A stretch of 64,000 bases of DNA. Source: Candidatus Nealsonbacteria bacterium. GTDB taxonomy: Bacteria > Patescibacteriota > Minisyncoccia > Minisyncoccales > JANBVM01. A model generated the notes under the pieces. The model did no database searches. It was not told where the DNA came from and saw only the letters and a list, made by a program, of their open reading frames with translations. Shown here one piece after another: positions 1 through 64,000 of this stretch. The position numbers were made by a program, and so were the translations under genes. Numbering within the stretch: position 1 is the first letter of the stretch; each line of letters starts with the position of its first letter. The DNA lies in the NCBI GenBank assembly GCA_047456295.1, contig CP179887.1:495159-559158 (forward strand). The letters are read 5' to 3'.

Positions 1-680
1 ATAATTTCAGTAAAATTTATTGAAGAAACGCTGATTGAAGAGGTAAATCTTAAAGAGCGTCCAGAAAAAATAATAAAACTGGTTTTGGTAGCTCCAAAAT
101 CAATTAAGAGAACAGGGGAAGTGGTGACTCCGTCTTTTATTAAAGACCGGGCAATGGCTAAAGATTCAATCTCCAGGGCCTGGGGTTCCAGTCCTGCTGA
201 TTTCAGACAAGAAAAATAAACATCAACAGTGTGTTTGGGGATAGCAGCAATCAAGACATCAAGATGATCTAGATGGTTGTTAATAGGTGAAATAACCTGA
301 AAATCTAAATAAACCTTTTCTAAGGGTATGGGGATGTAATTTTCAGCCTCGTAGATTATAGCTGACCTTAAGTCCCCAGCAGATATCTTGGGCATTTTAA
401 TGACTTGAAAAAAAGCCTTTTCCTCTGGCAAGGAACTGATAACGTACCTTGTTCCCAGTTTTTCTCCCTTCACCTCCTTGATTGCCTCCAGGATATTTTC
501 AGTCAGCTCGTCTTGTTTTATTATCTGTCCCTGTTTGATTATTCCTGGCTTTATTTTCCTTTCTCCAAAGCAAGCTAAACCCAATTCTTTTTTTCTTTTT
601 TTGAGTTTTATAATCTTTAAAGATAAATCAGAAATATCTAATCCAAAGGTTTCTGGTTTTAATTTAAAGAGTTCTAACAT
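1..680 (-). CDS. pilM: Type IV pilus assembly protein PilM (actin-like ATPase), 3' end off the left edge
   Basis: Minus-strand ATG at 678-680, open to position 1. It is absent from the ORF track because there is no stop in the window. My translation MLELFKLKPETFGLDISDLSLKIIKLKK...RSAIIYEAENYIPIPLEKVYLDFQ fits the PilM N-terminal pattern. It is the last gene of the pil operon. Confidence 0.8.
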   Translation of the reverse strand, partial: MLELFKLKPETFGLDISDLSLKIIKLKKRKKELGLACFGERKIKPGIIKQGQIIKQDELTENILEAIKEVKGEKLGTRYVISSLPEEKAFFQVIKMPKISAGDLRSAIIYEAENYIPIPLEKVYLDFQVISPINNHLDHLDVLIAAIPKHTVDVYFSCLKSAGLEPQALEIESLAIARSLIKDGVTTSPVLLIDFGATKTSFIIFSGRSLRFTSSISVSSINFTEI

Positions 681-710
681 ATTATTTACCTCTATTATTA
701 TTTTAGATTT

Positions 711-1991
711 TTATTTTGTTTCTTGCCAGCTTGCTACCTCCCAACTGCCACCAGGACCGCTGGAGAAAGAAGCGCTTTCAAGACCTGATTCATATAAAAT
801 CTCGGCATTATTATCAAGAAAGACTTTATAACCAGTAACCTCCCATACCTGGATATTGTTTCTCAATACAATCAAACCCTGGGTGGTATAAAAGATGGCA
901 GCATCAGTATTATTATCAACATCAATGGCAGGATTGGCAGTGTCTAAAACCTCTGGATTCGTTGATAAAAGCAGGAGATAACTCCCTTCTTGTCCGCTTC
1001 CCCGCAGATAGGTATTGGGTTTTACTTTAATCTTACCATCTGCAAGCAAGACCCCGCTCATTGATCCATAAGAGTTTGAATCCAGTTTAATGGTGGCTCC
1101 ATTTTTAATTGTTAAATTCCCCACCACCCAGATGGTCCCTGTCATGTTTAAGACAGCATTATTGTCCACCAGCAGGTTTCCGGTAATCTTCTTGGGTCCA
1201 AAATTTTGGGTAATCTTTCCAGAAATGGTATAGTCTCCAAAAATTACTCCGCCTCCTTCAGCTCCTTGTTTCCAGTTGTCAATTTGACCCTGGGTAATGG
1301 GTAAATCCTGGGGTGAGATTTCATCTGGCTGCTCTATGATGGTTTCACCAGCAGTACAATTCTGGATGGTTCCTCCAGAAACATAGGTTAAGGTGCCTTC
1401 TATTGTTGAGTTCTTGCAGCTATAGGCCTGGGCATCTTTACCTATTTGTAATCCTTCAATCAGATTGTTGTTTATGGCAACAGTAACACTGTCATCAATG
1501 ACACCCTTGTTTCCTCCTTTGGCTGGAAGAACACTTCCGTTGGAATAAATATTGCCCTGAACCCTTGAATTGTTTCCCATTAACAATCCTCCTTCTCCTA
1601 TCTGGGCTCCATAAAAAAAGGCAATTTCTTGGGTGGAAATCTTATAAACAGTCTGAATCTTTCTTATCCGGTTTGAAAAATCTCCCCTTGAGGTGATTGT
1701 TCTGGAACCGCCAGAAATATCTAAGATTTCTATTTGGGCGCTTCCATTACCATTGTTTAAGGTATAGGGGCTGGACCAAGCCATTCCTTTTGCCAGCCGC
1801 AACAAGGCGTCTTCTATTCCAGCTTCAGCTATGTAATAAGCCTGGCTTGATTTTATGATATTCCCAGAGATTTTTTGCTCACCATGGGTTAAGATATAGA
1901 TGCTGACAGCCATGGCAAAGATTACTGTCAGGATTAAAACAGTAATATAAAACGCGGCAAACCCATCTTGATGATTCTTTATAATAGGCAT
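711..1991 (-). CDS. Large pilus-associated protein, PilX-like N-terminal hydrophobic segment plus Gly/Asn-rich beta-rich body
   Basis: 426-aa ORF. The N-terminus QDGFAAFYITVLILTVIFAMAVSIYIL resembles a PilX_N/pseudopilin anchor. It is embedded between the pilins and pilM, and its start lies 1 nt after the upstream stop. Confidence 0.6.
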   Translation of the reverse strand: MPIIKNHQDGFAAFYITVLILTVIFAMAVSIYILTHGEQKISGNIIKSSQAYYIAEAGIEDALLRLAKGMAWSSPYTLNNGNGSAQIEILDISGGSRTITSRGDFSNRIRKIQTVYKISTQEIAFFYGAQIGEGGLLMGNNSRVQGNIYSNGSVLPAKGGNKGVIDDSVTVAINNNLIEGLQIGKDAQAYSCKNSTIEGTLTYVSGGTIQNCTAGETIIEQPDEISPQDLPITQGQIDNWKQGAEGGGVIFGDYTISGKITQNFGPKKITGNLLVDNNAVLNMTGTIWVVGNLTIKNGATIKLDSNSYGSMSGVLLADGKIKVKPNTYLRGSGQEGSYLLLLSTNPEVLDTANPAIDVDNNTDAAIFYTTQGLIVLRNNIQVWEVTGYKVFLDNNAEILYESGLESASFSSGPGGSWEVASWQETK

Positions 1992-1992
1992 T

Positions 1993-2523
1993 TTAATATG
2001 ATCTTAATGAGGCAGTGGACGTGGTGTTAACAGAGGCTTGGTGCTCTGGTTTGTTTGTTGGAGCCTTATAATCAACTTTTAAATTAATCTGGATGGAGGG
2101 AGCAGTGGAAGTAGTGGCAATATAATGAAATGCCAAAACATTCACCTGTACATTGTCAGAAGTCAGGACAATGGGATTCTGGTCTTCTTTTTTCAAACAA
2201 AGACGATATTCACACACATAGAAATCAATGTATGTTTTATTCTCTCCTTCAGGAAGGTATCTTGTTGTTTGTAGAGAAAGTTGGCCCTCGTTGCTGGAAA
2301 ATACAGAGGTAGGTGTATAAACACCTTCTGCACTTTTTATTTCATAAGTCATTATTTCCATGGCCCTCCTGACATTGTAAATGGTTTCATTCATTACCTT
2401 GGTTTTGGTGTTTAAACGGTTTGTCCAGAGAAAAAAAGAGGAAACAGTCATAAGAATGATTACCATCACTCCCACATACACCAGGATTTCAATTAAAGTA
2501 AACCCTTTTTTCATTGTTTCCAA
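1993..2523 (-). CDS. Prepilin-type N-terminal cleavage/methylation domain protein (minor pilin, PilW-like)
   Basis: The N-terminus MKKGFTLIEILVYVGVMVIIL is a canonical G/FTLIE class III signal with Glu5. It sits in the pil operon. Confidence 0.8.
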   Translation of the reverse strand: METMKKGFTLIEILVYVGVMVIILMTVSSFFLWTNRLNTKTKVMNETIYNVRRAMEIMTYEIKSAEGVYTPTSVFSSNEGQLSLQTTRYLPEGENKTYIDFYVCEYRLCLKKEDQNPIVLTSDNVQVNVLAFHYIATTSTAPSIQINLKVDYKAPTNKPEHQASVNTTSTASLRSY

Positions 2524-3008
2524 TTAGTTAAATAAGTGGATAATTCTATCTGATGGTTTTTACCCCTTTCCTGCCAGGAAACAGCAGCTATTACCCTTCT
2601 TGTATCAGGATCATTGATTCCTCCTGCAAGAACAATGTTGTCGTTCCCGTCTCTCATTACATTTTCAAAAACAACCCTTTGAGTAAAACCCTCTGTTGTT
2701 TCGGTCCCCTCAGACAATTGCCACTGTAAGGGAGAGCCAGACTTTTGAATATAATAATCAGTGCTGACGTTTAATGCTCCCAGACCATCTGTATTCCAAT
2801 TTGTTCCATCCCGGAAATTCCTGACCTGCTCTATTGTTTCTTGAGTAATGTTATTGGCTTGATGGGTCTGTTTTATTAATGTAGAAGCTCTTAAAGAAAA
2901 AGAAACCAACTTCAAAATACTGGTTAGGGCAATGGTGATAATGGTAATCACCACCAATATCTCCATTACTGAAGCTGCTTTTTTACTGCTGTATGGGTTC
3001 TGAAACAT
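2511..3008 (-). CDS. Pilin-like protein with degenerate prepilin signal (PilV-like)
   Basis: SSKKAASVMEILVVITIITIAL has the hydrophobic helix with Glu at +5, but A/S replaces G/F at the cleavage site. The track ORF starts at 3047; I prefer the internal ATG at 3008 (MFQNPYSS). The start is uncertain. Confidence 0.55.
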   Translation of the reverse strand: MFQNPYSSKKAASVMEILVVITIITIALTSILKLVSFSLRASTLIKQTHQANNITQETIEQVRNFRDGTNWNTDGLGALNVSTDYYIQKSGSPLQWQLSEGTETTEGFTQRVVFENVMRDGNDNIVLAGGINDPDTRRVIAAVSWQERGKNHQIELSTYLTNWKQ

Positions 3009-3885
3009 AAATTGAAGTACCTTTAGTGGTTTGACCCTCAACATCATAACTAATTAAATCACCGGTTGTATCTCCGCTGATTTCAACTTTTAAAGCCTTT
3101 GTATTGTATCTTCTATCCCGATGGATGCAGAATTGGGTATCAGGACTGTTTAATCTATGAGTGTGAATTTTTAGTTTTTGAGATTCTCCTCCAACATCAA
3201 CCTGACCCTCCCAATAAATCTGTCCCTCTTTCATATTGTCTATAATTATAATGTCTCTGGTAATAGTAGAGCTGTTATGGCTAAAAATGAGTTTCAGGGT
3301 CTCGGTTGAAGTTTCAATGTGACGATTATAATCAAAATGGACATGACGGGAATCTTTAATTCTATTGGTGTCAGCAGGAGTGATTCCTTGTGTAGAGGTT
3401 ATTTGACCAGAGGATTGAACAAAGATTTGTTTATCTTTTGAGACATCCTCTTTTAATCTTAGGGATATTTTACCAGACTGACTGGTGGTTCCCACTATTC
3501 GGTCAAAAACCAGTTCTGTTTCTCCCAAAAAATCAATCTCATAAAACTCAACCCCTTGGGAAAGAGCATAAACCTTGTCAACAGAGACATCCCGGGATTC
3601 ATAACTGCTTCCTTTAAAAAAGGTATATTGATGGGGCAAGGTAGAGGTAGAAAAATAAACTCCCCACTGACTGTCTTTTTCTGAAGCCAGGGTTTTATTT
3701 TGAGCAAGCCTTAAGATATTGATGATTTCTTCAGCATTGTTTATTAAGCCTGACTCTTTACGGAAAACACTGAAAGATGGAATAACCAGGGAGGCTGCAA
3801 TAATTACAATCCCAATAATAATCAATAATTCAACTAGGGAAAAACCTAACTTATTTTGGATTTGACATTGCATATCTTTTTTCAT
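2983..3885 (-). CDS. Prepilin-type pilin (GspH/FimT-like), 300 aa
   Basis: Leader MKKDMQCQIQNKLG followed by FSLVELLIIIGIVIIAASL, then an AEEIINILRLAQNKTLAS helix typical of GspH/FimT-like pseudopilins. There is a 4-nt overlap with the pilC stop. Confidence 0.75.
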   Translation of the reverse strand: MKKDMQCQIQNKLGFSLVELLIIIGIVIIAASLVIPSFSVFRKESGLINNAEEIINILRLAQNKTLASEKDSQWGVYFSTSTLPHQYTFFKGSSYESRDVSVDKVYALSQGVEFYEIDFLGETELVFDRIVGTTSQSGKISLRLKEDVSKDKQIFVQSSGQITSTQGITPADTNRIKDSRHVHFDYNRHIETSTETLKLIFSHNSSTITRDIIIIDNMKEGQIYWEGQVDVGGESQKLKIHTHRLNSPDTQFCIHRDRRYNTKALKVEISGDTTGDLISYDVEGQTTKGTSIYVSEPIQQ

Positions 3886-5096
3886 TCTATTCCTTCCAAC
3901 ATTGAATACATTGGTTGAATCATGGATATAGCAAAGAAACCCACTGATGCTCCAATAATCAGCATTAAAATAGGTTCTACAACCGAGGTTAAGTTCTTTG
4001 TGACATTAGAGACTTCTTCCTCAAAAAAGTCAGCCAGATTTACCAACACATCGGAGGTCTTACCTGTTTGTTCCCCTACGGCAATCATTTGAATTACTAT
4101 AGAAGGATAAACGCCCTCATAATCTTTTAAGGCCTCAGACAATTTTTCTCCTTTTCTGACCCTTTTTGCAGCTTCAGCCAGGGCTGTTTTGAAATAAAAA
4201 TTTCCCAGGGTTCCAGAAGTAATTTCCAGGGACCTGGGAAGGGGAGTGCCAGCAGCAATCAAAGAGCTTAAGGTTCTGAGTGCATAAGCTGAATTGGTAC
4301 CTCTGATAATGGGAGAGATAATGGGAATGCTCAAAAGAGCCTTATCTACCAGTTTTTTAATTTCTTTTACCTTAAGGGCTTGTCTGAAAGCAATAATGGA
4401 GAGAAAAAATATAATAATCACTAAATACCACTTCTGGTTTAAGAAGTTCCCCAGACCAATAATCATTTTAGTGGTGGCGGGAAGTTCAATATTTAATTCT
4501 TTAAAGGTAATGGCAAGACTGGGAATAACCATAACCAGCATCAAGATTCCAATCCCGATCATGGTACAAATGATTACAGCTGGATAAATCAAGGCGCCTG
4601 TTAGTTTAGATTTCAAAGAATGTTCTTTTTCCATCTGCAGATTCAGGGTTTCCAAAACCCTTTCCAGGGTTCCTGATTCTTCTCCCACCTTTATCATGTT
4701 CTGGAAAAGTTCAGGAAAGATAATTGGATGGCGGGCCAAAGATTCAGAGAGGCTTTTTCCCCTTGTGATTTCTTGTCTAATGTCTAGCAGGGCTGTTCTT
4801 AATTTGTGGTTTTTCGTTTGGTTGGCTAAGGATCCAATCGCTTCAGGTAAAGGAAGCCCGGCTGAGGTCATTACCCTGAGATTCCTTAGAAAAAACATCT
4901 TTTCGGTTAAAGTAACCTTACCAAAAGGAAGAGAGATTTCAAACCCCTGTTTTTTTAATCTTCCTGTTTTGGCCTTAATTAAAACAAATCCTTTTTCACG
5001 CAGTTTTTGGGACAACTGATGAATGTCTTTTGCTTCCAAAACCCCTTGTTTTTCCTCCCCTTTAAAGGATTTAGCTGTGTAGAAATAACGAGGCAT
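3882..5096 (-). CDS. pilC: Type IV pilus platform protein PilC (GspF family)
   Basis: 404 aa with two T2SSF repeats, polytopic, directly downstream of pilB. Confidence 0.9.
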   Translation of the reverse strand: MPRYFYTAKSFKGEEKQGVLEAKDIHQLSQKLREKGFVLIKAKTGRLKKQGFEISLPFGKVTLTEKMFFLRNLRVMTSAGLPLPEAIGSLANQTKNHKLRTALLDIRQEITRGKSLSESLARHPIIFPELFQNMIKVGEESGTLERVLETLNLQMEKEHSLKSKLTGALIYPAVIICTMIGIGILMLVMVIPSLAITFKELNIELPATTKMIIGLGNFLNQKWYLVIIIFFLSIIAFRQALKVKEIKKLVDKALLSIPIISPIIRGTNSAYALRTLSSLIAAGTPLPRSLEITSGTLGNFYFKTALAEAAKRVRKGEKLSEALKDYEGVYPSIVIQMIAVGEQTGKTSDVLVNLADFFEEEVSNVTKNLTSVVEPILMLIIGASVGFFAISMIQPMYSMLEGIE

Positions 5097-5129
5097 GTAG
5101 ATAGGTATTAAATATATTAACCTTACAGC

Positions 5130-6866
5130 TTATTCAATAATAACCCTGAGCACCTCTTCGATTGATGTTATGCCCTGGGCTGCCTTAATAAATCCATCTT
5201 CAACCATTGTTCTCATTCCTTCTTTCACCGCCTGTTTCTGGACTTGATCTGAGGTAGCCTGTTTAACAATCAATTCCTTTATGGTTTCTGTAACAGGCAG
5301 GACCTCAAAGATTCCAATCCGTTCTTTATACCCATCAGGACACTTTTCAGTAATCTTGGGTCGATAAAAAGGAATATTTTTCCAGTTTGCTTTTGGTCTC
5401 ACGATTTTCTCTGCTTTTAAAATCTTCAAGATTTTATCTAAATCACAGTATTTAGCCATTTCTTTTAACTCTGATTCTTTCAGGGTATACTTTTCTCTTT
5501 CAGGACACAATCTCCTGACAAGTCTTTGGGCTACAATACAGTTTAAGGTAGAGGAGATCAAAAATGGTTCACATTCCATGTCGATTAATCTGGGCAGGCT
5601 TCCAGCAGCAGTGTTTGTATGCAGGGTTGATAAAACCAGATGCCCGGTTAAGGCAGCATTAATGGCCAGGTTGGCAGTTTCATTATCCCTGATTTCTCCC
5701 ACCATAATAATGTTTGGGTCTTGCCTCAGCAGGGATCTGAGACCAGTGGCAAAGGTAAAACCAATCTTTGGATTAACCTGGGTTTGATTAATCCTTGCTA
5801 TCCGGTATTCAATCGGGTCTTCAATAGTAGAGATGTTTATTCCCGGGTCATTTAGAATTTCTACCATTGAATACAGGGTAGTGGTTTTTCCGCAACCAGT
5901 AGGTCCTGTGACCAGAATCATTCCCACAGGTTTTCTTAAGTTGGCCTGGAGATGCTCCAGGTTGTTTCCTGTTAAACCCAACTGTTCCAGGCCAAAAGCC
6001 TTGGCAGTTTCTGGTAAAAGACGCATGACCACTTTTTCTCCGTCAAACACAGGCATGATTGACACCCTAATGGAATATTTATAGTCTTTAGCTTTTACTT
6101 TGAAACGACCGTCCTGGGGCAATCGATGTTCGTCTAATTTTAAATTAGAAAGAACCTTTATCCTGGCCACAATTCCAGAAGCAGTAATCCTGGGCAGGGT
6201 CATGGCATCCCTTAAAACCCCATCGATTCGATATCTTACCAACACTTCTTTTTCTGTTGGTTCAATATGAATATCAGAAGCTCTCTGTAAAACAGCGTGC
6301 TTTAACAAGGTATCAACAATCCTGATAATAGGCAGTTCTTCAGCCATTTTCTGGAGCTCGGCTTTTTCTTCTTCTTTGACCGGTTTTATTAGCTTGACCT
6401 CTTCCTTGATTATCTCTCCGAATTCAGCTTTTAAGGTTTTTTGATATTGGCGTAGCACATTTTTAATTGAACCAGGCGTGGTAAGCCGGGGCAGGATTCT
6501 CAAGCTGGTTGTTTTTTTAATAAATTCAATGGTTCTCAGGTCTTCTGGATCAAGCATGGCCACCTCCAGATTGTTCCCTGATATCCTGAAAGCCACTATA
6601 TTGTTGGAACGGGCAATGGGTTCAGGAATAATTTTTAAAACCTTGGGAGGAACCATTTCTTTTTCCAGATCAACAAAGGGAATCCCTAAGATATATGCTT
6701 CTAATTTGATTAATTCTTCTCTGGTAATTAACCCATCTGACACCAAAACATCACTAACCTTTTGTTTGGTCTTGGCAGCTTTTTTTTGAGCTTCATCAAA
6801 TTGCTTTTCAGTAACCAGGCCGGCACCCAATAAGAATGCTTTTAATTGTTGGGGTTCCACCCGCAT
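5130..6866 (-). CDS. pilB: Type IV pilus assembly ATPase PilB (GspE family)
   Basis: 578 aa with Walker A GPTGCGKTT, the MVGEIRD Asp box, His box LTGHLVLSTLHTN and a C-terminal tetracysteine-type segment. Confidence 0.92.
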   Translation of the reverse strand: MRVEPQQLKAFLLGAGLVTEKQFDEAQKKAAKTKQKVSDVLVSDGLITREELIKLEAYILGIPFVDLEKEMVPPKVLKIIPEPIARSNNIVAFRISGNNLEVAMLDPEDLRTIEFIKKTTSLRILPRLTTPGSIKNVLRQYQKTLKAEFGEIIKEEVKLIKPVKEEEKAELQKMAEELPIIRIVDTLLKHAVLQRASDIHIEPTEKEVLVRYRIDGVLRDAMTLPRITASGIVARIKVLSNLKLDEHRLPQDGRFKVKAKDYKYSIRVSIMPVFDGEKVVMRLLPETAKAFGLEQLGLTGNNLEHLQANLRKPVGMILVTGPTGCGKTTTLYSMVEILNDPGINISTIEDPIEYRIARINQTQVNPKIGFTFATGLRSLLRQDPNIIMVGEIRDNETANLAINAALTGHLVLSTLHTNTAAGSLPRLIDMECEPFLISSTLNCIVAQRLVRRLCPEREKYTLKESELKEMAKYCDLDKILKILKAEKIVRPKANWKNIPFYRPKITEKCPDGYKERIGIFEVLPVTETIKELIVKQATSDQVQKQAVKEGMRTMVEDGFIKAAQGITSIEEVLRVIIE

Positions 6867-6922
6867 AATATATCTTCTGGATAATTATTTGAATAATAGC
6901 CTTAAAACCAGAATCCTGGACA

Positions 6923-7291
6923 CTATTCACCCAGGGCTTTTTTGATTTTCTTTACCACTTCTTTTAAGCCGTAATAGGCTTTTATCAGATAGGTTGTAGC
7001 CCCGAGTTCAAGTGCCCTATCCACTTCCTCTATTGATTCCAGGTTGGTTAAAACAATTACCGGGATATCTTTTGTTTCCTCGTCTTGTTTTAACTTTTTC
7101 AAAACGTCAAAACCATGAATCTTGGGCAAGATGAGGTCAAGTAGAATCAAATCAGGTTTTTTGCTCTTGGCCATCTTTAAACCAGTCTCTCCGTCAAGAG
7201 CTGGAATTGTCTCGTACCCCTCTGTCTTTAAAATATCACCAAGGGTTTTTTGGAGGGCAGATTCGTCTTCAATAAAGAGAATTGTTTTCAT
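6923..7291 (-). CDS. Single-domain response regulator (CheY-like receiver)
   Basis: 122 aa with an FIEDE acidic pocket, phospho-acceptor context DLILLDLILP, and a conserved T and K. Confidence 0.9.
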   Translation of the reverse strand: MKTILFIEDESALQKTLGDILKTEGYETIPALDGETGLKMAKSKKPDLILLDLILPKIHGFDVLKKLKQDEETKDIPVIVLTNLESIEEVDRALELGATTYLIKAYYGLKEVVKKIKKALGE

Positions 7292-7295
7292 ATTA

Positions 7296-8246
7296 TTATT
7301 TTTTTATTGGTAAGGTAAACCAAAATGTCGACCCCACACCTTCTTTAGATTTAAAAAATATTTTTCCTCCCAATCTTTTAATGATAGCTTTTGAAATATA
7401 CAGGCCCAAGCCAGCACCCTGGGTTTGATACTTTAAGACATTTCTTGAACGGAAAAATTTTGTAAAGATATATTTTTTGTCCATTTCCGGAATACCAACA
7501 CCAGTATCTTTTATTGAAAAACAGATGTTTTTACCTTTTTTAAAAAGTTCTATCTCAACCCTTCCCCTGTCTTTTATATATCTAATGGCATTATCCAGGA
7601 GATTCTCTATTACCAGTCTGAGATGGAGGGGATCAGAAAAGACCTGTGGTAAATTTCCACGGGCATTAAAAGATATTTTTACGTTGGAGGCTTCAATAAA
7701 CGGTCTGTATTCAGAGATTAAATCTTCAATCAATTCCTTTATGGAAAAATCCTTTTTCCTTACAGGCAGTTTAGCAGCTTCAATCCTGGAAACAGTTAAC
7801 AGTTCGGAAATCAAATCCTGCATTCTATTGATATTTTCTTTCAATATCCCAAAATAGTCTGTCTGCTCTTTTTTTGTTTGTCCTGACTTTCCAGACATTA
7901 ACAATTCAATTACCCATCTTAGATTTGAGAGAGGGGACCTTAATTGATGGGTTGCCACACTAATGAATTCTGATTTCATTCGGTTTGCTTCAGCCAATCT
8001 TTCATAACCTTGGGTTATCACAAAGGTAAGAACAAATAAGACTGCCACAAGCACAAGAACAATTAAACTAACTATCAGAGGATCTTCAATATGACGGGTA
8101 CCAATGTTATAGGCTGTTAAAGCTGAAACAATAATAACTATTCCCATTATTAAAAAAAGAAACTGAGGACACTGCCAAAGAGAAAGATTGTATTTTTTGC
8201 ACTGGGCAGAAATATTTAATTGATCTAAAACTTCTTTGAACAACAT
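7296..8246 (-). CDS. Sensor histidine kinase (2 TM, HisKA + HATPase_c)
   Basis: H-box SEFISVATHQLRSPL, N-box LLDNAIRY, G-boxes DTGVGI and GAGLGLYISK. The track ORF begins at GTG 8267; the ATG at 8246 is preferred. Confidence 0.9.
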   Translation of the reverse strand: MLFKEVLDQLNISAQCKKYNLSLWQCPQFLFLIMGIVIIVSALTAYNIGTRHIEDPLIVSLIVLVLVAVLFVLTFVITQGYERLAEANRMKSEFISVATHQLRSPLSNLRWVIELLMSGKSGQTKKEQTDYFGILKENINRMQDLISELLTVSRIEAAKLPVRKKDFSIKELIEDLISEYRPFIEASNVKISFNARGNLPQVFSDPLHLRLVIENLLDNAIRYIKDRGRVEIELFKKGKNICFSIKDTGVGIPEMDKKYIFTKFFRSRNVLKYQTQGAGLGLYISKAIIKRLGGKIFFKSKEGVGSTFWFTLPIKK

Positions 8247-8332
8247 TATTATTTTAGTATAACACACGAATTAACCGAAGAAAACAAATACATTTTACAG
8301 AGATTATACAACCTGTTTTTTGTTTTTATTGA

Positions 8333-8361
8333 TTGACGGAAGGAAAATAAATTGATAAAAT
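8333..8361 (+). promoter_or_regulatory. Sigma70-like promoter candidate upstream of the tRNA-Pro/tRNA-Gly pair
   Basis: TTGACG, a 17-nt spacer, then TAAAAT. It lies about 140 nt upstream of tRNA-Pro. Pattern match only. Confidence 0.3.
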
Positions 8362-8502
8362 GAGTCATAATTTTTCCAGAACTGATTTTATAATGACGCT
8401 TCCTTTGCCAGGCCAAAAAAACAGGTTTGGCCCAGTAAATTTTTATCTGCAGTCACTAATTGAGTTTCCAAAGAAAAGTTAGATGGTAATAAAATTGTAT
8501 AT

Positions 8503-8573
8503 CGGGGTGTAGTATACCGGTAGTACGCGTCCTTTGGGAGGATGAAGACTGGGTTCAATTCCCGGCACCCCGA
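8503..8573 (+). tRNA. tRNA-Pro (anticodon TGG), no encoded CCA
   Basis: Hand fold: acceptor cggggtg/caccccg, anticodon stem cgtcc/ggatg, loop ttTGGga, T arm ctggg-ttcaatt-cccgg. Confidence 0.9.
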
Positions 8574-8588
8574 TAATGAATATTAATT

Positions 8589-8660
8589 GCGGGCGTCGTA
8601 TAATGGTTATTATCTAGCCCTTCCAAGGCTATGATGAGGGTTCGATTCCCTTCGCCCGCT
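8589..8660 (+). tRNA. tRNA-Gly (anticodon TCC), no encoded CCA
   Basis: Acceptor gcgggcg/cgcccgc, anticodon stem tagcc/ggcta, loop ctTCCaa, T loop ttcgatt. Confidence 0.9.
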
Positions 8661-8703
8661 CAAACAAAAACCCCCTGCCAGATTTGGTAGGGGCTGTTTG
8701 TTT
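8661..8703. terminator. Long hairpin between the tRNA-Gly 3' end and the rny stop (bidirectional terminator candidate)
   Basis: caaacaaaaaccccctgcc-agattt-ggtaggggctgtttgttt, with one G-U pair. Confidence 0.5.
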
Positions 8704-10231
8704 ACTTTGCGTACTCTATCGTCCTTTTTTCCCTGATTACCGTGACCTTAATTTCTCCAGGATATCTTAACTCTTCTTGGATTTTTCTAGCAATTTCTTT
8801 TGCCAGATTCTTTGCTTTCCAATCATCTATCTCTTCAGGTCTAACAAAAACCCTGATTTCTCTTCCTGCCTGCAGGGCCCAGGCCCTTTCCACCCCGGAA
8901 AAAGAGGTAGCTACGTTTTCCAGGTCTGATAGTCTCTTTAAATAATTCTCTAAGCTATCCTTTCTTGCTCCAGGCCTGGTACCAGATATCTGGTCAGCCA
9001 CCTGGACGAGAACAGATTCAATGCTTTTAGCCGGGTATTCTCCATGATGAGATTTCATGGCATCAATTATTTCTTTGTCTATCTTAAACTTTTCCAATAT
9101 CTTAATTCCAATATCAACGTGGGAGCCCTCAATCTGATGGTCAACCGCTTTTCCAATATCATGGAATAAACCTGCTTTTTTACAGATTAAAGGGTCAGCC
9201 CCTATTTCTTCAGCCAGAAAAGAAGACAGATAAGCTACCTCAATTGAATGGAGCAAGACATTTTGACCGTAACTGGTCCTGAATCTCAATCTTCCCAGTA
9301 ATTGAATGAGTCTTGGGTTTAATCCCACCAGACCCAATTCATATACAGAGGCTTCTCCAGCTTTTTTAATTTGACTGTTTATTTCTTTATTTGCCTCCTT
9401 CACTTTTTCTTCAATCCTGGCTGGCTGGATTCTTCCGTCTAAAATCAGTTTTTCTAGAGCTGTCTTAGCCACCTGTCTTCTGATAGGATCAAAACCTGAG
9501 ATTACTATTGCTTCCGGGGTTTCATCAATAATTAATTCTACTCCGGTTAATCTCTCAAAGGCTCTGATGTTCCTCCCTTCTTTACCAATTATTCTTCCTT
9601 TTATGTCTTCGTTTGGTAAAGAAACAGTACTGGTGGTAATTTCTTGAGCCTGGGGAAGGGCATATTTTTGAATGGCTGTGGCTAGGATGCCCTTGGCCTT
9701 TCTTTCAAACCTTTCATATCCTTCCTTTTCCATCTTACTTATCCTTTCCAGCATATCTGTTTGATATTCTTTTTCCACGTTTTTAAATAATTCAGCTTTA
9801 GCTTCTTTTCTGCTCAAACCAGAGACTTTTTCTAAGTCTTTAACGGCTTTGTCTTTTAATTCTTCTAAGGATGATTTAATCTTTTTTAATTTTTCAATCT
9901 TTTCTTGGAAATCTTTTCGTTTTACTTCAAAATCAGAAAGTTTTCTATCTAAGATACTTTCTCTTTTTGACAGCAACTGCTCGGCTTTAAAAAGCCTTTT
10001 TCTTCTGACTTCCTCTTCTTTTTTTATTTGCCTGAGGATTAGAGAAGCTTTTTCTTTTGATCGAGACAAGACTCCTTCAGACTCCCTTGTTGCTTTCTCG
10101 ATTCTCTTTTGAATCTTTGACTCGATTGTTTTCCAGTCTTTTTTGGCAATTGATTGACGGGCATAATACCCTAAAATTGAACCTATTGAAAGGGAAAATA
10201 TTCCCAGAATTAATTGGGTTAACTGACTCAT
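8702..10231 (-). CDS. rny: Ribonuclease Y
   Basis: 509 aa with an N-terminal TM helix, a Lys/Glu coiled coil, a KH domain (GRIIGKEGRNIRAFE) and an HD domain (LLHSIEVA...FHDIGK). Confidence 0.92.
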   Translation of the reverse strand: MSQLTQLILGIFSLSIGSILGYYARQSIAKKDWKTIESKIQKRIEKATRESEGVLSRSKEKASLILRQIKKEEEVRRKRLFKAEQLLSKRESILDRKLSDFEVKRKDFQEKIEKLKKIKSSLEELKDKAVKDLEKVSGLSRKEAKAELFKNVEKEYQTDMLERISKMEKEGYERFERKAKGILATAIQKYALPQAQEITTSTVSLPNEDIKGRIIGKEGRNIRAFERLTGVELIIDETPEAIVISGFDPIRRQVAKTALEKLILDGRIQPARIEEKVKEANKEINSQIKKAGEASVYELGLVGLNPRLIQLLGRLRFRTSYGQNVLLHSIEVAYLSSFLAEEIGADPLICKKAGLFHDIGKAVDHQIEGSHVDIGIKILEKFKIDKEIIDAMKSHHGEYPAKSIESVLVQVADQISGTRPGARKDSLENYLKRLSDLENVATSFSGVERAWALQAGREIRVFVRPEEIDDWKAKNLAKEIARKIQEELRYPGEIKVTVIREKRTIEYAK

Positions 10232-10369
10232 AATTTAAAGTAAGAAATTGGCTATTTCGCATAATTTAACTGGTCTCCAAAACTGTTTTGCAATTTTGGA
10301 AGAATTATCTAAATAAATCCAAAGTCCAAAGTTATTTTCTACGATATATAAATATATCAAATGTCTTTC

Positions 10370-10396
10370 AAAAAATCAACCCTGTTTGACAGGGTC
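10370..10396 (-). terminator. Rho-independent terminator after the 10430-11110 gene
   Basis: On the minus strand, accctg-tcaaa-cagggt is followed by a T run. Confidence 0.55.
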
Positions 10397-10429
10397 AGGA
10401 TATATGGATTGTTTAACCGAGACAGTAAT

Positions 10430-11110
10430 TTAACTGCCCAGAGCGCCTTTTATTACAGCAGGCAGTCCTTTAGCAAATAAGATAATAGCTAGGGCAATGA
10501 CTGTCCAGAGAATTATTGTTTTAGCTTTGGCTATTGACCCAGGATCACCCCGATTGAATATCATTAAAAAAGCAGCATAAATAAACAAGATAGGGGCAAT
10601 GGCAAAGGCCAGAACAAAAAGGAAGTTTATTAGAGCATCTATTGCCTCCCAGAGACTCCCAGCTTTTAAAGGATTGAAAAGGTCTATGGGACCCCCTCCA
10701 TTGTCTATAGGAGGAGCAGGCGGCATTTCAGAACTGAAAGAATAGACCGGAGAGGAATCAATGAGATTCCCGTTTGCATCGTAGGCAGTAATATTCCACT
10801 GATATGGTGTTAGGTAGTCTATGTCCCCGGCAGTTAAATCCAGAAAATAAAAATAACAGAATCCGTCGCCGGGACAGACATTGTAAGCCTGGATATTATC
10901 TTCTGATTGGGTAAATTGATCAATGTCCAAGATATACTTTGTTGCTCCCCCTGCATGCTCCCATCTAAAATAACCATCAACCGGAACATTAGCTGCCCCA
11001 TTAGGGGGATTTATTAAACCTAAAGGAAGAGCCAGACAAATTTCAGCAAAGATTAAACCCAAAACTACCACTAAAACCTTTTTATATACCTTATTTGGCA
11101 TTATTGTCAT
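10430..11110 (-). CDS. Secreted Ig/FN3-like ectodomain fused to a two-helix TrbC/VirB2-like (T4SS-pilin-like) C-terminal module
   Basis: The signal peptide is followed by NPPNGAANVPVDGYFRWEHAGGATKYILDI...YQWNITAYDANGN. The C-terminal half LWEAIDALINFLFVLAFAIAPILFIYAAFLMIFNRGDPGSIAKAKTIILWTVIALAIILFAKGLPAVIKGALG aligns with 4 other ORFs in this window. Confidence 0.6.
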   Translation of the reverse strand: MTIMPNKVYKKVLVVVLGLIFAEICLALPLGLINPPNGAANVPVDGYFRWEHAGGATKYILDIDQFTQSEDNIQAYNVCPGDGFCYFYFLDLTAGDIDYLTPYQWNITAYDANGNLIDSSPVYSFSSEMPPAPPIDNGGGPIDLFNPLKAGSLWEAIDALINFLFVLAFAIAPILFIYAAFLMIFNRGDPGSIAKAKTIILWTVIALAIILFAKGLPAVIKGALGS

Positions 11111-11121
11111 AATAACATTTT

Positions 11122-12186
11122 TTAATCTTCAACAATAGTTACCCAGGCGGTTGAACAGTCATTTCCCCTGGTTTGATTATCAGAAGCAGAAACGGTTGGC
11201 TCAAAAATACCTGTTTTTTCATAAAAATGAACAGGATTTTGTTCAATTGAAGTTTTATTGTCACCAAAATCCCAGAGATAAAAAATTTGATCTTCTTCTG
11301 AGTCACTAGCTGTCACATTAAACTGAAACCCGGTTTGTCTGGTTCCTTGGGTGGGATTAACCCTGCAAGAAGAGATTTGAGGAGGATGATTGGTTGCAAC
11401 CTTTATTTCAACCAGTTCTCCAAAACCTATGTTTCCAGCAATATCAGAACAAACAAATCTAACAAAAAAATCTTCTTCTTTATCAAAACTGTGATTTAAA
11501 GAAATATTACATTGATTTTCATTTTCACAGGGTATGGGTGAAATTGTGACAGGGGTATCAAGGGGTTTTCCATTAATATAAAACCAGCAACCTGTAATCT
11601 TGCTGTTGTCAGATATAGTGGTATTAAAAACATGCTCTTGATTCAGTTCCAGGTTTTGATTGACAACAATTTTTTGAACCTCAGGTTTTATTAAATCAAT
11701 ATTAAAGACCTTGCTCTTCCATCCTGAATCATTGCCAGCCTGATCAAAGGCCATGGTTGAAACCTTGCATTTTCCCAGAGAGACATTGTCTTTTGAATAA
11801 GAAGAAGAACAGGTTTTTTCCAGACCAACAGGTATGATTATATCAACAGGATCACACTTTCTGAAACCCAGCCTAGCCTGGTCGGTTCCCAGATCCACAA
11901 TAAGGTACTGGCAGCCCTTTTTTCTGTCTATAAAATCTACCAATCCAGACCCTATATCAGAATCATCAATAGTCACCTGAAAATCCTTATTCCACCAGGA
12001 TTTATTTTCTGGTGAAACAATGGCAGTGGAAGGCGGAATCCTATCTTTTTTAACCTCTTCTGGCAATTCATCCTCATCAATGTGGTCAGGGGATTTTACA
12101 AAGAATATAAAATAAACAAAAAGCCCTATTATAACAAGGGCTAAAAATATCAACCAGAATTTTTTAGAAGTCCAAAACTTTTTCAT
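11122..12186 (-). CDS. Membrane-anchored protein with C-terminal PKD domain
   Basis: N-terminal TM helix. The C-terminal FYLWDFGDNKTSIEQNPVHFYEKTGIFEPTVSASDN is a PKD signature (WDFGDG-type). Confidence 0.75.
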   Translation of the reverse strand: MKKFWTSKKFWLIFLALVIIGLFVYFIFFVKSPDHIDEDELPEEVKKDRIPPSTAIVSPENKSWWNKDFQVTIDDSDIGSGLVDFIDRKKGCQYLIVDLGTDQARLGFRKCDPVDIIIPVGLEKTCSSSYSKDNVSLGKCKVSTMAFDQAGNDSGWKSKVFNIDLIKPEVQKIVVNQNLELNQEHVFNTTISDNSKITGCWFYINGKPLDTPVTISPIPCENENQCNISLNHSFDKEEDFFVRFVCSDIAGNIGFGELVEIKVATNHPPQISSCRVNPTQGTRQTGFQFNVTASDSEEDQIFYLWDFGDNKTSIEQNPVHFYEKTGIFEPTVSASDNQTRGNDCSTAWVTIVED

Positions 12187-12193
12187 TAAATTT

Positions 12194-12781
12194 TTACTTT
12201 TTTGTTTTGATTATCTCGTCAATAAGACCGTATTCTTTGGCTTCCTCAACCGAAAGATAGAAATCACGGTCAGTATCTTTTTCAATTTTTCCCAGCTTTT
12301 GACCTGTGTGTTTAGCCAATATCTTGTTTACCCTTTCTTTGAGCTTAATAATGTGTTTGGCTGTAATCTCAATTTCCACAGCCGCTCCCCCTAGCCCGCT
12401 TACAGCTACCTGGTGGAGCAATATCTGGGCATTGGGCAGAGCAAATCTCTTTCCTTTTGTTCCAGCTGCCAGCAAGACGGCTGCCCCTGAAGCTGCAGAT
12501 CCCACGCAGACCGTGGAAACAGAACATTTTATATACTGCATGGTATCGTAAATAGCTAAAGCTGAGGTAAGGACTCCACCTGGTGAATTTATGTATAACT
12601 GGACGTCTTTTTTAGGGTCTTTTGATGCTAAAAAAAGCATTTGGGCAATAACAGAGTTGGCTACTGGATCAATAATAGGACCCCCCAGGAAAATAATCCT
12701 TTCTTTTAAAAGTCTTGAATAGATATCATAGGCTCTTTCTCCGTATTTTGTTTTTTCAATAACAGTGGGAATTAAGCTCAT
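12194..12781 (-). CDS. clpP: ATP-dependent Clp protease proteolytic subunit
   Basis: 195 aa with RIIFLGGPI, a catalytic Ser context [11 protein letters not shown], and HQV. Confidence 0.95.
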
Positions 12782-12838
12782 AAGTGGTGATAAGGCATTA
12801 TTATAGAGATTTTAGCAAAAATTTAAAAATTAATAAAG

Positions 12839-14032
12839 TTATTTTTCTGCTTTTTTTTGTTTCTTCTTGGTTTTTCTTTTCTTTTTAGTTTTTTCTTCTT
12901 TTTTAACTTCCTCTTTTTCTTCTTTCTCTTCCTGGGCATCAGGACTCCTGACATCTATTTTCCATCCAGTAAGTTTTGCTGCCAATCTGACATTTTGACC
13001 ATTTTTACCAATAGCTAAAGACAGTTGGTCTTCAGGAACAACAGCCAAAGCCTTGTTTTTGGGTAAAATTTTGACCTCCAAAACCTTTGCCGGGCTTAAA
13101 GAATTGGTGATATATTGTTTGGGATCCTCTGAATACTCAATAATATCGATTTTTTCTCCTCCTAATTCATTAATCACCACCTGAACCCTGGTTCCTCTTT
13201 GACCCACAGCAGCTCCTATGGGATCAATGCTTTCTTCGGTTGAGGCAACAGCAATCTTTGTTCTTGAGCCTGCTTCTCTGGCTATTGATTTAATGATTAC
13301 TGCCCCTGAAGAGATTTCTGGAACCTCTAGTTCAAATAGTCTGGAAACTAATTTGGGATAAGCTCTGGACAGGAAAATCTTAGGACCCCTGGGCGTTTCT
13401 TCAACCCCTAAGACATAAACCTTTAATCTTTGGCCTGGTCTATAAAACTCTCCTGGAATCTGTTCTTCTCTTGAAAGCACTCCCAGTGTTTTACCAATGT
13501 CTAAAATAATATTTCTTCCTTCTATTCTTTGGACGATTCCAGAAATAAGCTGTTCTTCTTTTGATTTATATTCATCAAAAATGCTCTTTTTTTCTGCTTC
13601 TCTGATTCTTTGCATTATTACCTGTTTTGCTGTTTGAGCTGCAATCCGGCCGTAATCTTTCTGGGTTTTAAGGGGGATGATTAATTCTTCCCCTGATTTA
13701 ATTTTTGACTTTATTTTTTTAGCCTCCTGGAGCATGATATGTTTTTCTGGATTGAAGCGAATCTTTTTTTCACCTTCTTTTTTCTCTTTTAGTTCAACTA
13801 ATTCTTTTTCAGAATAAATCATGTCTTTGTCTGCCACTAATTTTACCTGCCAGAATTTAACCTCTCCTGATTCTGGATTAAGCTTTGCTTTAATGACCTG
13901 CCCCTTTTTCCCATAATCTTTTTTATAGGCAGCAGCTAAGGCCTGTTCAATGGTTTCAATAATCTTTTCTGAAGAAAGACCTTTTTCCTCTGCAATCTGG
14001 GCAATGGCAGATGTAAACATTTTAATATCCAT
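12839..14032 (-). CDS. nusA: Transcription termination/antitermination factor NusA with Lys/Glu-rich tail
   Basis: 397 aa with NusA_N, S1 and two KH domains (IDPIGAAVGQRGTRV, AIGKNGQNVRLAAKLTGWKIDV). Confidence 0.93.
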   Translation of the reverse strand: MDIKMFTSAIAQIAEEKGLSSEKIIETIEQALAAAYKKDYGKKGQVIKAKLNPESGEVKFWQVKLVADKDMIYSEKELVELKEKKEGEKKIRFNPEKHIMLQEAKKIKSKIKSGEELIIPLKTQKDYGRIAAQTAKQVIMQRIREAEKKSIFDEYKSKEEQLISGIVQRIEGRNIILDIGKTLGVLSREEQIPGEFYRPGQRLKVYVLGVEETPRGPKIFLSRAYPKLVSRLFELEVPEISSGAVIIKSIAREAGSRTKIAVASTEESIDPIGAAVGQRGTRVQVVINELGGEKIDIIEYSEDPKQYITNSLSPAKVLEVKILPKNKALAVVPEDQLSLAIGKNGQNVRLAAKLTGWKIDVRSPDAQEEKEEKEEVKKEEKTKKKRKTKKKQKKAEK

Positions 14033-14071
14033 AGCTTTTTATTTAAATTATATTTTTACTGCTTTATTTTT

Positions 14072-14095
14072 AAAAAATGTCCGTGTTTGACGGAC
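14072..14095 (-). terminator. Rho-independent terminator after plsY
   Basis: On the minus strand, gtccgt-caaac-acggac is followed by a T run. Confidence 0.55.
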
Positions 14096-14115
14096 TGTTT
14101 TCAGTTTATCAAAGT

Positions 14116-14787
14116 TTATCTTTTTGTCAATTTTCTAATTATTCTTTTTATTCTTAATTCCAGATAAGGTATATCATCATCAAAGATTAAACGGTTTCTT
14201 AATAAAACACCTTTGTTTTGAGCTTTTTTAATTTCTTCTATGGGACTTAATCTTTTAATGAAAATAGGTATTAATGATATTAAACCCAGCAGTCCTCCTG
14301 TTTCAAACTGGTTTTGACAGACTGACAAGACTATGAAGGTTATTAAAAATAAGATGGTGCCAATGGAAGCATTCCAGACCAAAGCCAATATAACAGGGAC
14401 AATTAAAGAAAGCCCCAGTATCCTGGTTGAAAGAGATAAGGCAGCCCCTACAAAGGTTCCGATTCCCCTGCCGCCTGCAAACCTTAAAAAGCAGGACCAG
14501 TTGTGACCGGTTACAGCAGCTACCCCTGACAGAACCTGAATCAAGACAGGCAAGCCAAGACACTGGGCTGCCATTACAGCTAAGAATCCCTTACCTACAT
14601 CAAGGAATCCGGTCAATACTCCCTGCCACTTACCGATGTTCTTGAACACATTGGAACCAGAGGTCTTTCTCCAGCCCACCTCCAGGATATTCTTTTTTGT
14701 TGAAAGCCTGGTGATTATATATCCAAAAGGAATGGAACCTAAGACATATGAGAAGATAATCCAGAAAAGATTGAAATAATTTTCCAT
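14116..14787 (-). CDS. plsY: Glycerol-3-phosphate acyltransferase PlsY-like (acyl-phosphate dependent)
   Basis: 223 aa, polytopic. The N-terminal GSIPFGYIITRL, a SGSNV motif and HNWSCFLRFAGGRG resemble PlsY motifs. Confidence 0.7.
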   Translation of the reverse strand: MENYFNLFWIIFSYVLGSIPFGYIITRLSTKKNILEVGWRKTSGSNVFKNIGKWQGVLTGFLDVGKGFLAVMAAQCLGLPVLIQVLSGVAAVTGHNWSCFLRFAGGRGIGTFVGAALSLSTRILGLSLIVPVILALVWNASIGTILFLITFIVLSVCQNQFETGGLLGLISLIPIFIKRLSPIEEIKKAQNKGVLLRNRLIFDDDIPYLELRIKRIIRKLTKR

Positions 14788-14842
14788 AAACTAAAAAAAA
14801 TGAAAAGGTTAAAAATATTGTTTAAATACCTGGTCTTGAATT

Positions 14843-16405
14843 TTAAAGGGGTATGTTTCCGTGTTTTCTGGCAATCTTACTTTCTCTTTTATTGACAAGG
14901 GATTCCAGACACTTGATTAAAACAATCCTGGTGTCTTTGGGATGAATAATCATATCCACCTGGCCGAGTTTGGCTGCCTGGTAAGGATTGAGAAAGTATT
15001 CTTTTAGTTCTTGAATTTTTTCTTTCTCCAGTTTTTTTGGATCTTTGCTTTTTAATAATTCTTTCTTGTAAATGATTCTTGCTGCTTGTTCTGGACCCAT
15101 TACTGCAATCTGAGCTGATGGCCAGGCAATAACAATGTCATATCCCAGGTGTCTTGAAGCCAAAGCAATATATGCTCCCCCAAAAGCCTTTCTTAAAATT
15201 AAGCTGATTTTAGGAACAGTAGCTTCAGCAAAAGCATACAAGACCTTGGCACCATGGCGGATGATTCCCTTCTTTTCTTGGTTGGTGCCAGGAAGATAAC
15301 CAGGGGTATCCACCAGATTGATTAAAGGAATGTTGAATGAATCACAGAACCTGACAAAACGAGCAATCTTATCAGAGGAATTAATATCAAGGGTGCCGGC
15401 CATAAATTTTGTTTGGTTTGCCACAATACCAACCACAGATCCTCCCAGTCTGGCAAAACCTATTATTGCGTTTAAGGCAAACCGGGATTGGATTTCAAAG
15501 AAAGACTTCTTATCAAAAACCTCTTCAATTAATTCTTTCATGTCATAGCTTTTTTCTTCTTTTTCCGGCACTATTTCCTGTAATCTGTAGTTTTCTTCTC
15601 TTTCAAAGAACTCAGCTAATATGCTTCTTTCTTTTGGAGGATCTTCCAGATTATTTTGAGGCAGATAAGAAAGAATCTTTTTTACTGCAAAAAAACACTC
15701 TTTTTCAGAGTCAAAAGAAAAATGAGCGCAACCACTTTTTGAATTGTGGACATTGGCACCTCCCAAATCTTCAAAAGAAATCTTTTCTCCGGTTACTCCC
15801 TTAATGACCTCAGGTCCTGTGATATACATCTGGGAGATTCCCTGGACCATGAAGATAAAGTCTGACAGGCCAGGAGTATAACAGGCCCCTCCAGCTGAGG
15901 GTCCCACAATTACAGAGATTTGAGGAATAACCCCGGAAGCCTTAATCATTGCCCTAAAGATGGCAGCATAACCATCAAGACTGGATATGCCTTCCTGTAT
16001 CCTGGCTCCACCTGAATCAATGATACCTGTTACAGGACATCCATTTTTTCTAGCCAGATTAATGATTTTTACAATCTTTTTAGCATGCATTTCGCCCAGA
16101 GTCCCTCCTATTTTTGAAAAATCCTGGCTATAGATATAAATCTGGTTGTTATTCACTTTTCCAAAACCAGTAATTACTGCATCCCCTGGAAACTTTTTCT
16201 TATCTAATCCAAAATTATTAAACCTGGTTTCAACAAAAGGATCCAGTTCAACAAAACTGCCTGGATCCAAGAGCAGGTTGATTCTTTCCCTGGCAGTCAG
16301 TTTTCCTTTCTGGTGCTGCTTTTCAATCAGCTCGGGATTTTCCAGGTCTTTTATTTTTTTGTTTAATTTCTCCCTTTCTTTTTCAAAAGCCATATTTTTA
16401 TTCAC
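14843..16405 (-). CDS. Acyl-CoA carboxylase carboxyltransferase subunit (fused alpha/beta, PccB/AccD family)
   Basis: 520 aa with KGKLTARERINLLLDPGSF and IDSGGARIQEG carboxyl-transferase signatures. Confidence 0.9.
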   Translation of the reverse strand: MNKNMAFEKEREKLNKKIKDLENPELIEKQHQKGKLTARERINLLLDPGSFVELDPFVETRFNNFGLDKKKFPGDAVITGFGKVNNNQIYIYSQDFSKIGGTLGEMHAKKIVKIINLARKNGCPVTGIIDSGGARIQEGISSLDGYAAIFRAMIKASGVIPQISVIVGPSAGGACYTPGLSDFIFMVQGISQMYITGPEVIKGVTGEKISFEDLGGANVHNSKSGCAHFSFDSEKECFFAVKKILSYLPQNNLEDPPKERSILAEFFEREENYRLQEIVPEKEEKSYDMKELIEEVFDKKSFFEIQSRFALNAIIGFARLGGSVVGIVANQTKFMAGTLDINSSDKIARFVRFCDSFNIPLINLVDTPGYLPGTNQEKKGIIRHGAKVLYAFAEATVPKISLILRKAFGGAYIALASRHLGYDIVIAWPSAQIAVMGPEQAARIIYKKELLKSKDPKKLEKEKIQELKEYFLNPYQAAKLGQVDMIIHPKDTRIVLIKCLESLVNKRESKIARKHGNIPL

Positions 16406-16916
16406 TGATTGTTTTCAGTTGTTTTTTAATATATTTTACAATTTCCTTCAAGACCTTTTCATTATCTATTCTTTTACCTAATTCTATTTTAAGGGATGTG
16501 GCAATATTTTCCAGTTCTTTTGGGAATGTATCAATATTGGTGTTTAAACCAATGCCCATTATTGAGAATTTAACATCTGAACCCACTACTGTTTCAGTTA
16601 AGATGCCAGCTATCTTTTTTTGGTTAAGATAAACATCGTTTGGCAGTTTTATAAAGGGTTCCATTTTAAACCTTTCTTTTATTACCTTTGCCACCACAAA
16701 GGCAGCCAAGAGGGTAAGGGTCTGCAGATCATCAATAGTGCTTTTGGGCAGAATGATTGAAAAATAAAGGCCGCCCTTTGGAGAAAACCAGTAATTTTTC
16801 TTTCTGCCGTATCCAGCAGTTTGTTCTTGAGCCAAGACAACCAGCCAGGGTTCAGGTTTTAGTTTTTTTACCAAGGTGTTTGTTGAAGAAACACGTTTAT
16901 ATCTTTTTATTTTCAT
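16398..16916 (-). CDS. birA: Biotin--protein ligase (catalytic domain only)
   Basis: 172 aa. GYGRKKNYWFSPKGGLYFSIIL matches the BPL GRGRxxRxWxSPxGxxLyxS motif. It sits between the BCCP and CT genes. Confidence 0.8.
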   Translation of the reverse strand: MKIKRYKRVSSTNTLVKKLKPEPWLVVLAQEQTAGYGRKKNYWFSPKGGLYFSIILPKSTIDDLQTLTLLAAFVVAKVIKERFKMEPFIKLPNDVYLNQKKIAGILTETVVGSDVKFSIMGIGLNTNIDTFPKELENIATSLKIELGKRIDNEKVLKEIVKYIKKQLKTISE

Positions 16917-17302
16917 TATTCCAAAACAATTAAAATATCCCCTTCTTTGACCTTTTGGTCTTTTTTGACAGAGACCTTTTTTACCCTTCCTTCAAAGTCA
17001 GAGATTATTTCATTTTCCATTTTCATTGCTGACAATAAAATAACTTTTTTACCTTTTTTAATAACATCCCTTTCTTTGACAAAAACCTCTGAGATTATTC
17101 CGGCAATGGGAGCCTTAATCTTCTTTTCAGTAAAATTTCTTTTGGGAAGAGAGGATTTAGCAACCAAAAGCTTTTCTTTTTCCTCTTCTTTTTGTTTAAA
17201 AACAAATTCCTCTCCTTGTACTCTTATTTTTACCGTGTCTCTGTCTGTTTCTTGGATTTCAACAGTATATTCCTTCCCCTTTATGTTTAACTTCAGCTTC
17301 AT
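16916..17302 (-). CDS. accB: Biotin carboxyl carrier protein
   Basis: 128 aa with the biotinyl-lysine motif SAMKMENEI in a lipoyl-like fold. Confidence 0.85.
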   Translation of the reverse strand: MKLKLNIKGKEYTVEIQETDRDTVKIRVQGEEFVFKQKEEEKEKLLVAKSSLPKRNFTEKKIKAPIAGIISEVFVKERDVIKKGKKVILLSAMKMENEIISDFEGRVKKVSVKKDQKVKEGDILIVLE

Positions 17303-17304
17303 AA

Positions 17305-18843
17305 TTATTCTTTGAACATTTTTAATCTTTCTGCCATTACCCAGTTTGAGACAAGACTCCTTTTTTCAGGCAGGGTTTTGTCCAACCTCAGGCTTTTATA
17401 AATCTGAAAGACTATTTGGGCAATTTCTTTTTTCTCCATATCCTTTATTTTAACAGGCATTCTGATGCAGGGCTGGGGTGACAATTTTTCCAGGATATTG
17501 CTTTTTTCAATAAAATTGGTGGTAAAGTTTCCTTTTAGAAAATCTTCATTCTTTAAAAGAAGCTTGAATAAGGGAATGGTGGTTGGAACGCCCTCAATAA
17601 CTATTTCATCTAAAGCCCTTTTTAATCGAGAAATAGCTTCCTTCCTTGTTTTTCCATGAGCAATAACTTTTGCCAAAAGGGAATCAAAATAAGGATAAAT
17701 CTCCTGTCCTTCATGTAAAAAAGTATGCAAGAAGATTCTTTGACCTCCAGGGGGAATATATTTTTGGATTATTCCTGGGCTGGGCCGGAAATTCTTTTTG
17801 GGATCTTCGGCATTAATTCTTGCTTCCATTGCCCATCCATTAAAGAAGATATCATCTTGAGAAAAAGGAATACCCTGGCCCTGGGCAATCCTTATCTGCT
17901 GTTCTACTATGTCAATGCCGGTTACAGCTTCAGTCACAGGATGTTCTACCTGGAGCCTAGGATTGACTTCTAAGAAATAAAGATTTTTATTTTCATCTGC
18001 CAGGAATTCAACCGTACCTGCCCCTTGATATCTTAAGTATTTACCCAAATTTACTGCCAACATTCTTATTTTTTTTCTTTCTTGTTCATCAAGAAAAGGA
18101 GAGGGTGCTTCTTCAAACAGTTTTTGGAACCTTCTTTGAATGGTGCATTCCCTTTCTCCTAAATGAACGACCTTATTTCTGTCTCCCAATATCTGAACCT
18201 CGATATGTCTTGCATTAGGAAGGTGTTTTTCAAGAAAGAAATCTGTTTCAGAAAAAGCTGTAGCTATCTGTCTTTGGATTCCAGCTGATATGGTGAAAAG
18301 GTCTCCAAAATCAATCTTACCATTGATTACCCGAATGCCAATTCCTCCTCCTCCTTTCTGGGCTTTTAAAATAAAAGGAGGTTTAATCTCTTTCACCCAT
18401 TTCACCAAATCCTTTTTTGTTTTAATCGGGCCCTTGCTGGCCGGCAGGGTGGGAATACCCATTTTTCGGGCTATCTTTTTTGCTTCAATTTTATCTTCCA
18501 GTTTTTTTAAAGTCTTAAAATGAGGTCCAATAAACCAGATTTTGTTCTTCTGGCAGAGTTTGGCAAACCTCCAGTTTTCAGCCAAAAATCCGTAACCTGG
18601 ATGAATGGCATCAACCCTGGCTTTTTTGGCAATTTCAATAATCTTTTTCTTATCGAGATAACCTGCTGCCCCTTCTTTTTCCAAAAAATAATATTCATCA
18701 GCCATCCTTGTTTCAAGGAAGTTTTGTTCTTGGCCTGGAAAGGGACAGAGAGCAACTGTTTTAATATCCATTTCCTGGCAGGTCCTGATTATCCGCAGGG
18801 CAATCTCGCCCCGATTGGCAATGAGAATTTTTTTAATTGTCAT
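17305..18843 (-). CDS. accC: Biotin carboxylase (ATP-grasp) with C-terminal extension
   Basis: 512 aa with KKILIANRGEIALRIIRT, GGGGIGIR and EVNPRLQVEHPVTE. Confidence 0.92.
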   Translation of the reverse strand: MTIKKILIANRGEIALRIIRTCQEMDIKTVALCPFPGQEQNFLETRMADEYYFLEKEGAAGYLDKKKIIEIAKKARVDAIHPGYGFLAENWRFAKLCQKNKIWFIGPHFKTLKKLEDKIEAKKIARKMGIPTLPASKGPIKTKKDLVKWVKEIKPPFILKAQKGGGGIGIRVINGKIDFGDLFTISAGIQRQIATAFSETDFFLEKHLPNARHIEVQILGDRNKVVHLGERECTIQRRFQKLFEEAPSPFLDEQERKKIRMLAVNLGKYLRYQGAGTVEFLADENKNLYFLEVNPRLQVEHPVTEAVTGIDIVEQQIRIAQGQGIPFSQDDIFFNGWAMEARINAEDPKKNFRPSPGIIQKYIPPGGQRIFLHTFLHEGQEIYPYFDSLLAKVIAHGKTRKEAISRLKRALDEIVIEGVPTTIPLFKLLLKNEDFLKGNFTTNFIEKSNILEKLSPQPCIRMPVKIKDMEKKEIAQIVFQIYKSLRLDKTLPEKRSLVSNWVMAERLKMFKE

Positions 18844-19474
18844 AGATATAAGATTTTTGAGACAGCTTGGATATTTCCTGCATTATTTTATTGGTAATGT
18901 CTCTTAAAAACATGTGGTATTTTTCTTGATTATTTTCTGTCTGGTTTAACAGTTTTCTTTCTTCTGAAAAACACAGAGGTTTCCCTATTTCAATTATTCT
19001 TTTAAGTGAATTTTCTGCCTTCCTTATTCCAAAAGGAATTACAGGGACCCCTGATTTGAGAGCTAATTCTGCAATGCCGGTCTTTCCCTTCAAGAGCTTT
19101 TTTCTGGAATTAGTATTCCCTTCTGGAAAAAGAACGACAATCTTTTTATTTTCCAGGTTTTTAATTATTTTTTTAATAATACCTCCCCTTTTTCCCCTTT
19201 TCCTGTTTATCACAATAGCACCAGAAGAATAATAAAGAAGTCCTGACTGCAGCAAGGTTTTAAAACTATCCATTGCAGCAACAAAACGCAGGTCTCTTGT
19301 TCTTTCTTTTAAGACATCTCCTATAAACCAATAATCCAGACTATTGATGTGGTTTGAGGCAATAATAAAACTGTTCCCTTTGGGAATATTTTCCTTTCCT
19401 TTTATTTCCCGGGTAAAAAGACCTGCAACAGGAAAAAGAAATAATTTACAAAGATAAACAAAAAAAGTTTTCAT
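18833..19474 (-). CDS. plsC: 1-acyl-sn-glycerol-3-phosphate acyltransferase family protein
   Basis: NHINSLD (HX4D) and FPEGNT motifs. Confidence 0.8.
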   Translation of the reverse strand: MKTFFVYLCKLFLFPVAGLFTREIKGKENIPKGNSFIIASNHINSLDYWFIGDVLKERTRDLRFVAAMDSFKTLLQSGLLYYSSGAIVINRKRGKRGGIIKKIIKNLENKKIVVLFPEGNTNSRKKLLKGKTGIAELALKSGVPVIPFGIRKAENSLKRIIEIGKPLCFSEERKLLNQTENNQEKYHMFLRDITNKIMQEISKLSQKSYIYDN

Positions 19475-19505
19475 GATTAGTATTAAATCGTTAAATTAAA
19501 CCTTA

Positions 19506-20168
19506 TTAGTCTAGTTCTGATTTCAAAGAAGCAATTTTTTCCATCACCTTGTCTGTAATCTTAACAAGAATCTCTTTGTTTTCTTCGGAATCCTGACTAA
19601 TCTTTTTTATTCTTTCAAGCTCTTTTGTAAAATAAAGGGGTTTGCCGATATTGATTTTAATCAACCTTTCTATTTTTAGTTTTCCTCCAGGAGGCATAAG
19701 TTTGAAGGTTCCTTTAATTGCTGTGGGCAGAATAGGAACGCCTGTTTCCAAAAAAATCTTGGCTATTCCCCATTTACCCCTGCTCATTTCACCTGTTCTG
19801 GTCCTCGTGCCTTCAGGATAGATTATAAGACTGTCTCCTTTTTTTAAAACCTCAATGGCTTCTGTTACTACTTTTTTCTTTGATTCCTCCTTTTTCCTGT
19901 TTAAACGGATGACCCCGGCAATGAAATACAGAATATATAAAAACAGTTTGGTAAAGCCCTTATAGGTATCGGTCTGGCCAATAAAGTGATATCTCCTGGG
20001 AACACAGACATAAGCTGTGACCAATTCATCTAAATGACTCTGATGGTTTGTGGCCAGGATGAAATTTCCCCTGGGAATATTCTCCCATCCCCTCACTTCT
20101 TTTATAAATAATCTTTTAACAATAGGAACAAGAAAGATTTTACAAAACCAAGAGACTGCCCTATTCAT
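19506..20168 (-). CDS. plsC: 1-acyl-sn-glycerol-3-phosphate acyltransferase family protein (second copy)
   Basis: NHQSHLDE (HX4D) and YPEGTRT motifs. Confidence 0.85.
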   Translation of the reverse strand: MNRAVSWFCKIFLVPIVKRLFIKEVRGWENIPRGNFILATNHQSHLDELVTAYVCVPRRYHFIGQTDTYKGFTKLFLYILYFIAGVIRLNRKKEESKKKVVTEAIEVLKKGDSLIIYPEGTRTRTGEMSRGKWGIAKIFLETGVPILPTAIKGTFKLMPPGGKLKIERLIKINIGKPLYFTKELERIKKISQDSEENKEILVKITDKVMEKIASLKSELD

Positions 20169-21103
20169 AGTTTTTCTGCTCTTTCTTTTATGATTCTTGA
20201 GGCATCTTTTATTGTGTCTTGTATTATCTCCTCACAGCTTTTAATTTCAGAGATTCCTCCGGCACAAAGCCCGCAGAGCAGTGGGGCTTGGGATACGTTT
20301 CCGCTTTCTATCTTTGAACTGGAAAATTTATCTGCTCTTAATTCCTCGGGAAAGGGATTTTTTTCCTCCAGCTTTTGAACCCTTTTGGTCAGTTCGTTTT
20401 CTATTGCCCTTACTGGATGGCCGGTGAACCTTGCCACCACAACAATATTTTCATCGCTTGCCTCTAAAACAGCCTTTTTATAATTCTCATGAATCTGGCA
20501 TTCCTTGCTGGCTAAAAACCTTGTTCCCATCTGGACTCCATCAGCCCCCAACAAAAAGACAGCAGCAGTGGTTTTTCCGTCATAAATGCCCCCAGCAGCA
20601 ATCAAAGGAATCTTTTGTATTGATTTTTTTGCCTGTGGAATGAGAACCATTGTGGTGATTTTGCCAATGTGGCCTCCAGATTCAAGCCCTTCCATTACCA
20701 CGGCATCAGCTCCGTTTTGCTCCATCTTTTTAGCCAATCTTGTTAAAGAAACCACAGGGATAATTTTAATTCCCACTTTCTTCAAATAGGGGAATAAGAC
20801 AAGGGGATTGCCCCCTCCGGTGAAAACAACAGGAATCTTTTGTTTAATCACCACTTTTATTAGTTCAACCACCTTTGGATTTTGCATTAAGAGATTAACC
20901 CCAAATGGTTTATCGGTCAGACTCTTTGTCTTTTTAATCTCTTGTTCCAGCCAGTCAGGAGGAAGGAATCCAGAACCAATGACGCCCAGTCCCCCGGCAT
21001 TGGAGACAGCTGAAACCAGGGCTGAATCTGAAACCCCGGCCATTCCTCCCTGGATTATGGGATATTTAATGTTTAAGAGTTGAGTGAGTTTAGTGCTGAA
21101 CAT
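20165..21103 (-). CDS. fabK: NMO/FabK-type FMN enoyl reductase (nitronate monooxygenase fold)
   Basis: 312 aa with IIQGGMAGVSDSALVSAVSNAGGLGVIG and AAGGIYDG. There is a 4-nt overlap with downstream plsC. Confidence 0.8.
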   Translation of the reverse strand: MFSTKLTQLLNIKYPIIQGGMAGVSDSALVSAVSNAGGLGVIGSGFLPPDWLEQEIKKTKSLTDKPFGVNLLMQNPKVVELIKVVIKQKIPVVFTGGGNPLVLFPYLKKVGIKIIPVVSLTRLAKKMEQNGADAVVMEGLESGGHIGKITTMVLIPQAKKSIQKIPLIAAGGIYDGKTTAAVFLLGADGVQMGTRFLASKECQIHENYKKAVLEASDENIVVVARFTGHPVRAIENELTKRVQKLEEKNPFPEELRADKFSSSKIESGNVSQAPLLCGLCAGGISEIKSCEEIIQDTIKDASRIIKERAEKL

Positions 21104-21162
21104 GTTATTTATAGATTTGATTCAAGTTAAATTTTTTATGTGGTTTAAAAACAACACAATCT

Positions 21163-22659
21163 TTAAGAGGTAATGAGTAAGGGTTGATGTTTTAAAATTT
21201 CATTTGCCTCTGTTACCAATTCCTGAATTAGTTCTTTTACTGAGACTATTTTATTAACCCTCCAGACATTGGAACCTGCAAAAACCAGTCCATTTTCCAG
21301 GTCGCCTTTCCGGGCATTTTCTAAAACTTCCAGGATACAATAGCTTTTATCACAAACTATTCCTATACACCCCTCGCATTTTTTAGGATCTGGTTTTGGC
21401 GCTTTCCCTTCTAAAATCTTTTTAACCAAAGGGGTTTTAATCGCCCTGCCCGGTAATCCAACAGGAGAATGAATAATCACAACATCTTCTTTCTTAGCTC
21501 TCAGGTAGGCCTCTTTAAATTTTTGATGGACATCGCATTCCTTGGTTGCCACAAATCTGGTTGCCATCTGAACCCCTTTGGCTCCTGCCCTTAACATTTC
21601 TACAATGTCTTTTCCATCATATATGCCTCCAGCAGCAATTACAGGGGTCTTGACTTCTTTTACCACCTCTTTGACAATATCAATGGTTTTTCTGAAAGGA
21701 TGGCCCTTTGGAAATCCGAGGTGGCCTCCGGCGTCCATTCCCTCAACAACTATGGCTGCTGCCCCCATAGCTTCTCCTTTTTTGGCAACCTTGACAGATG
21801 AAGCCATTGAGAATATGGGAACATTGTATTTTCTCCCTAAATCAAAAATATCTTCTCTAAATCCTGCCCCCTGAATAATTAAATCAACACTTTCTTCCAT
21901 GGCTGCTTTCACCAATTTAATAAAGTGGCTTGCCACACCCATGATATTTATTCCAATAATTCCTTTGGGTCCGGCAATCTTTTTAGCCTGTTTTATTTCT
22001 GATTTAACCTCATTTGGGTCTTGCATTCCAGAAACAGCAACAATACCCACTGCCCCTTGTTTAGCCACGTTTCCAGCTAAATTATGCAATGAGACCCTTA
22101 CTGCCATTCCTCCCTGGATAATGGGAATCTTGGCAAAAATGTTTCCAATCCTTAAAGGAGGCAGTTTTGTTTGGGTCAGGGGTTTTCCCTGTCTTTCCCT
22201 CAGGTGTTTTTCTTTAAACTCATGTTTGTCCACAACAGCAACCGTAAACCTTACTTCACATTTTTTCTCGTCTTTCACAAATGCCTCTCCTTTAAAATTA
22301 GCAATTTTATAACCATAAAATCCCAGAAGTTTAACCTCATATTTTATTTTGTCTCCAGGAAAAATGGGTTTGTCAAATTGGGCACTTCTCACTCGATAAG
22401 CCAGGAGATGTTTTTGTTTATGACCCTCTCCCATTTCCTTTCTTAAGAGTATGCTTCCTGTCTGGGCCAATCCTTCTACAAGCAAGACACCTGGCATAAT
22501 TGGAAAATCAGTGAAATGACCTTTAAAGTAAGGGTCTTTAACAGAAGTGTATTTATAAGCAACAATGGTATTTCCTTTGATATCCTCTACCTCATCCACC
22601 CATAAAAAAGGATCGTCATAAGGAATGATTTTTTTAATTTGGTCTTTATTCATCATCAT
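21163..22659 (-). CDS. Fusion protein: FabZ-type hot-dog dehydratase (N) + NMO/FabK-type enoyl reductase (C)
   Basis: The N-terminal part PYDDPFLWVDEV...YFKGHFTDFPIMPGVLLVEGLAQTG is FabZ/FabA-like. From about aa 175, IPIIQGGMAVRVS...AAGGIYDGKD...MATRF is the NMO TIM barrel. It is a continuous 498-aa ORF. Confidence 0.8.
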   Translation of the reverse strand: MMMNKDQIKKIIPYDDPFLWVDEVEDIKGNTIVAYKYTSVKDPYFKGHFTDFPIMPGVLLVEGLAQTGSILLRKEMGEGHKQKHLLAYRVRSAQFDKPIFPGDKIKYEVKLLGFYGYKIANFKGEAFVKDEKKCEVRFTVAVVDKHEFKEKHLRERQGKPLTQTKLPPLRIGNIFAKIPIIQGGMAVRVSLHNLAGNVAKQGAVGIVAVSGMQDPNEVKSEIKQAKKIAGPKGIIGINIMGVASHFIKLVKAAMEESVDLIIQGAGFREDIFDLGRKYNVPIFSMASSVKVAKKGEAMGAAAIVVEGMDAGGHLGFPKGHPFRKTIDIVKEVVKEVKTPVIAAGGIYDGKDIVEMLRAGAKGVQMATRFVATKECDVHQKFKEAYLRAKKEDVVIIHSPVGLPGRAIKTPLVKKILEGKAPKPDPKKCEGCIGIVCDKSYCILEVLENARKGDLENGLVFAGSNVWRVNKIVSVKELIQELVTEANEILKHQPLLITS

Positions 22660-23396
22660 ATTGTCAATCCTCCATTAATATTAATGACAGTACCTGTTAT
22701 GAAATCTGCTTTTTCTGAAGCCAAAAAAGCAACCAATTCAGCTATTTCTTCTGGTTTGCCAAATCTAGCCAGGGGAGTTATTTTTTTTACCTGCATCTTG
22801 AATCCTTCTGGCAGGTTTTCGGTAAGCCTGGTTTCAATAAAACCTGGGGCTATAGCATTTACCGTTACCTTAAATCTTCCCAGTTCCTTGGATAGAGATT
22901 TGGTAAAACCAATGATACCTGCTTTGGCTGCAGCATAGTTTGTTTGACCGAAATTCCCCACCTGGCCGACCAAAGAAGACATATTAATAATTTTTCCCTG
23001 GTTTTGAATAATTAAAGGCAGGCTGGCCTTGGCACAGTTGAATACACCTGTTAAATCAATGTCAATTACCTTTTGCCAGTCCTCTTTTGTCATTTTTGCC
23101 AGGGTTTTATCTTTACAGATTCCTGCATTATTGACCAGGACATTCAATCTACCGAAGTCTTTTTGTATCTGCTGGACCATTTTTTCCACTTCTTCTAGTT
23201 TTGAAACATCAGCCAAAAAATACCGGGCTTTCCCTCCTTTTTTCTCAATCTCTTGTTTTAGTGCTTTTAAATTGTCTTCTTGGCTGGATATGTCATTTAA
23301 AGCCACTTCAGCTTCCAGAGAAGCAAATTTTAAAGCAATAGCCCTGCCAATTCCTTGAGAAGAACCAGTGATTAAAACAACTTTATTTTTAAACAT
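22656..23396 (-). CDS. fabG: 3-oxoacyl reductase (SDR, FabG-like)
   Basis: 246 aa with TGSSQGIGRAIA, NNAG and YAAAKAG. Confidence 0.88.
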   Translation of the reverse strand: MFKNKVVLITGSSQGIGRAIALKFASLEAEVALNDISSQEDNLKALKQEIEKKGGKARYFLADVSKLEEVEKMVQQIQKDFGRLNVLVNNAGICKDKTLAKMTKEDWQKVIDIDLTGVFNCAKASLPLIIQNQGKIINMSSLVGQVGNFGQTNYAAAKAGIIGFTKSLSKELGRFKVTVNAIAPGFIETRLTENLPEGFKMQVKKITPLARFGKPEEIAELVAFLASEKADFITGTVININGGLTI

Positions 23397-23438
23397 AATG
23401 AATATATATAATGTAGCTTGGTTTCTACGACCTTAAAG

Positions 23439-24062
23439 TTATAATGTTTTGGCCTTTGTTTTTTCAAAAACCATTCTGTTAAAAGATAAGATTAAACCTG
23501 CTAAAAATATCTTTAATGTATCTCCTAAAATAAAAGGATAGAGACCGACAGTTAATATTTTTGAAATTCCAACAAATCTTGCTAACCACAAAAGCCCGGG
23601 AATATAAATAACAATGTTTCCAGCCAGCATTATCAAGACAGCTGTAGTAGTATTTCTGTTCCATCCTTTTTCAACCAAACCTCCGGTTAAATAGGCAGCC
23701 AATACAAATCCTAGGATATAGCCGAAGGTGGGACTCAGGATATATATTAATCCCCCTCCCCGGGAAAACCAGGGAAGGCCGATTAATCCTGCCATCAAAT
23801 AAGTGAGTTGAGAAGCTGCTCCTTTTTTCTGCCCTAATAAAGCTCCGCTCAAGAGAACCACCACTGTCTGCATGGTTAGAGGAACCAGACTTATTTCAAT
23901 CTTTAATTTAGCAGAGATGCCCGTTAAAATGGCAAAACCCAGAACCAACACAATATCTTTTGCCAATACCAAAACCTTGTCTTTAATCTCTGGCAAGACT
24001 GTTTCAATCAATATTGGATTTTTAGCATTAGAATTTTTCAACATCATATTGCAGTTCCTCAA
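23439..24062 (-). CDS. bioY: Biotin transporter BioY
   Basis: 207 aa, polytopic, with VPLTMQTVVVLLSGALLG and SPTFGYILGF typical of BioY. The start is uncertain, with alternative Met codons 5-6 codons in. Confidence 0.85.
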   Translation of the reverse strand: MRNCNMMLKNSNAKNPILIETVLPEIKDKVLVLAKDIVLVLGFAILTGISAKLKIEISLVPLTMQTVVVLLSGALLGQKKGAASQLTYLMAGLIGLPWFSRGGGLIYILSPTFGYILGFVLAAYLTGGLVEKGWNRNTTTAVLIMLAGNIVIYIPGLLWLARFVGISKILTVGLYPFILGDTLKIFLAGLILSFNRMVFEKTKAKTL

Positions 24063-25086
24063 CCTGTCTTCCTATCACCGGAATATCTTCGATTTTAATA
24101 CTTTTAAGGTATCTTGGCAAATCTTTTATCATTGTGATTTCAGCAAAAACCCTGTCTATATTAAAAGAATTAAAGCCAGCTAATATCAAGCCCAGAAGAG
24201 TGGTATAGCCGGTTGATCTCTGAATTGATATTGCTTCAGCCACGGTTAAATAATCAGGCAAAATATCTTGGATTTTTCTTAGCAAATCTTGATATTCATG
24301 AAGATATGTTAGAGAAAGATAGGATTCTTTTTTGAGAAACTTAAAAACATTTTGCCCGGCTCCCTTTATTTTTAATTTTGGATCAATCTTTAATATAGGT
24401 AGATTAATTATCAAATCATTGTTAAAGAGTTCTTGGGAAATCTCAAATACAATACCGTCTTTTTCTTTTTTTATAAAATTCGTTTTAGCCAGATCCAAAG
24501 GAGTGATTGTATTTTTAAGACAAACAGCCAATAGCTGAGATTTCTGGGCAGAAGCTTCAATGGGAAAATCATTAAAACTCTGAGAAGCTACCTTAATGTT
24601 TTTAGGACTGACTCCTCTCTCAATTAAATACTTAATCATGCCTTCTAAGAACTGAGGACTGGTATTTTGGGCAAAATGAGGATGTTTGGGAGCAATAAGG
24701 GTGGGCAAAATCAGAATCCTGGAATTTTGACTAATTGCAGGTTTCCCTATTAAATCAATGACTTTTTCCATTGCTTCCAATATGTCATATTTTACCCGCC
24801 AGATTGAAACAGCTTCTTTTTTTTGAACAGGTTCTAATCTCAATTCCTCGCCCTCTTTGTATTCTTTAACTGATTTATGGCTCCATTTGTTGCCTTTTTC
24901 ATCTTCCAATAGCAGGACAAAATAAGGCACTGTGGGGTGGGAGATTGTAGGAATGTTAACCTTGGAAACACCGATTACCTTCATCTTTTTGCTTTTAACC
25001 CTTTCCAACTTTAAAAAACAATCAGGACATTTCTTGATTGGATACTGCCAGGTATTTTTACATTTTGAACATTGATAAAAAGCCAT
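24028..25086 (-). CDS. DUF35-like zinc-ribbon/OB domain fused to a DUF362-like domain
   Basis: The N-terminal part has CSKCKNTWQYPIKKCPDC (a C-x2-C...C-x2-C ribbon) followed by an OB-like VIGVSKVNIPT...YFVLLLEDEKGN. The C-terminal about 250 aa have DUF362-like strings: ILILPTLI, DLIINLPILKIDPKLKIKGAGQNVFKFL, LTVAEAISIQRSTGY. The assignment is from remembered family patterns. Confidence 0.6.
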   Translation of the reverse strand: MAFYQCSKCKNTWQYPIKKCPDCFLKLERVKSKKMKVIGVSKVNIPTISHPTVPYFVLLLEDEKGNKWSHKSVKEYKEGEELRLEPVQKKEAVSIWRVKYDILEAMEKVIDLIGKPAISQNSRILILPTLIAPKHPHFAQNTSPQFLEGMIKYLIERGVSPKNIKVASQSFNDFPIEASAQKSQLLAVCLKNTITPLDLAKTNFIKKEKDGIVFEISQELFNNDLIINLPILKIDPKLKIKGAGQNVFKFLKKESYLSLTYLHEYQDLLRKIQDILPDYLTVAEAISIQRSTGYTTLLGLILAGFNSFNIDRVFAEITMIKDLPRYLKSIKIEDIPVIGRQVEELQYDVEKF

Positions 25087-25106
25087 AATTGATTTAAGAT
25101 GATTCT

Positions 25107-25595
25107 ATGGAAACTCTTCTTCTGCCAGAAAAACTTAGACTGGAATTAAGAAAGATTTGGGGAATACCCATATTTGGAGATGAAAGGAAGGTCATTAAAG
25201 AATATGAAAGGATTGTTAAGAATAAAAAATTTAAAAAAATCATTACTGTTGGGGACCGCTGTTCTCTAAGTCTTTCTTCTGATATTAAGATTTTTGACGG
25301 AAAAATCAATAGGAAGAGAATAAAGAAATTTCCACCTTTTTCCCTCAGGTGTTCAAATCCGCCGGGAACCATTCAAAAAGAGGTCTGGACAGTAATTGAA
25401 AAAGCAATTAAAGAAAACAAGAATGTTTTTATTGACGGTGAGGAAGATCTCCTGGTGATACCAGCTGTCTTACTTTCAGAAGAAAACAATGCTGTGGTTT
25501 ATGGTTTTTTAGACAAAGGAATTTGTTTAATCGAGGTTTCTAAAGAAATAAAAAAAAGCTTAAAAGAACTTTTAAAAAGATTTCAAACTAAATAG
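25107..25595 (+). CDS. DUF359 family protein = archaeal-type GTP-dependent dephospho-CoA kinase homolog
   Basis: 162 aa with ITVGDRCS, IFDGKINRKR, NPPGTI and IDGEEDLLVIPAVLL..VVYG, which match the conserved DUF359 blocks. Confidence 0.72.
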   Translation: METLLLPEKLRLELRKIWGIPIFGDERKVIKEYERIVKNKKFKKIITVGDRCSLSLSSDIKIFDGKINRKRIKKFPPFSLRCSNPPGTIQKEVWTVIEKAIKENKNVFIDGEEDLLVIPAVLLSEENNAVVYGFLDKGICLIEVSKEIKKSLKELLKRFQTK

Positions 25596-26712
25596 TTTTT
25601 TTAAGAATGTGAACGGTAACGCTGCCCCCTGTTCCGCCAATATTATGACACAGTCCAATCTCAGGAGCAGGATTTATCTGTCTTTCATTGCATCTCCCCC
25701 GCATCTGACCAACAATTTCATATATCTGGGCAAAACCAGTAACAGAAATGGGATGTCCTTTGGCTTTCAAGCCTCCTGAGGTATTGATGGGTAATGTACC
25801 TCCTAAATTTACCCTACCTGACCTTATTAATTCTGCTCCTTTTCCTATCTGAGCAAATCCCAAATCCTCATAAGAGAATAATTCTACTGAAGTAAAGGCA
25901 TCATGAACCTCGGCAGCCTCAATGTCTTCTGGTCTTAACCCTGCTTGTTCAAAAGCCTGTTTTGCCGCCATCCTTGTGGCTTTAAAATGATGGGTTTGTT
26001 TTCTTCCAAAGGTTAAGATATAGTCAGTGGCAAAACCAGAACCGATAATCTCAATGTCGGTTTTTTCTTTTGAAAGAATGACAGCTCCCCCTCCATTAAC
26101 AGACAGAGAGCAATCCAGCAGCCGCAGGGGCGAGGTAACAACAGGAGAATTCTTAATCTTTTCTAGAGAAACAGGACGCTTATAATAATAGGCTTTGGGG
26201 TTTAAGACAGCATTCTTATGGTTCTTAAAAGCAATTAAAGCTAAATCATCCATGGTGGCTTTGTATCTTTTCATATATTGCTGCCACACCAAGGCATTCT
26301 GGACCGGAAAGAGCAATCCTTCTGGTTGTTCAATCACCCTTTCTGCTGCAGACAGTATCCAGTCTACTGTAATCTCGCTGCGATTATCTACCAATTTTTC
26401 TCCGCTCAGCACCAGGACATTATTAAAGCCAAGGCGATTGGCTGTCCATACTGCTACCCCTCCGCCCGAACAGACAGACGGGGTTTCAATAATAGGAACA
26501 TTGGTCTTAAACAGATCAGAAATCAGAGAGACTTTATGGGTCTGGTGTTCGCCGCCAGCAGCACTGGAAATAGCTGACAAGACAATAGCATCAATATCAG
26601 AAATTTTCATTCTGGCATCTTCCAGGGCTTCCAGGCTAGCTTCAAAAGCCTGCTGCCACCAGGCTTTTTGAGAATAATTAAATTTTGTTAATCCCACTCC
26701 TTTTATATACAT
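25588..26712 (-). CDS. Thiolase-like condensing enzyme (archaeal/SCP-x-type acetyl-CoA acetyltransferase family)
   Basis: 374 aa with a nucleophile context TPSVCSGGGVAV, EVHDAF, and C-terminal CHNIGGTGGSVTVHIL. Confidence 0.85.
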   Translation of the reverse strand: MYIKGVGLTKFNYSQKAWWQQAFEASLEALEDARMKISDIDAIVLSAISSAAGGEHQTHKVSLISDLFKTNVPIIETPSVCSGGGVAVWTANRLGFNNVLVLSGEKLVDNRSEITVDWILSAAERVIEQPEGLLFPVQNALVWQQYMKRYKATMDDLALIAFKNHKNAVLNPKAYYYKRPVSLEKIKNSPVVTSPLRLLDCSLSVNGGGAVILSKEKTDIEIIGSGFATDYILTFGRKQTHHFKATRMAAKQAFEQAGLRPEDIEAAEVHDAFTSVELFSYEDLGFAQIGKGAELIRSGRVNLGGTLPINTSGGLKAKGHPISVTGFAQIYEIVGQMRGRCNERQINPAPEIGLCHNIGGTGGSVTVHILKKTI

Positions 26713-26732
26713 AATATAGGTAATTTATTTTA

Positions 26733-28514
26733 CTAAATTGGCGCCCATCCGACAATCAAGGTCCCAGGGCCTGCAGCAGAAAATAGAGGAGGATTCAAAG
26801 AGATAAAAGGAATTTCAACCTTTATTTTCCCTTTCAACATTTTCTTTAATTTGTTGGCTGTTTGTAAATTATCGGAATGGTTAATTATGACCCTGATTTT
26901 TTTACCCTGTTTTCTTGCTCTTTTACTTTCTTTTAAAATTTTCTTCAATAAGGCTTCAGCCTTATCCTGAGCAAAGACTACCCCCCCCTTTCCAATTACT
27001 CCATTTTTTAATTCCATTATGGGATGAAATTTTAATTTTTTCATTCTCCTTATCCAGTTGGCCTGACTCTCAGTGATTTTACCAGAAGCCTCTATCCATT
27101 TGGGATCTTCAAAAACAAGATAAAGATGAGTTTTAGATATTTCTTTTTTAAGCTCTTTAATGATCTCATTAATTTCTCTTTGTTCTTGAATTAATTCAAT
27201 TGCCCTCAAGACTAAAAGTGCCTCACCGGCAGCCCCGCTTAAAGAATCAAGGATAAATATGCTTTTTGGTTTCTGAATCATTGTTTGGGCTTGTTTGGCT
27301 GAGTCATAGCATCCTGAAACCTTAGAAGACACGGTAATACACAAAACCTTGTCAAATTTTTTCAATTGTTTTTTAAAAGCATTGAAATAGGACCCTGGCG
27401 TTGCCTGAGAAGTCTTTGGAAAGATTTTAATTCCTCTTTTGTCTGCTTCTCTTAACTTTTCATAAATATTCTTTCCTGGCAAATCCTTTTCAGGCGGCCA
27501 GTCTAATTTAGCAAAAACCAATTCAATTTGGTATCTCTCAATGATTTTTGGCAAGAGGGTTGATATGTCCTCAGTAACAATTCCTATGGAAATCTTTCTA
27601 ACCGATTCCTCTCCTACCACTTCTTTTGCCATATCTTCAATTCTTAAACTTTGAATTTGACCTGTCTGTCTGAGAACATTCTTTACTTCGTCTGGATAAT
27701 CAGTATGGATGTGAATTTTCATTTTATTTCCGCCCTGGACAATATCTATGGAGTTTCCCAGTTTTCTTAATTTTTCTTGAAGTGCTCGTGCCTCAATCTT
27801 GGGATTTTCTATTAATGAAACAACTTCATAGCGGTTTGAAAGCAGCTGAACAAATCTTTTTATCTTTTTTGAAGCTTTTTCTTCTTTTTTCGCTTTAGCC
27901 TGTTTCCTGCCCTTTAAGGAATCCAGATAACTTTCTAAAATAATTAAAAAACCCAATCCTCCGGCATCAACAACATTAGCTTTCTTAAAGATTTCCATTT
28001 TCTCCCTGGTTTCCAGTAGAGCCTCGCTTGCCTTTTTTTCAGCTTTTTTGAAAACCCCAATAATATCCTTTTCCTTTTCTGCCTCTTGTTTGAATACCGA
28101 GGCTGCAGCTTCAATTACATCTAATATTGTTCCTTCTTTGGGGTCTTGGATGCTTTCCCTGGCTCTTTCTGCTCCTTTTTCAAAAGCCAAGGCTATTTTT
28201 TTGATGTCAACTGGTTCTTTATTCAGTTCAGGCAAAAAACCAGCTAAAAAACCGGTATATATTACACCGGCATTTCCCTGGGCGCAGGTTAAGGCTCCAT
28301 CTAAAATAACCTCTGAAATCTCTTTTAAATCTTTAAACTCTTTTCCTTGAATTGCCTCTTTTATTCCCAGTAAGGTTTTTGTAAGATTGTTTCCCGTATC
28401 CTGGTCTGGTACTGGAAAAATATTGATTTTGTTGATTTCTTCTTTTTCTCTTTCTATTCTTTCATGGGAAAGGAGCATCATTTCCTTCAACTCTTTTTGA
28501 GTTAGGTATTGCAT
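26733..28514 (-). CDS. DAK2/DhaL-domain protein fused to a DegV-like fatty-acid-binding domain (fatty acid kinase-like)
   Basis: The N-terminal part has PVPDQDTGNNLTKTL (DAK2 motif). The C-terminal about 280 aa have ISIGIVTEDISTL, PKTSQATPGSYFNAF and ITVSSKVSGCYDSAKQA (DegV motifs). Confidence 0.75.
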   Translation of the reverse strand: MQYLTQKELKEMMLLSHERIEREKEEINKINIFPVPDQDTGNNLTKTLLGIKEAIQGKEFKDLKEISEVILDGALTCAQGNAGVIYTGFLAGFLPELNKEPVDIKKIALAFEKGAERARESIQDPKEGTILDVIEAAASVFKQEAEKEKDIIGVFKKAEKKASEALLETREKMEIFKKANVVDAGGLGFLIILESYLDSLKGRKQAKAKKEEKASKKIKRFVQLLSNRYEVVSLIENPKIEARALQEKLRKLGNSIDIVQGGNKMKIHIHTDYPDEVKNVLRQTGQIQSLRIEDMAKEVVGEESVRKISIGIVTEDISTLLPKIIERYQIELVFAKLDWPPEKDLPGKNIYEKLREADKRGIKIFPKTSQATPGSYFNAFKKQLKKFDKVLCITVSSKVSGCYDSAKQAQTMIQKPKSIFILDSLSGAAGEALLVLRAIELIQEQREINEIIKELKKEISKTHLYLVFEDPKWIEASGKITESQANWIRRMKKLKFHPIMELKNGVIGKGGVVFAQDKAEALLKKILKESKRARKQGKKIRVIINHSDNLQTANKLKKMLKGKIKVEIPFISLNPPLFSAAGPGTLIVGWAPI

Positions 28515-28517
28515 GAA

Positions 28518-29171
28518 TTATTTAAATTTTTCTTCCAACTCCTTCAAGATTCTAGATGCCAGGTCTTTTCCTCCCAGACCAAAGGCAATGCCCAGAGCAA
28601 TGGAAATAGTAGCTACCATACCAAAGAATATAGCTAATATCAAGGGAGGAGTAATTCTCAGCTGATACAAGATAGCTAAGATGGCAAAAAACCAGATTAT
28701 CCAGTAGATTGACCTTCCTAGAAACCTGGAATAAGTTATCTTTTCCTCTTCCAATGTTCCTACCACAAGCTTTTTGGAAAAATCAGCTAAGAACGCAGAA
28801 ACCACAAAGATTAAAGCAGAAATAAAGATATTGGGAAAGTAAACAATCACCTCTCGTAAGAACTGACTGAGCTGGTTTAAACCCAGTATATCTGAACATG
28901 TCATCAGAAAAATAGTAATCACAAACCATTTAACTATTTTACCAAAGAATCTGGAGGCATTAAGCTTGATGTTGGTTTTTAACAAAGCTTCTGTCAGACC
29001 TATTCTTCTTAATAACTGATTTAATCTAATCTTATTCAAGAAAGCAACAGAAAGACCTTCTGCTGATTTTGAGACAATGATGCCCAAAAGGAAAAACAGG
29101 CTTGCCCAGAAAATTGAAGGCGATATTTGGGTTAAATTTGTCCAAACAAGGTTAATGGTTTCTTGAAACAT
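28518..29171 (-). CDS. Polytopic membrane protein (conserved-TM-helix repeat, MscS-N-terminal-like)
   Basis: 217 aa with 4-5 hydrophobic helices. Family assignment is weak. Confidence 0.45.
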   Translation of the reverse strand: MFQETINLVWTNLTQISPSIFWASLFFLLGIIVSKSAEGLSVAFLNKIRLNQLLRRIGLTEALLKTNIKLNASRFFGKIVKWFVITIFLMTCSDILGLNQLSQFLREVIVYFPNIFISALIFVVSAFLADFSKKLVVGTLEEEKITYSRFLGRSIYWIIWFFAILAILYQLRITPPLILAIFFGMVATISIALGIAFGLGGKDLASRILKELEEKFK

Positions 29172-29182
29172 ATTCTATTATT

Positions 29183-29737
29183 CTACCATCTTGCCTGATG
29201 GAGATTCAAGTGATAGCCGAGACGATTAATTAATATATGTAAAAAAAAGGTTAAAGCAAAGATGGTTAACCATACCAGAATATCAATTTGAAAAAAGGGT
29301 GTCAAGAAGACTAAACTTCCTATAACATAGTTAATCTGGTCAAAAGGCAAGAATCTGGCTCCTGGTTTCAATCTCAACCTTCTTTTTAAAAAAGCAAAGA
29401 AAAGATCGCCAAAGACAGCTCCCCCGGAAATCAAAAATCCAAAGAATAAAATATTGTTTTTTTCATAATTAAACAAAGAGATTCCTTGAATTAAAGAGAA
29501 TTGATAAAGCCAGGCCTGGAAATAACAGATTAAGATTCCCATTACTATTCCCAGGACAGCTCCCCTCCATGTTTTATGGGAGCCTAAGATAGGTTTTCCT
29601 CCAAGCTTTTTATTAGAGTCAATGGGTTTGTCTAGAAAAAGAAAAAGCCCCATCTTTTTAGCCAGAGGAGGAACCATATTGGTAAAGTAAGCTGGAAGAA
29701 AGAAATAAAGACAGGAGATAATGAATTGAAAGCTCAT
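29183..29737 (-). CDS. CarS-like (DUF46) CDP-archaeol synthase family membrane cytidylyltransferase
   Basis: 184 aa with FLPAYFTNMVPPLA, PIDSNKKLGGKPILGSHKTWRGAVLG and GDLFFAFLKRRLRLKPGARFLPFDQINYVIGS, matching CarS family blocks. Confidence 0.7.
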   Translation of the reverse strand: MSFQFIISCLYFFLPAYFTNMVPPLAKKMGLFLFLDKPIDSNKKLGGKPILGSHKTWRGAVLGIVMGILICYFQAWLYQFSLIQGISLFNYEKNNILFFGFLISGGAVFGDLFFAFLKRRLRLKPGARFLPFDQINYVIGSLVFLTPFFQIDILVWLTIFALTFFLHILINRLGYHLNLHQARW

Positions 29738-29759
29738 AATATTATGTTAGAATAGTAAA

Positions 29760-30428
29760 ATGATATGCGACCTCCATGTTCATACTTATTATTCTTATGA
29801 TAGCACCTCTTTACCTGAACAAATAATTGAAAGGGCAATTCAAAAAGGCGTTGATTGTCTTGCCATTACCGACCATAATGAGATAAAGGGAGCTATTGAG
29901 ACAGCAAGGTATGCTTTGGATAAATCAATCTTAATTATACCAGGAATTGAAGTTAAAAGCAGGGAAGGAGATATTTTAGGTTTAAATGTCAAGGAAGTAA
30001 TCCCAGACAGATTATCAGCAAGAGAAACCATAAAAAGAATTAAGAAGCAAGGAGGGGTGGCAATTATTCCTCATCCCTTTGCCACATTCTATGCTTTTAA
30101 AGGAAACTTGGAAGATTTTTTAGATGATATTGATGGTATTGAAGTGTTGAATGCTTCCATTTCCCCTTCAGAGAACAAAAAAGCCCTGGATTTTGCCATA
30201 AAAAACAATCTTTGTTTTACAGCAGGTTCAGATGCTCATTTCCCTGATTTCATCGGGAGGACTTATCTCGAGATTCCTGGAGAAAATCTATCTGTTGAAC
30301 AGGTCTTGGAGGCAATAAAAAACAAAAATGTTAAACTTGGAGGTAAAGAAACAAGTTTTTTTGAAAAAGTAATTGACCACACAAAAAGGAATATTGCCAA
30401 ATTAAGAATGCTTAAACCAAGAATTTAA
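29760..30428 (+). CDS. PHP domain metal-dependent phosphoesterase
   Basis: The N-terminal CDLHVHTYYSYDS, plus ITDHN and GSDAH motifs. Confidence 0.85.
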   Translation: MICDLHVHTYYSYDSTSLPEQIIERAIQKGVDCLAITDHNEIKGAIETARYALDKSILIIPGIEVKSREGDILGLNVKEVIPDRLSARETIKRIKKQGGVAIIPHPFATFYAFKGNLEDFLDDIDGIEVLNASISPSENKKALDFAIKNNLCFTAGSDAHFPDFIGRTYLEIPGENLSVEQVLEAIKNKNVKLGGKETSFFEKVIDHTKRNIAKLRMLKPRI

Positions 30429-30436
30429 ACATTTCT

Positions 30437-31036
30437 ATGTTAGCTGAAAAAAAAGAGAAATTTAAGAGGATTGAGATCAAAATAGGAAGGTTTTTTTCAA
30501 AACTGGATTGGAACCCAGATTATTATACTTTACTTTCTCTTTTTTTCGTCATTTTTTCTTTCTATTTTTTAACCAGGATAAACTTAATCTTAGCTTTAAT
30601 TTTTTTCCTTTTTGCTGTTTTTTTAGACTTGGTTGATGGAGCAGTAGCAAGAATAACCAACAGGGCAACAAAAAAAGGAGCATATCTTGATACTATCTGT
30701 GACCGTTATGTTGAGGGGATTATCTTGTTTGGCTTCTTTTTTTTACCCTTACCCTATGTTGTTTTTCCTCCTAAGACATGGATTTTCATTGCTTTTTTTG
30801 GTTCTTTAATGACCACCTATGCAAAGGCAGCGGCTAAAGAAAAAGGATTGGTAATCAGTGAGTTAAAAAAAGGTTTTTTTGGCAGAGCAGAAAGAATGAT
30901 TATGATTTGTCTGGCAATGATTTTGGGAATCTTTAATCTTTCCTTGGCAATCTATCCCATAATAATCCTGGCTGTTTTTTCCAATATGACTGCTTTCCAA
31001 CGAATATTTTTATCTCTCAATCCAGAAAAGGATTAA
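30437..31036 (+). CDS. CDP-alcohol phosphatidyltransferase family protein
   Basis: DLVDGAVARITNRATKKGAYLDTICDR matches D-G-x2-A-R-x8-G-x3-D-x3-D. Polytopic. Confidence 0.85.
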   Translation: MLAEKKEKFKRIEIKIGRFFSKLDWNPDYYTLLSLFFVIFSFYFLTRINLILALIFFLFAVFLDLVDGAVARITNRATKKGAYLDTICDRYVEGIILFGFFFLPLPYVVFPPKTWIFIAFFGSLMTTYAKAAAKEKGLVISELKKGFFGRAERMIMICLAMILGIFNLSLAIYPIIILAVFSNMTAFQRIFLSLNPEKD

Positions 31037-31071
31037 GCTTTAAACAATAAGACTCTAAATTTTCATTCCTG

Positions 31072-31142
31072 TGGACCCAATGGGAATTGAACCCATATTT
31101 CTGCAATGCGAATGCAGTGCTCTACCGTTGAGCTATAGGCCC
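31072..31142 (-). tRNA. tRNA-Ala (anticodon CGC), no encoded CCA
   Basis: Acceptor gggccta/tgggtcc with G3:U70, anticodon stem ctgca/tgcag, loop ttCGCat. The 5' end overlaps the stop of the HAD gene by 10 nt. Confidence 0.9.
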
Positions 31143-31771
31143 GGTAAAATGTTTTTTAATTCTTTTAAAGAATTAATCTTGAGCCCTGGATAATCTTGGA
31201 ATTTATTTTGTCTATCAATCAATACAGGCTTTATTTTTAAATCTTTAGCTGGCATTAAATCCCTTTCTATGTCATCTCCCACCATGATGGTTTGTTTAGG
31301 TTTTACCTTTAATTTTTTTAGAACCGATAAAAAGGTCTTTGGGTCAGGCTTTAAAAAACCTGTTTCTTTTGGAGTAAAAATCTTACTAAATCTTTGAACA
31401 GGCTCTAAATTTTCAATAAGGAATCTAGCGCTATTGGTTAAAATCACCTTTTTAAAAGGTAAGTTTAAAACCTCTTTTACATCATCATAAAACTCAAAAA
31501 TAATTTTTTCTTTCAAAAAATCAGCAAAGGAAACAATCTTTTCTTTTTTTGGGTTTTCAACAAATTCTTTGAAAATCTGTTTGCTAAAGTCTATCCAGTC
31601 TTTTGAAAAACACATTAACCTGGAAAATATGGAGGAAAAGTGCTTTATTTCTTTTTCAGTCTTTATTTTAAAACCAAACCTAGCTAGAGAAGAATAAAAT
31701 TCTTTTAAGTCTGTCATGGGGAAGAAAGCCAATGTTCCCCAAAAATCAAATATGATTACTTTTGGTTTCAT
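31133..31771 (-). CDS. HAD-superfamily hydrolase
   Basis: VIIFDFWGTL (motif I), LTNS and GDDIERD (motif IV). I chose the ATG at 31771 (MKPKVIIFDF) because the track start at 31792 lies inside tRNA-Pro. Confidence 0.8.
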   Translation of the reverse strand: MKPKVIIFDFWGTLAFFPMTDLKEFYSSLARFGFKIKTEKEIKHFSSIFSRLMCFSKDWIDFSKQIFKEFVENPKKEKIVSFADFLKEKIIFEFYDDVKEVLNLPFKKVILTNSARFLIENLEPVQRFSKIFTPKETGFLKPDPKTFLSVLKKLKVKPKQTIMVGDDIERDLMPAKDLKIKPVLIDRQNKFQDYPGLKINSLKELKNILPGL

Positions 31772-31842
31772 TCGGGGCACTGGGAATTGCACCCAGGTTA
31801 CAGGCTCCCGATGCCCGCGTACTACTGTTATACTATGCCCCG
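31772..31842 (-). tRNA. tRNA-Pro (anticodon CGG), no encoded CCA
   Basis: Acceptor cggggca/tgccccg, anticodon stem cgggc/gcctg, loop atCGGga. It abuts the HAD start codon with 0-nt spacing. Confidence 0.9.
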
Positions 31843-31859
31843 TTAAAGAAGAATCACTT

Positions 31860-33332
31860 TTAGGTAACCCAATACTTCTTTTTTGTCATCTGGTCTCTTT
31901 TCATTTCAATACCCCTTCTTTCTTTTCTTGTTTGTTGGGCCAGGGAAGCTAATTCTTTTTCATTTGTTTTTCCCAGTTTTTCTATTTCTTTTTTTAAAAC
32001 TTCTTTTTTGTTCTTTTTAGGGTCTTTTAAAACATAACCCAAAAGAATGTCTAAAACCTGTCCTACCCTTGGCCCTGATTTTATTTTTAAAATCCTCATT
32101 ACATCTTTCCCGTTAACCTCAAGCATCTTGGTTGAAATAGGATCCTGGGAAACCTTTTCAATAACATATCTTAGATGACGGAGCTTATATGGTTCAGCCT
32201 TTGGCACGCCTGAACCAATCCTGTCTGACATTCTGACCTGCAGCAATTCTTCTGTATTTTCCGGTCCCACCTGGCGGACCAGTCTCCTGACAGAACTTTC
32301 ACCCACCTCTTCTGGGTTATAATAAAAAAGATGATACCTGACAAGCTTGGCAATTTTTTCAATGTCTTTTTTGGGAAACTTTAACCGATTAAGAATCTGA
32401 AGCGTCATTTTAGCCCCAATTACTTCATGACCGTAAAAAGTGGCATCTTTTCCTTCTCCTCTTTTTGATCTTGGTTTTCCCACATCATGAAGCAGGGATG
32501 CCAATCTAACATATTTATTAAACTTTTTTTTAGCTGCATAAGCCAGAGAGCGTAAAGAATGTTCATAACAATCATATATATGATGCTTGTTCTGACTGAT
32601 GCCGTAACCTTCTTCTATTTCAGGAATAATATATCTTAACAAACCCAGTGTTCTTAATAGCTCAATACCTTCTGCTGCTCTTTCTGCTATGATAATTTTC
32701 ATAAATTCATCTCTGACTCTTTCTTTGGAAATAGCCTGCAGCCAGATTGAATTATTCTTAATGGCTTTGGATGTTTTTTGTTCGATTTTCCAGCCCTTGC
32801 CCAAAACTATGGCAAACCTTACTCCCCTCATCATTCTTAAAGAGTCTTCTGAAAATCTTTCCTCTGGATTTCCTACAGCTCGGATTGTTTTGTTTTTTAA
32901 ATCTTTCTGACCTCTAAAAGGATCAATAATTATTTCTTGTTTTTTCTTATCTGTAGTTATATCAAGGGCCATTGCATTGACCGTAAAATCCCTTCTGGCT
33001 AAATCCTCTTTGATGGTCTTTGCAAATTTAACTTCGCTGGGATGACGTTTGTCAGTGTATTTTGTTTCCAGACGGTAAGTGGTAATCTCAATTTCTTTTA
33101 ATTTAGGATCTTTACTGTCTGTTTGAACGGTTACTGTCAGGAATTTATTTTTATAAAAACTATTGGGAAATATTTCCTGGATTTCTTCTGGCTTGGCATT
33201 TGTTGTTATATCCCAGTCTTCAGGTTCCACATCCCTTAAAAAATCCCTAACACAGCCTCCAACAATATAGGCTTCAAAGTTTTTTTTCTTTAATTCATCA
33301 ATAACAGCTTTTACTTGCTTTGGAATGTCCAT
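31860..33332 (-). CDS. cca: CCA-adding tRNA nucleotidyltransferase with HD domain
   Basis: 490 aa with YIVGGCVRDFLRD..DWDITT, RRDFTVNA and an HD region LLHDVGKP. Confidence 0.9.
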   Translation of the reverse strand: MDIPKQVKAVIDELKKKNFEAYIVGGCVRDFLRDVEPEDWDITTNAKPEEIQEIFPNSFYKNKFLTVTVQTDSKDPKLKEIEITTYRLETKYTDKRHPSEVKFAKTIKEDLARRDFTVNAMALDITTDKKKQEIIIDPFRGQKDLKNKTIRAVGNPEERFSEDSLRMMRGVRFAIVLGKGWKIEQKTSKAIKNNSIWLQAISKERVRDEFMKIIIAERAAEGIELLRTLGLLRYIIPEIEEGYGISQNKHHIYDCYEHSLRSLAYAAKKKFNKYVRLASLLHDVGKPRSKRGEGKDATFYGHEVIGAKMTLQILNRLKFPKKDIEKIAKLVRYHLFYYNPEEVGESSVRRLVRQVGPENTEELLQVRMSDRIGSGVPKAEPYKLRHLRYVIEKVSQDPISTKMLEVNGKDVMRILKIKSGPRVGQVLDILLGYVLKDPKKNKKEVLKKEIEKLGKTNEKELASLAQQTRKERRGIEMKRDQMTKKKYWVT

Positions 33333-33388
33333 ATCTAAATTTTAGTTTAAAACCTTGTTTTTTTCAATTGTTTTGATAAAATTAAGAA

Positions 33389-33461
33389 GCCCCCGTGGTC
33401 TAATGGATATGGCGCTGCGCTTCGGACGCAGAAATTGTGGGTTCGACTCCTGCCGGGGGCA
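33389..33461 (+). tRNA. tRNA-Arg (anticodon TCG), no encoded CCA
   Basis: Acceptor gcccccg/cgggggc, anticodon stem ctgcg/cgcag, loop ctTCGga, T loop ttcgact. The D stem has only 3 good pairs. Confidence 0.85.
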
Positions 33462-33490
33462 CTGAATCGTTCTTTTTAAGAATGATTTAG

Positions 33491-33519
33491 TTGATAATTA
33501 TTGGTTAATAATTTACAAT
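33491..33519 (+). promoter_or_regulatory. Sigma70-like promoter; predicted (near-)leaderless transcript for the 33527 gene
   Basis: TTGATA, a 17-nt spacer, then TACAAT. The ATG lies 8 nt after the -10 element. Confidence 0.4.
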
Positions 33520-33526
33520 AAAACTG

Positions 33527-33931
33527 ATGAACAAAATACCTTTTATAACCTTTTTAATGGTTTTGTCCTTGTTTTTATTTCCTTTTCAGACCCAGGCTAT
33601 TTGTGAGGGTCAAATAGTTCCTTGTGGTGGTTCTGGTAATCCCTGCACGTTTTGTCATATCTTTGTTCTTTTAAACAATATCCTTAGTTTTATCTTGACC
33701 TGTTTAGCTCCTATTATATCAGGGTTGATGTTAATGATTGGTGGCTTTTATTTTTTAGCTGCAGGACCAAGTCCTGAAAAGGTAACTCAGGCAAAATCGA
33801 TTTTAACTGCAACTATAATAGGCTTAGTAATCATTCTTGCTTCTTGGGTATTCTTAAATACCTTTTTAACCGGTATTGGGGTAGCTGAATGGACAGGTTT
33901 GGGAACCTGGTGGAAGATTCAATGTCCCTGA
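33527..33931 (+). CDS. Small Cys-containing secreted protein with TrbC/VirB2-like (T4SS-pilin-like) two-helix module
   Basis: The signal peptide is followed by AICEGQIVPCGGSGNPCTFCHIF, then ISGLMLMIGGFYFLAAGPSPEKVTQAKSILTATIIGLVIILASW. It is a paralog of the 10430, 53066, 53730 and 54242 ORFs. Confidence 0.6.
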   Translation: MNKIPFITFLMVLSLFLFPFQTQAICEGQIVPCGGSGNPCTFCHIFVLLNNILSFILTCLAPIISGLMLMIGGFYFLAAGPSPEKVTQAKSILTATIIGLVIILASWVFLNTFLTGIGVAEWTGLGTWWKIQCP

Positions 33932-34004
33932 GCCCCCATAGCTCAATTGGTAGAGCAGTTGCCTCTTAAGCAATTGGCTTCAGGTTCGAGTCCTGGTGGG
34001 GGCA
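33932..34004 (+). tRNA. tRNA-Lys (anticodon CTT), no encoded CCA
   Basis: Acceptor gccccca/tgggggc, anticodon stem gttgc/gcaat, loop ctCTTaa. It starts the nucleotide after the upstream TGA stop. Confidence 0.9.
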
Positions 34005-34035
34005 CTGTTGTGGTTATATTAATTGGTTCCTTATA

Positions 34036-34065
34036 TTGACATAGTCCACATAAGAAAGATATAAT
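34036..34065 (+). promoter_or_regulatory. Consensus sigma70 promoter for the LAGLIDADG gene (leaderless start predicted)
   Basis: TTGACA, an 18-nt spacer, then TATAAT. The first ATG (34068) is 3 nt after the -10 element and the second ATG (34074) is 9 nt after it. Confidence 0.5.
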
Positions 34066-34073
34066 AAATGTAT

Positions 34074-34523
34074 ATGAACTGGAATTATATAGCCGGATTT
34101 TTTGATGGAGAGGGTACAGTAAGTAAAAGTGGATACAGGCATAGAATTACAGTTACACAAACTAACAAAGAGGTGTTAGAGAAAATTAGATTATTTACTT
34201 GCAGAGGGAGCATTTCTGTTATAAAAAAACGAAAACCTCACTGGAAAGATGCATGGATCTATTATGTTTCTGATCAAAAAGATGTATATTTTTTTCTAAA
34301 TAAAATTATAGATAAATTAATAGTTAAAAAAACTATAGTCTCGAAAGTTCTTCCAAAGATAAAAGATAGAATAAAATATAGAGAGCAGCAAAAAAAGAAG
34401 ATTGTTAAAAGAAAAAAAATAGCTAAAATTTTAAGGAAAAAAGGATTGTCGTATCGACAAATAGGAAAAAAACTAAACATTGACTGGGGGTACGCAAGAA
34501 GGTTAATATTAGACTTAAAATGA
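34074..34523 (+). CDS. Free-standing LAGLIDADG homing endonuclease-like protein with basic C-terminal HTH
   Basis: NWNYIAGFFDGEGTV is a LAGLIDADG motif, and the C-terminal LRKKGLSYRQIGKKLNIDWGYARR is HTH-like. The track start is 34068; 34074 fits the promoter better. Confidence 0.8.
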   Translation: MNWNYIAGFFDGEGTVSKSGYRHRITVTQTNKEVLEKIRLFTCRGSISVIKKRKPHWKDAWIYYVSDQKDVYFFLNKIIDKLIVKKTIVSKVLPKIKDRIKYREQQKKKIVKRKKIAKILRKKGLSYRQIGKKLNIDWGYARRLILDLK

Positions 34524-34524
34524 T

Positions 34525-34599
34525 GGTGGTCGTAGCTTAATGGTAAAGCGCCTCGCTGTGGCCGAGGAGACTGTGCGGGTTCGAGTCCCGTCGACCACC
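34525..34599 (+). tRNA. tRNA-His (anticodon GTG) with genomically encoded G-1
   Basis: G-1 plus acceptor gtggtcg/cgaccac with C73, anticodon stem cctcg/cgagg, loop ctGTGgc. It starts 1 nt after the endonuclease stop. Confidence 0.9.
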
Positions 34600-34620
34600 C
34601 ACGCTTTTTTGAAATTAATT

Positions 34621-34645
34621 ATCCGAGATTTTGTCTCGGATTTTT
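34621..34645 (+). terminator. Rho-independent terminator after tRNA-His
   Basis: atccgaga-ttttg-tctcggat followed by TTTTT. It overlaps a TTGACA -35 element for the next gene. Confidence 0.6.
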
Positions 34646-34708
34646 GACAAAAATTAAAAAATAGCCTATAAGAATAGCTAGTAATTTAAATTAACAGAGG
34701 TGATAAGT

Positions 34709-34894
34709 ATGGTTTATGGTGAACAGTTTGAATATAAGGTGCTTAAGGATTTAGAGTTAACATGTGATGATGTTGAAAAAACGTTAAATGATCTTGGTTT
34801 TCAGGGCTGGGAATTGGTAGGTTTTTCTCCATCATATATACAGGGAGAACATGTTTTTAACTATTCATATGTTTTTAAGAGAAAAAAATGTTAA
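34709..34894 (+). CDS. DUF4177-like small protein
   Basis: FEYKVLKD...LNDLGFQGWELVGF...YVFKRK resembles DUF4177. The ATG at 34709 is preceded by agagg; the track start is GTG 34700. Confidence 0.55.
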   Translation: MVYGEQFEYKVLKDLELTCDDVEKTLNDLGFQGWELVGFSPSYIQGEHVFNYSYVFKRKKC

Positions 34895-35054
34895 TTTTTG
34901 AGATTTCTCTTTATTTTTTAAAATTTTTTAGAGGCAAAATAATAATGCTTCTTTTTTTATTGAAGTGTTTACAAGATAGACTTTATCTTTTCAAGTTGTG
35001 TCTTAGTTTTACTCCAATCAATAGTTCTAAACGCGTCCCTTAGCCCACCCATCA

Positions 35055-35079
35055 AAAAACCGCCTTGTGGGCGGTTTTT
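35055..35079. terminator. Bidirectional rho-independent terminator between convergent genes
   Basis: A perfect 10-bp stem aaaaaccgcc/ggcggttttt with a 5-nt loop, with A/T runs on both sides. Confidence 0.65.
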
Positions 35080-35095
35080 CAGAACAAAGATTCCA

Positions 35096-36124
35096 TTATT
35101 TTCTTTCTTCCAATATTACTTTAATATTTATTTCTTTTCCATCTCTTAGAATCTTTAATAAAGCTTCACCTCCGATTTTGTGTTTTTGTAAAACTTCAAT
35201 CAAAGGATTTTCTTCATTAATTCTTTTCCCATCACACTCCAAGATTATATCGTATTCCTTCAAACCTGCTTTGTCAGCAGGTGATCCTTGTACGATTGCC
35301 TTTTCCCCCAGGGCTTCTCTAACAATCAAGGCTCCATATTCAACAGGAAGTTTATTTATTTTGGCTATCTCTTTGTTTAAGATAAAATATCTTACCCCTA
35401 AGAAAGGCTTTTTGATTTTTCCGTATTTTGCTACTTCCTCTAAATTCCTTTTAGCATAATTAATGGGTATGGCAAAACCAATGTTCTGAGCTCCCATAAC
35501 CATTGCTGTATTAACCCCAATCACTTTTCCTTCCATGTTTACCAATGGTCCTCCACTGTTTCCAGGATTGATGGCAGCATCGGTCTGGATTAAACCCCTT
35601 AAACTTGTTGTTTTAAAAGATAATCCTCCGTAAGCTTTAATCTTTCTACTTAATCCAGAAATAATTCCTGAGGAAAGCGTGTCTTCAAATTCTCCCAAAG
35701 GATTTCCGATTGCCACCACTGTTTCTCCCAATTCAATCTTTGATGAATCAGCCAGTTCCAAATGGGGAAACTTATTTCCTTTTATCTTTAAGATGGCAAT
35801 GTCAATCAAGGGATCTTTGGCCAACACCTTAGCTGGATATTTTTTTGTTGGTTCTAAGATTACTGTATAGTCAGCTGTAGGGTCTCTAACCACGTGATTG
35901 CAGGTTATGACATAACCACCAGGAGAGACAATAAAACCTGAACCTCCTCCAATCTTTGTTTTTTGTTTTTTGTTTTTTTCAATTTGGGGAACAATAAACT
36001 GACGACCACCAAAAGGAAAAAAATAAAAACCTTCTACTTTTGGCAGGTCTTTGGAAATGACAATGGTTATTACTGCTGGACAGGTCTTTTTTGCTATTTC
36101 AACAATTGGCGACTTCTCTGGCAT
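35096..36124 (-). CDS. htrA: HtrA/DegP-family serine protease with PDZ domain
   Basis: The catalytic triad contexts are TCNHVV, DIAILK and GNSGGPLVN, with a C-terminal PDZ domain (GSPADKAGLKEYDII). Confidence 0.9.
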   Translation of the reverse strand: MPEKSPIVEIAKKTCPAVITIVISKDLPKVEGFYFFPFGGRQFIVPQIEKNKKQKTKIGGGSGFIVSPGGYVITCNHVVRDPTADYTVILEPTKKYPAKVLAKDPLIDIAILKIKGNKFPHLELADSSKIELGETVVAIGNPLGEFEDTLSSGIISGLSRKIKAYGGLSFKTTSLRGLIQTDAAINPGNSGGPLVNMEGKVIGVNTAMVMGAQNIGFAIPINYAKRNLEEVAKYGKIKKPFLGVRYFILNKEIAKINKLPVEYGALIVREALGEKAIVQGSPADKAGLKEYDIILECDGKRINEENPLIEVLQKHKIGGEALLKILRDGKEINIKVILEERK

Positions 36125-36196
36125 AATACATGTCTAATATATAAGATTGTATCATGGGATATTATTGTCAACAAGTGGAAAAGTTGCTAAAATGTT

Positions 36197-36907
36197 ATGA
36201 TGTTAAGGAAACCCGAATTATATCTTAAAGCGGTTACATTGAGATCTAAAGGATTATCCTATAACGAAATTTTAGAATTTGTTCCTGTAGGAAAAGGTAC
36301 GATTTCTAGATGGTGTAAGGGGATTAAATTAACCAAAGAGCAAAGGGGACGATTAATTCAAAAGAAAAGAAATACTCCTCTCATCAAACAGTTGTGTGAG
36401 CAAGCCGCTAAGAGTAAGAAAGAAGCAAAAGCTTGGACTGGAAAACAGATCGATAAACTATCAAGGGTAGATAGAGACAAGCTATTATTTGTTTCTGGAA
36501 TCCTGCTTTACTGGGCTGAAGGTGCTAAGCGTGAGAAAGATGTACTATTTACGAATACTGACCCAGAAATGATAAAATTAGTCATGGAATTCTTTAGAAA
36601 GACACTTAGGGTGCCTGAAGATAAATTTAGGATAAAAGTACGGATAGGCAGTGAAGGAAATTTAGAAAGAGCACAGAGGTACTGGTCAAAAGTCACCAGA
36701 GTGCCAAGAGAAAATTTTCAACGCCCAGAGATACTGATGCTAAATAAAAATAGCAAAAGTTTAGAAAGACATCCCCACGGTATGTGTAGAATTACCATAT
36801 GCGACATCTCCCTTTCTCGAAAGTTACTTTTTGCCATTAAAGAATTTTCAAAAAAGTTTTGCCCTCGTAGCTCAAATAGGATAGAGCAAGGCACTCCTAA
36901 CGCCTAG
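36197..36907 (+). CDS. HTH + LAGLIDADG-like (YWAEG motif) endonuclease-like protein; ORF has no stop before the tRNA-Arg gene and ends inside it
   Basis: The N-terminal SYNEILEFVPVGKGTISRWCKG is HTH-like. The core is LLYWAEGAKREKDVLFTNTDPEMIKLVMEFF. It is a paralog of the 63219-64000 ORF. The last 15 codons (CPRSSNRIEQGTPNA) are tRNA-Arg(CCT) sequence. Confidence 0.6.
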   Translation: MMLRKPELYLKAVTLRSKGLSYNEILEFVPVGKGTISRWCKGIKLTKEQRGRLIQKKRNTPLIKQLCEQAAKSKKEAKAWTGKQIDKLSRVDRDKLLFVSGILLYWAEGAKREKDVLFTNTDPEMIKLVMEFFRKTLRVPEDKFRIKVRIGSEGNLERAQRYWSKVTRVPRENFQRPEILMLNKNSKSLERHPHGMCRITICDISLSRKLLFAIKEFSKKFCPRSSNRIEQGTPNA

Positions 36908-36935
36908 GTTGGAGGTTCAAATCCTCCCGAGGGCA
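36861..36935 (+). tRNA. tRNA-Arg (anticodon CCT), no encoded CCA
   Basis: Acceptor gccctcg/cgagggc, anticodon stem aggca/cgcct (one A-C mismatch), loop ctCCTaa, T arm ggagg-ttcaaat-cctcc. Confidence 0.88.
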
Positions 36936-36951
36936 TTTATATAAAAATATA

Positions 36952-37028
36952 GGGCCCATAGCTCAGTTGGTTAGAGTGTCGGTATGGCATACCGAAGGTG
37001 GAGGGTTCGAGTCCCTCTGGGTCCACCA
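36952..37028 (+). tRNA. tRNA-Ala (anticodon GGC) with encoded CCA
   Basis: Acceptor gggccca/tgggtcc with G3:U70, anticodon stem tcggt/accga, loop atGGCat, 3' terminal ACCA encoded. Confidence 0.9.
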
Positions 37029-37048
37029 TACTGTATTCCCACCGTTTT

Positions 37049-37085
37049 CCGCCTCGCCCGCGCCTGCGGCACGGGACTCGGCGGG
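37049..37085. other. Isolated GC-rich nested hairpin immediately 3' of tRNA-Ala
   Basis: ccgcc-t-cgcccg-c-gcc-tgc-ggc-a-cggg-actc-ggcgg. Its composition stands out sharply from the AT-rich surroundings. Confidence 0.4.
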
Positions 37086-37127
37086 CAGAAAATAAAGGTA
37101 ATTCCAGGGTTTCTTGAAATCAATTGA

Positions 37128-37310
37128 AAGTTTTTGCTCGGCGAATTTGAACGATTTTTTAGAGCTTCAAACGTAAGCCGATTAGATCCTGGAGGAGAAA
37201 CCGGCCTCGGTCTTTATATTGCTAAGGCAATCGCAGAACAAAGTGATGGAAAAATCTGGTTTGAATCTGAAGAAGGGAACCACTTTCTATTTACTTTACC
37301 GATAATATGA
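37128..37310 (+). pseudogene. 3' remnant of a histidine kinase gene (HATPase_c G2-box region only)
   Basis: It translates to KFLLGEFERFFRASNVSRLDPGGETGLGLYIAKAIAEQSDGKIWFESEEGNHFLFTLPII*. There is an in-frame TGA immediately upstream and no HisKA or N-terminal part. It resembles the C-terminus of the 7296-8246 kinase. Confidence 0.65.
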
Positions 37311-37517
37311 GAGCAGACACCGAAAAAAAAGAAATGAAGTAAGATAAAGAGAATATACTTTCAATAAAAACCGGCGCCTAAGAGACGCTAGTTTTATTTA
37401 TTAGTTTGCAGAGGTGAAGATTAAAAACTTCCTAAATATTATTTTGTTTTTACTAAATACCTTATGAATAATTTCGCTCACTCATTCCTTAATATGGCTA
37501 TTAGCCAAATATATGTA

Positions 37518-37745
37518 TTACCCAAGAATAACTTTTTTTCTCGATTCAATCTTGCGTAAAAAAAGTTCAATATCTTCTGTTTTGTAAACTCGATAATTAT
37601 TTATGGGATTACGGTAGGCTTTTAGTTTTCCTGATTTATCCCAATTGCGAAGCGTAAGGGGAGTAACCCCTAATATCTTTGCCACTTCTTGGATTTTAAG
37701 ATATCTTTTTTGTCGTTGGTTTATGGGTATATGATAAATAGGCAT
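37518..37745 (-). CDS. Small MerR/excisionase-type HTH (HTH_17) DNA-binding protein
   Basis: 75 aa. YLKIQEVAKILGVTPLTLRNWDKSGKLKAYRNPINNYRVYKTEDIELF is typical of the Xis/AlpA-like HTH_17 family. Confidence 0.7.
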   Translation of the reverse strand: MPIYHIPINQRQKRYLKIQEVAKILGVTPLTLRNWDKSGKLKAYRNPINNYRVYKTEDIELFLRKIESRKKVILG

Positions 37746-38114
37746 ATATTTTATTAAACCTTATTAATGTTTATTTATATATATTTTATATAAAACCTTA
37801 ATAAGCAAGCTTTGCATTGACAACTATTTTTATTTTAATTTTCTAACATAATTTGTCAATAGAGAAAACATAGGGCTTAATGTTTAGAATAGAAGATTAA
37901 ACAATTCTAGAACCAACAGGGAAGTATCTGGGAAAAGAACAAGGAGTTGAGCAAAAAGCAGAAGTTTGGAGGTTGGTTTGTCTCCTTTCCTAAAATTTGG
38001 TAAACTAGCAATAGGATTTTCTAACCACCATGATTAGTTTAATTATTTTAGTTGTCAGAGCTATGGCAATAAGGAGATAGAATAATATTTATTTGTTCTT
38101 ATTTACTGATTTGT

Positions 38115-38189
38115 GCCGCGGTAGCTCAGTGGTGGAGCGTCTCTCTGAAAAAGAGAAGGTCGGTGGTTCAATTCCACTCCGCGGCACCA
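38115..38189 (+). tRNA. tRNA-Phe (anticodon GAA) with encoded CCA
   Basis: Acceptor gccgcgg/ccgcggc, anticodon stem tctct/agaga, loop ctGAAaa, 3' ACCA encoded. Confidence 0.92.
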
Positions 38190-38230
38190 ACGTTGCTTGG
38201 CAACGAGTTGTTCATTTCCCGATTAATCAT

Positions 38231-38302
38231 GCGGGTGTAGTATAATGGTTAGTACATGACCTTGCCAAGGTTAAGGTGAGGGTTCGATTCCCTTCACCCG
38301 CT
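38231..38302 (+). tRNA. tRNA-Gly (anticodon GCC), no encoded CCA
   Basis: Acceptor gcgggtg/cacccgc, anticodon stem tgacc/ggtta, loop ttGCCaa. Confidence 0.9.
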
Positions 38303-38448
38303 CAACCAAAATTAAAAAACCTTTTTTTTGAGACCAGTTTTAGCAAGACTGACTAGTTTTACTTTCTTAAAAGCTGGTTTGGTTCATCTATTGACAGGGA
38401 TTTATGGCTAGGGTAAGATGACACAACCCTTAAAAGGGGTTTTAATTT

Positions 38449-38952
38449 ATGACTTCTAATAAGCGCCTTAAATTCTGGGCGATGACTCTATTAATTTCCC
38501 TGGTTTTTTTCGGCCTTTTATTTAAAGCTTATTCTTCCTCTATAACAGAAAAGACCGAAGATGGTTCAGATTCAGATGAAATCTTTGATTTTGTTATTGT
38601 TCAGGGAAACACATTGAGTTCTGTTTCTAATCCAGCTAATCCACCTCTGAAAGTTATTAGAAAATTACCAGTAATAATTACTGCTTATTCAAGTACGCCT
38701 TCCCAGACCGATGATACCCCATATATCACTGCCTCTGGTACCTGGGTGAGAGAAGGAATTGTAGCAAATAACCTTTTATTATTTGGAACAAAAATTAGGA
38801 TTCCAGAGATATATGGTGACAAGGTATTTACTGTGGAAGATAGAATGAATCGGAAAAAAAGTAATTATCATGTTGATGTTTGGCTTCCTGACTATGGGCA
38901 AGCCCTGTCATTTGGAGTAATGAGGACTCATATTGAAATCTTGGGAAGATAA
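38449..38952 (+). CDS. 3D-domain (MltA/RlpA-like double-psi barrel) cell-wall protein
   Basis: It has a signal/anchor. ITAYSSTPSQTDDTPYITASGTWVREGIVANN...FTVEDRMNRKKSNYHVDVWL carries the three conserved Asp contexts of the 3D domain. Confidence 0.8.
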   Translation: MTSNKRLKFWAMTLLISLVFFGLLFKAYSSSITEKTEDGSDSDEIFDFVIVQGNTLSSVSNPANPPLKVIRKLPVIITAYSSTPSQTDDTPYITASGTWVREGIVANNLLLFGTKIRIPEIYGDKVFTVEDRMNRKKSNYHVDVWLPDYGQALSFGVMRTHIEILGR

Positions 38953-38967
38953 TATATATAAATTATT

Positions 38968-38995
38968 AAAAAACCACTCCTTGGAGTGGTTTTTT
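38968..38995 (+). terminator. Rho-independent terminator after the 3D-domain gene
   Basis: aaaaaaccactcc-tt-ggagtggtttttt. Confidence 0.65.
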
Positions 38996-39150
38996 CTTTG
39001 TATCCTGAGTTCACCTCCATTTCTTTATTCTTTTCATACCAATACAACCATCCGCCAGAACAAAACCTAAAACATAACTCATTTCATGGTTCCAAGAACT
39101 AAAGAAGTTTTTATTTACTGTTAACCCTTTATATTTATATAAGTTAATTG

Positions 39151-39233
39151 TGCCCGGAGTGGGAGTCGAACCCACAAGGTCTTACGACCACGACATTTTA
39201 AGTGTCGCATGTATACCATTCCATCACCCGGGC
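39151..39233 (-). tRNA. tRNA-Leu (anticodon TAA), type II, no encoded CCA
   Basis: Acceptor gcccggg/tccgggc, anticodon stem cgaca/tgtcg, loop ctTAAaa, long variable arm ggtcgtaagacc. Confidence 0.9.
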
Positions 39234-39239
39234 AATTTG

Positions 39240-39312
39240 AGGCCAGGGCGGGATTTGCACCCGCGTATAGCGCTTTTGCAGAGCGCCGCCTTAGCTGCTT
39301 GGCTACCTGGCC
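39240..39312 (-). tRNA. tRNA-Cys (anticodon GCA), U73 discriminator
   Basis: Acceptor ggccagg/cctggcc, anticodon stem gcgct/agcgc, loop ctGCAaa, T arm gcggg-tgcaaat-cccgc. Confidence 0.9.
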
Positions 39313-39341
39313 CTAATTATTAATCGTCATTCCACAATATC

Positions 39342-39686
39342 TTATTCTTCTTTCTTTTTCAACTGCTCTAAGATTCTTTCAATTCTTTCAGCTTCTTTTG
39401 TTATTTTATCTTGTACAAACTTTATCTTTGGAACAGGTTTCATGTGTAACCTCTTATTAATTTTTTGCTGTAACCGATAGATATTTCTATTTAAAAATTT
39501 AATAATCTTATTTGTATTTTCATCTGGTATCACGCTAAGAAAGATTTTGCTTTCTCTTAAGTCAGGAGTGGTTTCTGCCCTGGTTACTGTTACCAGGGTG
39601 TTTTTTAAAGAATCAATTTCCCGCAAGAGAATTTGAGATATTTCCTGTTTTATCAATTGATTAACTCGTTTGATGCGTTTTGACAT
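39342..39686 (-). CDS. rbfA: Ribosome-binding factor A
   Basis: 114 aa. RIKRVNQLIKQEISQILLRE...VTVTRAETTPDLRESKIFLSV is typical of RbfA. It lies downstream of infB. Confidence 0.88.
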   Translation of the reverse strand: MSKRIKRVNQLIKQEISQILLREIDSLKNTLVTVTRAETTPDLRESKIFLSVIPDENTNKIIKFLNRNIYRLQQKINKRLHMKPVPKIKFVQDKITKEAERIERILEQLKKKEE

Positions 39687-39693
39687 TAGAGCT

Positions 39694-41193
39694 TTATAGT
39701 TCTGCCTTTTTTCTTTCTTTTATGAAGATGATTAATGTATCTCCCTTTTCGATTTTCTTATTTCCTTCATATAATATTCCCACCTCCTCTCCTTTTGGAG
39801 CCCTTTCAATATCCTTTTTATTCTTCTGAAGATTAATCATCTTTCCCTTATCAATCACCTCTTCATTCCTTGAAACCTCAATTGAAGCTCCTTTTTTTAT
39901 TTCTCCTTCAGTAACCCTTCCTCCAATAATCTGGCGATTCTTTTTACTCCAGAAAGTCACCAGAACCTTGATTTTTCCAATATCAGTCCTGATGGTTTCA
40001 AGTTCTAGAATCTTTTCCATGAACTTTCTAACCCCTTCAACCAATTCATAAATTATCTCAACATTCATCACCTTAACCTTATTTCCCTCTCTCTGGAGCA
40101 GTCTTTTGGCAACCAGATCTATCTTTACCCTGAAACCTAAAATTAATGCTTGGGAACTTTGTGCTAATTTAATATCTTTTTCATTTACATTTCCAACCTC
40201 TGACTTTAAAACCCTGAGAACAATTTTTTCCTGAGGTAATTTTTTTAACACCTCATTAATCGCTTCAATTGAACCCACAACATCGGTTTTTAAGATTAAA
40301 TTTAAAACTTTTTGTTCTGGTTTCACTTCAAATCTCTCTGGGATTACTTTCTTTTTTTCCGGGGCCTGAAGATAGATTTTGGCTTGTTCTAAACTGGAAA
40401 AGACCTTAAATCTTTCTCCTACCCTGGGTACATTTTCCAATCCCAGGAACACTGCCGGGTCTGCTGGAAAAACCTCAGACACCTGCTTTCCTTCAAAATC
40501 TTCCAAAACCTTTATTTTTCCAAGTGTTGAGGGGGTGGCTATAATATCTCCTCGTTTTAACACTCCTTCATTTAAGATTAAGGTAGCTGTAGGTCCTCTT
40601 TTGCTGTCCAGATAAGATTCAACAATTACTCCTGTGGTTGGTTTTGAAATGTCAGATTTTAGATTTTCCATTTCTGCCACAAGGAGTATTAAATCTAAAA
40701 GGTCTTCAATTCCTTTTCCCGTGATGGCTGAGATTTCAATTGAGGGTATCTTTCCTCCCAAAGATTCAACCAAGATATCTTCTTTTTGCAGTTCTCTTTT
40801 TGCTTTTTCAGCATCAGTTTCAGGTCTGTCAGTTTTATTTAAGGCAACTATTGCCGGGATTTTAGCTTCTTTAATATGAGAAATAACCTCTTTTGTTTGT
40901 TTCTCCACTCCCTTGCAGCTGTCTATCACCAAGATAGCAATATCAGCTATTTTTGCTCCCCTGGACCTCATTTGAGAAAAAGCTTCATGGCCCGGGGTAT
41001 CAATAAAGGTTATTTTTTTCCCTTCTTTTTCAACCTGGTAGGCACCAATGTGCTGGGTAATACCACCTGATTCTTTCTTGGCAACCCTGGTTTTTCTGAT
41101 TTGGTCAAGTAAAGTGGTTTTTCCGCTATCAATATGACCCAGTATTACTACCACCGGAGGACGGGTAGTTAGTTTTTTATTTGTTTTTGGCAT
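39694..41193 (-). CDS. infB: Translation initiation factor IF-2 (short form, no N-terminal extension)
   Basis: 499 aa starting almost directly at the G domain (VVVILGHIDSGKTTLLD, DTPGHEAF, NKTD). Confidence 0.93.
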   Translation of the reverse strand: MPKTNKKLTTRPPVVVILGHIDSGKTTLLDQIRKTRVAKKESGGITQHIGAYQVEKEGKKITFIDTPGHEAFSQMRSRGAKIADIAILVIDSCKGVEKQTKEVISHIKEAKIPAIVALNKTDRPETDAEKAKRELQKEDILVESLGGKIPSIEISAITGKGIEDLLDLILLVAEMENLKSDISKPTTGVIVESYLDSKRGPTATLILNEGVLKRGDIIATPSTLGKIKVLEDFEGKQVSEVFPADPAVFLGLENVPRVGERFKVFSSLEQAKIYLQAPEKKKVIPERFEVKPEQKVLNLILKTDVVGSIEAINEVLKKLPQEKIVLRVLKSEVGNVNEKDIKLAQSSQALILGFRVKIDLVAKRLLQREGNKVKVMNVEIIYELVEGVRKFMEKILELETIRTDIGKIKVLVTFWSKKNRQIIGGRVTEGEIKKGASIEVSRNEEVIDKGKMINLQKNKKDIERAPKGEEVGILYEGNKKIEKGDTLIIFIKERKKAEL

Positions 41194-41215
41194 TTCTTTT
41201 ATTGTGAGCTGGTTT

Positions 41216-41581
41216 TTAGACTTTAATGCTTTTTGTTTGTTCTATTGCTCTTTTTTCCTCCCCAGATAATAAATATTTTGATTGACCATTCTTTATTTGT
41301 TTTGCAAAAAATCTGTTTCCTTCTCTGTTGTAGAGACTGGTGAGCACTACTCCGTCGTTATTGGCATCCAAGAGAGCAATGGAGAAGCTTTGATTTCCAC
41401 CGATTTCTTTAAAAGGATTGAATCTAACTACGCCTACTCTTTGAATTGAGAACTTACCGTTTCTTTTTAAACCCTTCACTTCTTTGGAGATTTTTTCAAA
41501 ATCCTTTTTTAAGACTCTAAACTGAGACAAAAGCTCATTAAGGTTTTTAGGTTCTTTTTGCTTTTTTAAAAACTTGAACAT
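41216..41581 (-). CDS. DUF4446 family protein
   Basis: VGVVRFNPFKEIGGNQSFSIALLDANNDGVVLTSLYNREGNRFFAK matches the conserved DUF4446 core. Confidence 0.6.
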   Translation of the reverse strand: MFKFLKKQKEPKNLNELLSQFRVLKKDFEKISKEVKGLKRNGKFSIQRVGVVRFNPFKEIGGNQSFSIALLDANNDGVVLTSLYNREGNRFFAKQIKNGQSKYLLSGEEKRAIEQTKSIKV

Positions 41582-41675
41582 AGTATTTATATATAATGTG
41601 GCTTGTCTTTACTAAATCTTTTAATAAAGCAAACCCCTTATATATTAAGTTATAGAATTAATCCCTATTTTCTTG

Positions 41676-41758
41676 CGGAGGGTGTAGGACTCGAACCTAC
41701 AAGGGATTACTCCCACTGGTTTTCGAAGCCAGGGCATTTCCATTTTTGCTAACCCTCC
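41676..41758 (-). tRNA. tRNA-Ser (anticodon CGA), type II
   Basis: Acceptor ggagggt/accctcc, G73, anticodon stem ctggc/accag (A-C at 31:39), loop ttCGAaa, long variable arm, T arm gtagg-ttcgagt-cctac. Confidence 0.8.
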
Positions 41759-41943
41759 TAAAAAGGATTTTAATTAGCATTTATCAAGATATCATTTTTT
41801 AAAGCTAAAATCAATTTATTCAACAAGATTAAGATTGGGTATTTAACTGGATCAGGTTAAAGCTGAACTGAATTTATCGAAGCATCAAATAATGATATAC
41901 TTCATAAGATACTATAACTAGTTTGATATACTTTATCAAAATC

Positions 41944-42936
41944 ATGAAAAAGATAGCTGTAATCGGAGTTGGAGGAAGAACCGGCACAATGTTTTTTTCT
42001 GAACTCAGAAAATCTGCTGACGTTCTGGGTGTGGCAAGAGAAAAAGAGGTGAGGCTGGTTGAAGAAAAAAACCTTTATATTGAGAGAAACAAGGAATCAC
42101 CAGAGTTATTAAAAGGAAGAATTATCAAAGATACTGAGTTTCAGGAAAAACTTAAACCAGATATCATATTTTTAACGACCAAGAATCCGGTTTCTACTCC
42201 TATTAAATATTATTTTCAAAGGTGTAAAGAAAAAATACCTGCTCTTGTTCTTTCTCAAAATGGAATTGATGCCCTTTTAGCAGCAAAAGAAAGCCTTGAG
42301 CAGGTTTTAGGGCAAGAATCAGAAAAAGTCAGGCTGGTTAGAATGGTTCTTTTTAATCCGATAGATAAAAGAGAATCAGAAGATAAAATATATATTAAAT
42401 ACTCCCTACCCATCAAAATAGCCCTGGCAAAGGCTTCAGACAAAGGAGAGATTAAAGATATTGTCGATATTTTAAAGAGAGCTGGTTTTGAGATTAAGGA
42501 GTTTCATTCAAGGGATGCAAGAAATTTGGAATTTTCTAAACTGTTTTTAAATTTAATAGGTATGGCAGCTGCTTCAAGAGGTCTTCCAGTAAGAAAAGGA
42601 TTTGAAAATAAAGAAATATTTAAAGAAGAAATAAGAGCTTTAAAAGAATATATTAAGACTGTTAAGTTATCAAGGGGAAGATTCCTTAACTTCCCTCATT
42701 ACCCAGTAGGATTTCTAGCTGATTTGTTTGGTTTCTTACCTGTATCTTTTTTATTACCTTTCAGAAACATATTGGCTGGCATTATTAGCAAAGGAAGGGA
42801 AGGAAAGCCAAAGGATTTAAACGAGATAGATTATTATAATGGGGCAGTGGTTAATCTTGGAAAGAAAATTGGGGTTAAAACCCCGATTAATGAAAAGGTA
42901 CGCAGGAGGGCTTTGGAAAGATTAAATAGAACATAA
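41944..42936 (+). CDS. Ketopantoate reductase (PanE/ApbA)-family NAD(P)-dependent oxidoreductase
   Basis: An N-terminal Rossmann motif KIAVIGVGGRTG, and the length and C-terminal helical domain fit the ApbA family. The ATG at 41944 is preferred over the TTG at 41923. Confidence 0.65.
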   Translation: MKKIAVIGVGGRTGTMFFSELRKSADVLGVAREKEVRLVEEKNLYIERNKESPELLKGRIIKDTEFQEKLKPDIIFLTTKNPVSTPIKYYFQRCKEKIPALVLSQNGIDALLAAKESLEQVLGQESEKVRLVRMVLFNPIDKRESEDKIYIKYSLPIKIALAKASDKGEIKDIVDILKRAGFEIKEFHSRDARNLEFSKLFLNLIGMAAASRGLPVRKGFENKEIFKEEIRALKEYIKTVKLSRGRFLNFPHYPVGFLADLFGFLPVSFLLPFRNILAGIISKGREGKPKDLNEIDYYNGAVVNLGKKIGVKTPINEKVRRRALERLNRT

Positions 42937-43039
42937 TTTTTATTAGGATGTTTTTAAAAAGCTACATTGTATTTAATGTAGTTTTTTTTGAGTGGACAAG
43001 ATAGAAATCTACAGGTAAAACTTGCCAAATTGCAAAATG

Positions 43040-43113
43040 TGGGCACTGAGGGACTTGAACCCCCGACCTCCGCGATGTAAGCGCGGCACGCTAAACCACT
43101 GCGCCAAGTGCCC
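43040..43113 (-). tRNA. tRNA-Val (anticodon TAC)
   Basis: Acceptor gggcact/agtgccc, anticodon stem ccgcg/cgcgg, loop ctTACat. Confidence 0.9.
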
Positions 43114-43125
43114 GATGAACTACTG

Positions 43126-43209
43126 TGCCGAGGGCGGGATTTGAACCCGCACGTCATTGCTGACACATCCACCTCAAGGATGCAAGTCTTCCTGTTCCTC
43201 CACCTCGGC
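43126..43209 (-). tRNA. tRNA-Leu (anticodon GAG), type II
   Basis: Acceptor gccgagg/cctcggc, anticodon stem catcc/ggatg, loop ttGAGgt, long variable arm. Confidence 0.9.
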
Positions 43210-43214
43210 TCTTT

Positions 43215-43664
43215 TTATTTTTTATTAATTTCTTGCCGGGGCCTGATTTCATCTTCTTGTTTTTCCTGTGAAGGTTCTTTAACTTCTTTTTCTGGTTTTT
43301 CTTCTGCCATCACCTGAACAAACTCCTTTCTTTTTAATCTTGCCCTCTTTCCCTTAGCTTTCCTTAAATAATAAAGCTTTGCTCTCCTTACCTTACTTCT
43401 TTTTAATATCTCTATTTTTTCAATTGTTGGAAGATGAAGGGGAAAAATTCTTTCTACTCCAACACCATCGATCACCCTCCTGATGGTTATTGTAGCTCCA
43501 ATCTCTTTTCTGTGTTTTCTGGCAATAACCAGTCCTTTGAAGGTTTGGGTTTTCTCTTTATCTTTTTCTTTAATCTTTTGGAACACCTTAACCGTATCGC
43601 CGGGGCGAATATTAGGAATGTCTTTTTTTAAAAATGGTTTTATAATATCTTTTATTTTTTTCAT
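43215..43664 (-). CDS. rplS: 50S ribosomal protein L19 with Lys/Glu-rich C-terminal extension
   Basis: IRPGDTVKVFQKIKEKDKEKTQTFKGLVIARKHRKEIGATITIRR...GVERIFPLHLP. Confidence 0.92.
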   Translation of the reverse strand: MKKIKDIIKPFLKKDIPNIRPGDTVKVFQKIKEKDKEKTQTFKGLVIARKHRKEIGATITIRRVIDGVGVERIFPLHLPTIEKIEILKRSKVRRAKLYYLRKAKGKRARLKRKEFVQVMAEEKPEKEVKEPSQEKQEDEIRPRQEINKK

Positions 43665-44314
43665 TTTTTTAAAACTATTATTTTAGCTTCATCAGCAGGT
43701 ATATCTTTCTTTTTAATCGATAATTTATTTAGGGGTGTTAAAGATTTTATCCCAAACATTTTTAAAAACCTATTCAGGGGGTTTAATTTAATCTTTAATT
43801 TCGGGATAGCATAATGCATGGGAATGGTAATTTTGGGTTCAAGTTGGGACATTATCTTTGCAACTTCTTTTAATGAGATGGTATAGTTACCTCCTACTGG
43901 AATCATTAAAATATCAATCTCCCCTATTTTCTCCATTTGTTCCTCGGTCAGCTCTTTTTGACCAAAATCTCCCAGATGACAGAGTTTAATATCTTCACTT
44001 TCCATAACGTATATTGTATTCATGCCTCTTTCTTTTCCCCTGGAGTCATCGTGAAAAGAGAGAATCCCCCGAATAAAAACACCTTTTACCTCGTATTCTC
44101 CGGGTCCCTCAATCAAGAAAGGATTTCCAGAAACTGCCTTAATGTTGTTATGGTCATAATGTTGATGGGTGACCAATAAGATGTCAGCCTCGAGTTTGGG
44201 AACCCTTAATCCTATACTTTTGTCAAAGGGGTCAATCACAATCTGGACCTGATTATTTTTCTCAGGATTAGTTGTTATTTGAAATAAAGAGTGGCCGTGC
44301 CACACAATTTTCAT
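43661..44314 (-). CDS. MBL-fold metal-dependent hydrolase (UPF0173-like)
   Basis: MKIVWHGHSLFQI and THQHYDHN (HxHxDH). Confidence 0.85.
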   Translation of the reverse strand: MKIVWHGHSLFQITTNPEKNNQVQIVIDPFDKSIGLRVPKLEADILLVTHQHYDHNNIKAVSGNPFLIEGPGEYEVKGVFIRGILSFHDDSRGKERGMNTIYVMESEDIKLCHLGDFGQKELTEEQMEKIGEIDILMIPVGGNYTISLKEVAKIMSQLEPKITIPMHYAIPKLKIKLNPLNRFLKMFGIKSLTPLNKLSIKKKDIPADEAKIIVLKK

Positions 44315-44459
44315 GATTTGTGAAGTTTGTTTTAATCTTATCTCTGAATCCTATCACAAATTATTCCTTCATTCAACTGTTGAAAATTTCAGAAATATGT
44401 TTTAAGATAAAGAGTATAAGAAATGTGGTTCTTTGGCAAGAACCTTGATTCTTGGAATT

Positions 44460-45521
44460 ATGAAAGATATATTAGAAAAAAACAATTTTTCAAGGCCAGC
44501 AAGGATTGGAGAGATTATTGAGGGACAAGTTGTTGGTAAGGGGAGATCAGCAGTTTTTTTAGATTTGGGACGGATTGGGACAGGGGTGATTTATGGAAAG
44601 GAGTTTTATGATGCTAAAGAAAAGTTAAAGGGATTGAAAATCGGTGATAAGATTTTCAGTAAAATAATTGATTTGGATAATGAAGAAGGTTTTATTGAGT
44701 TATCCATTACCAGGGCTTTCAAAGAATTATCTTTTGGAAGCCTTGAAGAAAAGAAGGAAAAGAACGAACTGGTAAAGGTTAAAATCTTGGGAGCAAACAA
44801 AGGAGGTTTAATAACAGAGATTTCTGGGATACCTGCCTTTCTACCGGTTTCCCAACTAGCAAGCGAACACTATCCCAAGGTTGAGGGAGGAGACAAGTCA
44901 AAGATTTTAACAGAGCTTCAGAAATTTATTGGTGAAGAATTAGAGGTGAAAATCCTTGATTTGTTTCCAAAGAAAGGACAGATCATTTTATCAGAAAAGG
45001 CAAAGGATTTAGATAAGGTAAGAGAAATAATGAAGAATTACAAGCTGGGAGATGTTGTAAAGGGAAAGATTACTGGAATTACTGATTTTGGAGCCTTTAT
45101 TAAGTTTCCAGTTGATAAAGATGAACAGCTTGAGGGATTGATTCATATTTCTGAACTGGACTGGAAAATTATTGATGATCCTTCAGATATCGTTAATCCT
45201 GGTGACAAAGTGGAGGCAAAGATTGTTGATATCTCTGATAGTAAGATTTCCTTATCCCTAAAAGCTTTGAAAAAAGACCCTTGGGGAGGAATTGAGAAAA
45301 AATATAAAAAAGGAGAAATAATTTCAGGAAAGGTTACCAAAATCAATCCTTTTGGAGCTTTTATTCAAATAAATAAAGCTATTCAGGCACTCTGTCATGT
45401 ATCTGAGTTCGAAGGTGAGAAGATGGAGGATGTTTTGAAAGTAGACAAAAAATATAAGTTTCAAATCTTATTCATTGATGAAAAAGAACACCGGATGAGC
45501 TTGAAATTAATTAAGAAATAA
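44460..45521 (+). CDS. rpsA: S1 RNA-binding repeat protein (ribosomal protein S1-like, 4 S1 domains)
   Basis: Repeated S1 motifs are present (GEIIEGQVVGKG, GDVVKGKITGITDFGAFIKF, GEIISGKVTKINPFGAFIQI). The track start is TTG 44433; the ATG at 44460 is preferred. Confidence 0.8.
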   Translation: MKDILEKNNFSRPARIGEIIEGQVVGKGRSAVFLDLGRIGTGVIYGKEFYDAKEKLKGLKIGDKIFSKIIDLDNEEGFIELSITRAFKELSFGSLEEKKEKNELVKVKILGANKGGLITEISGIPAFLPVSQLASEHYPKVEGGDKSKILTELQKFIGEELEVKILDLFPKKGQIILSEKAKDLDKVREIMKNYKLGDVVKGKITGITDFGAFIKFPVDKDEQLEGLIHISELDWKIIDDPSDIVNPGDKVEAKIVDISDSKISLSLKALKKDPWGGIEKKYKKGEIISGKVTKINPFGAFIQINKAIQALCHVSEFEGEKMEDVLKVDKKYKFQILFIDEKEHRMSLKLIKK

Positions 45522-45536
45522 TTTTTATCACAAATA

Positions 45537-47441
45537 ATGAAAACTTTAGGTAAAAATCTTTTATTGATGTTAGTGATTTTTCTAAGCATATCCGCTGTTT
45601 TCAGCTTATTTTTTCAACCCTTTACTGAGATAAAACAATTATCCCTTACCCAACTGGTTGGAGATATTAATGAAGGCAAGGTTAAAAAAATAACTGTTTC
45701 TGGAGAAGAGCTTGAAATAACATATCAAGATGATTCAAAAGCTATATCCAGAAAAGAACCTGAGGCTCCTTTATCTGACTCTTTAGTGAATTATGGAGCT
45801 GAGAAAGAAAAGTTGAACAAGATTAATGTTGAGATAAAAGAAAGCGGTGGAGGCTGGGTGTGGTTGGGACCGGTTTTGTTTTCAATCCTTCCTGTATTAC
45901 TTTTCGGCCTGTTTTTCTGGATGATTTTCAGACAGGCTAAGACAGGAGCCATGCAGACTTTTGATTTTACCAAGGCCAAAGCCAGATTGTTTGGGGCCAC
46001 AGGTCACCCACAGGAAAAGATTAGCTTTAAAGACGTGGCCGGTCAAAAAGAGGCAAAGGAAGAATTAAAAGAGATTGTAGATTTTCTAAAGAATCCAAAG
46101 AAATATTTAAAGATGGGGGCAAGGATTCCCAGAGGGGTATTGCTCTTGGGTCCAGCTGGTGTGGGGAAAACTTTATTGGCAAGAGCAGTAGCTGGAGAAG
46201 CCAATGTCCCCTTTTTTTCAATTTCCGGATCAGAATTTGTGGAGATGTTTGTCGGGGTTGGAGCTGGGAGAGTTCGGGATCTTTTTGCTACTGCTAAAAA
46301 AGCTGGCAGGTCAATAATTTTTATTGATGAACTAGATGCTGTTGGTCGGGCAAGAGGAGCTGGAATTGGCGGAGGACATGATGAAAGAGAACAAACCTTA
46401 AATCAAATATTAGTTGAAATGGATGGATTTGAAAGAGATGATAATAGAGTAGTTCTCGCAGCGACCAATAGGCCTGATATATTGGATAGAGCTCTTTTAC
46501 GACCAGGTCGTTTTGATCGAAAAGTAGTCTTGGATATTCCTGATATTAACGATAGAGAACAAATTTTAAAGATTCATTGCAAGAAAAAACCACTGGCTTT
46601 AGATGTAGATTTGAGAGAGACTGCTGAGAGAACCCCGGGATTTACTGGAGCGGACCTGGCAAATGTTGTTAATGAAGCAGCAATTTTAGCTGCCAGAAGA
46701 AACAAAAATCAAGTTTTTCAAAAGGAATTTTTAGAATCAATTGAAAAGGTTTTGTTGGGACCCGAAAGAAAAAGCCATATTCTATCAAAAAAAGAAAAGA
46801 AAATAGCTGCTTTTCATGAAGCAGGTCACGCCTTGATTTCTTCTTCCTTGTTAGAAGCTGAACCAGTAAGAAAGATCTCAATTATTGCCAGAGGGTTTGC
46901 AGCTGGCTATACCCTAAAGATGCCTAGAGAGGAAAGGAGAATCAAAACAAAATCAGAGTTTTTAGCAGAGATAACAACCCTGCTTGGAGGGTATTGTGCA
47001 GAGAAATTGACATTTGGTCAGATTACAACAGGAGCTGCCGATGACTTAAAAAAAGCTTCTGATTTAGCCAGAAAACTGGTTAAGGAATACGGAATGTCAA
47101 AGCTGGGGCCCATTTCTTTTGGTAAAAAAGAAGAATTGGTTTTTTTGGGAAGAGAGATTTCAGAACAAAGGAATTATTCTGAAAAGGTGGCTGCCTTAAT
47201 TGATGAAGAGGTGGCAAGATTTATTAAGAATGCTCAAGTGCAAGCCCAAAGAATATTGGTGAGAAAAAAGAAGTTGTTAGGAGAGATTGCAGAGGTCCTG
47301 ATTGACAAAGAAATAATTGAAAGAGAGGAATTTGAGAGATTGATTGGGAAAAAGAAGACCAAAAAAGTCAAAGTTTCAAAACCCAGGACAAAGAAGGGGA
47401 AAAAAGAAAAATCACTTAAAGTGAAAGTTAAATCTCTATAA
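45537..47441 (+). CDS. ftsH: ATP-dependent zinc metalloprotease FtsH
   Basis: 634 aa with Walker A GPAGVGKT, the [22 protein letters not shown], and the zinc site HEAGHAL. Confidence 0.95.
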
Positions 47442-47486
47442 GAGGGTTTTCAGAACATATTTAACAATCTTAGTGAACAAGATGAG

Positions 47487-47558
47487 GGGCATGTAGTTCA
47501 GTGGTAGAACGCCACTCTTATAAAGTGGAAGTCCCAGGTTCGATCCCTGGCATGCCCA
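47487..47558 (+). tRNA. tRNA-Ile (anticodon TAT)
   Basis: Acceptor gggcatg/catgccc, anticodon stem ccact/agtgg, loop ctTATaa, T arm ccagg-ttcgatc-cctgg. Confidence 0.8.
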
Positions 47559-47564
47559 TATAGA

Positions 47565-47637
47565 GGGCATTTGGCGCAGTGGTTAGCGCGTCTGCTCGAC
47601 ATGCAGAAGGTCGGGGGTTCAAGTCCCTCAATGCCCA
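47565..47637 (+). tRNA. tRNA-Val (anticodon GAC) with apparent C at position 33
   Basis: Acceptor gggcatt/aatgccc, anticodon stem tctgc/gcaga, loop tcGACat, T arm ggggg-ttcaagt-ccctc. Confidence 0.78.
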
Positions 47638-47638
47638 C

Positions 47639-48379
47639 ATGAGGCTCAAGATTATTTATGAAGATGATAATCTCTTGGTAATTGATAAGCCTTCCAATAT
47701 GGTAGTTTTTCCCGAAGGATTGACCAGCCAAGATACTTTGATTGATTTACTTCTGAAGCAATTTCCTTATCTAAAGAATGTTGGTAAACCTCCCAGATAC
47801 GGAATAGTTCATAGATTAGATAAAGACACCTCAGGAATTTTGTTGACAGCTAAAAACAACAAGGGTTTAATCTTTTTACAAGAACAATTTAAGAACAGAA
47901 AAGTAGTTAAAAAATACATTGCCTTGGTTGTTGGGAACGTCAAGAAAAGCCAGGGAGAAATTAAAACCTTAATCGGTCGTTCGCCAAAAAACAGAATAAA
48001 ACAAAGGGTTTATCTACCCCTTGAGCCTGGTTCAAAAGACAAAAGGGAAGCTATAACAAAATACAGGGTGTTAAAGAGATTCTTAAAGAAAGAAAATTCT
48101 GGTTTAAAGAAGGAAGAATATACCTTGCTTGATATTATCCTAAAGACAGGCAGGAAACATCAGATCAGGACCCATTTTAATTATCTGGGCCATCCGATTG
48201 CAGGAGATAAACTATATGCTTTTAGAAATCAAGCTTGTCCTGAAGATTTGAAAAGACAGTTCCTCCATGCCAGTTTCTTAAAGATAAAACTCTTAGACGG
48301 CAGAGAAAAAGAATTTAGTTCAGAACTGCCAGAGGATTTAAAAAGTGTTTTAGAAAAATTAAATGAAGATACTGGATAA
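47639..48379 (+). CDS. RluA-family pseudouridine synthase (no S4 domain)
   Basis: MRLKIIYEDDNLLVIDKP and HRLDKDTSGILL (catalytic Asp). The track ORF start at 47579 lies inside tRNA-Val, so the ATG at 47639 is used. Confidence 0.88.
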   Translation: MRLKIIYEDDNLLVIDKPSNMVVFPEGLTSQDTLIDLLLKQFPYLKNVGKPPRYGIVHRLDKDTSGILLTAKNNKGLIFLQEQFKNRKVVKKYIALVVGNVKKSQGEIKTLIGRSPKNRIKQRVYLPLEPGSKDKREAITKYRVLKRFLKKENSGLKKEEYTLLDIILKTGRKHQIRTHFNYLGHPIAGDKLYAFRNQACPEDLKRQFLHASFLKIKLLDGREKEFSSELPEDLKSVLEKLNEDTG

Positions 48380-48590
48380 AATTCAGGGACTACCCGATAA
48401 AAGGAAAAAGATAATTGTTTGGGTGGTGTTGATAATCACAGCTGTTTTTCTTTTTAAATTATATGTTCAAAACATGCAGGAGAAAATGAAAAACATTGAA
48501 GGAGAAAAGATTAAACAAGAGCTTCAAATCCCAAAGCTGCAGGAAGAGCTTAAGGGTTTGCTAGAGTTTGAAATCCCGGAAATAAAATGA
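48363..48590 (+). CDS. Small single-TM hypothetical protein
   Basis: 75 aa with one hydrophobic helix. It overlaps both neighbours (the 17 nt from 48363 to 48379 with the rluA-family gene, ATGA with gyrA). There is no family signal. Confidence 0.45.
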
Positions 48591-51500
48591 AAAAAAGAGA
48601 AAAAAAAGTAAACAAAGAAGTCACTAGGGTAGAATCAAGAGAGATTACTCAAGAGATGAAGGAATCATACATTGATTATGCCATGTCAGTGATTATTTCC
48701 CGGGCCCTGCCTGATGTCAGGGATGGATTAAAACCTGTCCAGAGGAGGATTTTATATACCATGTTTGAAGACGGGTTACGGCATGATGCAAGGTCTAGAA
48801 AATCAGCCACTGTTGTCGGGGGTTGTTTGGGCAGGTATCACCCTCACGGTGACCAGGCAGTATACGGGGCGGCAATAAGAATGGCTCAAAATTTTTCCCT
48901 GAGATATCCTTTGATTCAGGGTCAAGGGAACGTAGGCTCAATCGATGACCCAGGAGAATTTGCAGCCATGAGATATTGTATTACTGGTGATTCCATGGTA
49001 GTGACCAATCGTTGTTTGGAAAGAATTGATGAAATTTCTGATAAAGAGGATATTTCTTTAAATGTTTTGTCTTTTGCTCAAAAAATAAACTCAGCATCTA
49101 AATGGTTTGATTCAGGTATTCATCCTGTTTTAGAGGTGAAGACATTCAGGGGTTATAAATTAAAAGGAACAAATAATCATCCAATCTTAACTCTTCAAAA
49201 AGATACTGAGAGCAGACCTATATTTAAATGGAAATTATTTAAAGACATTAAAAAAGGAGATTTCGCAGTTATTGATAGAAACAATAAAGCTTTATGGCAT
49301 TCAAAAGAAGAAAGCCTTAAACAGTATTACCCTCAAATAAAGAACAGACGTATTGTAATCCATAAGCTACCTTTAAGAATGAACCCGGATTTAGCTTTTT
49401 TAATGGGTGCAGTTTTAGCAGAAGGTTATGTTTCACACAGAAAATCAAAAGCAAAATCTGTTGGTTTTGTTAATACAGATAAAGAATTCATAAGTGCTTT
49501 TAAAAAGAGTTTTAAAAAAATATTTCCTGATTGTAGATTACATGAATTTGAAAGAAGACCTTCAGGTTATGGAAAACTAAAATATACTGCTTTGGAGATT
49601 CATTCTCATCATGTCGTTGAATTTTTGGAAAATTTAGGATTAAAAAATAGTCCTGCATCTAAAAAACAAATTCCTGAAACCATCTTTCATGCAAGTAAAA
49701 AATCAATAGCTGCTTTTCTGAAAGGACTTTTTGAAGGAGATGGATCTATTTATCTTTGTAAATACCGCAATAAAGATACAAAACAAAAATCAATAGAAAT
49801 AGTCTATACTTCTTGTAGTAAGAAATTGCTTGAACAGTTACAAATCATATTTTTAAGATTTGGCATAGATTCGTTTTTAAGACCCGAAAGAACAAGAACA
49901 ACATTAAGATTATTCATTCGTGGACACAGCAATCTTAGTTTGTTTAAAAAACAAATTGGTTTTCTCTCAAAACAAAAGAAACAAAGATTAGAGGAATTTT
50001 CTAAACTTAATTCCGATTACAGAATAATGTCTAAGACTGATTATATTCCGTATTTAGCTCAGTATATAAGGGAAAAGTATCAGGGATTAGACATAAAGCG
50101 AGCAGATAAGGTTTGGCTCAAAACCCATAATTTAGATAGATACCCAAAACTGAGAAAATATTATAATCGTCTGGAACAAATACTAGACGAGTTTGATTTA
50201 GAGCTTGTTAAGAATTTCTTAAAAAACCATTATTTATTTGAGCAAATTGTTTCTATAAAACAACAAGGAGAGGAACGAGTTTATTCTTTAAGAGTAGATA
50301 GTATATGTCACTCTTTTATTTCTAATGGATTTATTAGTCACAACACAGAGATGCGGCTTTCAAAACAAGGCGAAGAAACATTAAAGGATATTAGAAAAGA
50401 TACTGTTGATTTTATTGATAATTATGATGGGACAAGAAAAGAACCTGTTGTTCTGCCATCTCCCCTTCCCCAGCTTTTATTAAACGGCACCCTGGGAATT
50501 GCAGTGGGAATGGCAACAAACATTCCTCCCAATAATCTGAATGAAATCTGTGATGCTTTAATTTACCTTATTGATCATCCAAAGGCTGATACAGAGGATT
50601 TGTTTAAATTTGTTCAGGGTCCGGATTTCCCAACAGGTGGTTTTATTTATAACAAAAAAGAAATAATTGAAGCCTATTCTCAAGGCAAGGGTCCCATCTT
50701 GATAAGGGGTAAAACAGAGATAGTTGAAGACAAGAAAGAAAGGCAGCAAATCTTAATTACTGAAATTCCATTTCAGGTTAATAAATCATCCCTGCTTGAA
50801 AAATTTGCCAGATTGGTTTCAGAAAAGAGACTCAAAGGAATAAGGGATATCAGAGATGAATCAGATAAAGATGGAATGAGGATTGTGATAGATTTACAGA
50901 AAGGGGCAATAGCCAGAAGGGTATTAAACAGGCTTTTTAAATTTACTGATTTACAAAAAGCTTTTCATATGAATATGGTGGCTTTAGTAGATGGAATTCA
51001 ACCCAGGATTTTAAACTTTGTTGAGGTTTTAAATTATTTTATTTTACATCGAAAAAAAGTTATTTTAAGGAGAGTGAAATATGAATTGAAAAAAGCAAAA
51101 GAAAGGGCTCATATCCTGGCAGGTTTGAACAAATGTTTGTCAAAGATAGATATGGTCATAAAGACAATTAAAAAATCAGCAAACAGGGAGGATGCCAGGA
51201 AGAATTTAATGAAGCAATTTAAGCTTACAGAGATTCAGGCCAATGCTATTTTAGATACCAGGTTAGCTAGCCTGGCCCGTCTGGAAAGAAAAAAGATTGA
51301 AGATGAATTAAAAGATTTAAAGGCTAAGATTAAGGAATTAACAGCTATTTTAAAGAGTCCTCAGAGAATAAAACAGATAATCAAAAAAGAACTGAATATG
51401 CTGAAGCAAATCTTTGGAGACGAAAGAAGAACAAAGGTTTTTAATCAGAAGGTAGGGGAAATATCTGAAGAGGATTTAATCCCAAAAGAAGAAACAATTA

Positions 51501-52435
51501 TTACCCTGACCCAGGGAGGATACATTAAAAGAATAAATCCCAAAACCTACAGGATTCAGAAGAGGGGAGGAAAAGGAATTATGGGAATGAAAACAGTGGG
51601 TGAGGATATTGTGGAACATTTCTTGATAGCCAATACCCATGACAACCTCTTGTTTTTTACTGATTTGGGAAAGGTTTTTAAAGTACCTGTTTATGAGATT
51701 CCCGAAGGAGCAAGAACAGCTAAGGGCCGGGGCTTACTCAACTTCCTGGAAATCTCTTCTGAGGAAAAGGTTTTGTCTTTAATACCTTTGGGTAAAAAAG
51801 CTGAAATGGTTGAAACGAAATATTTAGTAATGGTGACCAAGAAAGGTATAATTAAAAAAACCGCCCTGGAGGATTTCAAAAACATCAGGCGTTCAGGATT
51901 AATTGCCATTTCTTTGAAAAAAGGAGATTTATTGAAAAAGGTGGGTAAAACCACGGGTCAGAATGAAATAATCTTGGTAACCAAGAAAGGACAGTCCATC
52001 AGGTTTAAAGAAAAAGACATCAGGTCCATGGGTCGTTCAGCCGCAGGAGTGAAGGGAATCAGATTGAGAAAAGGAGATGAGGTAGTGGGAATGGATATAG
52101 TAAGATTAAAAACCAAGAAAGAGTTAAACAACAAACAATATTTACTGGTGGTAAGTGAGAAAGGTTATGGAAAAAGGACGGATTTAAAAGAGTATGGCTT
52201 GCAGAAAAGAGGAGGGGTGGGGGTTAAAACAGCAAGGGTGAGCCCAAAAATAGGAAACCTGGTTGCCTCTAAGGTTTTGACAGGTCAGGAAGATGATTTG
52301 ATTGTCATTTCTCAGCATGCTCAGGTAATCAGGATAAAGATTGGTTCCATTTCAAAGATAAGCCGGGCAACCCAGGGAGTCAGGATTATGAGGCTGGGTG
52401 AGGGAGACAGGGTTGTTTCAGCAGCTTTTGTTTAA
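48587..52435 (+). CDS. gyrA: DNA gyrase subunit A, interrupted by an intein
   Basis: The exteins give a typical 826-aa GyrA ([39 protein letters not shown], a C-terminal beta-pinwheel). The 1282-aa ORF includes the intein. Confidence 0.95.
48977..50344 (+). mobile_element. GyrA intein (456 aa) with LAGLIDADG homing-endonuclease domain, inserted after the catalytic Tyr
   Basis: It starts CITGDSMVV right after AAMRY, has block [10 protein letters not shown] and LAGLIDADG motifs [14 protein letters not shown] and [15 protein letters not shown], and ends GFISHN followed by the extein Thr (TEMRLSK). Confidence 0.9.
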
Positions 52436-52462
52436 AGATTTAAAACCCCTTGAATCTGTCAC

Positions 52463-52482
52463 AAGACTTTGAAAAGTCTTTT
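52463..52482 (+). terminator. Weak hairpin after gyrA (possible terminator)
   Basis: aagact-ttgaaa-agtctt followed by tt. The stem is short and AT-rich. Confidence 0.3.
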
Positions 52483-52515
52483 AAAAGAGGTAAAATAAAT
52501 AAGGTGAAGTAAAAC

Positions 52516-53028
52516 ATGGCTTTTCTCAATCCTTCAAAAGTTTTAGACATACTTGATTTAAAAGAAAGCTTAACTGCAGCTGATTTTGGTTCAGGCTCTG
52601 GGGGTTGGGCCATACCTTTGGCAAAGAGATTAAAGCAGGGAAAGGTGTATGCCATAGATATCTTGCAGGAACCCCTTTCAGCCTTAAAAAGCAAGACACG
52701 GTTGGAAAACATCTTAAACATTGAGACAGTGAAATCAGACGTAGAAAGAACATCCAAATTGTTAAGTAATAGTTGCGATCTGATTTTAATGACAAATCTT
52801 TTATTTGAGGTGGATGATAAAAAGAAAACAATGGAAGAGGGAAAAAGGGTTTTAAAAAAAGGAGGAAAGCTTTTGATAGTAGATTGGAAGAAAGAGGCTC
52901 CTTTGGGACCCAAAGACAAGGTTTCTGTTGAAGAGATAAAAAAAATAGCCAGAGAAATTGATTTTAAACTGGAGAAAGAATTTGAGGCAGGTCTTTATCA
53001 CTGGGGTATGGTGTTTAAAAGGTCTTGA
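52516..53028 (+). CDS. Class I SAM-dependent methyltransferase
   Basis: Motif I ADFGSGSGGWAIPLA, and the 170-aa length fits a small MTase. Confidence 0.8.
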   Translation: MAFLNPSKVLDILDLKESLTAADFGSGSGGWAIPLAKRLKQGKVYAIDILQEPLSALKSKTRLENILNIETVKSDVERTSKLLSNSCDLILMTNLLFEVDDKKKTMEEGKRVLKKGGKLLIVDWKKEAPLGPKDKVSVEEIKKIAREIDFKLEKEFEAGLYHWGMVFKRS

Positions 53029-53054
53029 GGCTTTAATTTATTTTGTGGTAAAAT
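53025..53054 (+). promoter_or_regulatory. Promoter candidate for the pilin-like triad
   Basis: TTGAGG, an 18-nt spacer ending in TGg, then TAAAAT. The ATG at 53066 is 12 nt after the -10 element. Confidence 0.35.
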
Positions 53055-53065
53055 AATATATATAC

Positions 53066-53716
53066 ATGAAATATATATGTAAATATATGAGAAAAAAAAT
53101 ATTTCTTACTCTTTTAATGGGAGTGTTTTGCCTGCTACTGATTTTTTCAATAGCGAGTAATACAAAGGCTAAGGTTGTCAACGATGTAAATGGAAATGGA
53201 AATGGGAATGGAAATGGAAATGGAAATGGAAATGGAGCTGTCCCAGATTGTAGTTCGGCAGGTAAAAACTGTGGCTGTTGTGCAAGAGGCATATGTCTAG
53301 CAGAGCCAGGAGCAAGCATTGTAAGTGGATACTATTGTGCAAGCGGAGTTTGCTGTTGTATACTAGACGGAAATGGAAATGGAAATGGAGATGGAGATGG
53401 AAATGGAAATGGGAATGGAAATGGGAATGGAAATGGAGGAGATGGATTAGGTATCACAATTAAAAATCCTTTAGCTGCCGAGAACTTTGAGGACATTATT
53501 AATAATCTTATTGACTTTGTATTTAATATTGCCATTGTTTTAACTCCTTTGATGATAATCTTGGGTGGAGTCTTATTTGTTACAGCAGCCGGTAACCTTG
53601 AACAGGTTACCCGGGCTAAAAAAATAATCATTTGGACGCTTGTTGGGTTTTTCATAGTTTTACTTGCAAAAGGCATTTCAGATTTAATAGCAACCCTTTT
53701 AGGGGTTTCAGGTTAA
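53066..53716 (+). CDS. Secreted protein: (Asn-Gly)n repeat / 9-Cys knot / (Gly-Asn/Asp)n repeat / TrbC-VirB2-like two-helix module
   Basis: The signal peptide is followed by VNGNGNGNGNGNGNGNG, PDCSSAGKNCGCCARGICLAEPGASIVSGYYCASGVCCC and DGNGNGNGDGDGNGNGNGNGNGNGGDG. Then comes NFEDIINNLIDFVFNIAIVLTPLMIILGGVLFVTAAGNLEQVTRAKKIIIWTLVGFFIVLLAKGISDLIATLLG. Confidence 0.7.
   Translation: MKYICKYMRKKIFLTLLMGVFCLLLIFSIASNTKAKVVNDVNGNGNGNGNGNGNGNGAVPDCSSAGKNCGCCARGICLAEPGASIVSGYYCASGVCCCILDGNGNGNGDGDGNGNGNGNGNGNGGDGLGITIKNPLAAENFEDIINNLIDFVFNIAIVLTPLMIILGGVLFVTAAGNLEQVTRAKKIIIWTLVGFFIVLLAKGISDLIATLLGVSG
53189..53236 (+). repeat. In-frame hexanucleotide microsatellite (AATGGR)x8
   Basis: Eight tandem aatgga/aatggg units encoding (NG)8. 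Confidence 0.95.
53366..53446 (+). repeat. In-frame hexanucleotide repeat tract (GGA-AAT / GGA-GAT units)
   Basis: About 13 units encoding DGNGNGNGDGDGNGNGNGNGNGNGGDG. Confidence 0.95.
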
Positions 53717-53729
53717 ATTTTCATTAATA

Positions 53730-54182
53730 ATGAATAAAAACTTATTAAATTTAATATTATTGTTTTTATTAACTGTTTTAATTCTTCCTTTTTTCGTTTT
53801 AGCCCAAGACAGACCCTTGGATTGTTGTATATTGGGCAAGACAGTTGTCATAGAAGGAAATACCTATAATAAGGGTGAGACCGTTGGGAGAGGAGATATT
53901 TGTTCCTTAACCAATGCAGCTACAGACCATATAACAAAAAAATGGACGTTGATATGTCTCTTGAGTTCGGTAAAGCTTGTTACTGATTGGGTATTTACTT
54001 TTTTGGTAATATTTGTTTCAGCAATGGTAATATTGGGAGCTTATGAAATAAGTACTGCTGCAGGTTCTCCTGAAAAAGTTAAAAAAGGAAAAGACTATAT
54101 ATTATATGCCCTTGTCGGATTTGTAGTTGCTCTTCTTTCAAAGGGTATTCCAGACCTCATCAGTGTCTTGTTGGGAATTTAG
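53730..54182 (+). CDS. Cys-containing secreted protein with TrbC/VirB2-like two-helix module
   Basis: Signal peptide, then DCCILGKTV...GDICSLTN...WTLICLLSSVKLVTDWVFTFLVIFVSAMVILGAYEISTAAGSPEKVKKGKDYILYALVGFVVALLSKGIPDLISVLLG. Confidence 0.65.
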   Translation: MNKNLLNLILLFLLTVLILPFFVLAQDRPLDCCILGKTVVIEGNTYNKGETVGRGDICSLTNAATDHITKKWTLICLLSSVKLVTDWVFTFLVIFVSAMVILGAYEISTAAGSPEKVKKGKDYILYALVGFVVALLSKGIPDLISVLLGI

Positions 54183-54241
54183 AAGGTAGTTTTTAATTAA
54201 AAACTTTCTGTTATAGAATAAAAGGTCGGGTAAAATAAAAG

Positions 54242-54664
54242 ATGAAAGTAAACAGAAAAATGAGAAAAATACTTCCAAGTTTGATCTTAGTGGCTGTTTT
54301 AGCAGCAGTTCCTTTATTGTCTTTAGCTCAACCAGTAGATAGTTGTACCTTGAGACACGATCTTTCAGATTTTGATGCTGCTTGTATTGAAGGTGCCACG
54401 GTGAGTGAAGCAGAAACTAAGTCTTGGGGAATGTGCTGTATGTTAGATGCAGTTTATACCGTGGTTGATTGGGTATTTTTTGTTCTGGTAGCGGTGGTAG
54501 CTCTTTTAACCATTTTTGGAGGGTTCACCATATCTACGGCAGGTGGAGACCCGGAAAAAGTAAATAAAGGAAGGGATTATATACTATATGCTATGATAGG
54601 TTTGGCAGTTGCCCTTTTGTCTAGAGCAGTTCCATCGGTTGTTGCAGGATTAATAGGAGGATAA
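54242..54664 (+). CDS. Cys-containing secreted protein with TrbC/VirB2-like two-helix module
   Basis: Signal peptide, then DSCTLRHDLSDFDAACIEG...WGMCCMLDAVYTVVDWVFFVLVAVVALLTIFGGFTISTAGGDPEKVNKGRDYILYAMIGLAVALLSRAVPSVVAGLIG. It is the closest paralog of the 53730 ORF. Confidence 0.65.
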   Translation: MKVNRKMRKILPSLILVAVLAAVPLLSLAQPVDSCTLRHDLSDFDAACIEGATVSEAETKSWGMCCMLDAVYTVVDWVFFVLVAVVALLTIFGGFTISTAGGDPEKVNKGRDYILYAMIGLAVALLSRAVPSVVAGLIGG

Positions 54665-54720
54665 GAATAAAAGAGACTGAAGAGAGATTTTTTGCGTTTT
54701 AAAAAACATTTGATTTGAAA

Positions 54721-54753
54721 AAATCAACCCTATTTTTGGGGTTGATTTTATTT
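54721..54753 (+). terminator. Rho-independent terminator after the pilin-like triad
   Basis: aaatcaaccc-tatttttg-gggttgattt followed by a T-rich tract. Confidence 0.6.
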
Positions 54754-54806
54754 ATTTTAAAAGCTAAAATTCCTGTAGATAGAATAAGGTTATAAAAATG
54801 TTTTTT

Positions 54807-54888
54807 GCCCTCGTGGCGGAAATGGAATACGCGCAACGCTTAGGACGTTGTCCCGCAAGGGTTGCAGGTTCAAATCCTGCCGAGGGCA
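54807..54888 (+). tRNA. tRNA-Leu (anticodon TAG), type II
   Basis: Acceptor gccctcg/cgagggc, anticodon stem caacg/cgttg, loop ctTAGga, variable arm tcccgcaagggt. Confidence 0.9.
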
Positions 54889-54907
54889 TTATCTGTATCT
54901 CAAACAA

Positions 54908-54931
54908 AAAACCGCTTTTTAGGGCGGTTTT
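54908..54931. terminator. Bidirectional terminator between tRNA-Leu and the hsp20 3' end
   Basis: aaaaccgc-tttttagg-gcggtttt. Confidence 0.55.
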
Positions 54932-54942
54932 GATTTTAATAA

Positions 54943-55518
54943 TTAGTCTTCTTTTATAATAATCTTTCTTTTCTTTTCTCTTAATATTTTGGGTACCCTG
55001 ATTGTTAAAATTCCTTGTTTTAGTGTTGCCTCAACCTGATTGGGATTAACCTCAACAGGTAATATTATCTGTCTGGAAAATTGTCCCCAATAACATTCCT
55101 GAAAAAAATAGTCTTCATTTTCTTCTATGGGTCTTTTTCTTTCTCCTCTAATAGTGAGAAGGTCTCCTTCTATTGAAATATCCAGAACTTCTGGTTTTAT
55201 GCCAGCAATGGCTGATCGGACAACCAGGTGTGATTCTGTCTGATAAACATCAATTGCCAACTGACCTTCTGTTTCTGGCCATCTTTCTTCTTCCTTTACC
55301 AAGGGCTTTTTTATTTTAACTCTTTCTTTTTTGGGCATTTTTTTTAGTTCTGGTTTCTTTTCTTTTTCAACCTCCAGTTCAATAGGTATTTCTTTGATTT
55401 GTTCTTTTTTCGTTTCTTCTTCAGGCTCTTCTTTTATTTCTTCTTCAGGCTCTTCTTCATTAACCACTTGTTTGATACCCATGCCCTTTTTAAGTTTTTT
55501 AAAAAAAGAATTGTTCAT
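54943..55518 (-). CDS. Hsp20/alpha-crystallin small heat-shock protein with Glu/Lys-rich N-terminal extension
   Basis: The ACD core is LAIDVYQTESHLVVRSAIAGIKPEVLDISIEGDLLTIRGER...ATLKQGILTIRVPK. Confidence 0.88.
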   Translation of the reverse strand: MNNSFFKKLKKGMGIKQVVNEEEPEEEIKEEPEEETKKEQIKEIPIELEVEKEKKPELKKMPKKERVKIKKPLVKEEERWPETEGQLAIDVYQTESHLVVRSAIAGIKPEVLDISIEGDLLTIRGERKRPIEENEDYFFQECYWGQFSRQIILPVEVNPNQVEATLKQGILTIRVPKILREKKRKIIIKED

Positions 55519-55544
55519 GTGTTAATAAATTAAATAATTAATAA

Positions 55545-56270
55545 TTAAATATTTTGTTTGTGGGATATGTCTATTTTCTTTAGTTTTTTAAAACCAAAAG
55601 AAATAAAGACAGCTGAAATCATTAAAAGGGAAAAGGGAATTAAAATCTCTGAACCTTTTTCCATTTCTATTATAGAGAAATTATAGAAACCATGCAAGAG
55701 GACAGCTAATAGAAAGCCTATTGTGAGTAATTTCCCTCTTTTTTGTTTTTCAAAGAATGAAAGACCAATGAAAAAACCAATGATGGCTGAAGACAGGGCG
55801 TGTAAAAAAGTAGCCCCCAGGAACCTTAAGAGAGAAATCTTAAATATTTCTCCCCAAAAGACAGGCCTTATCAAGGGAGACAGGATTAAAAGGTTTTCTC
55901 CGGCAGCAAAACCTAAAGCTGCAATAATCATATAAATCATAGCGTCTACGGGTTCATCAAATTCAGGGTCGTTTAAAATCTTTTCTTTAACCACCAAGAA
56001 TTTTAAAAATTCTTCAACTAAAGCCACCCCTACAAACATGCTTAAAATCAAGGTAACAAAAGGAGAAAGATTTAATAATTTAATTTTTTCATAAAATATT
56101 GTTTCAAAAAAAAGGGCAGGCAGGGTCAACAGCATCCCGTAAAAAAAGATTTTTAGAATCATTGATTTTGGTTCTGGTTTGACGTCTCTCCTGAGATAAA
56201 ATTGGAGCCACAAGAAGCTGGGCAGTATTCCAAAAAAGATGTAGACAGAATAATTTAGAAAATAATTCAT
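55545..56270 (-). CDS. PrsW-family intramembrane metalloprotease
   Basis: Polytopic, with the EEFLKF, FAAGENL and HALSSAIIG motifs of PrsW. Confidence 0.8.
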   Translation of the reverse strand: MNYFLNYSVYIFFGILPSFLWLQFYLRRDVKPEPKSMILKIFFYGMLLTLPALFFETIFYEKIKLLNLSPFVTLILSMFVGVALVEEFLKFLVVKEKILNDPEFDEPVDAMIYMIIAALGFAAGENLLILSPLIRPVFWGEIFKISLLRFLGATFLHALSSAIIGFFIGLSFFEKQKRGKLLTIGFLLAVLLHGFYNFSIIEMEKGSEILIPFSLLMISAVFISFGFKKLKKIDISHKQNI

Positions 56271-57790
56271 ACGCTTGTTTTTTCAGTTACCCAAAAACCT
56301 AAATGTTTTCCCAGAATCAATCTTGTCTGGGCATCTAAAGAGGGAATGCTTCCAAAAAAAATCAAAGTAAAAGGCAATAATAGCCATTGCAAGATTAAGG
56401 AAAGATTTTTTAATTTACCCCATTGTTTTGGTTTTGGGGGTAGAATTAAAAAGCTAATTACACAAGACACAAGCATTCCTCCCATAGCCAGGGTCATTAT
56501 GTTTCTGGTGGCCCTGGGTAAATTATATGATAAAAGGGTGATGTTGAACCTTTCCCCTCCAAAGATTAAAGGCAGCCATCCTAAAAAGAAAATCAATAGA
56601 GACACGGTGGCCCAGGACCAAAATCCGTCCAGGATATTCCAGGAATGATAGAATTTCTTTGAAAGAGGAATCTTTTTGTTTTTTAAGAAACCAAACAACA
56701 AAAAGGGAATATCAATGCATCCCCAGGCCCAACGCCTCTGTTGCTTATATTGATTAACTATTGTACCTGAGAGATTCTTGGCTAAAACAGCATCCATTGA
56801 AACAGGATAATAAAGAGGGACAACCCGATAATCCCCGTTGTAAAAAAGATAAGATTTCCAGAAGATTCTTGAATCGTCAGGTACAACGTTGTTGGGATAC
56901 CCCACTTCTTCCAAGACCTTGAAAGGTATGGAATGAGAAGAATAGCTTACCAGGACCTCTGGTCTTTCTTGCTGTATCATCTGCCAGAAAGTGTTGGAGA
57001 TGGCAACCACCCTTGAAAAGTTGGGTGCTGACCAGATATTGTTATTATACACAGGAATGGGTTGATAAGAGGACCGGTAGGGTTTTTTAGAGGTTAAATA
57101 ATGGAATGTCAAACAAGCAAAATATTGAGGATATGGTCTTGTATCAATATCAAAACCAGAAACAATAATGTTCTCTTTGGGAATGTTTAAAGGTCTAATT
57201 ATCTTTTCTTTTATCACTTTTATTACCCAGGCTGTATTGGACCCCCTGCCTTTTATTTCTCCTGGCATATCCTTTGGATGAACCGTAACTAAAAAATTCA
57301 GAAATTTTTGGGAAAACTTTTCTTTTATCTCTTCTGCTCTTTTCCGAACCATTTCTCCTGCTCTTTCTTCTGTGGCCAAAACCACTATCATTCTATTTTT
57401 TGGATATTTTGAATCAACCAGAGCCTGACAAGAGCTTTCCACTATCTCTTTTTTCTCGTTATACATGGGCAGGATTATTAAATGATAGATTTTTTTCCAA
57501 TCACCAAGTTCATTGAGTTTTTCCAGCCAGTTGGTTTTGAGATTCTTTTTCATCTGTTTGAAACTTGTTATTTGATGAAAAGATAAATAGGTAATTTTAA
57601 ACAACCAATAGAGGTCAAACAAGATAATAAAAACAGCTACCACCACAGGGGCTAGCCAGGAAAGGAGAAAAACTCCAGCAAGGGTTGTCCAAGATAAAAA
57701 TCCAGGAAGGATTTCCAGGAATCGATATATAAACTTTTCCTTTTGATTGTTTAAGTCTTTAGCCCTTGATAGCGAGAGATAATCTTTCAT
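56267..57790 (-). CDS. Membrane-embedded family-2 glycosyltransferase (processive synthase type, QxxRW)
   Basis: 507 aa with N- and C-terminal TM bundles, a GT-A core (ILPMYNE, FDIDT) and QQRRWAWG. There is a 4-nt overlap with prsW. Confidence 0.8.
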   Translation of the reverse strand: MKDYLSLSRAKDLNNQKEKFIYRFLEILPGFLSWTTLAGVFLLSWLAPVVVAVFIILFDLYWLFKITYLSFHQITSFKQMKKNLKTNWLEKLNELGDWKKIYHLIILPMYNEKKEIVESSCQALVDSKYPKNRMIVVLATEERAGEMVRKRAEEIKEKFSQKFLNFLVTVHPKDMPGEIKGRGSNTAWVIKVIKEKIIRPLNIPKENIIVSGFDIDTRPYPQYFACLTFHYLTSKKPYRSSYQPIPVYNNNIWSAPNFSRVVAISNTFWQMIQQERPEVLVSYSSHSIPFKVLEEVGYPNNVVPDDSRIFWKSYLFYNGDYRVVPLYYPVSMDAVLAKNLSGTIVNQYKQQRRWAWGCIDIPFLLFGFLKNKKIPLSKKFYHSWNILDGFWSWATVSLLIFFLGWLPLIFGGERFNITLLSYNLPRATRNIMTLAMGGMLVSCVISFLILPPKPKQWGKLKNLSLILQWLLLPFTLIFFGSIPSLDAQTRLILGKHLGFWVTEKTSV

Positions 57791-57791
57791 G

Positions 57792-57863
57792 TGGCCCCAA
57801 GGGGAATCGAACCCCTGTTGACGGGATGAAAACCCGCCGTCCTATCCACTAGACGATGGGGCC
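57792..57863 (-). tRNA. tRNA-Glu (anticodon TTC)
   Basis: Acceptor ggcccca/tggggcc, anticodon stem gcggg/cccgt, loop ttTTCat. Its 3' end lies 1 nt upstream of the GT2 start codon. Confidence 0.9.
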
Positions 57864-57954
57864 TTAAAATCGATTTATTGACTTGTTTAATCTTCTATTT
57901 TATCTCAAAATTGAAAAAAGGCAAGTTTTTCTATATTATACCTTATTATCAAAT

Positions 57955-59025
57955 ATGATTATTCTTTCTATTGAAACTTCATGTGATGATACCTGCGTAG
58001 CTTTAATAGAGGCTAATGAGCAAAAAAGGTCAAGGATTAAGGTGTTGTCAAATCTTGTTTCTTCCCAAGTAAAGATTCATCAAAAATACGGTGGGGTTTA
58101 TCCTTTTTTAGCAAAGAGAGCCCATCAAAAAAATCTTCCTTTCTTGTTTAAAAAAGCAAAAAAGCAGGCTAAGAACCCCAACATTGATTTAATTGCCGTA
58201 ACCACAGGTCCTGGTCTGGAGCCCTGTCTTTGGGTGGGGGTGAATTTTGCCAAGGATTTGGCCAAGGAGTTAAAATTACCCATTCTTCCCATAAACCATA
58301 TTGAGGCTCATATCTTTACTGACTGGGCAATATCAAGTGTTAAACACCAGACACTGGATAAAATTTTTCCAGCTATTTATTTAATAGTTTCTGGGGGACA
58401 TACCCAGTTGATTTTAATAAGAGATTTTGGGGAATATAAGATTTTGGGAGAAACCCGAGATGATGCAGCTGGTGAATGTTTTGATAAAATAGGAAGGATG
58501 CTGGGACTGAATTATCCTGGGGGACCGGCCATAGAAAAACAGGCAGCTAAGATACAAAATATAAAGGATAAAATGCAGATTAGTTTACCCAGGCCAATGA
58601 TGCATCAGAAAAACTATGATTTCAGCTTTTCCGGGTTAAAAACAGCCGCCTTGTATAATTACAAAAGCCAAAAACCAGAGGTCAGGAAATCAAAAGAATA
58701 CATTCAGGCAATGTGTGCTGAAACCCAGCAGGCAATCATTGATGTTTTGCTCCATAAGACATTGAGAGCAGTAAGAGATTATAGGGTAAAAACCATTATC
58801 CTGGGAGGCGGGGTAACTGCCAATAAAGCATTAAGGAAGCAGTTTAAGGGGAGAATTAAAAGACAATTGCCAAACATAAAGTGCTTGTTACCAGACACAG
58901 AGTATAGTACTGACAATGCTCTAATGGTAGCTATAACTGCTTACCATTATTGGTTGAGAGGAACAAAGAGAAACTGGAAACAGGTGAGCGTAAATGCTAA
59001 CCTGAGCATAGAACATGAAATCTAA
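57955..59025 (+). CDS. tsaD: tRNA N6-adenosine threonylcarbamoyltransferase TsaD
   Basis: MIILSIETSCDDT, NHIEAH, VSGGHT and GGGVTANKALR. The ATG at 57955 is preferred to the track start at 57883. Confidence 0.9.
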   Translation: MIILSIETSCDDTCVALIEANEQKRSRIKVLSNLVSSQVKIHQKYGGVYPFLAKRAHQKNLPFLFKKAKKQAKNPNIDLIAVTTGPGLEPCLWVGVNFAKDLAKELKLPILPINHIEAHIFTDWAISSVKHQTLDKIFPAIYLIVSGGHTQLILIRDFGEYKILGETRDDAAGECFDKIGRMLGLNYPGGPAIEKQAAKIQNIKDKMQISLPRPMMHQKNYDFSFSGLKTAALYNYKSQKPEVRKSKEYIQAMCAETQQAIIDVLLHKTLRAVRDYRVKTIILGGGVTANKALRKQFKGRIKRQLPNIKCLLPDTEYSTDNALMVAITAYHYWLRGTKRNWKQVSVNANLSIEHEI

Positions 59026-61132
59026 AATATTAAAAGCATACAATTTCAAAAAAGTAGAAGATAGAATCTATAGGCTTTGGTTAAGGTCTGGTTTTTTTAA
59101 TCCTGATAAACTGCCGGGAAAGAGAAAGAAAACCTATACCATTATGCATCCTCCTCCAAATATTACAGGAAGGCTTCACATGGGTCATGCTTTAAATGCC
59201 ACTGTCAATGACATTTTAATCCGCTGGAAAAGGCTCCAGGGATACAAGACCTTATGGTTGCCAGGGACAGATCATGCTGGAATATCTACCCAGGTTCGGG
59301 TTGAAAAAGAATTAAAAAAACAAGGAAAAACCCGTTTTGATTTGGGCAAGAAATTATTTATCAAAAGGGTCTGGAAATGGAAAAAAGAATACGGAAATAT
59401 TATTTTGGAACAATTTAAGAAACTAGGCTCTTCTTTAGATTGGTCAAGGACAAGATTTACCATGGACAAAAAATACTCAGATGCAGTAAAAGAATCCTTT
59501 TTGAATTATTATAAGAAAGGTTTGATTTATAAAAAAGACAGACCGATTAATTGGTGTTCAAGATGTAAAACCAGTTTGTCAGATTTAGAGTTAGATTATA
59601 AAGAAGAAAAAGGAAAGCTGTGGTATATCAAGTATCCTTTGATGAAAGATTCCAGGAAAGTCTCTAAAACCTCAGGTTTTATTATTGTAGCCACCACCAG
59701 ACCTGAAACAATGTTAGGTGATACGGCAGTAGCTGTAAACCCCACAGACAAGAGATATAAAAACATGGTTGACAAATATGCTCTTTTGCCTCTGGTGAAT
59801 AAAAAAATTCCCATTGTTTCTGACAGATTGATTAATCCCAAATTTGGAACAGGAGCTGTGAAAATTACCCCTGCCCATGATTTGAAAGATTATAATGTAG
59901 GTATTTCTCACAATCTGGAGATTGTCCAGGTTATTGATGAGGAAGGCAGGATTACAGGGAATGCTCCAGCTGTCTACCAGAACCTCCGGGTTTCAGAAGC
60001 CAGAGAGAGGATTGTTAAAGATTTGGAAAAATTAGGGTTAATAAAAAAGATTGAAGAATTTTCTCATCAGATCCCTTACTGCGATCGTTGTAAAACAAGA
60101 ATAGAGGTTCTGCCTTCAGAACAGTGGTTTGTGAAAATGGACAGATTGGCAAAAATGGCAGAAAAAGAAGTGAGTTCGGGGAGAATAAAATTTCATCCAA
60201 AGAGATTTGAAAAAACCTATTTTGATTGGCTTTCAAATATTAAAGATTGGTGCATTTCAAGACAAATCTGGTGGGGACACAAGATTCCCGTCAAAGGGGT
60301 GAATGATGTTTTAGACACCTGGTTTTCTTCAGCCCTTTGGCCCTTTGCTGCCTTAGGCTGGCCCAAGAAAACCAGGGATTTAAAAACATTTTATCCCACT
60401 GATGTTTTATCCACAGCAAGGGACATCATTAACCTTTGGGTGGTGAGGATGATATTTTCTGGAATGGAGTTTATGAAAAAGAGACCTTTCAAAGACGTTT
60501 TTATTCACCCTATAATTTTAACAAAACAAGGAAAGAGGATGTCAAAATCTTTGGGGACCGGCATTGACCCCATGCTCTTGATTGATAAATACGGGGCTGA
60601 TGCTACCAGGTTTGGAATTGTCTGGCAGCTGACCGGAGTACAAGATGTCAGGTTTAATGAAGACAGTATTGTAATGGGGAAAAAGTTTTGTAATAAGATT
60701 TGGAATGCAACCAGGTTTGTAATATTCCAGATTTCAGACTCCAGGTTCCAGATTCCTTCCAAACTCCAGGTTTCCAAATCAAAACTTACAGAGAATGACA
60801 AGAAGATTCTGAAAGCCTTGAGTAAGACAATAAAATCTGTTGATGGTTATTTAACAAAGTTTCGTTTTGGAAAGGCAGCTAGAGAGGTATACAACTTTTT
60901 TTGGCATGATTTTTGTGACAAATACATTGAACAATCAAAGTCACAGATTGCAAATTCAAAGTCCCAGACTGAGAAAGAAAACACAAAAAAGATTCTATCA
61001 CATATCTTATTGAGTTCCCTAAAGATTCTGCACCCTTTCTTACCTTTTATTACCGAGGAGATTTATCAAAAATTACCCTTAACAAACAAGAAGAAATGTT
61101 TAATGATTGAAGACTGGCTTTATTCAAGATGA
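59015..61132 (+). CDS. valS: Valine--tRNA ligase (short, no C-terminal coiled coil)
   Basis: PPNITGRLHMGHAL (HIGH), GTDHAGISTQ and KRMSKSLG (KMSKS), with an editing domain present. 705 aa. Confidence 0.9.
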   Translation: MKSKILKAYNFKKVEDRIYRLWLRSGFFNPDKLPGKRKKTYTIMHPPPNITGRLHMGHALNATVNDILIRWKRLQGYKTLWLPGTDHAGISTQVRVEKELKKQGKTRFDLGKKLFIKRVWKWKKEYGNIILEQFKKLGSSLDWSRTRFTMDKKYSDAVKESFLNYYKKGLIYKKDRPINWCSRCKTSLSDLELDYKEEKGKLWYIKYPLMKDSRKVSKTSGFIIVATTRPETMLGDTAVAVNPTDKRYKNMVDKYALLPLVNKKIPIVSDRLINPKFGTGAVKITPAHDLKDYNVGISHNLEIVQVIDEEGRITGNAPAVYQNLRVSEARERIVKDLEKLGLIKKIEEFSHQIPYCDRCKTRIEVLPSEQWFVKMDRLAKMAEKEVSSGRIKFHPKRFEKTYFDWLSNIKDWCISRQIWWGHKIPVKGVNDVLDTWFSSALWPFAALGWPKKTRDLKTFYPTDVLSTARDIINLWVVRMIFSGMEFMKKRPFKDVFIHPIILTKQGKRMSKSLGTGIDPMLLIDKYGADATRFGIVWQLTGVQDVRFNEDSIVMGKKFCNKIWNATRFVIFQISDSRFQIPSKLQVSKSKLTENDKKILKALSKTIKSVDGYLTKFRFGKAAREVYNFFWHDFCDKYIEQSKSQIANSKSQTEKENTKKILSHILLSSLKILHPFLPFITEEIYQKLPLTNKKKCLMIEDWLYSR

Positions 61133-63222
61133 ATTTTTTTACCAAATTCTTTTATTTTATCTGCCAAAAGCGGATATTTTTTTAATTGAGGAGTTTTTTG
61201 TAAGATTTCTTTGGCCCAGAACCTGGTTTTCTCCATCAAGGAAACATCTGTTAAAGAAGCCATTACCAGATCAGGAATTCCCCATTGTCTGGCGCCAAAG
61301 ACATCACCTGGACCCCTGATGGCTAAATCTTTTTCTGCCAGTTCAAAACCATTTTCTGATTTTAAAATAGCTTGTAGTCTCCTGGTGGTTTTAATAGCTG
61401 GAGAGCCGGTGAATAAAAAGCAAAAAGATTGATCTTTACCCCTGCCTACCCTTCCCCTGAATTGGTGCAGCTGGGCCAGTCCAAATCTTTCAGCTCCCTC
61501 AATTATCATTAAGGTAGCGTTGGGAATGTCAATTCCCACTTCTATCACTGAAGTTGAAACCAAGATATCGCTTTTCCTGTTTTTAAATCTTTTCATTATT
61601 TTATCTTTTTCTTTTGGCTTCATTTTTCCATGCAGCATGTCTACCTTCAGATCAGGGAAGATTTTTTTTGATAGTTTTTCATGTTCTTCTTTAACAGCTT
61701 TGGCTTCTGCCCAGACCCCAATTGTTTCTCTGGGCTCTATTCGGGGACAGATCACAAATACCTGTTTTCCTTTTTTTATTTCCTCTCTAATAAATTTATA
61801 TATCTCTTTTCTTTTTTGAGGAGGGACTAATTTGGTGATTACTTTTTTTCTTCCTTTGGGCATTTCATCAAGCAGGGATAAATCCAGGTCTCCATAAATA
61901 GTTAAAGCCAATGTTCGGGGGATAGGGGTGGCGGTCATGGAAAGCAGGTGGGGTATAAGTCTTTTTTGAGAATTTGCATTCTGACAGAGATGGGCTCTTT
62001 GTTCAACGCCAAAGCGATGCTGTTCGTCTAAAATCACCAGAGCTAATTTTTCAAATTTTACATTTTCTTGAATTAAGGCATGGGTTCCAATGACAATATC
62101 TATGTTTCCTTTGTTTGTTTGTTCTAAGAACTCTTTTTTGGAAACCTTTTTTTCTGAAATCTTACAATCTTGCCCTGTTAAAAGCCCAATCTTTAATTTA
62201 AATTGCTTAAAAAGTTTTTTGAGATTTTTAAAATGCTGCTTGGCTAAGATTTCTGTCGGAGCCATAAAAGCTACCTGAAAATCTGCTTTAATCACGTTGA
62301 GAGCAGCAATCATAGCTACAACTGTTTTTCCAGAACCCACGTCGCCCTCTAATAATCTGTTCATTGGCCTTGGTTTTTCCAAATCTTTTAAGATTTGCCA
62401 GCTAGATTTTCTTTGGGCTGTGGTCAATTCAAAGGGTAAGGACTCAACAAATCCTTTGACAGCTTTGAGATTAAAGGGAATGGGCACTGCTTTTTCTCTT
62501 TTTAACCTCATTTTTTCCCTCAAGACGTTTAACTGAATGAAAAAAAGTTCCTGGAAAGAGAATCTTTCTCTAGCCTGTCTGGCTAATTCTTTTGAGTCAG
62601 GAAAATGAATCTGCCAGAGCGCTTTGTTTAATGGTAATAATTCATTCTCTTTTATAACTACATCAGGCAAGGGGTCTTTGATTTTTCTTTTAAAGTCAGC
62701 CAGAAGAGGCCTTAAGATATATCTCAGCCATCTGGAGGAAAGCCTTTCTGTTTCAGGATAGACCGGGATTAAGCCTCCTGTATGAATAAGGTTTTTTCTT
62801 TCCAGGTCAGAAATTTTTTCATAAGCTGGACTTGATAAATAAATACCGGCATAGCTTTTTTTACCCATAGCTACTTTTCCGGCCAGACAAACAAGGGTTC
62901 CAGATTTTAAGGTATCTGTTAAATAAGGCTGGTTAAACCAGACAACCTTTATAGCGCCTGAATCATCTTTTACTATGGCATTGGTTATCATCATTCTCTT
63001 TTGCCAGGTTCTGGTAGTGTTGATTTCTAAAATTTTCCCCTGGATGCAGACTGTTTCTCTGGCTTTTACCTTTGAAATCGGGGTCAATGTGGAAAAATCC
63101 TCATAGCGATGAGGAAAATGAAACAAAAGGTCTCCAACGGTTTTGATTCCCAACTTCTTTAATTTTTTTTGATATTGGGGACCGACTCGTGGAATTTTTT
63201 CAATTGGAGTGTTTAAATTCAT
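61120..63222 (-). CDS. recG: ATP-dependent DNA helicase RecG
   Basis: 700 aa with a wedge/OB domain, Walker A GDVGSGKT, DEQHRFG, and the TRG motif region QLHQFRGRVGRG. Confidence 0.93.
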   Translation of the reverse strand: MNLNTPIEKIPRVGPQYQKKLKKLGIKTVGDLLFHFPHRYEDFSTLTPISKVKARETVCIQGKILEINTTRTWQKRMMITNAIVKDDSGAIKVVWFNQPYLTDTLKSGTLVCLAGKVAMGKKSYAGIYLSSPAYEKISDLERKNLIHTGGLIPVYPETERLSSRWLRYILRPLLADFKRKIKDPLPDVVIKENELLPLNKALWQIHFPDSKELARQARERFSFQELFFIQLNVLREKMRLKREKAVPIPFNLKAVKGFVESLPFELTTAQRKSSWQILKDLEKPRPMNRLLEGDVGSGKTVVAMIAALNVIKADFQVAFMAPTEILAKQHFKNLKKLFKQFKLKIGLLTGQDCKISEKKVSKKEFLEQTNKGNIDIVIGTHALIQENVKFEKLALVILDEQHRFGVEQRAHLCQNANSQKRLIPHLLSMTATPIPRTLALTIYGDLDLSLLDEMPKGRKKVITKLVPPQKRKEIYKFIREEIKKGKQVFVICPRIEPRETIGVWAEAKAVKEEHEKLSKKIFPDLKVDMLHGKMKPKEKDKIMKRFKNRKSDILVSTSVIEVGIDIPNATLMIIEGAERFGLAQLHQFRGRVGRGKDQSFCFLFTGSPAIKTTRRLQAILKSENGFELAEKDLAIRGPGDVFGARQWGIPDLVMASLTDVSLMEKTRFWAKEILQKTPQLKKYPLLADKIKEFGKKIHLE

Positions 63223-64000
63223 GCTTTAATGAATTTTGCTCGATATAGTTTAGGATCAACTGTGCGCCCGGCAGGACTCGAACCTGCAACCTCAAAATCC
63301 GCAATTTTGCGCTCTATCCGTTGAGCCACGGGCGCAGAACTTGTAATGATTTTTTCTAAAGAACGTCCTAAATATAATAACTCTCTTTTTATATTTTTAT
63401 CTTTATATCTAATAGCACATATTCCTGCAAAATTTTTTCTAAAACGTTTTGTTTTTCCGCGTTTTTTGATTGAAATTTTATAAAATTGATTTTGTGGAAC
63501 GTTAAGTAATTCTGACCAAAATTTTTTAGTTTTTTTCTTGGAGTGATAATAGTGTACACGAAGCCATATGGCAAATCTACTTTCATCGATATTATAGCAC
63601 TTTCTTAATAATGTAATATAAAGATGAGATAAATTTGGATCCGTATTAACAAAACCAGTAATTTCTTTTTCGCCCTTACTTCCTTCCGCCCAATAAAGCA
63701 TGGCTAATAATGACTTGTGAAAACCTAAATTTTCTAAAGGGTAATCTAAAATTTCTTTTTTTATTTTCTCTTGTATAATTTTAATTTCTTGTTCTCGTTT
63801 TTTCTTCCACTTATTCTTAACAGCAATAACCGCTGATTTTCTAATATTGGCAAGATGTTCTAACATAGCTTTTCTGGTTATCGGTTTTTTTATTGTTTTT
63901 CCAAACCATGTGCTAATTGTACTTTTTGGTACGTCTAAAAAATTGGTAATTTCTCTGTAACTCTTACCATCCAATATCATTTTTTTTACCGCCTCTTTTT
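63219..64000 (-). CDS. HTH + LAGLIDADG-like (YWAEG motif) endonuclease-like protein. The 5' end probably lies beyond the right edge, and the ORF reads through the whole tRNA-Arg gene
   Basis: It is a paralog of 36197-36907 (LLAMLYWAEGSKGEKEITGFVNTDPNLSHLYITLL vs LLYWAEGAKREKDVLFTNTDPEMIKLVMEFF). The frame stays open upstream of the ATG at 63980 to the window edge (KEAVKK aligns with LKAVTL of the paralog). There is no stop before the tRNA. The first stop, TGA 63219-63221, overlaps the recG ATG. Confidence 0.6.
   Translation of the reverse strand, partial: KEAVKKMILDGKSYREITNFLDVPKSTISTWFGKTIKKPITRKAMLEHLANIRKSAVIAVKNKWKKKREQEIKIIQEKIKKEILDYPLENLGFHKSLLAMLYWAEGSKGEKEITGFVNTDPNLSHLYITLLRKCYNIDESRFAIWLRVHYYHSKKKTKKFWSELLNVPQNQFYKISIKKRGKTKRFRKNFAGICAIRYKDKNIKRELLYLGRSLEKIITSSAPVAQRIERKIADFEVAGSSPAGRTVDPKLYRAKFIKA
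63263..63335 (-). tRNA. tRNA-Arg (anticodon GCG)
   Basis: Acceptor gcgcccg/cgggcgc, anticodon stem caaaa/ttttg, loop ttGCGga, T arm gcagg-ttcgagt-cctgc. Confidence 0.88.

What the first reader, a model, noticed from the sequence alone, without database searches (positions are those of the whole stretch)
14116..26712. Fatty-acid/phospholipid gene cluster with no ACP, FabD or KAS gene, built around an archaeal-style thiolase/DUF35 pair
A nearly uninterrupted minus-strand run encodes the following genes:
- a thiolase-like condensing enzyme (25588-26712)
- a DUF35-type zinc-ribbon/OB protein (24028-25086)
- BioY and FabG
- a FabZ::FabK-like fusion and a second FabK-like reductase
- two PlsC
- biotin carboxylase, BCCP, BirA and carboxyltransferase
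- PlsY

This covers malonyl-CoA formation, keto-reduction, dehydration, enoyl-reduction and glycerolipid acylation. No ORF in the window looks like acpP, fabD, fabH/fabF/fabB, acpS or plsX.

The only condensing-enzyme candidate is the thiolase plus its DUF35 partner. In archaea that pair works on CoA thioesters and has been proposed as the core of an ACP-independent fatty-acid synthase. The genome context looks CPR/Patescibacteria-like, a group generally reported to lack de novo fatty-acid synthesis.

Inference: this may be a hybrid bacterial/archaeal, CoA-based (ACP-independent) acyl-chain elongation or remodelling system feeding directly into PlsY/PlsC.
Basis: partly seen in the sequence, partly recalled or inferred. 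Interest (0 to 1): 0.8.

Follow-up and report, generated by a model that had tools for sequence, protein, structure and literature searches.

The report
ACP-free fatty-acid gene cluster, Patescibacteria
A tiny parasitic bacterium carries a conserved operon with every step of fatty-acid and phospholipid synthesis except the usual carrier protein and condensing enzymes; an archaeal-type thiolase with a zinc-ribbon partner sits in their place, which suggests these bacteria build lipids on coenzyme A.

Summary
Window 14116-26712 is one tight minus-strand operon in this order:
- thiolase
- a Zn-ribbon/OB::DUF362 protein
- BioY, then FabG
- a FabZ::flavoprotein fusion, then FabK
- two PlsC
- biotin carboxylase, BCCP, BirA and a PccB-type carboxyltransferase
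- PlsY

No ACP, AcpS, FabD, KAS or PlsX was found in the 64-kb window or near the cluster in the related loci.

- The "DUF35 protein" is DUF35-like only in its first ~90 residues, by profile-profile comparison and not by Pfam. The rest is DUF362.
- The fused flavoprotein is closer to H. pylori FabX, with a 4-Cys site, than to FabK.
- A plus-strand DUF359 gene interrupts the run.
- A FakA::FakB fatty-acid kinase lies directly upstream and can supply the acyl-phosphate PlsY needs.

The operon is conserved under purifying selection in Nealsonbacteria-like Paceibacteria. It is also present in the cultured archaeal parasite Minisyncoccus archaeiphilus.

The gap and the ACP-independent idea are already published (Probst 2020; Nakajima 2025), and an archaeal thiolase/DUF35 synthase has been characterised (Schmerling 2024). 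What is new is the candidate condensing enzyme and its recurrent link to acyl-CoA carboxylase.

Best reading (confidence 0.55) is a CoA-based, probably malonyl-CoA-driven synthase. Whole-genome ACP absence and enzyme activity were not tested.

The parts
25588..26712 (-). Thiolase-fold condensing-enzyme candidate (374 aa), archaeal / SCP2-type clade. Cys81, His270 (HDAF motif), His320 (GHP) and His356-Asn357 are conserved.
   Evidence: Pfam Thiolase_C_1, 3e-43. NCBIfam best match PRK06064, then AcCoTHIOL_METTL, both below cut-off. PDB: 7yvy 1e-60, 6esq 5e-46, BbsB 2e-43. Motifs from alignment A2. dN/dS 0.067 against L002.
24028..25086 (-). Partner protein (352 aa): an N-terminal 4-Cys zinc ribbon plus OB module that is remotely DUF35-like (~residues 1-90), fused to a DUF362 domain (LarA_N clan).
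   Evidence: Pfam DUF362 only. The 4 Cys are invariant in 30 homologues. hhalign against DPANN DUF35 proteins gives 92.2 % and 95.9 %, with shuffled controls <=1.5 %. Foldseek finds LarA-like racemases for the C-terminal part and the DUF35 chains 7pxp_E and 6ok1_D for the N-terminal part, on a low-confidence model. dN/dS 0.119.
25107..25595 (+). DUF359 protein (archaeal-type GTP-dependent dephospho-CoA kinase family), convergent with the thiolase gene.
   Evidence: Pfam PF04019, 1.7e-27. Precomputed hit in L001 and L002. Conserved at this position in L001-L006, absent in L007. The functional assignment of the family is from my own knowledge.
23439..24062 (-). BioY biotin transporter component.
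   Evidence: Pfam PF02632, 2.9e-40.
22656..23396 (-). FabG-type 3-ketoacyl reductase (SDR).
   Evidence: TIGR01830, 300.6 bits, above the 297.75 cut-off. Pfam adh_short_C2, 7e-68. The Ser-Tyr-Lys triad is visible in the sequence.
21163..22659 (-). FabZ dehydratase domain (residues ~6-141) fused to a FabX-like FMN flavoprotein domain. The flavoprotein domain has a 4-Cys insertion (C428, C431, C436, C441).
   Evidence: Pfam FabA plus NMO. NF000582 FabZ 111.8 vs cut-off 113. PDB: FabX 7e1q 1e-53, against FabK 7l00 5e-40. The FabX [4Fe-4S] cysteines are described in PMC8626469.
20165..21103 (-). FabK-type FMN enoyl reductase.
   Evidence: PDB 7l00 C. difficile FabK, 1.3e-88 over the full length. 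TIGR03151 is the best family, 365 bits vs cut-off 453.
19506..20168 (-). PlsC-family acyltransferase 2 (HX4D and PEGT motifs present).
   Evidence: Pfam PF01553, 8e-27. TIGR00530, 3e-21, below cut-off. Motifs seen in the sequence.
18833..19474 (-). PlsC-family acyltransferase 1.
   Evidence: Pfam PF01553, 1e-26. This paralogue is present in L003 and L004 and absent in L002, L005 and L007.
17305..18843 (-). Biotin carboxylase (ATP-grasp).
   Evidence: Pfam Biotin_carb_N, CPSase_L_D2 and Biotin_carb_C. PRK08591, 3e-163.
16916..17302 (-). Biotin carboxyl carrier protein (AMKM biotinylation motif).
   Evidence: Pfam Biotin_lipoyl, 7e-15. Motif seen in the sequence.
16398..16916 (-). Biotin-protein ligase (short BirA without an HTH domain).
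   Evidence: Pfam BPL_LplA_LipB, 6e-23.
14843..16405 (-). Single-chain acyl-CoA carboxyltransferase (PccB / MmdA type).
   Evidence: Pfam Carboxyl_trans, 8e-181, positions 1-493 of 493. TIGR01117 subfamily, 4e-219, below cut-off.
14116..14787 (-). PlsY, the acyl-phosphate:glycerol-3-phosphate acyltransferase.
   Evidence: Pfam PF02660, 1e-30. TIGR00023, 1e-27, below cut-off.
14079..14095 (-). Terminator-like hairpin plus T-run closing the operon before nusA.
   Evidence: Consensus scan. The scan as a whole was not enriched over shuffles.
26733..28514 (-). Fatty-acid kinase fusion, 20 bp upstream of the thiolase gene: FakA kinase and middle domains joined to a complete DegV/FakB fatty-acid-binding domain.
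   Evidence: Pfam Dak2, FakA-like_M and DegV. TIGR00762 DegV 160 bits, above the 99.7 cut-off, and YloV N-terminal half. PDB: FakA for residues 4-206, FakB1 for residues 309-590.
29183..29737 (-). CarS-like / CdsA-like cytidylyltransferase (likely CDP-diacylglycerol synthase).
   Evidence: Pfam PF01864, 9e-30, and PF01148, 2e-7.
30437..31036 (+). CDP-alcohol phosphatidyltransferase (head-group attachment).
   Evidence: Pfam PF01066, 2.7e-17.

Best explanation
This is a CoA-based, ACP-independent fatty-acid synthesis and elongation operon joined to phospholipid assembly.

Proposed steps (gene identities are shown by homology; substrates and chemistry are inferred):
1. BioY and the BirA-like ligase supply and attach biotin.
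2. BC, BCCP and the PccB-type carboxyltransferase make malonyl-CoA.
3. The thiolase-fold enzyme is held by the zinc-ribbon/OB module of its 352-aa partner. It loads an acyl group on Cys81 and condenses it with a CoA-bound extender. The extender is most likely malonyl-CoA, used with decarboxylation. This one enzyme pair would replace FabD, ACP and KAS.
4. FabG reduces the keto group, the FabZ domain dehydrates, and FabK reduces the enoyl group, all on CoA thioesters.
5. The FabX-like 4-Cys flavoprotein fused to FabZ either makes the cis double bond for unsaturated chains or acts as a second, Fe-S-linked enoyl reductase.
6. Acyl-CoA is used by the PlsC-family acyltransferases.
7. The adjacent FakA::FakB kinase turns free fatty acid into acyl-phosphate for PlsY.
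8. A CarS-like cytidylyltransferase and a CDP-alcohol phosphatidyltransferase next door finish the phospholipid.

Ecological rationale (inference): relatives parasitise methanogenic archaea, whose membranes contain no fatty-acyl lipids to steal.
For: Gene content and tight spacing.

No ACP, AcpS, FabD, KAS or PlsX:
- None in the 64-kb window.
- No ACP-like ORF in 332 kb of related loci.
- Probst 2020 found none of this machinery in Nealsonbacteria genomes.
- Nakajima 2025 lists only AccC, FabK, FabG, a FabA-like protein and an acyl-CoA synthetase for the complete genome of cultured M. archaeiphilus. That genome carries the same operon, MNSC_05910-06000.

Conservation:
- Synteny is conserved in L002-L007 at 72-85 % thiolase identity.
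- dN/dS is 0.05-0.16 for the seven cluster genes compared.

Thiolase and partner:
- The thiolase and partner genes are directly adjacent in L007 and in M. archaeiphilus.
- The same short zinc-ribbon/OB partner follows related thiolases in L019, L021, L018 and L024.
- The partner N-terminus is homologous to genuine DUF35 proteins.

Link to the carboxylase:
- BC lies next to FabZ-thiolase-partner in L019.
- A full CT-BCCP-BC-BioY-BPL set lies next to thiolase-partner in L021, where the downstream enzymes are different.

Active-site motif:
- FAS- or ACC-linked thiolases have HDAF or HDGF.
- Mevalonate-linked thiolases keep the HDCF cysteine.

Precedents:
- An archaeal operon FabA-like / partner / thiolase / SDR exists in L024.
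- An archaeal KT/DUF35/reductase/dehydratase synthase working on CoA esters has been reconstituted.
- A related thiolase-like protein decarboxylates malonyl-CoA weakly.
Against: - Nothing was assayed.
- Whole-genome absence of ACP could not be checked with these tools. Only the window and about +-10 kb around the cluster in relatives were read.
- FabG, FabZ and FabK are by homology ACP-dependent enzymes. CoA use is an assumption, based on my own knowledge that such enzymes accept CoA esters in vitro.
- The characterised Sulfolobus pathway appears not to use malonyl-CoA.
- HDAF also occurs in BbsB, a thiolytic enzyme, and in 7yvy, so loss of the cysteine does not prove decarboxylative chemistry.
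- The partner fails Pfam DUF35 thresholds, and its AF2 model is poor (pLDDT 58).
- No thioesterase or acyl-CoA:phosphate transacylase was found to connect acyl-CoA to FakA::FakB and PlsY.
- One relative (L004) has no FabK or FabX in the cluster.
Confidence: 0.55

Rival explanations
1. Ordinary ACP-dependent type II synthesis. Under this reading acpP, acpS, fabD and fabH/fabF are encoded elsewhere in the genome, and the thiolase and its partner do something unrelated.
For: FabG passes, and FabZ and FabK nearly match, ACP-dependent equivalog models. Only about 64 kb of this genome was examined. ACP is small and easy to miss in MAG annotation.
Against: - Probst 2020 screened Nealsonbacteria genomes and found no AcpS, FabD or PlsX.
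- The authors of the complete M. archaeiphilus genome list no ACP, FabD or KAS.
- The operon gathers even BioY and BirA, yet never acpP, fabD or fabF, in seven CPR loci.
- The thiolase-partner pair is fixed inside the operon under strong purifying selection.
- The two FabX residues reported as pivotal for ACP docking are not kept: T130 is replaced by Glu and R164 is deleted.
Confidence: 0.12
2. A salvage and remodelling system rather than de novo synthesis. Scavenged fatty acids enter through FakA::FakB, or through an acyl-CoA synthetase. The thiolase/Fab enzymes only elongate or modify them, for example by adding C2 units or a double bond.
For: The FakA::FakB kinase sits in the same transcription direction, 20 bp from the thiolase gene. 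M. archaeiphilus has a long-chain acyl-CoA synthetase. CPR bacteria are generally thought to take lipids from hosts. A FabX-like domain suggests chain modification.
Against: A five-gene malonyl-CoA supply module in a ~0.65-Mb genome is costly for occasional elongation. Known hosts of this lineage are methanogenic archaea, which lack fatty-acyl membrane lipids (my own knowledge). The enzyme set is sufficient for a full cycle starting from acetyl-CoA.
Confidence: 0.18
3. The thiolase and its partner work non-decarboxylatively on acetyl-CoA, exactly as in the Sulfolobus KT/DUF35 complex, with complex formation driving the reaction. The carboxylase would then serve another purpose.
For: [quoted passage not shown] The nucleophile Cys and both His residues are retained.
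Against: No other consumer of malonyl-CoA is evident. ACC genes recur next to this thiolase clade in three independent contexts. The HDCF cysteine is replaced by Ala or Gly in exactly these thiolases; by my own knowledge of SCP2-type thiolases, that cysteine acts as the base that deprotonates acetyl-CoA.
Confidence: 0.1
4. The thiolase is degradative, or belongs to another pathway (beta-oxidation-like, mevalonate, ketone bodies), and merely neighbours the fab genes.
For: Relatives at 37-41 % identity sit in mevalonate operons (L022 and the DPANN loci). One sits next to enoyl-CoA hydratase and 3-hydroxyacyl-CoA dehydrogenase (L018).
Against: There is no HMG-CoA synthase, crotonase or HCDH in the window or in the CPR clusters. 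The clade at 53 % identity or higher is always found with FabZ, the DUF362 partner and BC. The cluster is otherwise purely biosynthetic (ACC, PlsC, PlsY).
Confidence: 0.05

Closest known systems
Archaeal fatty-acid synthase complex of Sulfolobus acidocaldarius: KT Saci_1121 / DUF35 Saci_1120, SDR ketoacyl-CoA reductase, MaoC dehydratase and MDR enoyl-CoA reductase (Schmerling et al., bioRxiv 10.1101/2024.07.05.601840)
   Same: - No ACP.
- CoA thioesters as carriers.
- A thiolase-fold condensing enzyme paired with a zinc-ribbon/OB DUF35-type protein.
- A FabG-like SDR reductase.
- Enzymes clustered in the genome.
   Different: - Here the dehydratase is FabZ-type rather than MaoC.
- The enoyl reductase is FMN-dependent FabK (plus a FabX-like domain) rather than MDR.
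- The partner is a truncated DUF35-like module fused to DUF362.
- An acyl-CoA carboxylase with BioY and BirA is in the operon, implying malonyl-CoA use, which the Sulfolobus authors judged unlikely for their pathway.
- The host is a bacterium, and the products feed PlsC and PlsY.
Bacterial type II fatty-acid synthesis (AccABCD, FabD, ACP/AcpS, FabH/F, FabG, FabZ, FabI/K) with PlsX/PlsY/PlsC
   Same: FabG, FabZ, FabK, PlsY and PlsC homologues, a biotin-dependent carboxylase, and operon organisation.
   Different: No ACP, AcpS, FabD, KAS or PlsX was detected. The carboxyltransferase is the single-chain PccB type rather than AccA/AccD. A thiolase-fold enzyme occupies the place of the condensing enzyme.
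Archaeal thiolase / HMG-CoA synthase / DUF35 complex of the mevalonate pathway (PDB 6ESQ/6ET9), and its bacterial derivatives PhlABC and MucABC
   Same: Same thiolase clade (6esq, 5e-46). A DUF35-type partner encoded next to the thiolase. DPANN relatives at 37-40 % identity have exactly this operon.
   Different: No HMG-CoA synthase here. The motif is HDAF rather than HDCF. The partner lacks the N-terminal helix region and carries DUF362. The neighbours are fab, acc and pls genes.
FakA/FakB-PlsY-PlsC exogenous fatty-acid incorporation of Firmicutes
   Same: FakA kinase domain, a DegV/FakB binding domain, and PlsY as the acyl-phosphate user.
   Different: FakA (N-terminal and middle domains) and FakB are fused in one polypeptide. 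There is no PlsX or ACP to interconvert acyl-phosphate and acyl-ACP.
Helicobacter pylori FabX, an FMN/[4Fe-4S] acyl-ACP dehydrogenase/isomerase (PDB 7E1Q; PMC8626469)
   Same: It is the best structural-database match for the C-terminal domain of the fusion (1e-53). The catalytic GGH histidine is present. A four-cysteine insertion sits where FabX binds its cluster.
   Different: - The domain is fused to FabZ.
- Only three of the four cysteines align.
- The ACP-contact residues T130 and R164 are not conserved.
- The organism is from anaerobic habitats, whereas FabX uses O2 as electron acceptor.
Enzymes that condense malonyl-CoA directly with acyl-CoA (NphT7, plant KCS, type III PKS); comparison from my own knowledge
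   Same: The proposed chemistry is the same: a decarboxylative Claisen condensation on CoA substrates without ACP.
   Different: Those enzymes belong to the KAS III / CHS branch with a Cys-His-Asn triad. This one is in the SCP2 / archaeal thiolase branch and has a DUF35-like partner.

Membership tests
Archaeal KT/DUF35 CoA-dependent fatty-acid synthase | Thiolase of the archaeal / SCP2 (Thiolase_C_1) clade with the nucleophile Cys and catalytic His residues | tested here: met
   PF22691, 3e-43. 6esq, 5e-46. Cys81, His270, His320 and His356 are invariant in A2.
Archaeal KT/DUF35 CoA-dependent fatty-acid synthase | DUF35 (zinc ribbon plus OB) partner encoded next to the thiolase | tested here: inconclusive
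   No Pfam DUF35 hit even at E<=10. Against that, hhalign gives 92-96 % to Pfam-verified DUF35 proteins with shuffled controls <=1.5 %, the 4 Cys are invariant, and Foldseek gives weak hits to BbsA and ChsH2 DUF35 chains. The evidence indicates a remote homologue fused to DUF362. Physical complex formation was not tested.
Archaeal KT/DUF35 CoA-dependent fatty-acid synthase | MaoC-type (R)-hydroxyacyl-CoA dehydratase and MDR-type enoyl-CoA reductase | tested here: not met
   The dehydratase is FabZ/FabA-type and the reductases are NMO/FabK-type.
Archaeal KT/DUF35 CoA-dependent fatty-acid synthase | Acetyl-CoA (non-decarboxylative) extender; no malonyl-CoA dependence | not testable with these tools
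   The operon-encoded carboxylase and the HDAF motif suggest the opposite. An enzyme assay is needed.
Bacterial type II FAS | Acyl carrier protein and holo-ACP synthase | tested here: not met
   None in the window or in 332 kb of related loci. The whole genome was not testable here. The literature reports absence.
Bacterial type II FAS | FabD malonyl-CoA:ACP transacylase and KAS I/II/III condensing enzymes | tested here: not met
   No Acyl_transf_1, ketoacyl-synt or ACP_syn_III family hit among the window ORFs scanned. tblastn was negative.
Bacterial type II FAS | FabG, FabZ and FabK/FabI reductive-cycle enzymes | tested here: met
   FabG is above the TIGR01830 cut-off. FabZ scores 111.8 vs 113. 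FabK is the best family but below the equivalog cut-off. FabK matches 7l00 at 1e-88.
Thiolase / HMG-CoA synthase / DUF35 mevalonate complex | HMG-CoA synthase encoded with the thiolase and DUF35 | tested here: not met
   No HMGCS in the window or the CPR clusters. It is present in the DPANN relatives and in L022.
Fatty-acid kinase FakA/FakB | Dak2-type kinase domain, FakA middle domain, and a DegV fatty-acid-binding protein | tested here: met
   Pfam Dak2, FakA-like_M and DegV. DegV is above the TIGR00762 cut-off. PDB FakA and FakB1 match the two halves. The architecture differs: here it is a single fused chain.
FabX dehydrogenase/isomerase | NMO-fold FMN enzyme with a catalytic His and a [4Fe-4S] site (C300, C304, C308, C320) in place of the NAD(P)H motif, plus ACP-docking residues | tested here: inconclusive
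   Best PDB match, 1e-53. The GGH histidine is present. There are four Cys in the equivalent insertion, but only three align. T130 is replaced by Glu and R164 is deleted.

The most novel reading that the evidence does not exclude
Paceibacteria that parasitise archaea run a fully ACP-free, malonyl-CoA-driven fatty-acid synthase.
- A thiolase-fold enzyme has lost the HDCF base cysteine, which would leave a KAS-like Cys-His-His site.
- It is docked on a DUF35-like::DUF362 partner and replaces FabD, ACP and KAS.
- FabG, FabZ and FabK act on CoA esters.
- A fused FakA::FakB plus PlsY/PlsC assemble the phospholipid.

This would be the first bacterial CoA-based de novo fatty-acid synthase. It would also be an evolutionary mosaic of archaeal and bacterial lipid enzymes.
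Probability: 0.35. Interest if true: 0.85.

Novelty: new variant of a known kind. Interest (0 to 1): 0.68.

Why it matters
CPR/Patescibacteria are textbook examples of bacteria that cannot make their own membrane lipids. Two papers have flagged this partial pathway as an unexplained puzzle (Probst 2020; Nakajima 2025).

- **A specific candidate.** The thiolase and its partner, repeatedly linked to an acyl-CoA carboxylase, give a concrete candidate for the missing condensing step. FakA::FakB gives a candidate for the missing acyl-phosphate source.
- **Testable now.** The same operon is present in the cultured Minisyncoccus archaeiphilus, so isotope labelling and enzyme reconstitution are possible.
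- **If confirmed.** It would show that ACP is dispensable for bacterial fatty-acid synthesis. It would explain how parasites of archaea obtain ester lipids. It would also provide a living bacterial/archaeal hybrid relevant to the 'lipid divide' debate.

Tried and rejected
- **Pfam DUF35 models on the partner N-terminus:** no hit even at E<=10. I moved to profile-profile comparison instead.
- **AlphaFold2 of the partner with 30 close homologues:** only pLDDT 58. The Foldseek matches are therefore treated as weak support only.
- **tblastn with E. coli AcpP:** gave one full-length alignment at window 273-494 (E = 1.3). Translation shows it is part of a PilM-like pilus protein, so it was rejected.
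- **The Cys in 'LCHN' near the thiolase C-terminus** was considered as a substitute catalytic cysteine. It was rejected because it varies (C/V/T/S) among close homologues.
- **The 65-residue C-terminal extension of the biotin carboxylase** was read for a hidden ACP. It has no DSL-type motif and no ACP HMM hit.
- **Promoter and terminator scan:** counts were not above shuffles. Only the hairpin after plsY is noted.
- **Homologue search with the archaeal L024 partner:** returned only itself.
- **Literature searches:** Patescibacteria + thiolase + ACP, CPR + FabZ/FabG, and PDB id 7YVY all returned nothing. Chen et al. 2023 (PMC10231131) is not held.
- **The M. archaeiphilus annotation table** is truncated near MNSC_06000 in the stored copy, so it cannot prove genome-wide ACP absence.
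- **Cluster-member look-ups** gave no taxon names for the nearest non-CPR thiolases. Gene neighbourhoods were used instead.

Full report
**1. What is in the sequence**

Between 14116 and 28514 the minus strand carries fifteen closely spaced genes, with gaps or overlaps of at most about 60 bp. In transcription order they are:
- a FakA::DegV fusion
- thiolase
- a 352-aa DUF362-containing protein
- BioY
- FabG
- a FabA-like::NMO fusion
- a FabK-like NMO protein
- two PlsC-family acyltransferases
- biotin carboxylase, BCCP and a short BirA-type ligase
- a single-chain carboxyltransferase
- PlsY

A terminator-like hairpin follows plsY, ahead of nusA.

One gene on the opposite strand sits between the thiolase and its neighbour. 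It is a DUF359 protein at 25107-25595. By my own knowledge, DUF359 is the archaeal GTP-dependent dephospho-CoA kinase family.

Curated NCBIfam models give this picture:
- FabG is above its equivalog cut-off.
- FabZ misses by about one bit.
- FabK is the best family for both NMO domains but below cut-off.
- DegV is above cut-off.

Sequence motifs expected for activity can be read directly:
- the FabZ His/Glu motif
- the FabG Ser-Tyr-Lys triad
- the GGH histidine of both NMO domains
- HX4D in both PlsC proteins
- AMKM in BCCP

**2. What is absent**

Nearly all window ORFs of 100 aa or more were scanned against Pfam (plus the precomputed hits). None is an ACP (PP-binding), AcpS, FabD, KAS I/II/III or PlsX.

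tblastn with the E. coli proteins found nothing credible. The one full-length ACP alignment is a PilM-like fragment at the window edge.

An ACP HMM was run on all six-frame ORFs of 40 aa or more, from the window and from 24 fetched loci (332 kb). The best score was E = 1.5.

I could not scan a whole genome. That part rests on two papers:
- Probst et al. 2020 found no AcpS, FabD or PlsX in Nealsonbacteria genomes.
- Nakajima et al. 2025 worked with the complete genome of the cultured relative Minisyncoccus archaeiphilus. They list only AccC, FabK, FabG, a FabA-like protein and an acyl-CoA synthetase, and call the pathway incomplete and unexplained.

**3. Organism and conservation**

Thiolase and partner homologues at 75-98 % identity carry the names Candidatus Nealsonbacteria / Paceibacterales. 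The exact thiolase occurs on a Logan contig from run DRR463593.

The whole gene order recurs in several places:
- a complete 653,831-bp genome, CP179892.1, with 84 % thiolase identity
- GTDB genomes L003, L004, L005 and L007, and in part L006, at 72-85 %
- the M. archaeiphilus annotation table, as MNSC_05910 (thiolase), 05920 (DUF362 protein with an eggNOG COG1545 hit), 05930 FabG, 05940 FabA-like::NMO, 05950 FabK, 05960 PlsC, 05970 AccC, 05980 BCCP, 05990 BirA and 06000 carboxyltransferase

Between the window and L002, dS exceeds 1.2 and dN/dS is 0.05-0.16 for the seven genes compared. The thiolase is at 0.067 and the partner at 0.119. These are working genes, not relics.

Some variation exists:
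- L007 and M. archaeiphilus lack the DUF359 insertion, so thiolase and partner are directly adjacent.
- L004 has a stand-alone FabZ and no FabK or FabX in the cluster.
- Several genomes have one PlsC instead of two.

**4. The thiolase**

It belongs to the archaeal / SCP2-type branch.
- Best solved relatives are 7yvy (1e-60), the Methanothermococcus thiolase of the thiolase/HMGCS/DUF35 complex (6esq, 5e-46) and BbsB (2e-43).
- Best NCBIfam models are PRK06064 and the Methanothermococcus equivalog, both below cut-off.
- Cys81, the HDxF histidine, the GHP histidine and the His-Asn of the C-terminal loop are invariant across CPR and DPANN sequences.

An exhaustive HMMER search of 1.84 billion representatives shows the CPR clade is isolated. 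The next representatives are at 53 % and 48 % identity, and everything else is at about 40 % or below.

**5. The partner**

Pfam sees only DUF362, a member of the LarA_N clan. Foldseek on a poor model agrees for that part.

The first ~90 residues hold four invariant cysteines (C6, C9, C20, C23) followed by beta strands.

As a reference set I took seven DPANN proteins encoded directly after mevalonate-type thiolases. One of them was verified as DUF35 by Pfam (PF01796 2.7e-18; PF12172 1e-5). Results:
- hhalign against this set gives 92.2 % probability (E 6e-7) for the CPR module.
- Adding four divergent partners raises this to 95.9 % (E 6e-9).
- Eight column-shuffled controls give at most 1.5 %.
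- Weak Foldseek hits to BbsA and ChsH2-DUF35, a weak PDB sequence hit to 6htj, and JGI's 'uncharacterized OB-fold protein' labels point the same way.

I therefore treat it as a remote, truncated DUF35 homologue fused to DUF362. It is not a standard DUF35 protein.

**6. Neighbourhoods of related thiolases**

| Locus | Thiolase identity | Neighbourhood |
|---|---|---|
| L019 | 53 % | biotin carboxylase, FabA-like, thiolase, then a 380-aa DUF362 protein with the same ribbon/OB start |
| L021 | 39 % | CT-BCCP-BC-BioY-(BPL)-thiolase-partner, followed by GNAT, AMP-binding and Fe-ADH genes |
| L018 | 39 %, archaeal context | thiolase-partner-crotonase-HCDH |
| L024 | 40 %, archaeal (histone, aIF5A) | FabA-like / partner / thiolase / SDR |
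| L022 (CPR) and eight DPANN loci | 37-41 % | mevalonate genes (HMGCS next to the thiolase in most), with classical DUF35 in the DPANN loci |

In L021 the carboxylase/biotin module travels with the thiolase pair even though the downstream chemistry differs.

The HDxF residue tracks these contexts:
- Cys in the mevalonate-linked and mycobacterial enzymes
- Ala or Gly in the enzymes that have the short partner

**7. The reductive enzymes**

The stand-alone NMO protein is a clear FabK (7l00, 1e-88).

The NMO half of the fusion matches H. pylori FabX better than FabK (1e-53 against 5e-40). It carries four cysteines (C428, C431, C436, C441) in the insertion where FabX binds its [4Fe-4S] cluster instead of NAD(P)H. 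The two FabX residues reported as pivotal for ACP docking are not kept: T130 aligns with Glu, and R164 falls in a deletion. This is only a hint.

**8. The glycerolipid end**

PlsY needs acyl-phosphate, and Probst et al. asked where it comes from without PlsX.

The gene 20 bp upstream of the thiolase answers this in principle. Residues 4-206 match FakA. A FakA middle domain follows. Residues 309-590 are a full DegV/FakB domain.

Just beyond lie a CarS-like / CdsA-like cytidylyltransferase and a CDP-alcohol phosphatidyltransferase. The lipid island therefore extends to about 31036.

**9. How it most likely works**

Shown: gene identities, conservation, co-localisation, and local absence of ACP-pathway genes.

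Inferred:
- The carboxylase makes malonyl-CoA.
- The thiolase, bound to the DUF35-like module as in other thiolase/DUF35 complexes, condenses acyl-S-Cys81 with malonyl-CoA.
- FabG, FabZ and FabK complete the cycle on CoA esters.
- PlsC uses acyl-CoA.
- FakA::FakB and PlsY use free fatty acid.

The case for malonyl-CoA as extender:
- The carboxylase linkage is repeated in independent contexts.
- No other malonyl-CoA consumer is evident.
- The HDCF cysteine is lost. By my own knowledge of SCP2-type thiolases, that cysteine is the base that deprotonates acetyl-CoA. Its loss would leave a Cys-His-His arrangement like that of decarboxylating KAS enzymes.
- A related SCP2-thiolase-like protein decarboxylates malonyl-CoA weakly.

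The case against:
- HDAF also occurs in BbsB and 7yvy.

Unexplained points:
- the step from acyl-CoA to free fatty acid
- the function of DUF362
- the electron partner of the FabX-like domain in an anaerobe

**10. Prior art and novelty**

Already published:
- the partial pathway and the ACP-independent idea (Probst 2020)
- the same puzzle restated for a cultured organism (Nakajima 2025)
- the archaeal KT/DUF35 synthase, which has been characterised

My literature searches found no paper that:
- names the thiolase/partner as the CPR condensing enzyme
- links that clade to the carboxylase
- notes the FakA::FakB fusion or the FabX-like domain in this context

I classify the system as a new variant of a known kind: a bacterial mosaic of the archaeal CoA-based scheme with bacterial Fab, Acc and Pls enzymes.

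Relatives of this lineage grow on methanogenic archaea. By my own knowledge, those hosts have no acyl lipids to donate. That gives a rationale for retaining synthesis.

**11. Limits**

- No biochemical data.
- No whole-genome scan.
- The partner model is weak.
- The thiolase context comparison rests on about a dozen loci, without a formal phylogeny.

Noticed in passing
window 26733-28514 (-): A single polypeptide combines the FakA kinase and middle domains with a complete DegV/FakB fatty-acid-binding domain, in place of FakA's own C-terminal domain. It is conserved in L002, L003 and L006. L002 also has a separate DegV gene nearby.
   Followed up: partly
window 25107-25595 (+): A DUF359 gene (archaeal-type dephospho-CoA kinase family) is wedged convergently between the thiolase and its partner, overlapping the thiolase 3' end by 8 nt. 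It is conserved in L001-L006 and missing in L007 and M. archaeiphilus.
   Followed up: partly
window 29183-29737 (-) and 30437-31036 (+): A CarS-like (CDP-archaeol synthase family) cytidylyltransferase and a CDP-alcohol phosphatidyltransferase flank a PHP-domain gene. The lipid island therefore extends beyond the finding's coordinates, and it holds another archaeal-flavoured enzyme.
   Followed up: partly
window 48587-52435 (+) and 34068-34523 (+): GyrA is interrupted by an intein with a LAGLIDADG endonuclease (1282 aa in total). A free-standing LAGLIDADG ORF lies among tRNA genes.
   Followed up: no
window, whole; tRNA-Ile(UAU) at 47487-47558: There are 21 tRNA genes in 64 kb, a large share for a genome of this size. 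They include a tRNA-Ile with anticodon UAU, which is the best-scoring tRNA in the Rfam scan.
   Followed up: no
window 1-6866 (-); 10430-11110 (-); 33527-33931 (+); 53066-54664 (+): A type IV pilus gene set (PilM fragment, PilX_N and prepilin-like proteins, PilC, PilB) and several small T4SS_pilin-family ORFs, typical of CPR episymbionts.
   Followed up: no
window 37134-37310 (+): A 58-aa ORF looks like the C-terminal end of a histidine-kinase ATPase domain, stranded in a tRNA-rich intergenic stretch. It may be a gene remnant.
   Followed up: no
L024 6664-9339: An archaeal contig (histone, aIF5A) carries FabA-like / short DUF35-like partner / thiolase / SDR as a four-gene operon. It looks like an archaeal mini fatty-acid-synthase module built on a FabZ-type rather than a MaoC-type dehydratase. 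The partner has no other homologue in the word-indexed database.
   Followed up: partly
L021 3075-13623: CT-BCCP-BC-BioY-(BPL)-thiolase-partner is followed by GNAT, an AMP-binding enzyme and Fe-ADH, next to radical-SAM/SPASM genes. The same carboxylase/thiolase module is apparently used in a different, unknown pathway.
   Followed up: no
L005 6926-7903; L004 5952-6398: Cluster variants. In L005 an ornithine-cyclodeaminase-like gene is inserted between the FabZ fusion and FabK. In L004 there is a stand-alone FabZ with no FabK or FabX gene in the cluster.
   Followed up: no
M. archaeiphilus MNSC_05890-05900 (supplement of PMC12281837): In the cultured relative the operon is immediately preceded by NuoEF-like and Fe-only hydrogenase (HndD-like) genes. 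They could be a source of reductant for the flavoprotein and Fe-S reductases.
   Followed up: no
window 41923-42936 (+): A 337-aa protein has weak ketopantoate-reductase (ApbA/PanE) N- and C-terminal hits. It could belong to CoA precursor synthesis, or it could be a divergent NAD-dependent dehydrogenase.
   Followed up: no
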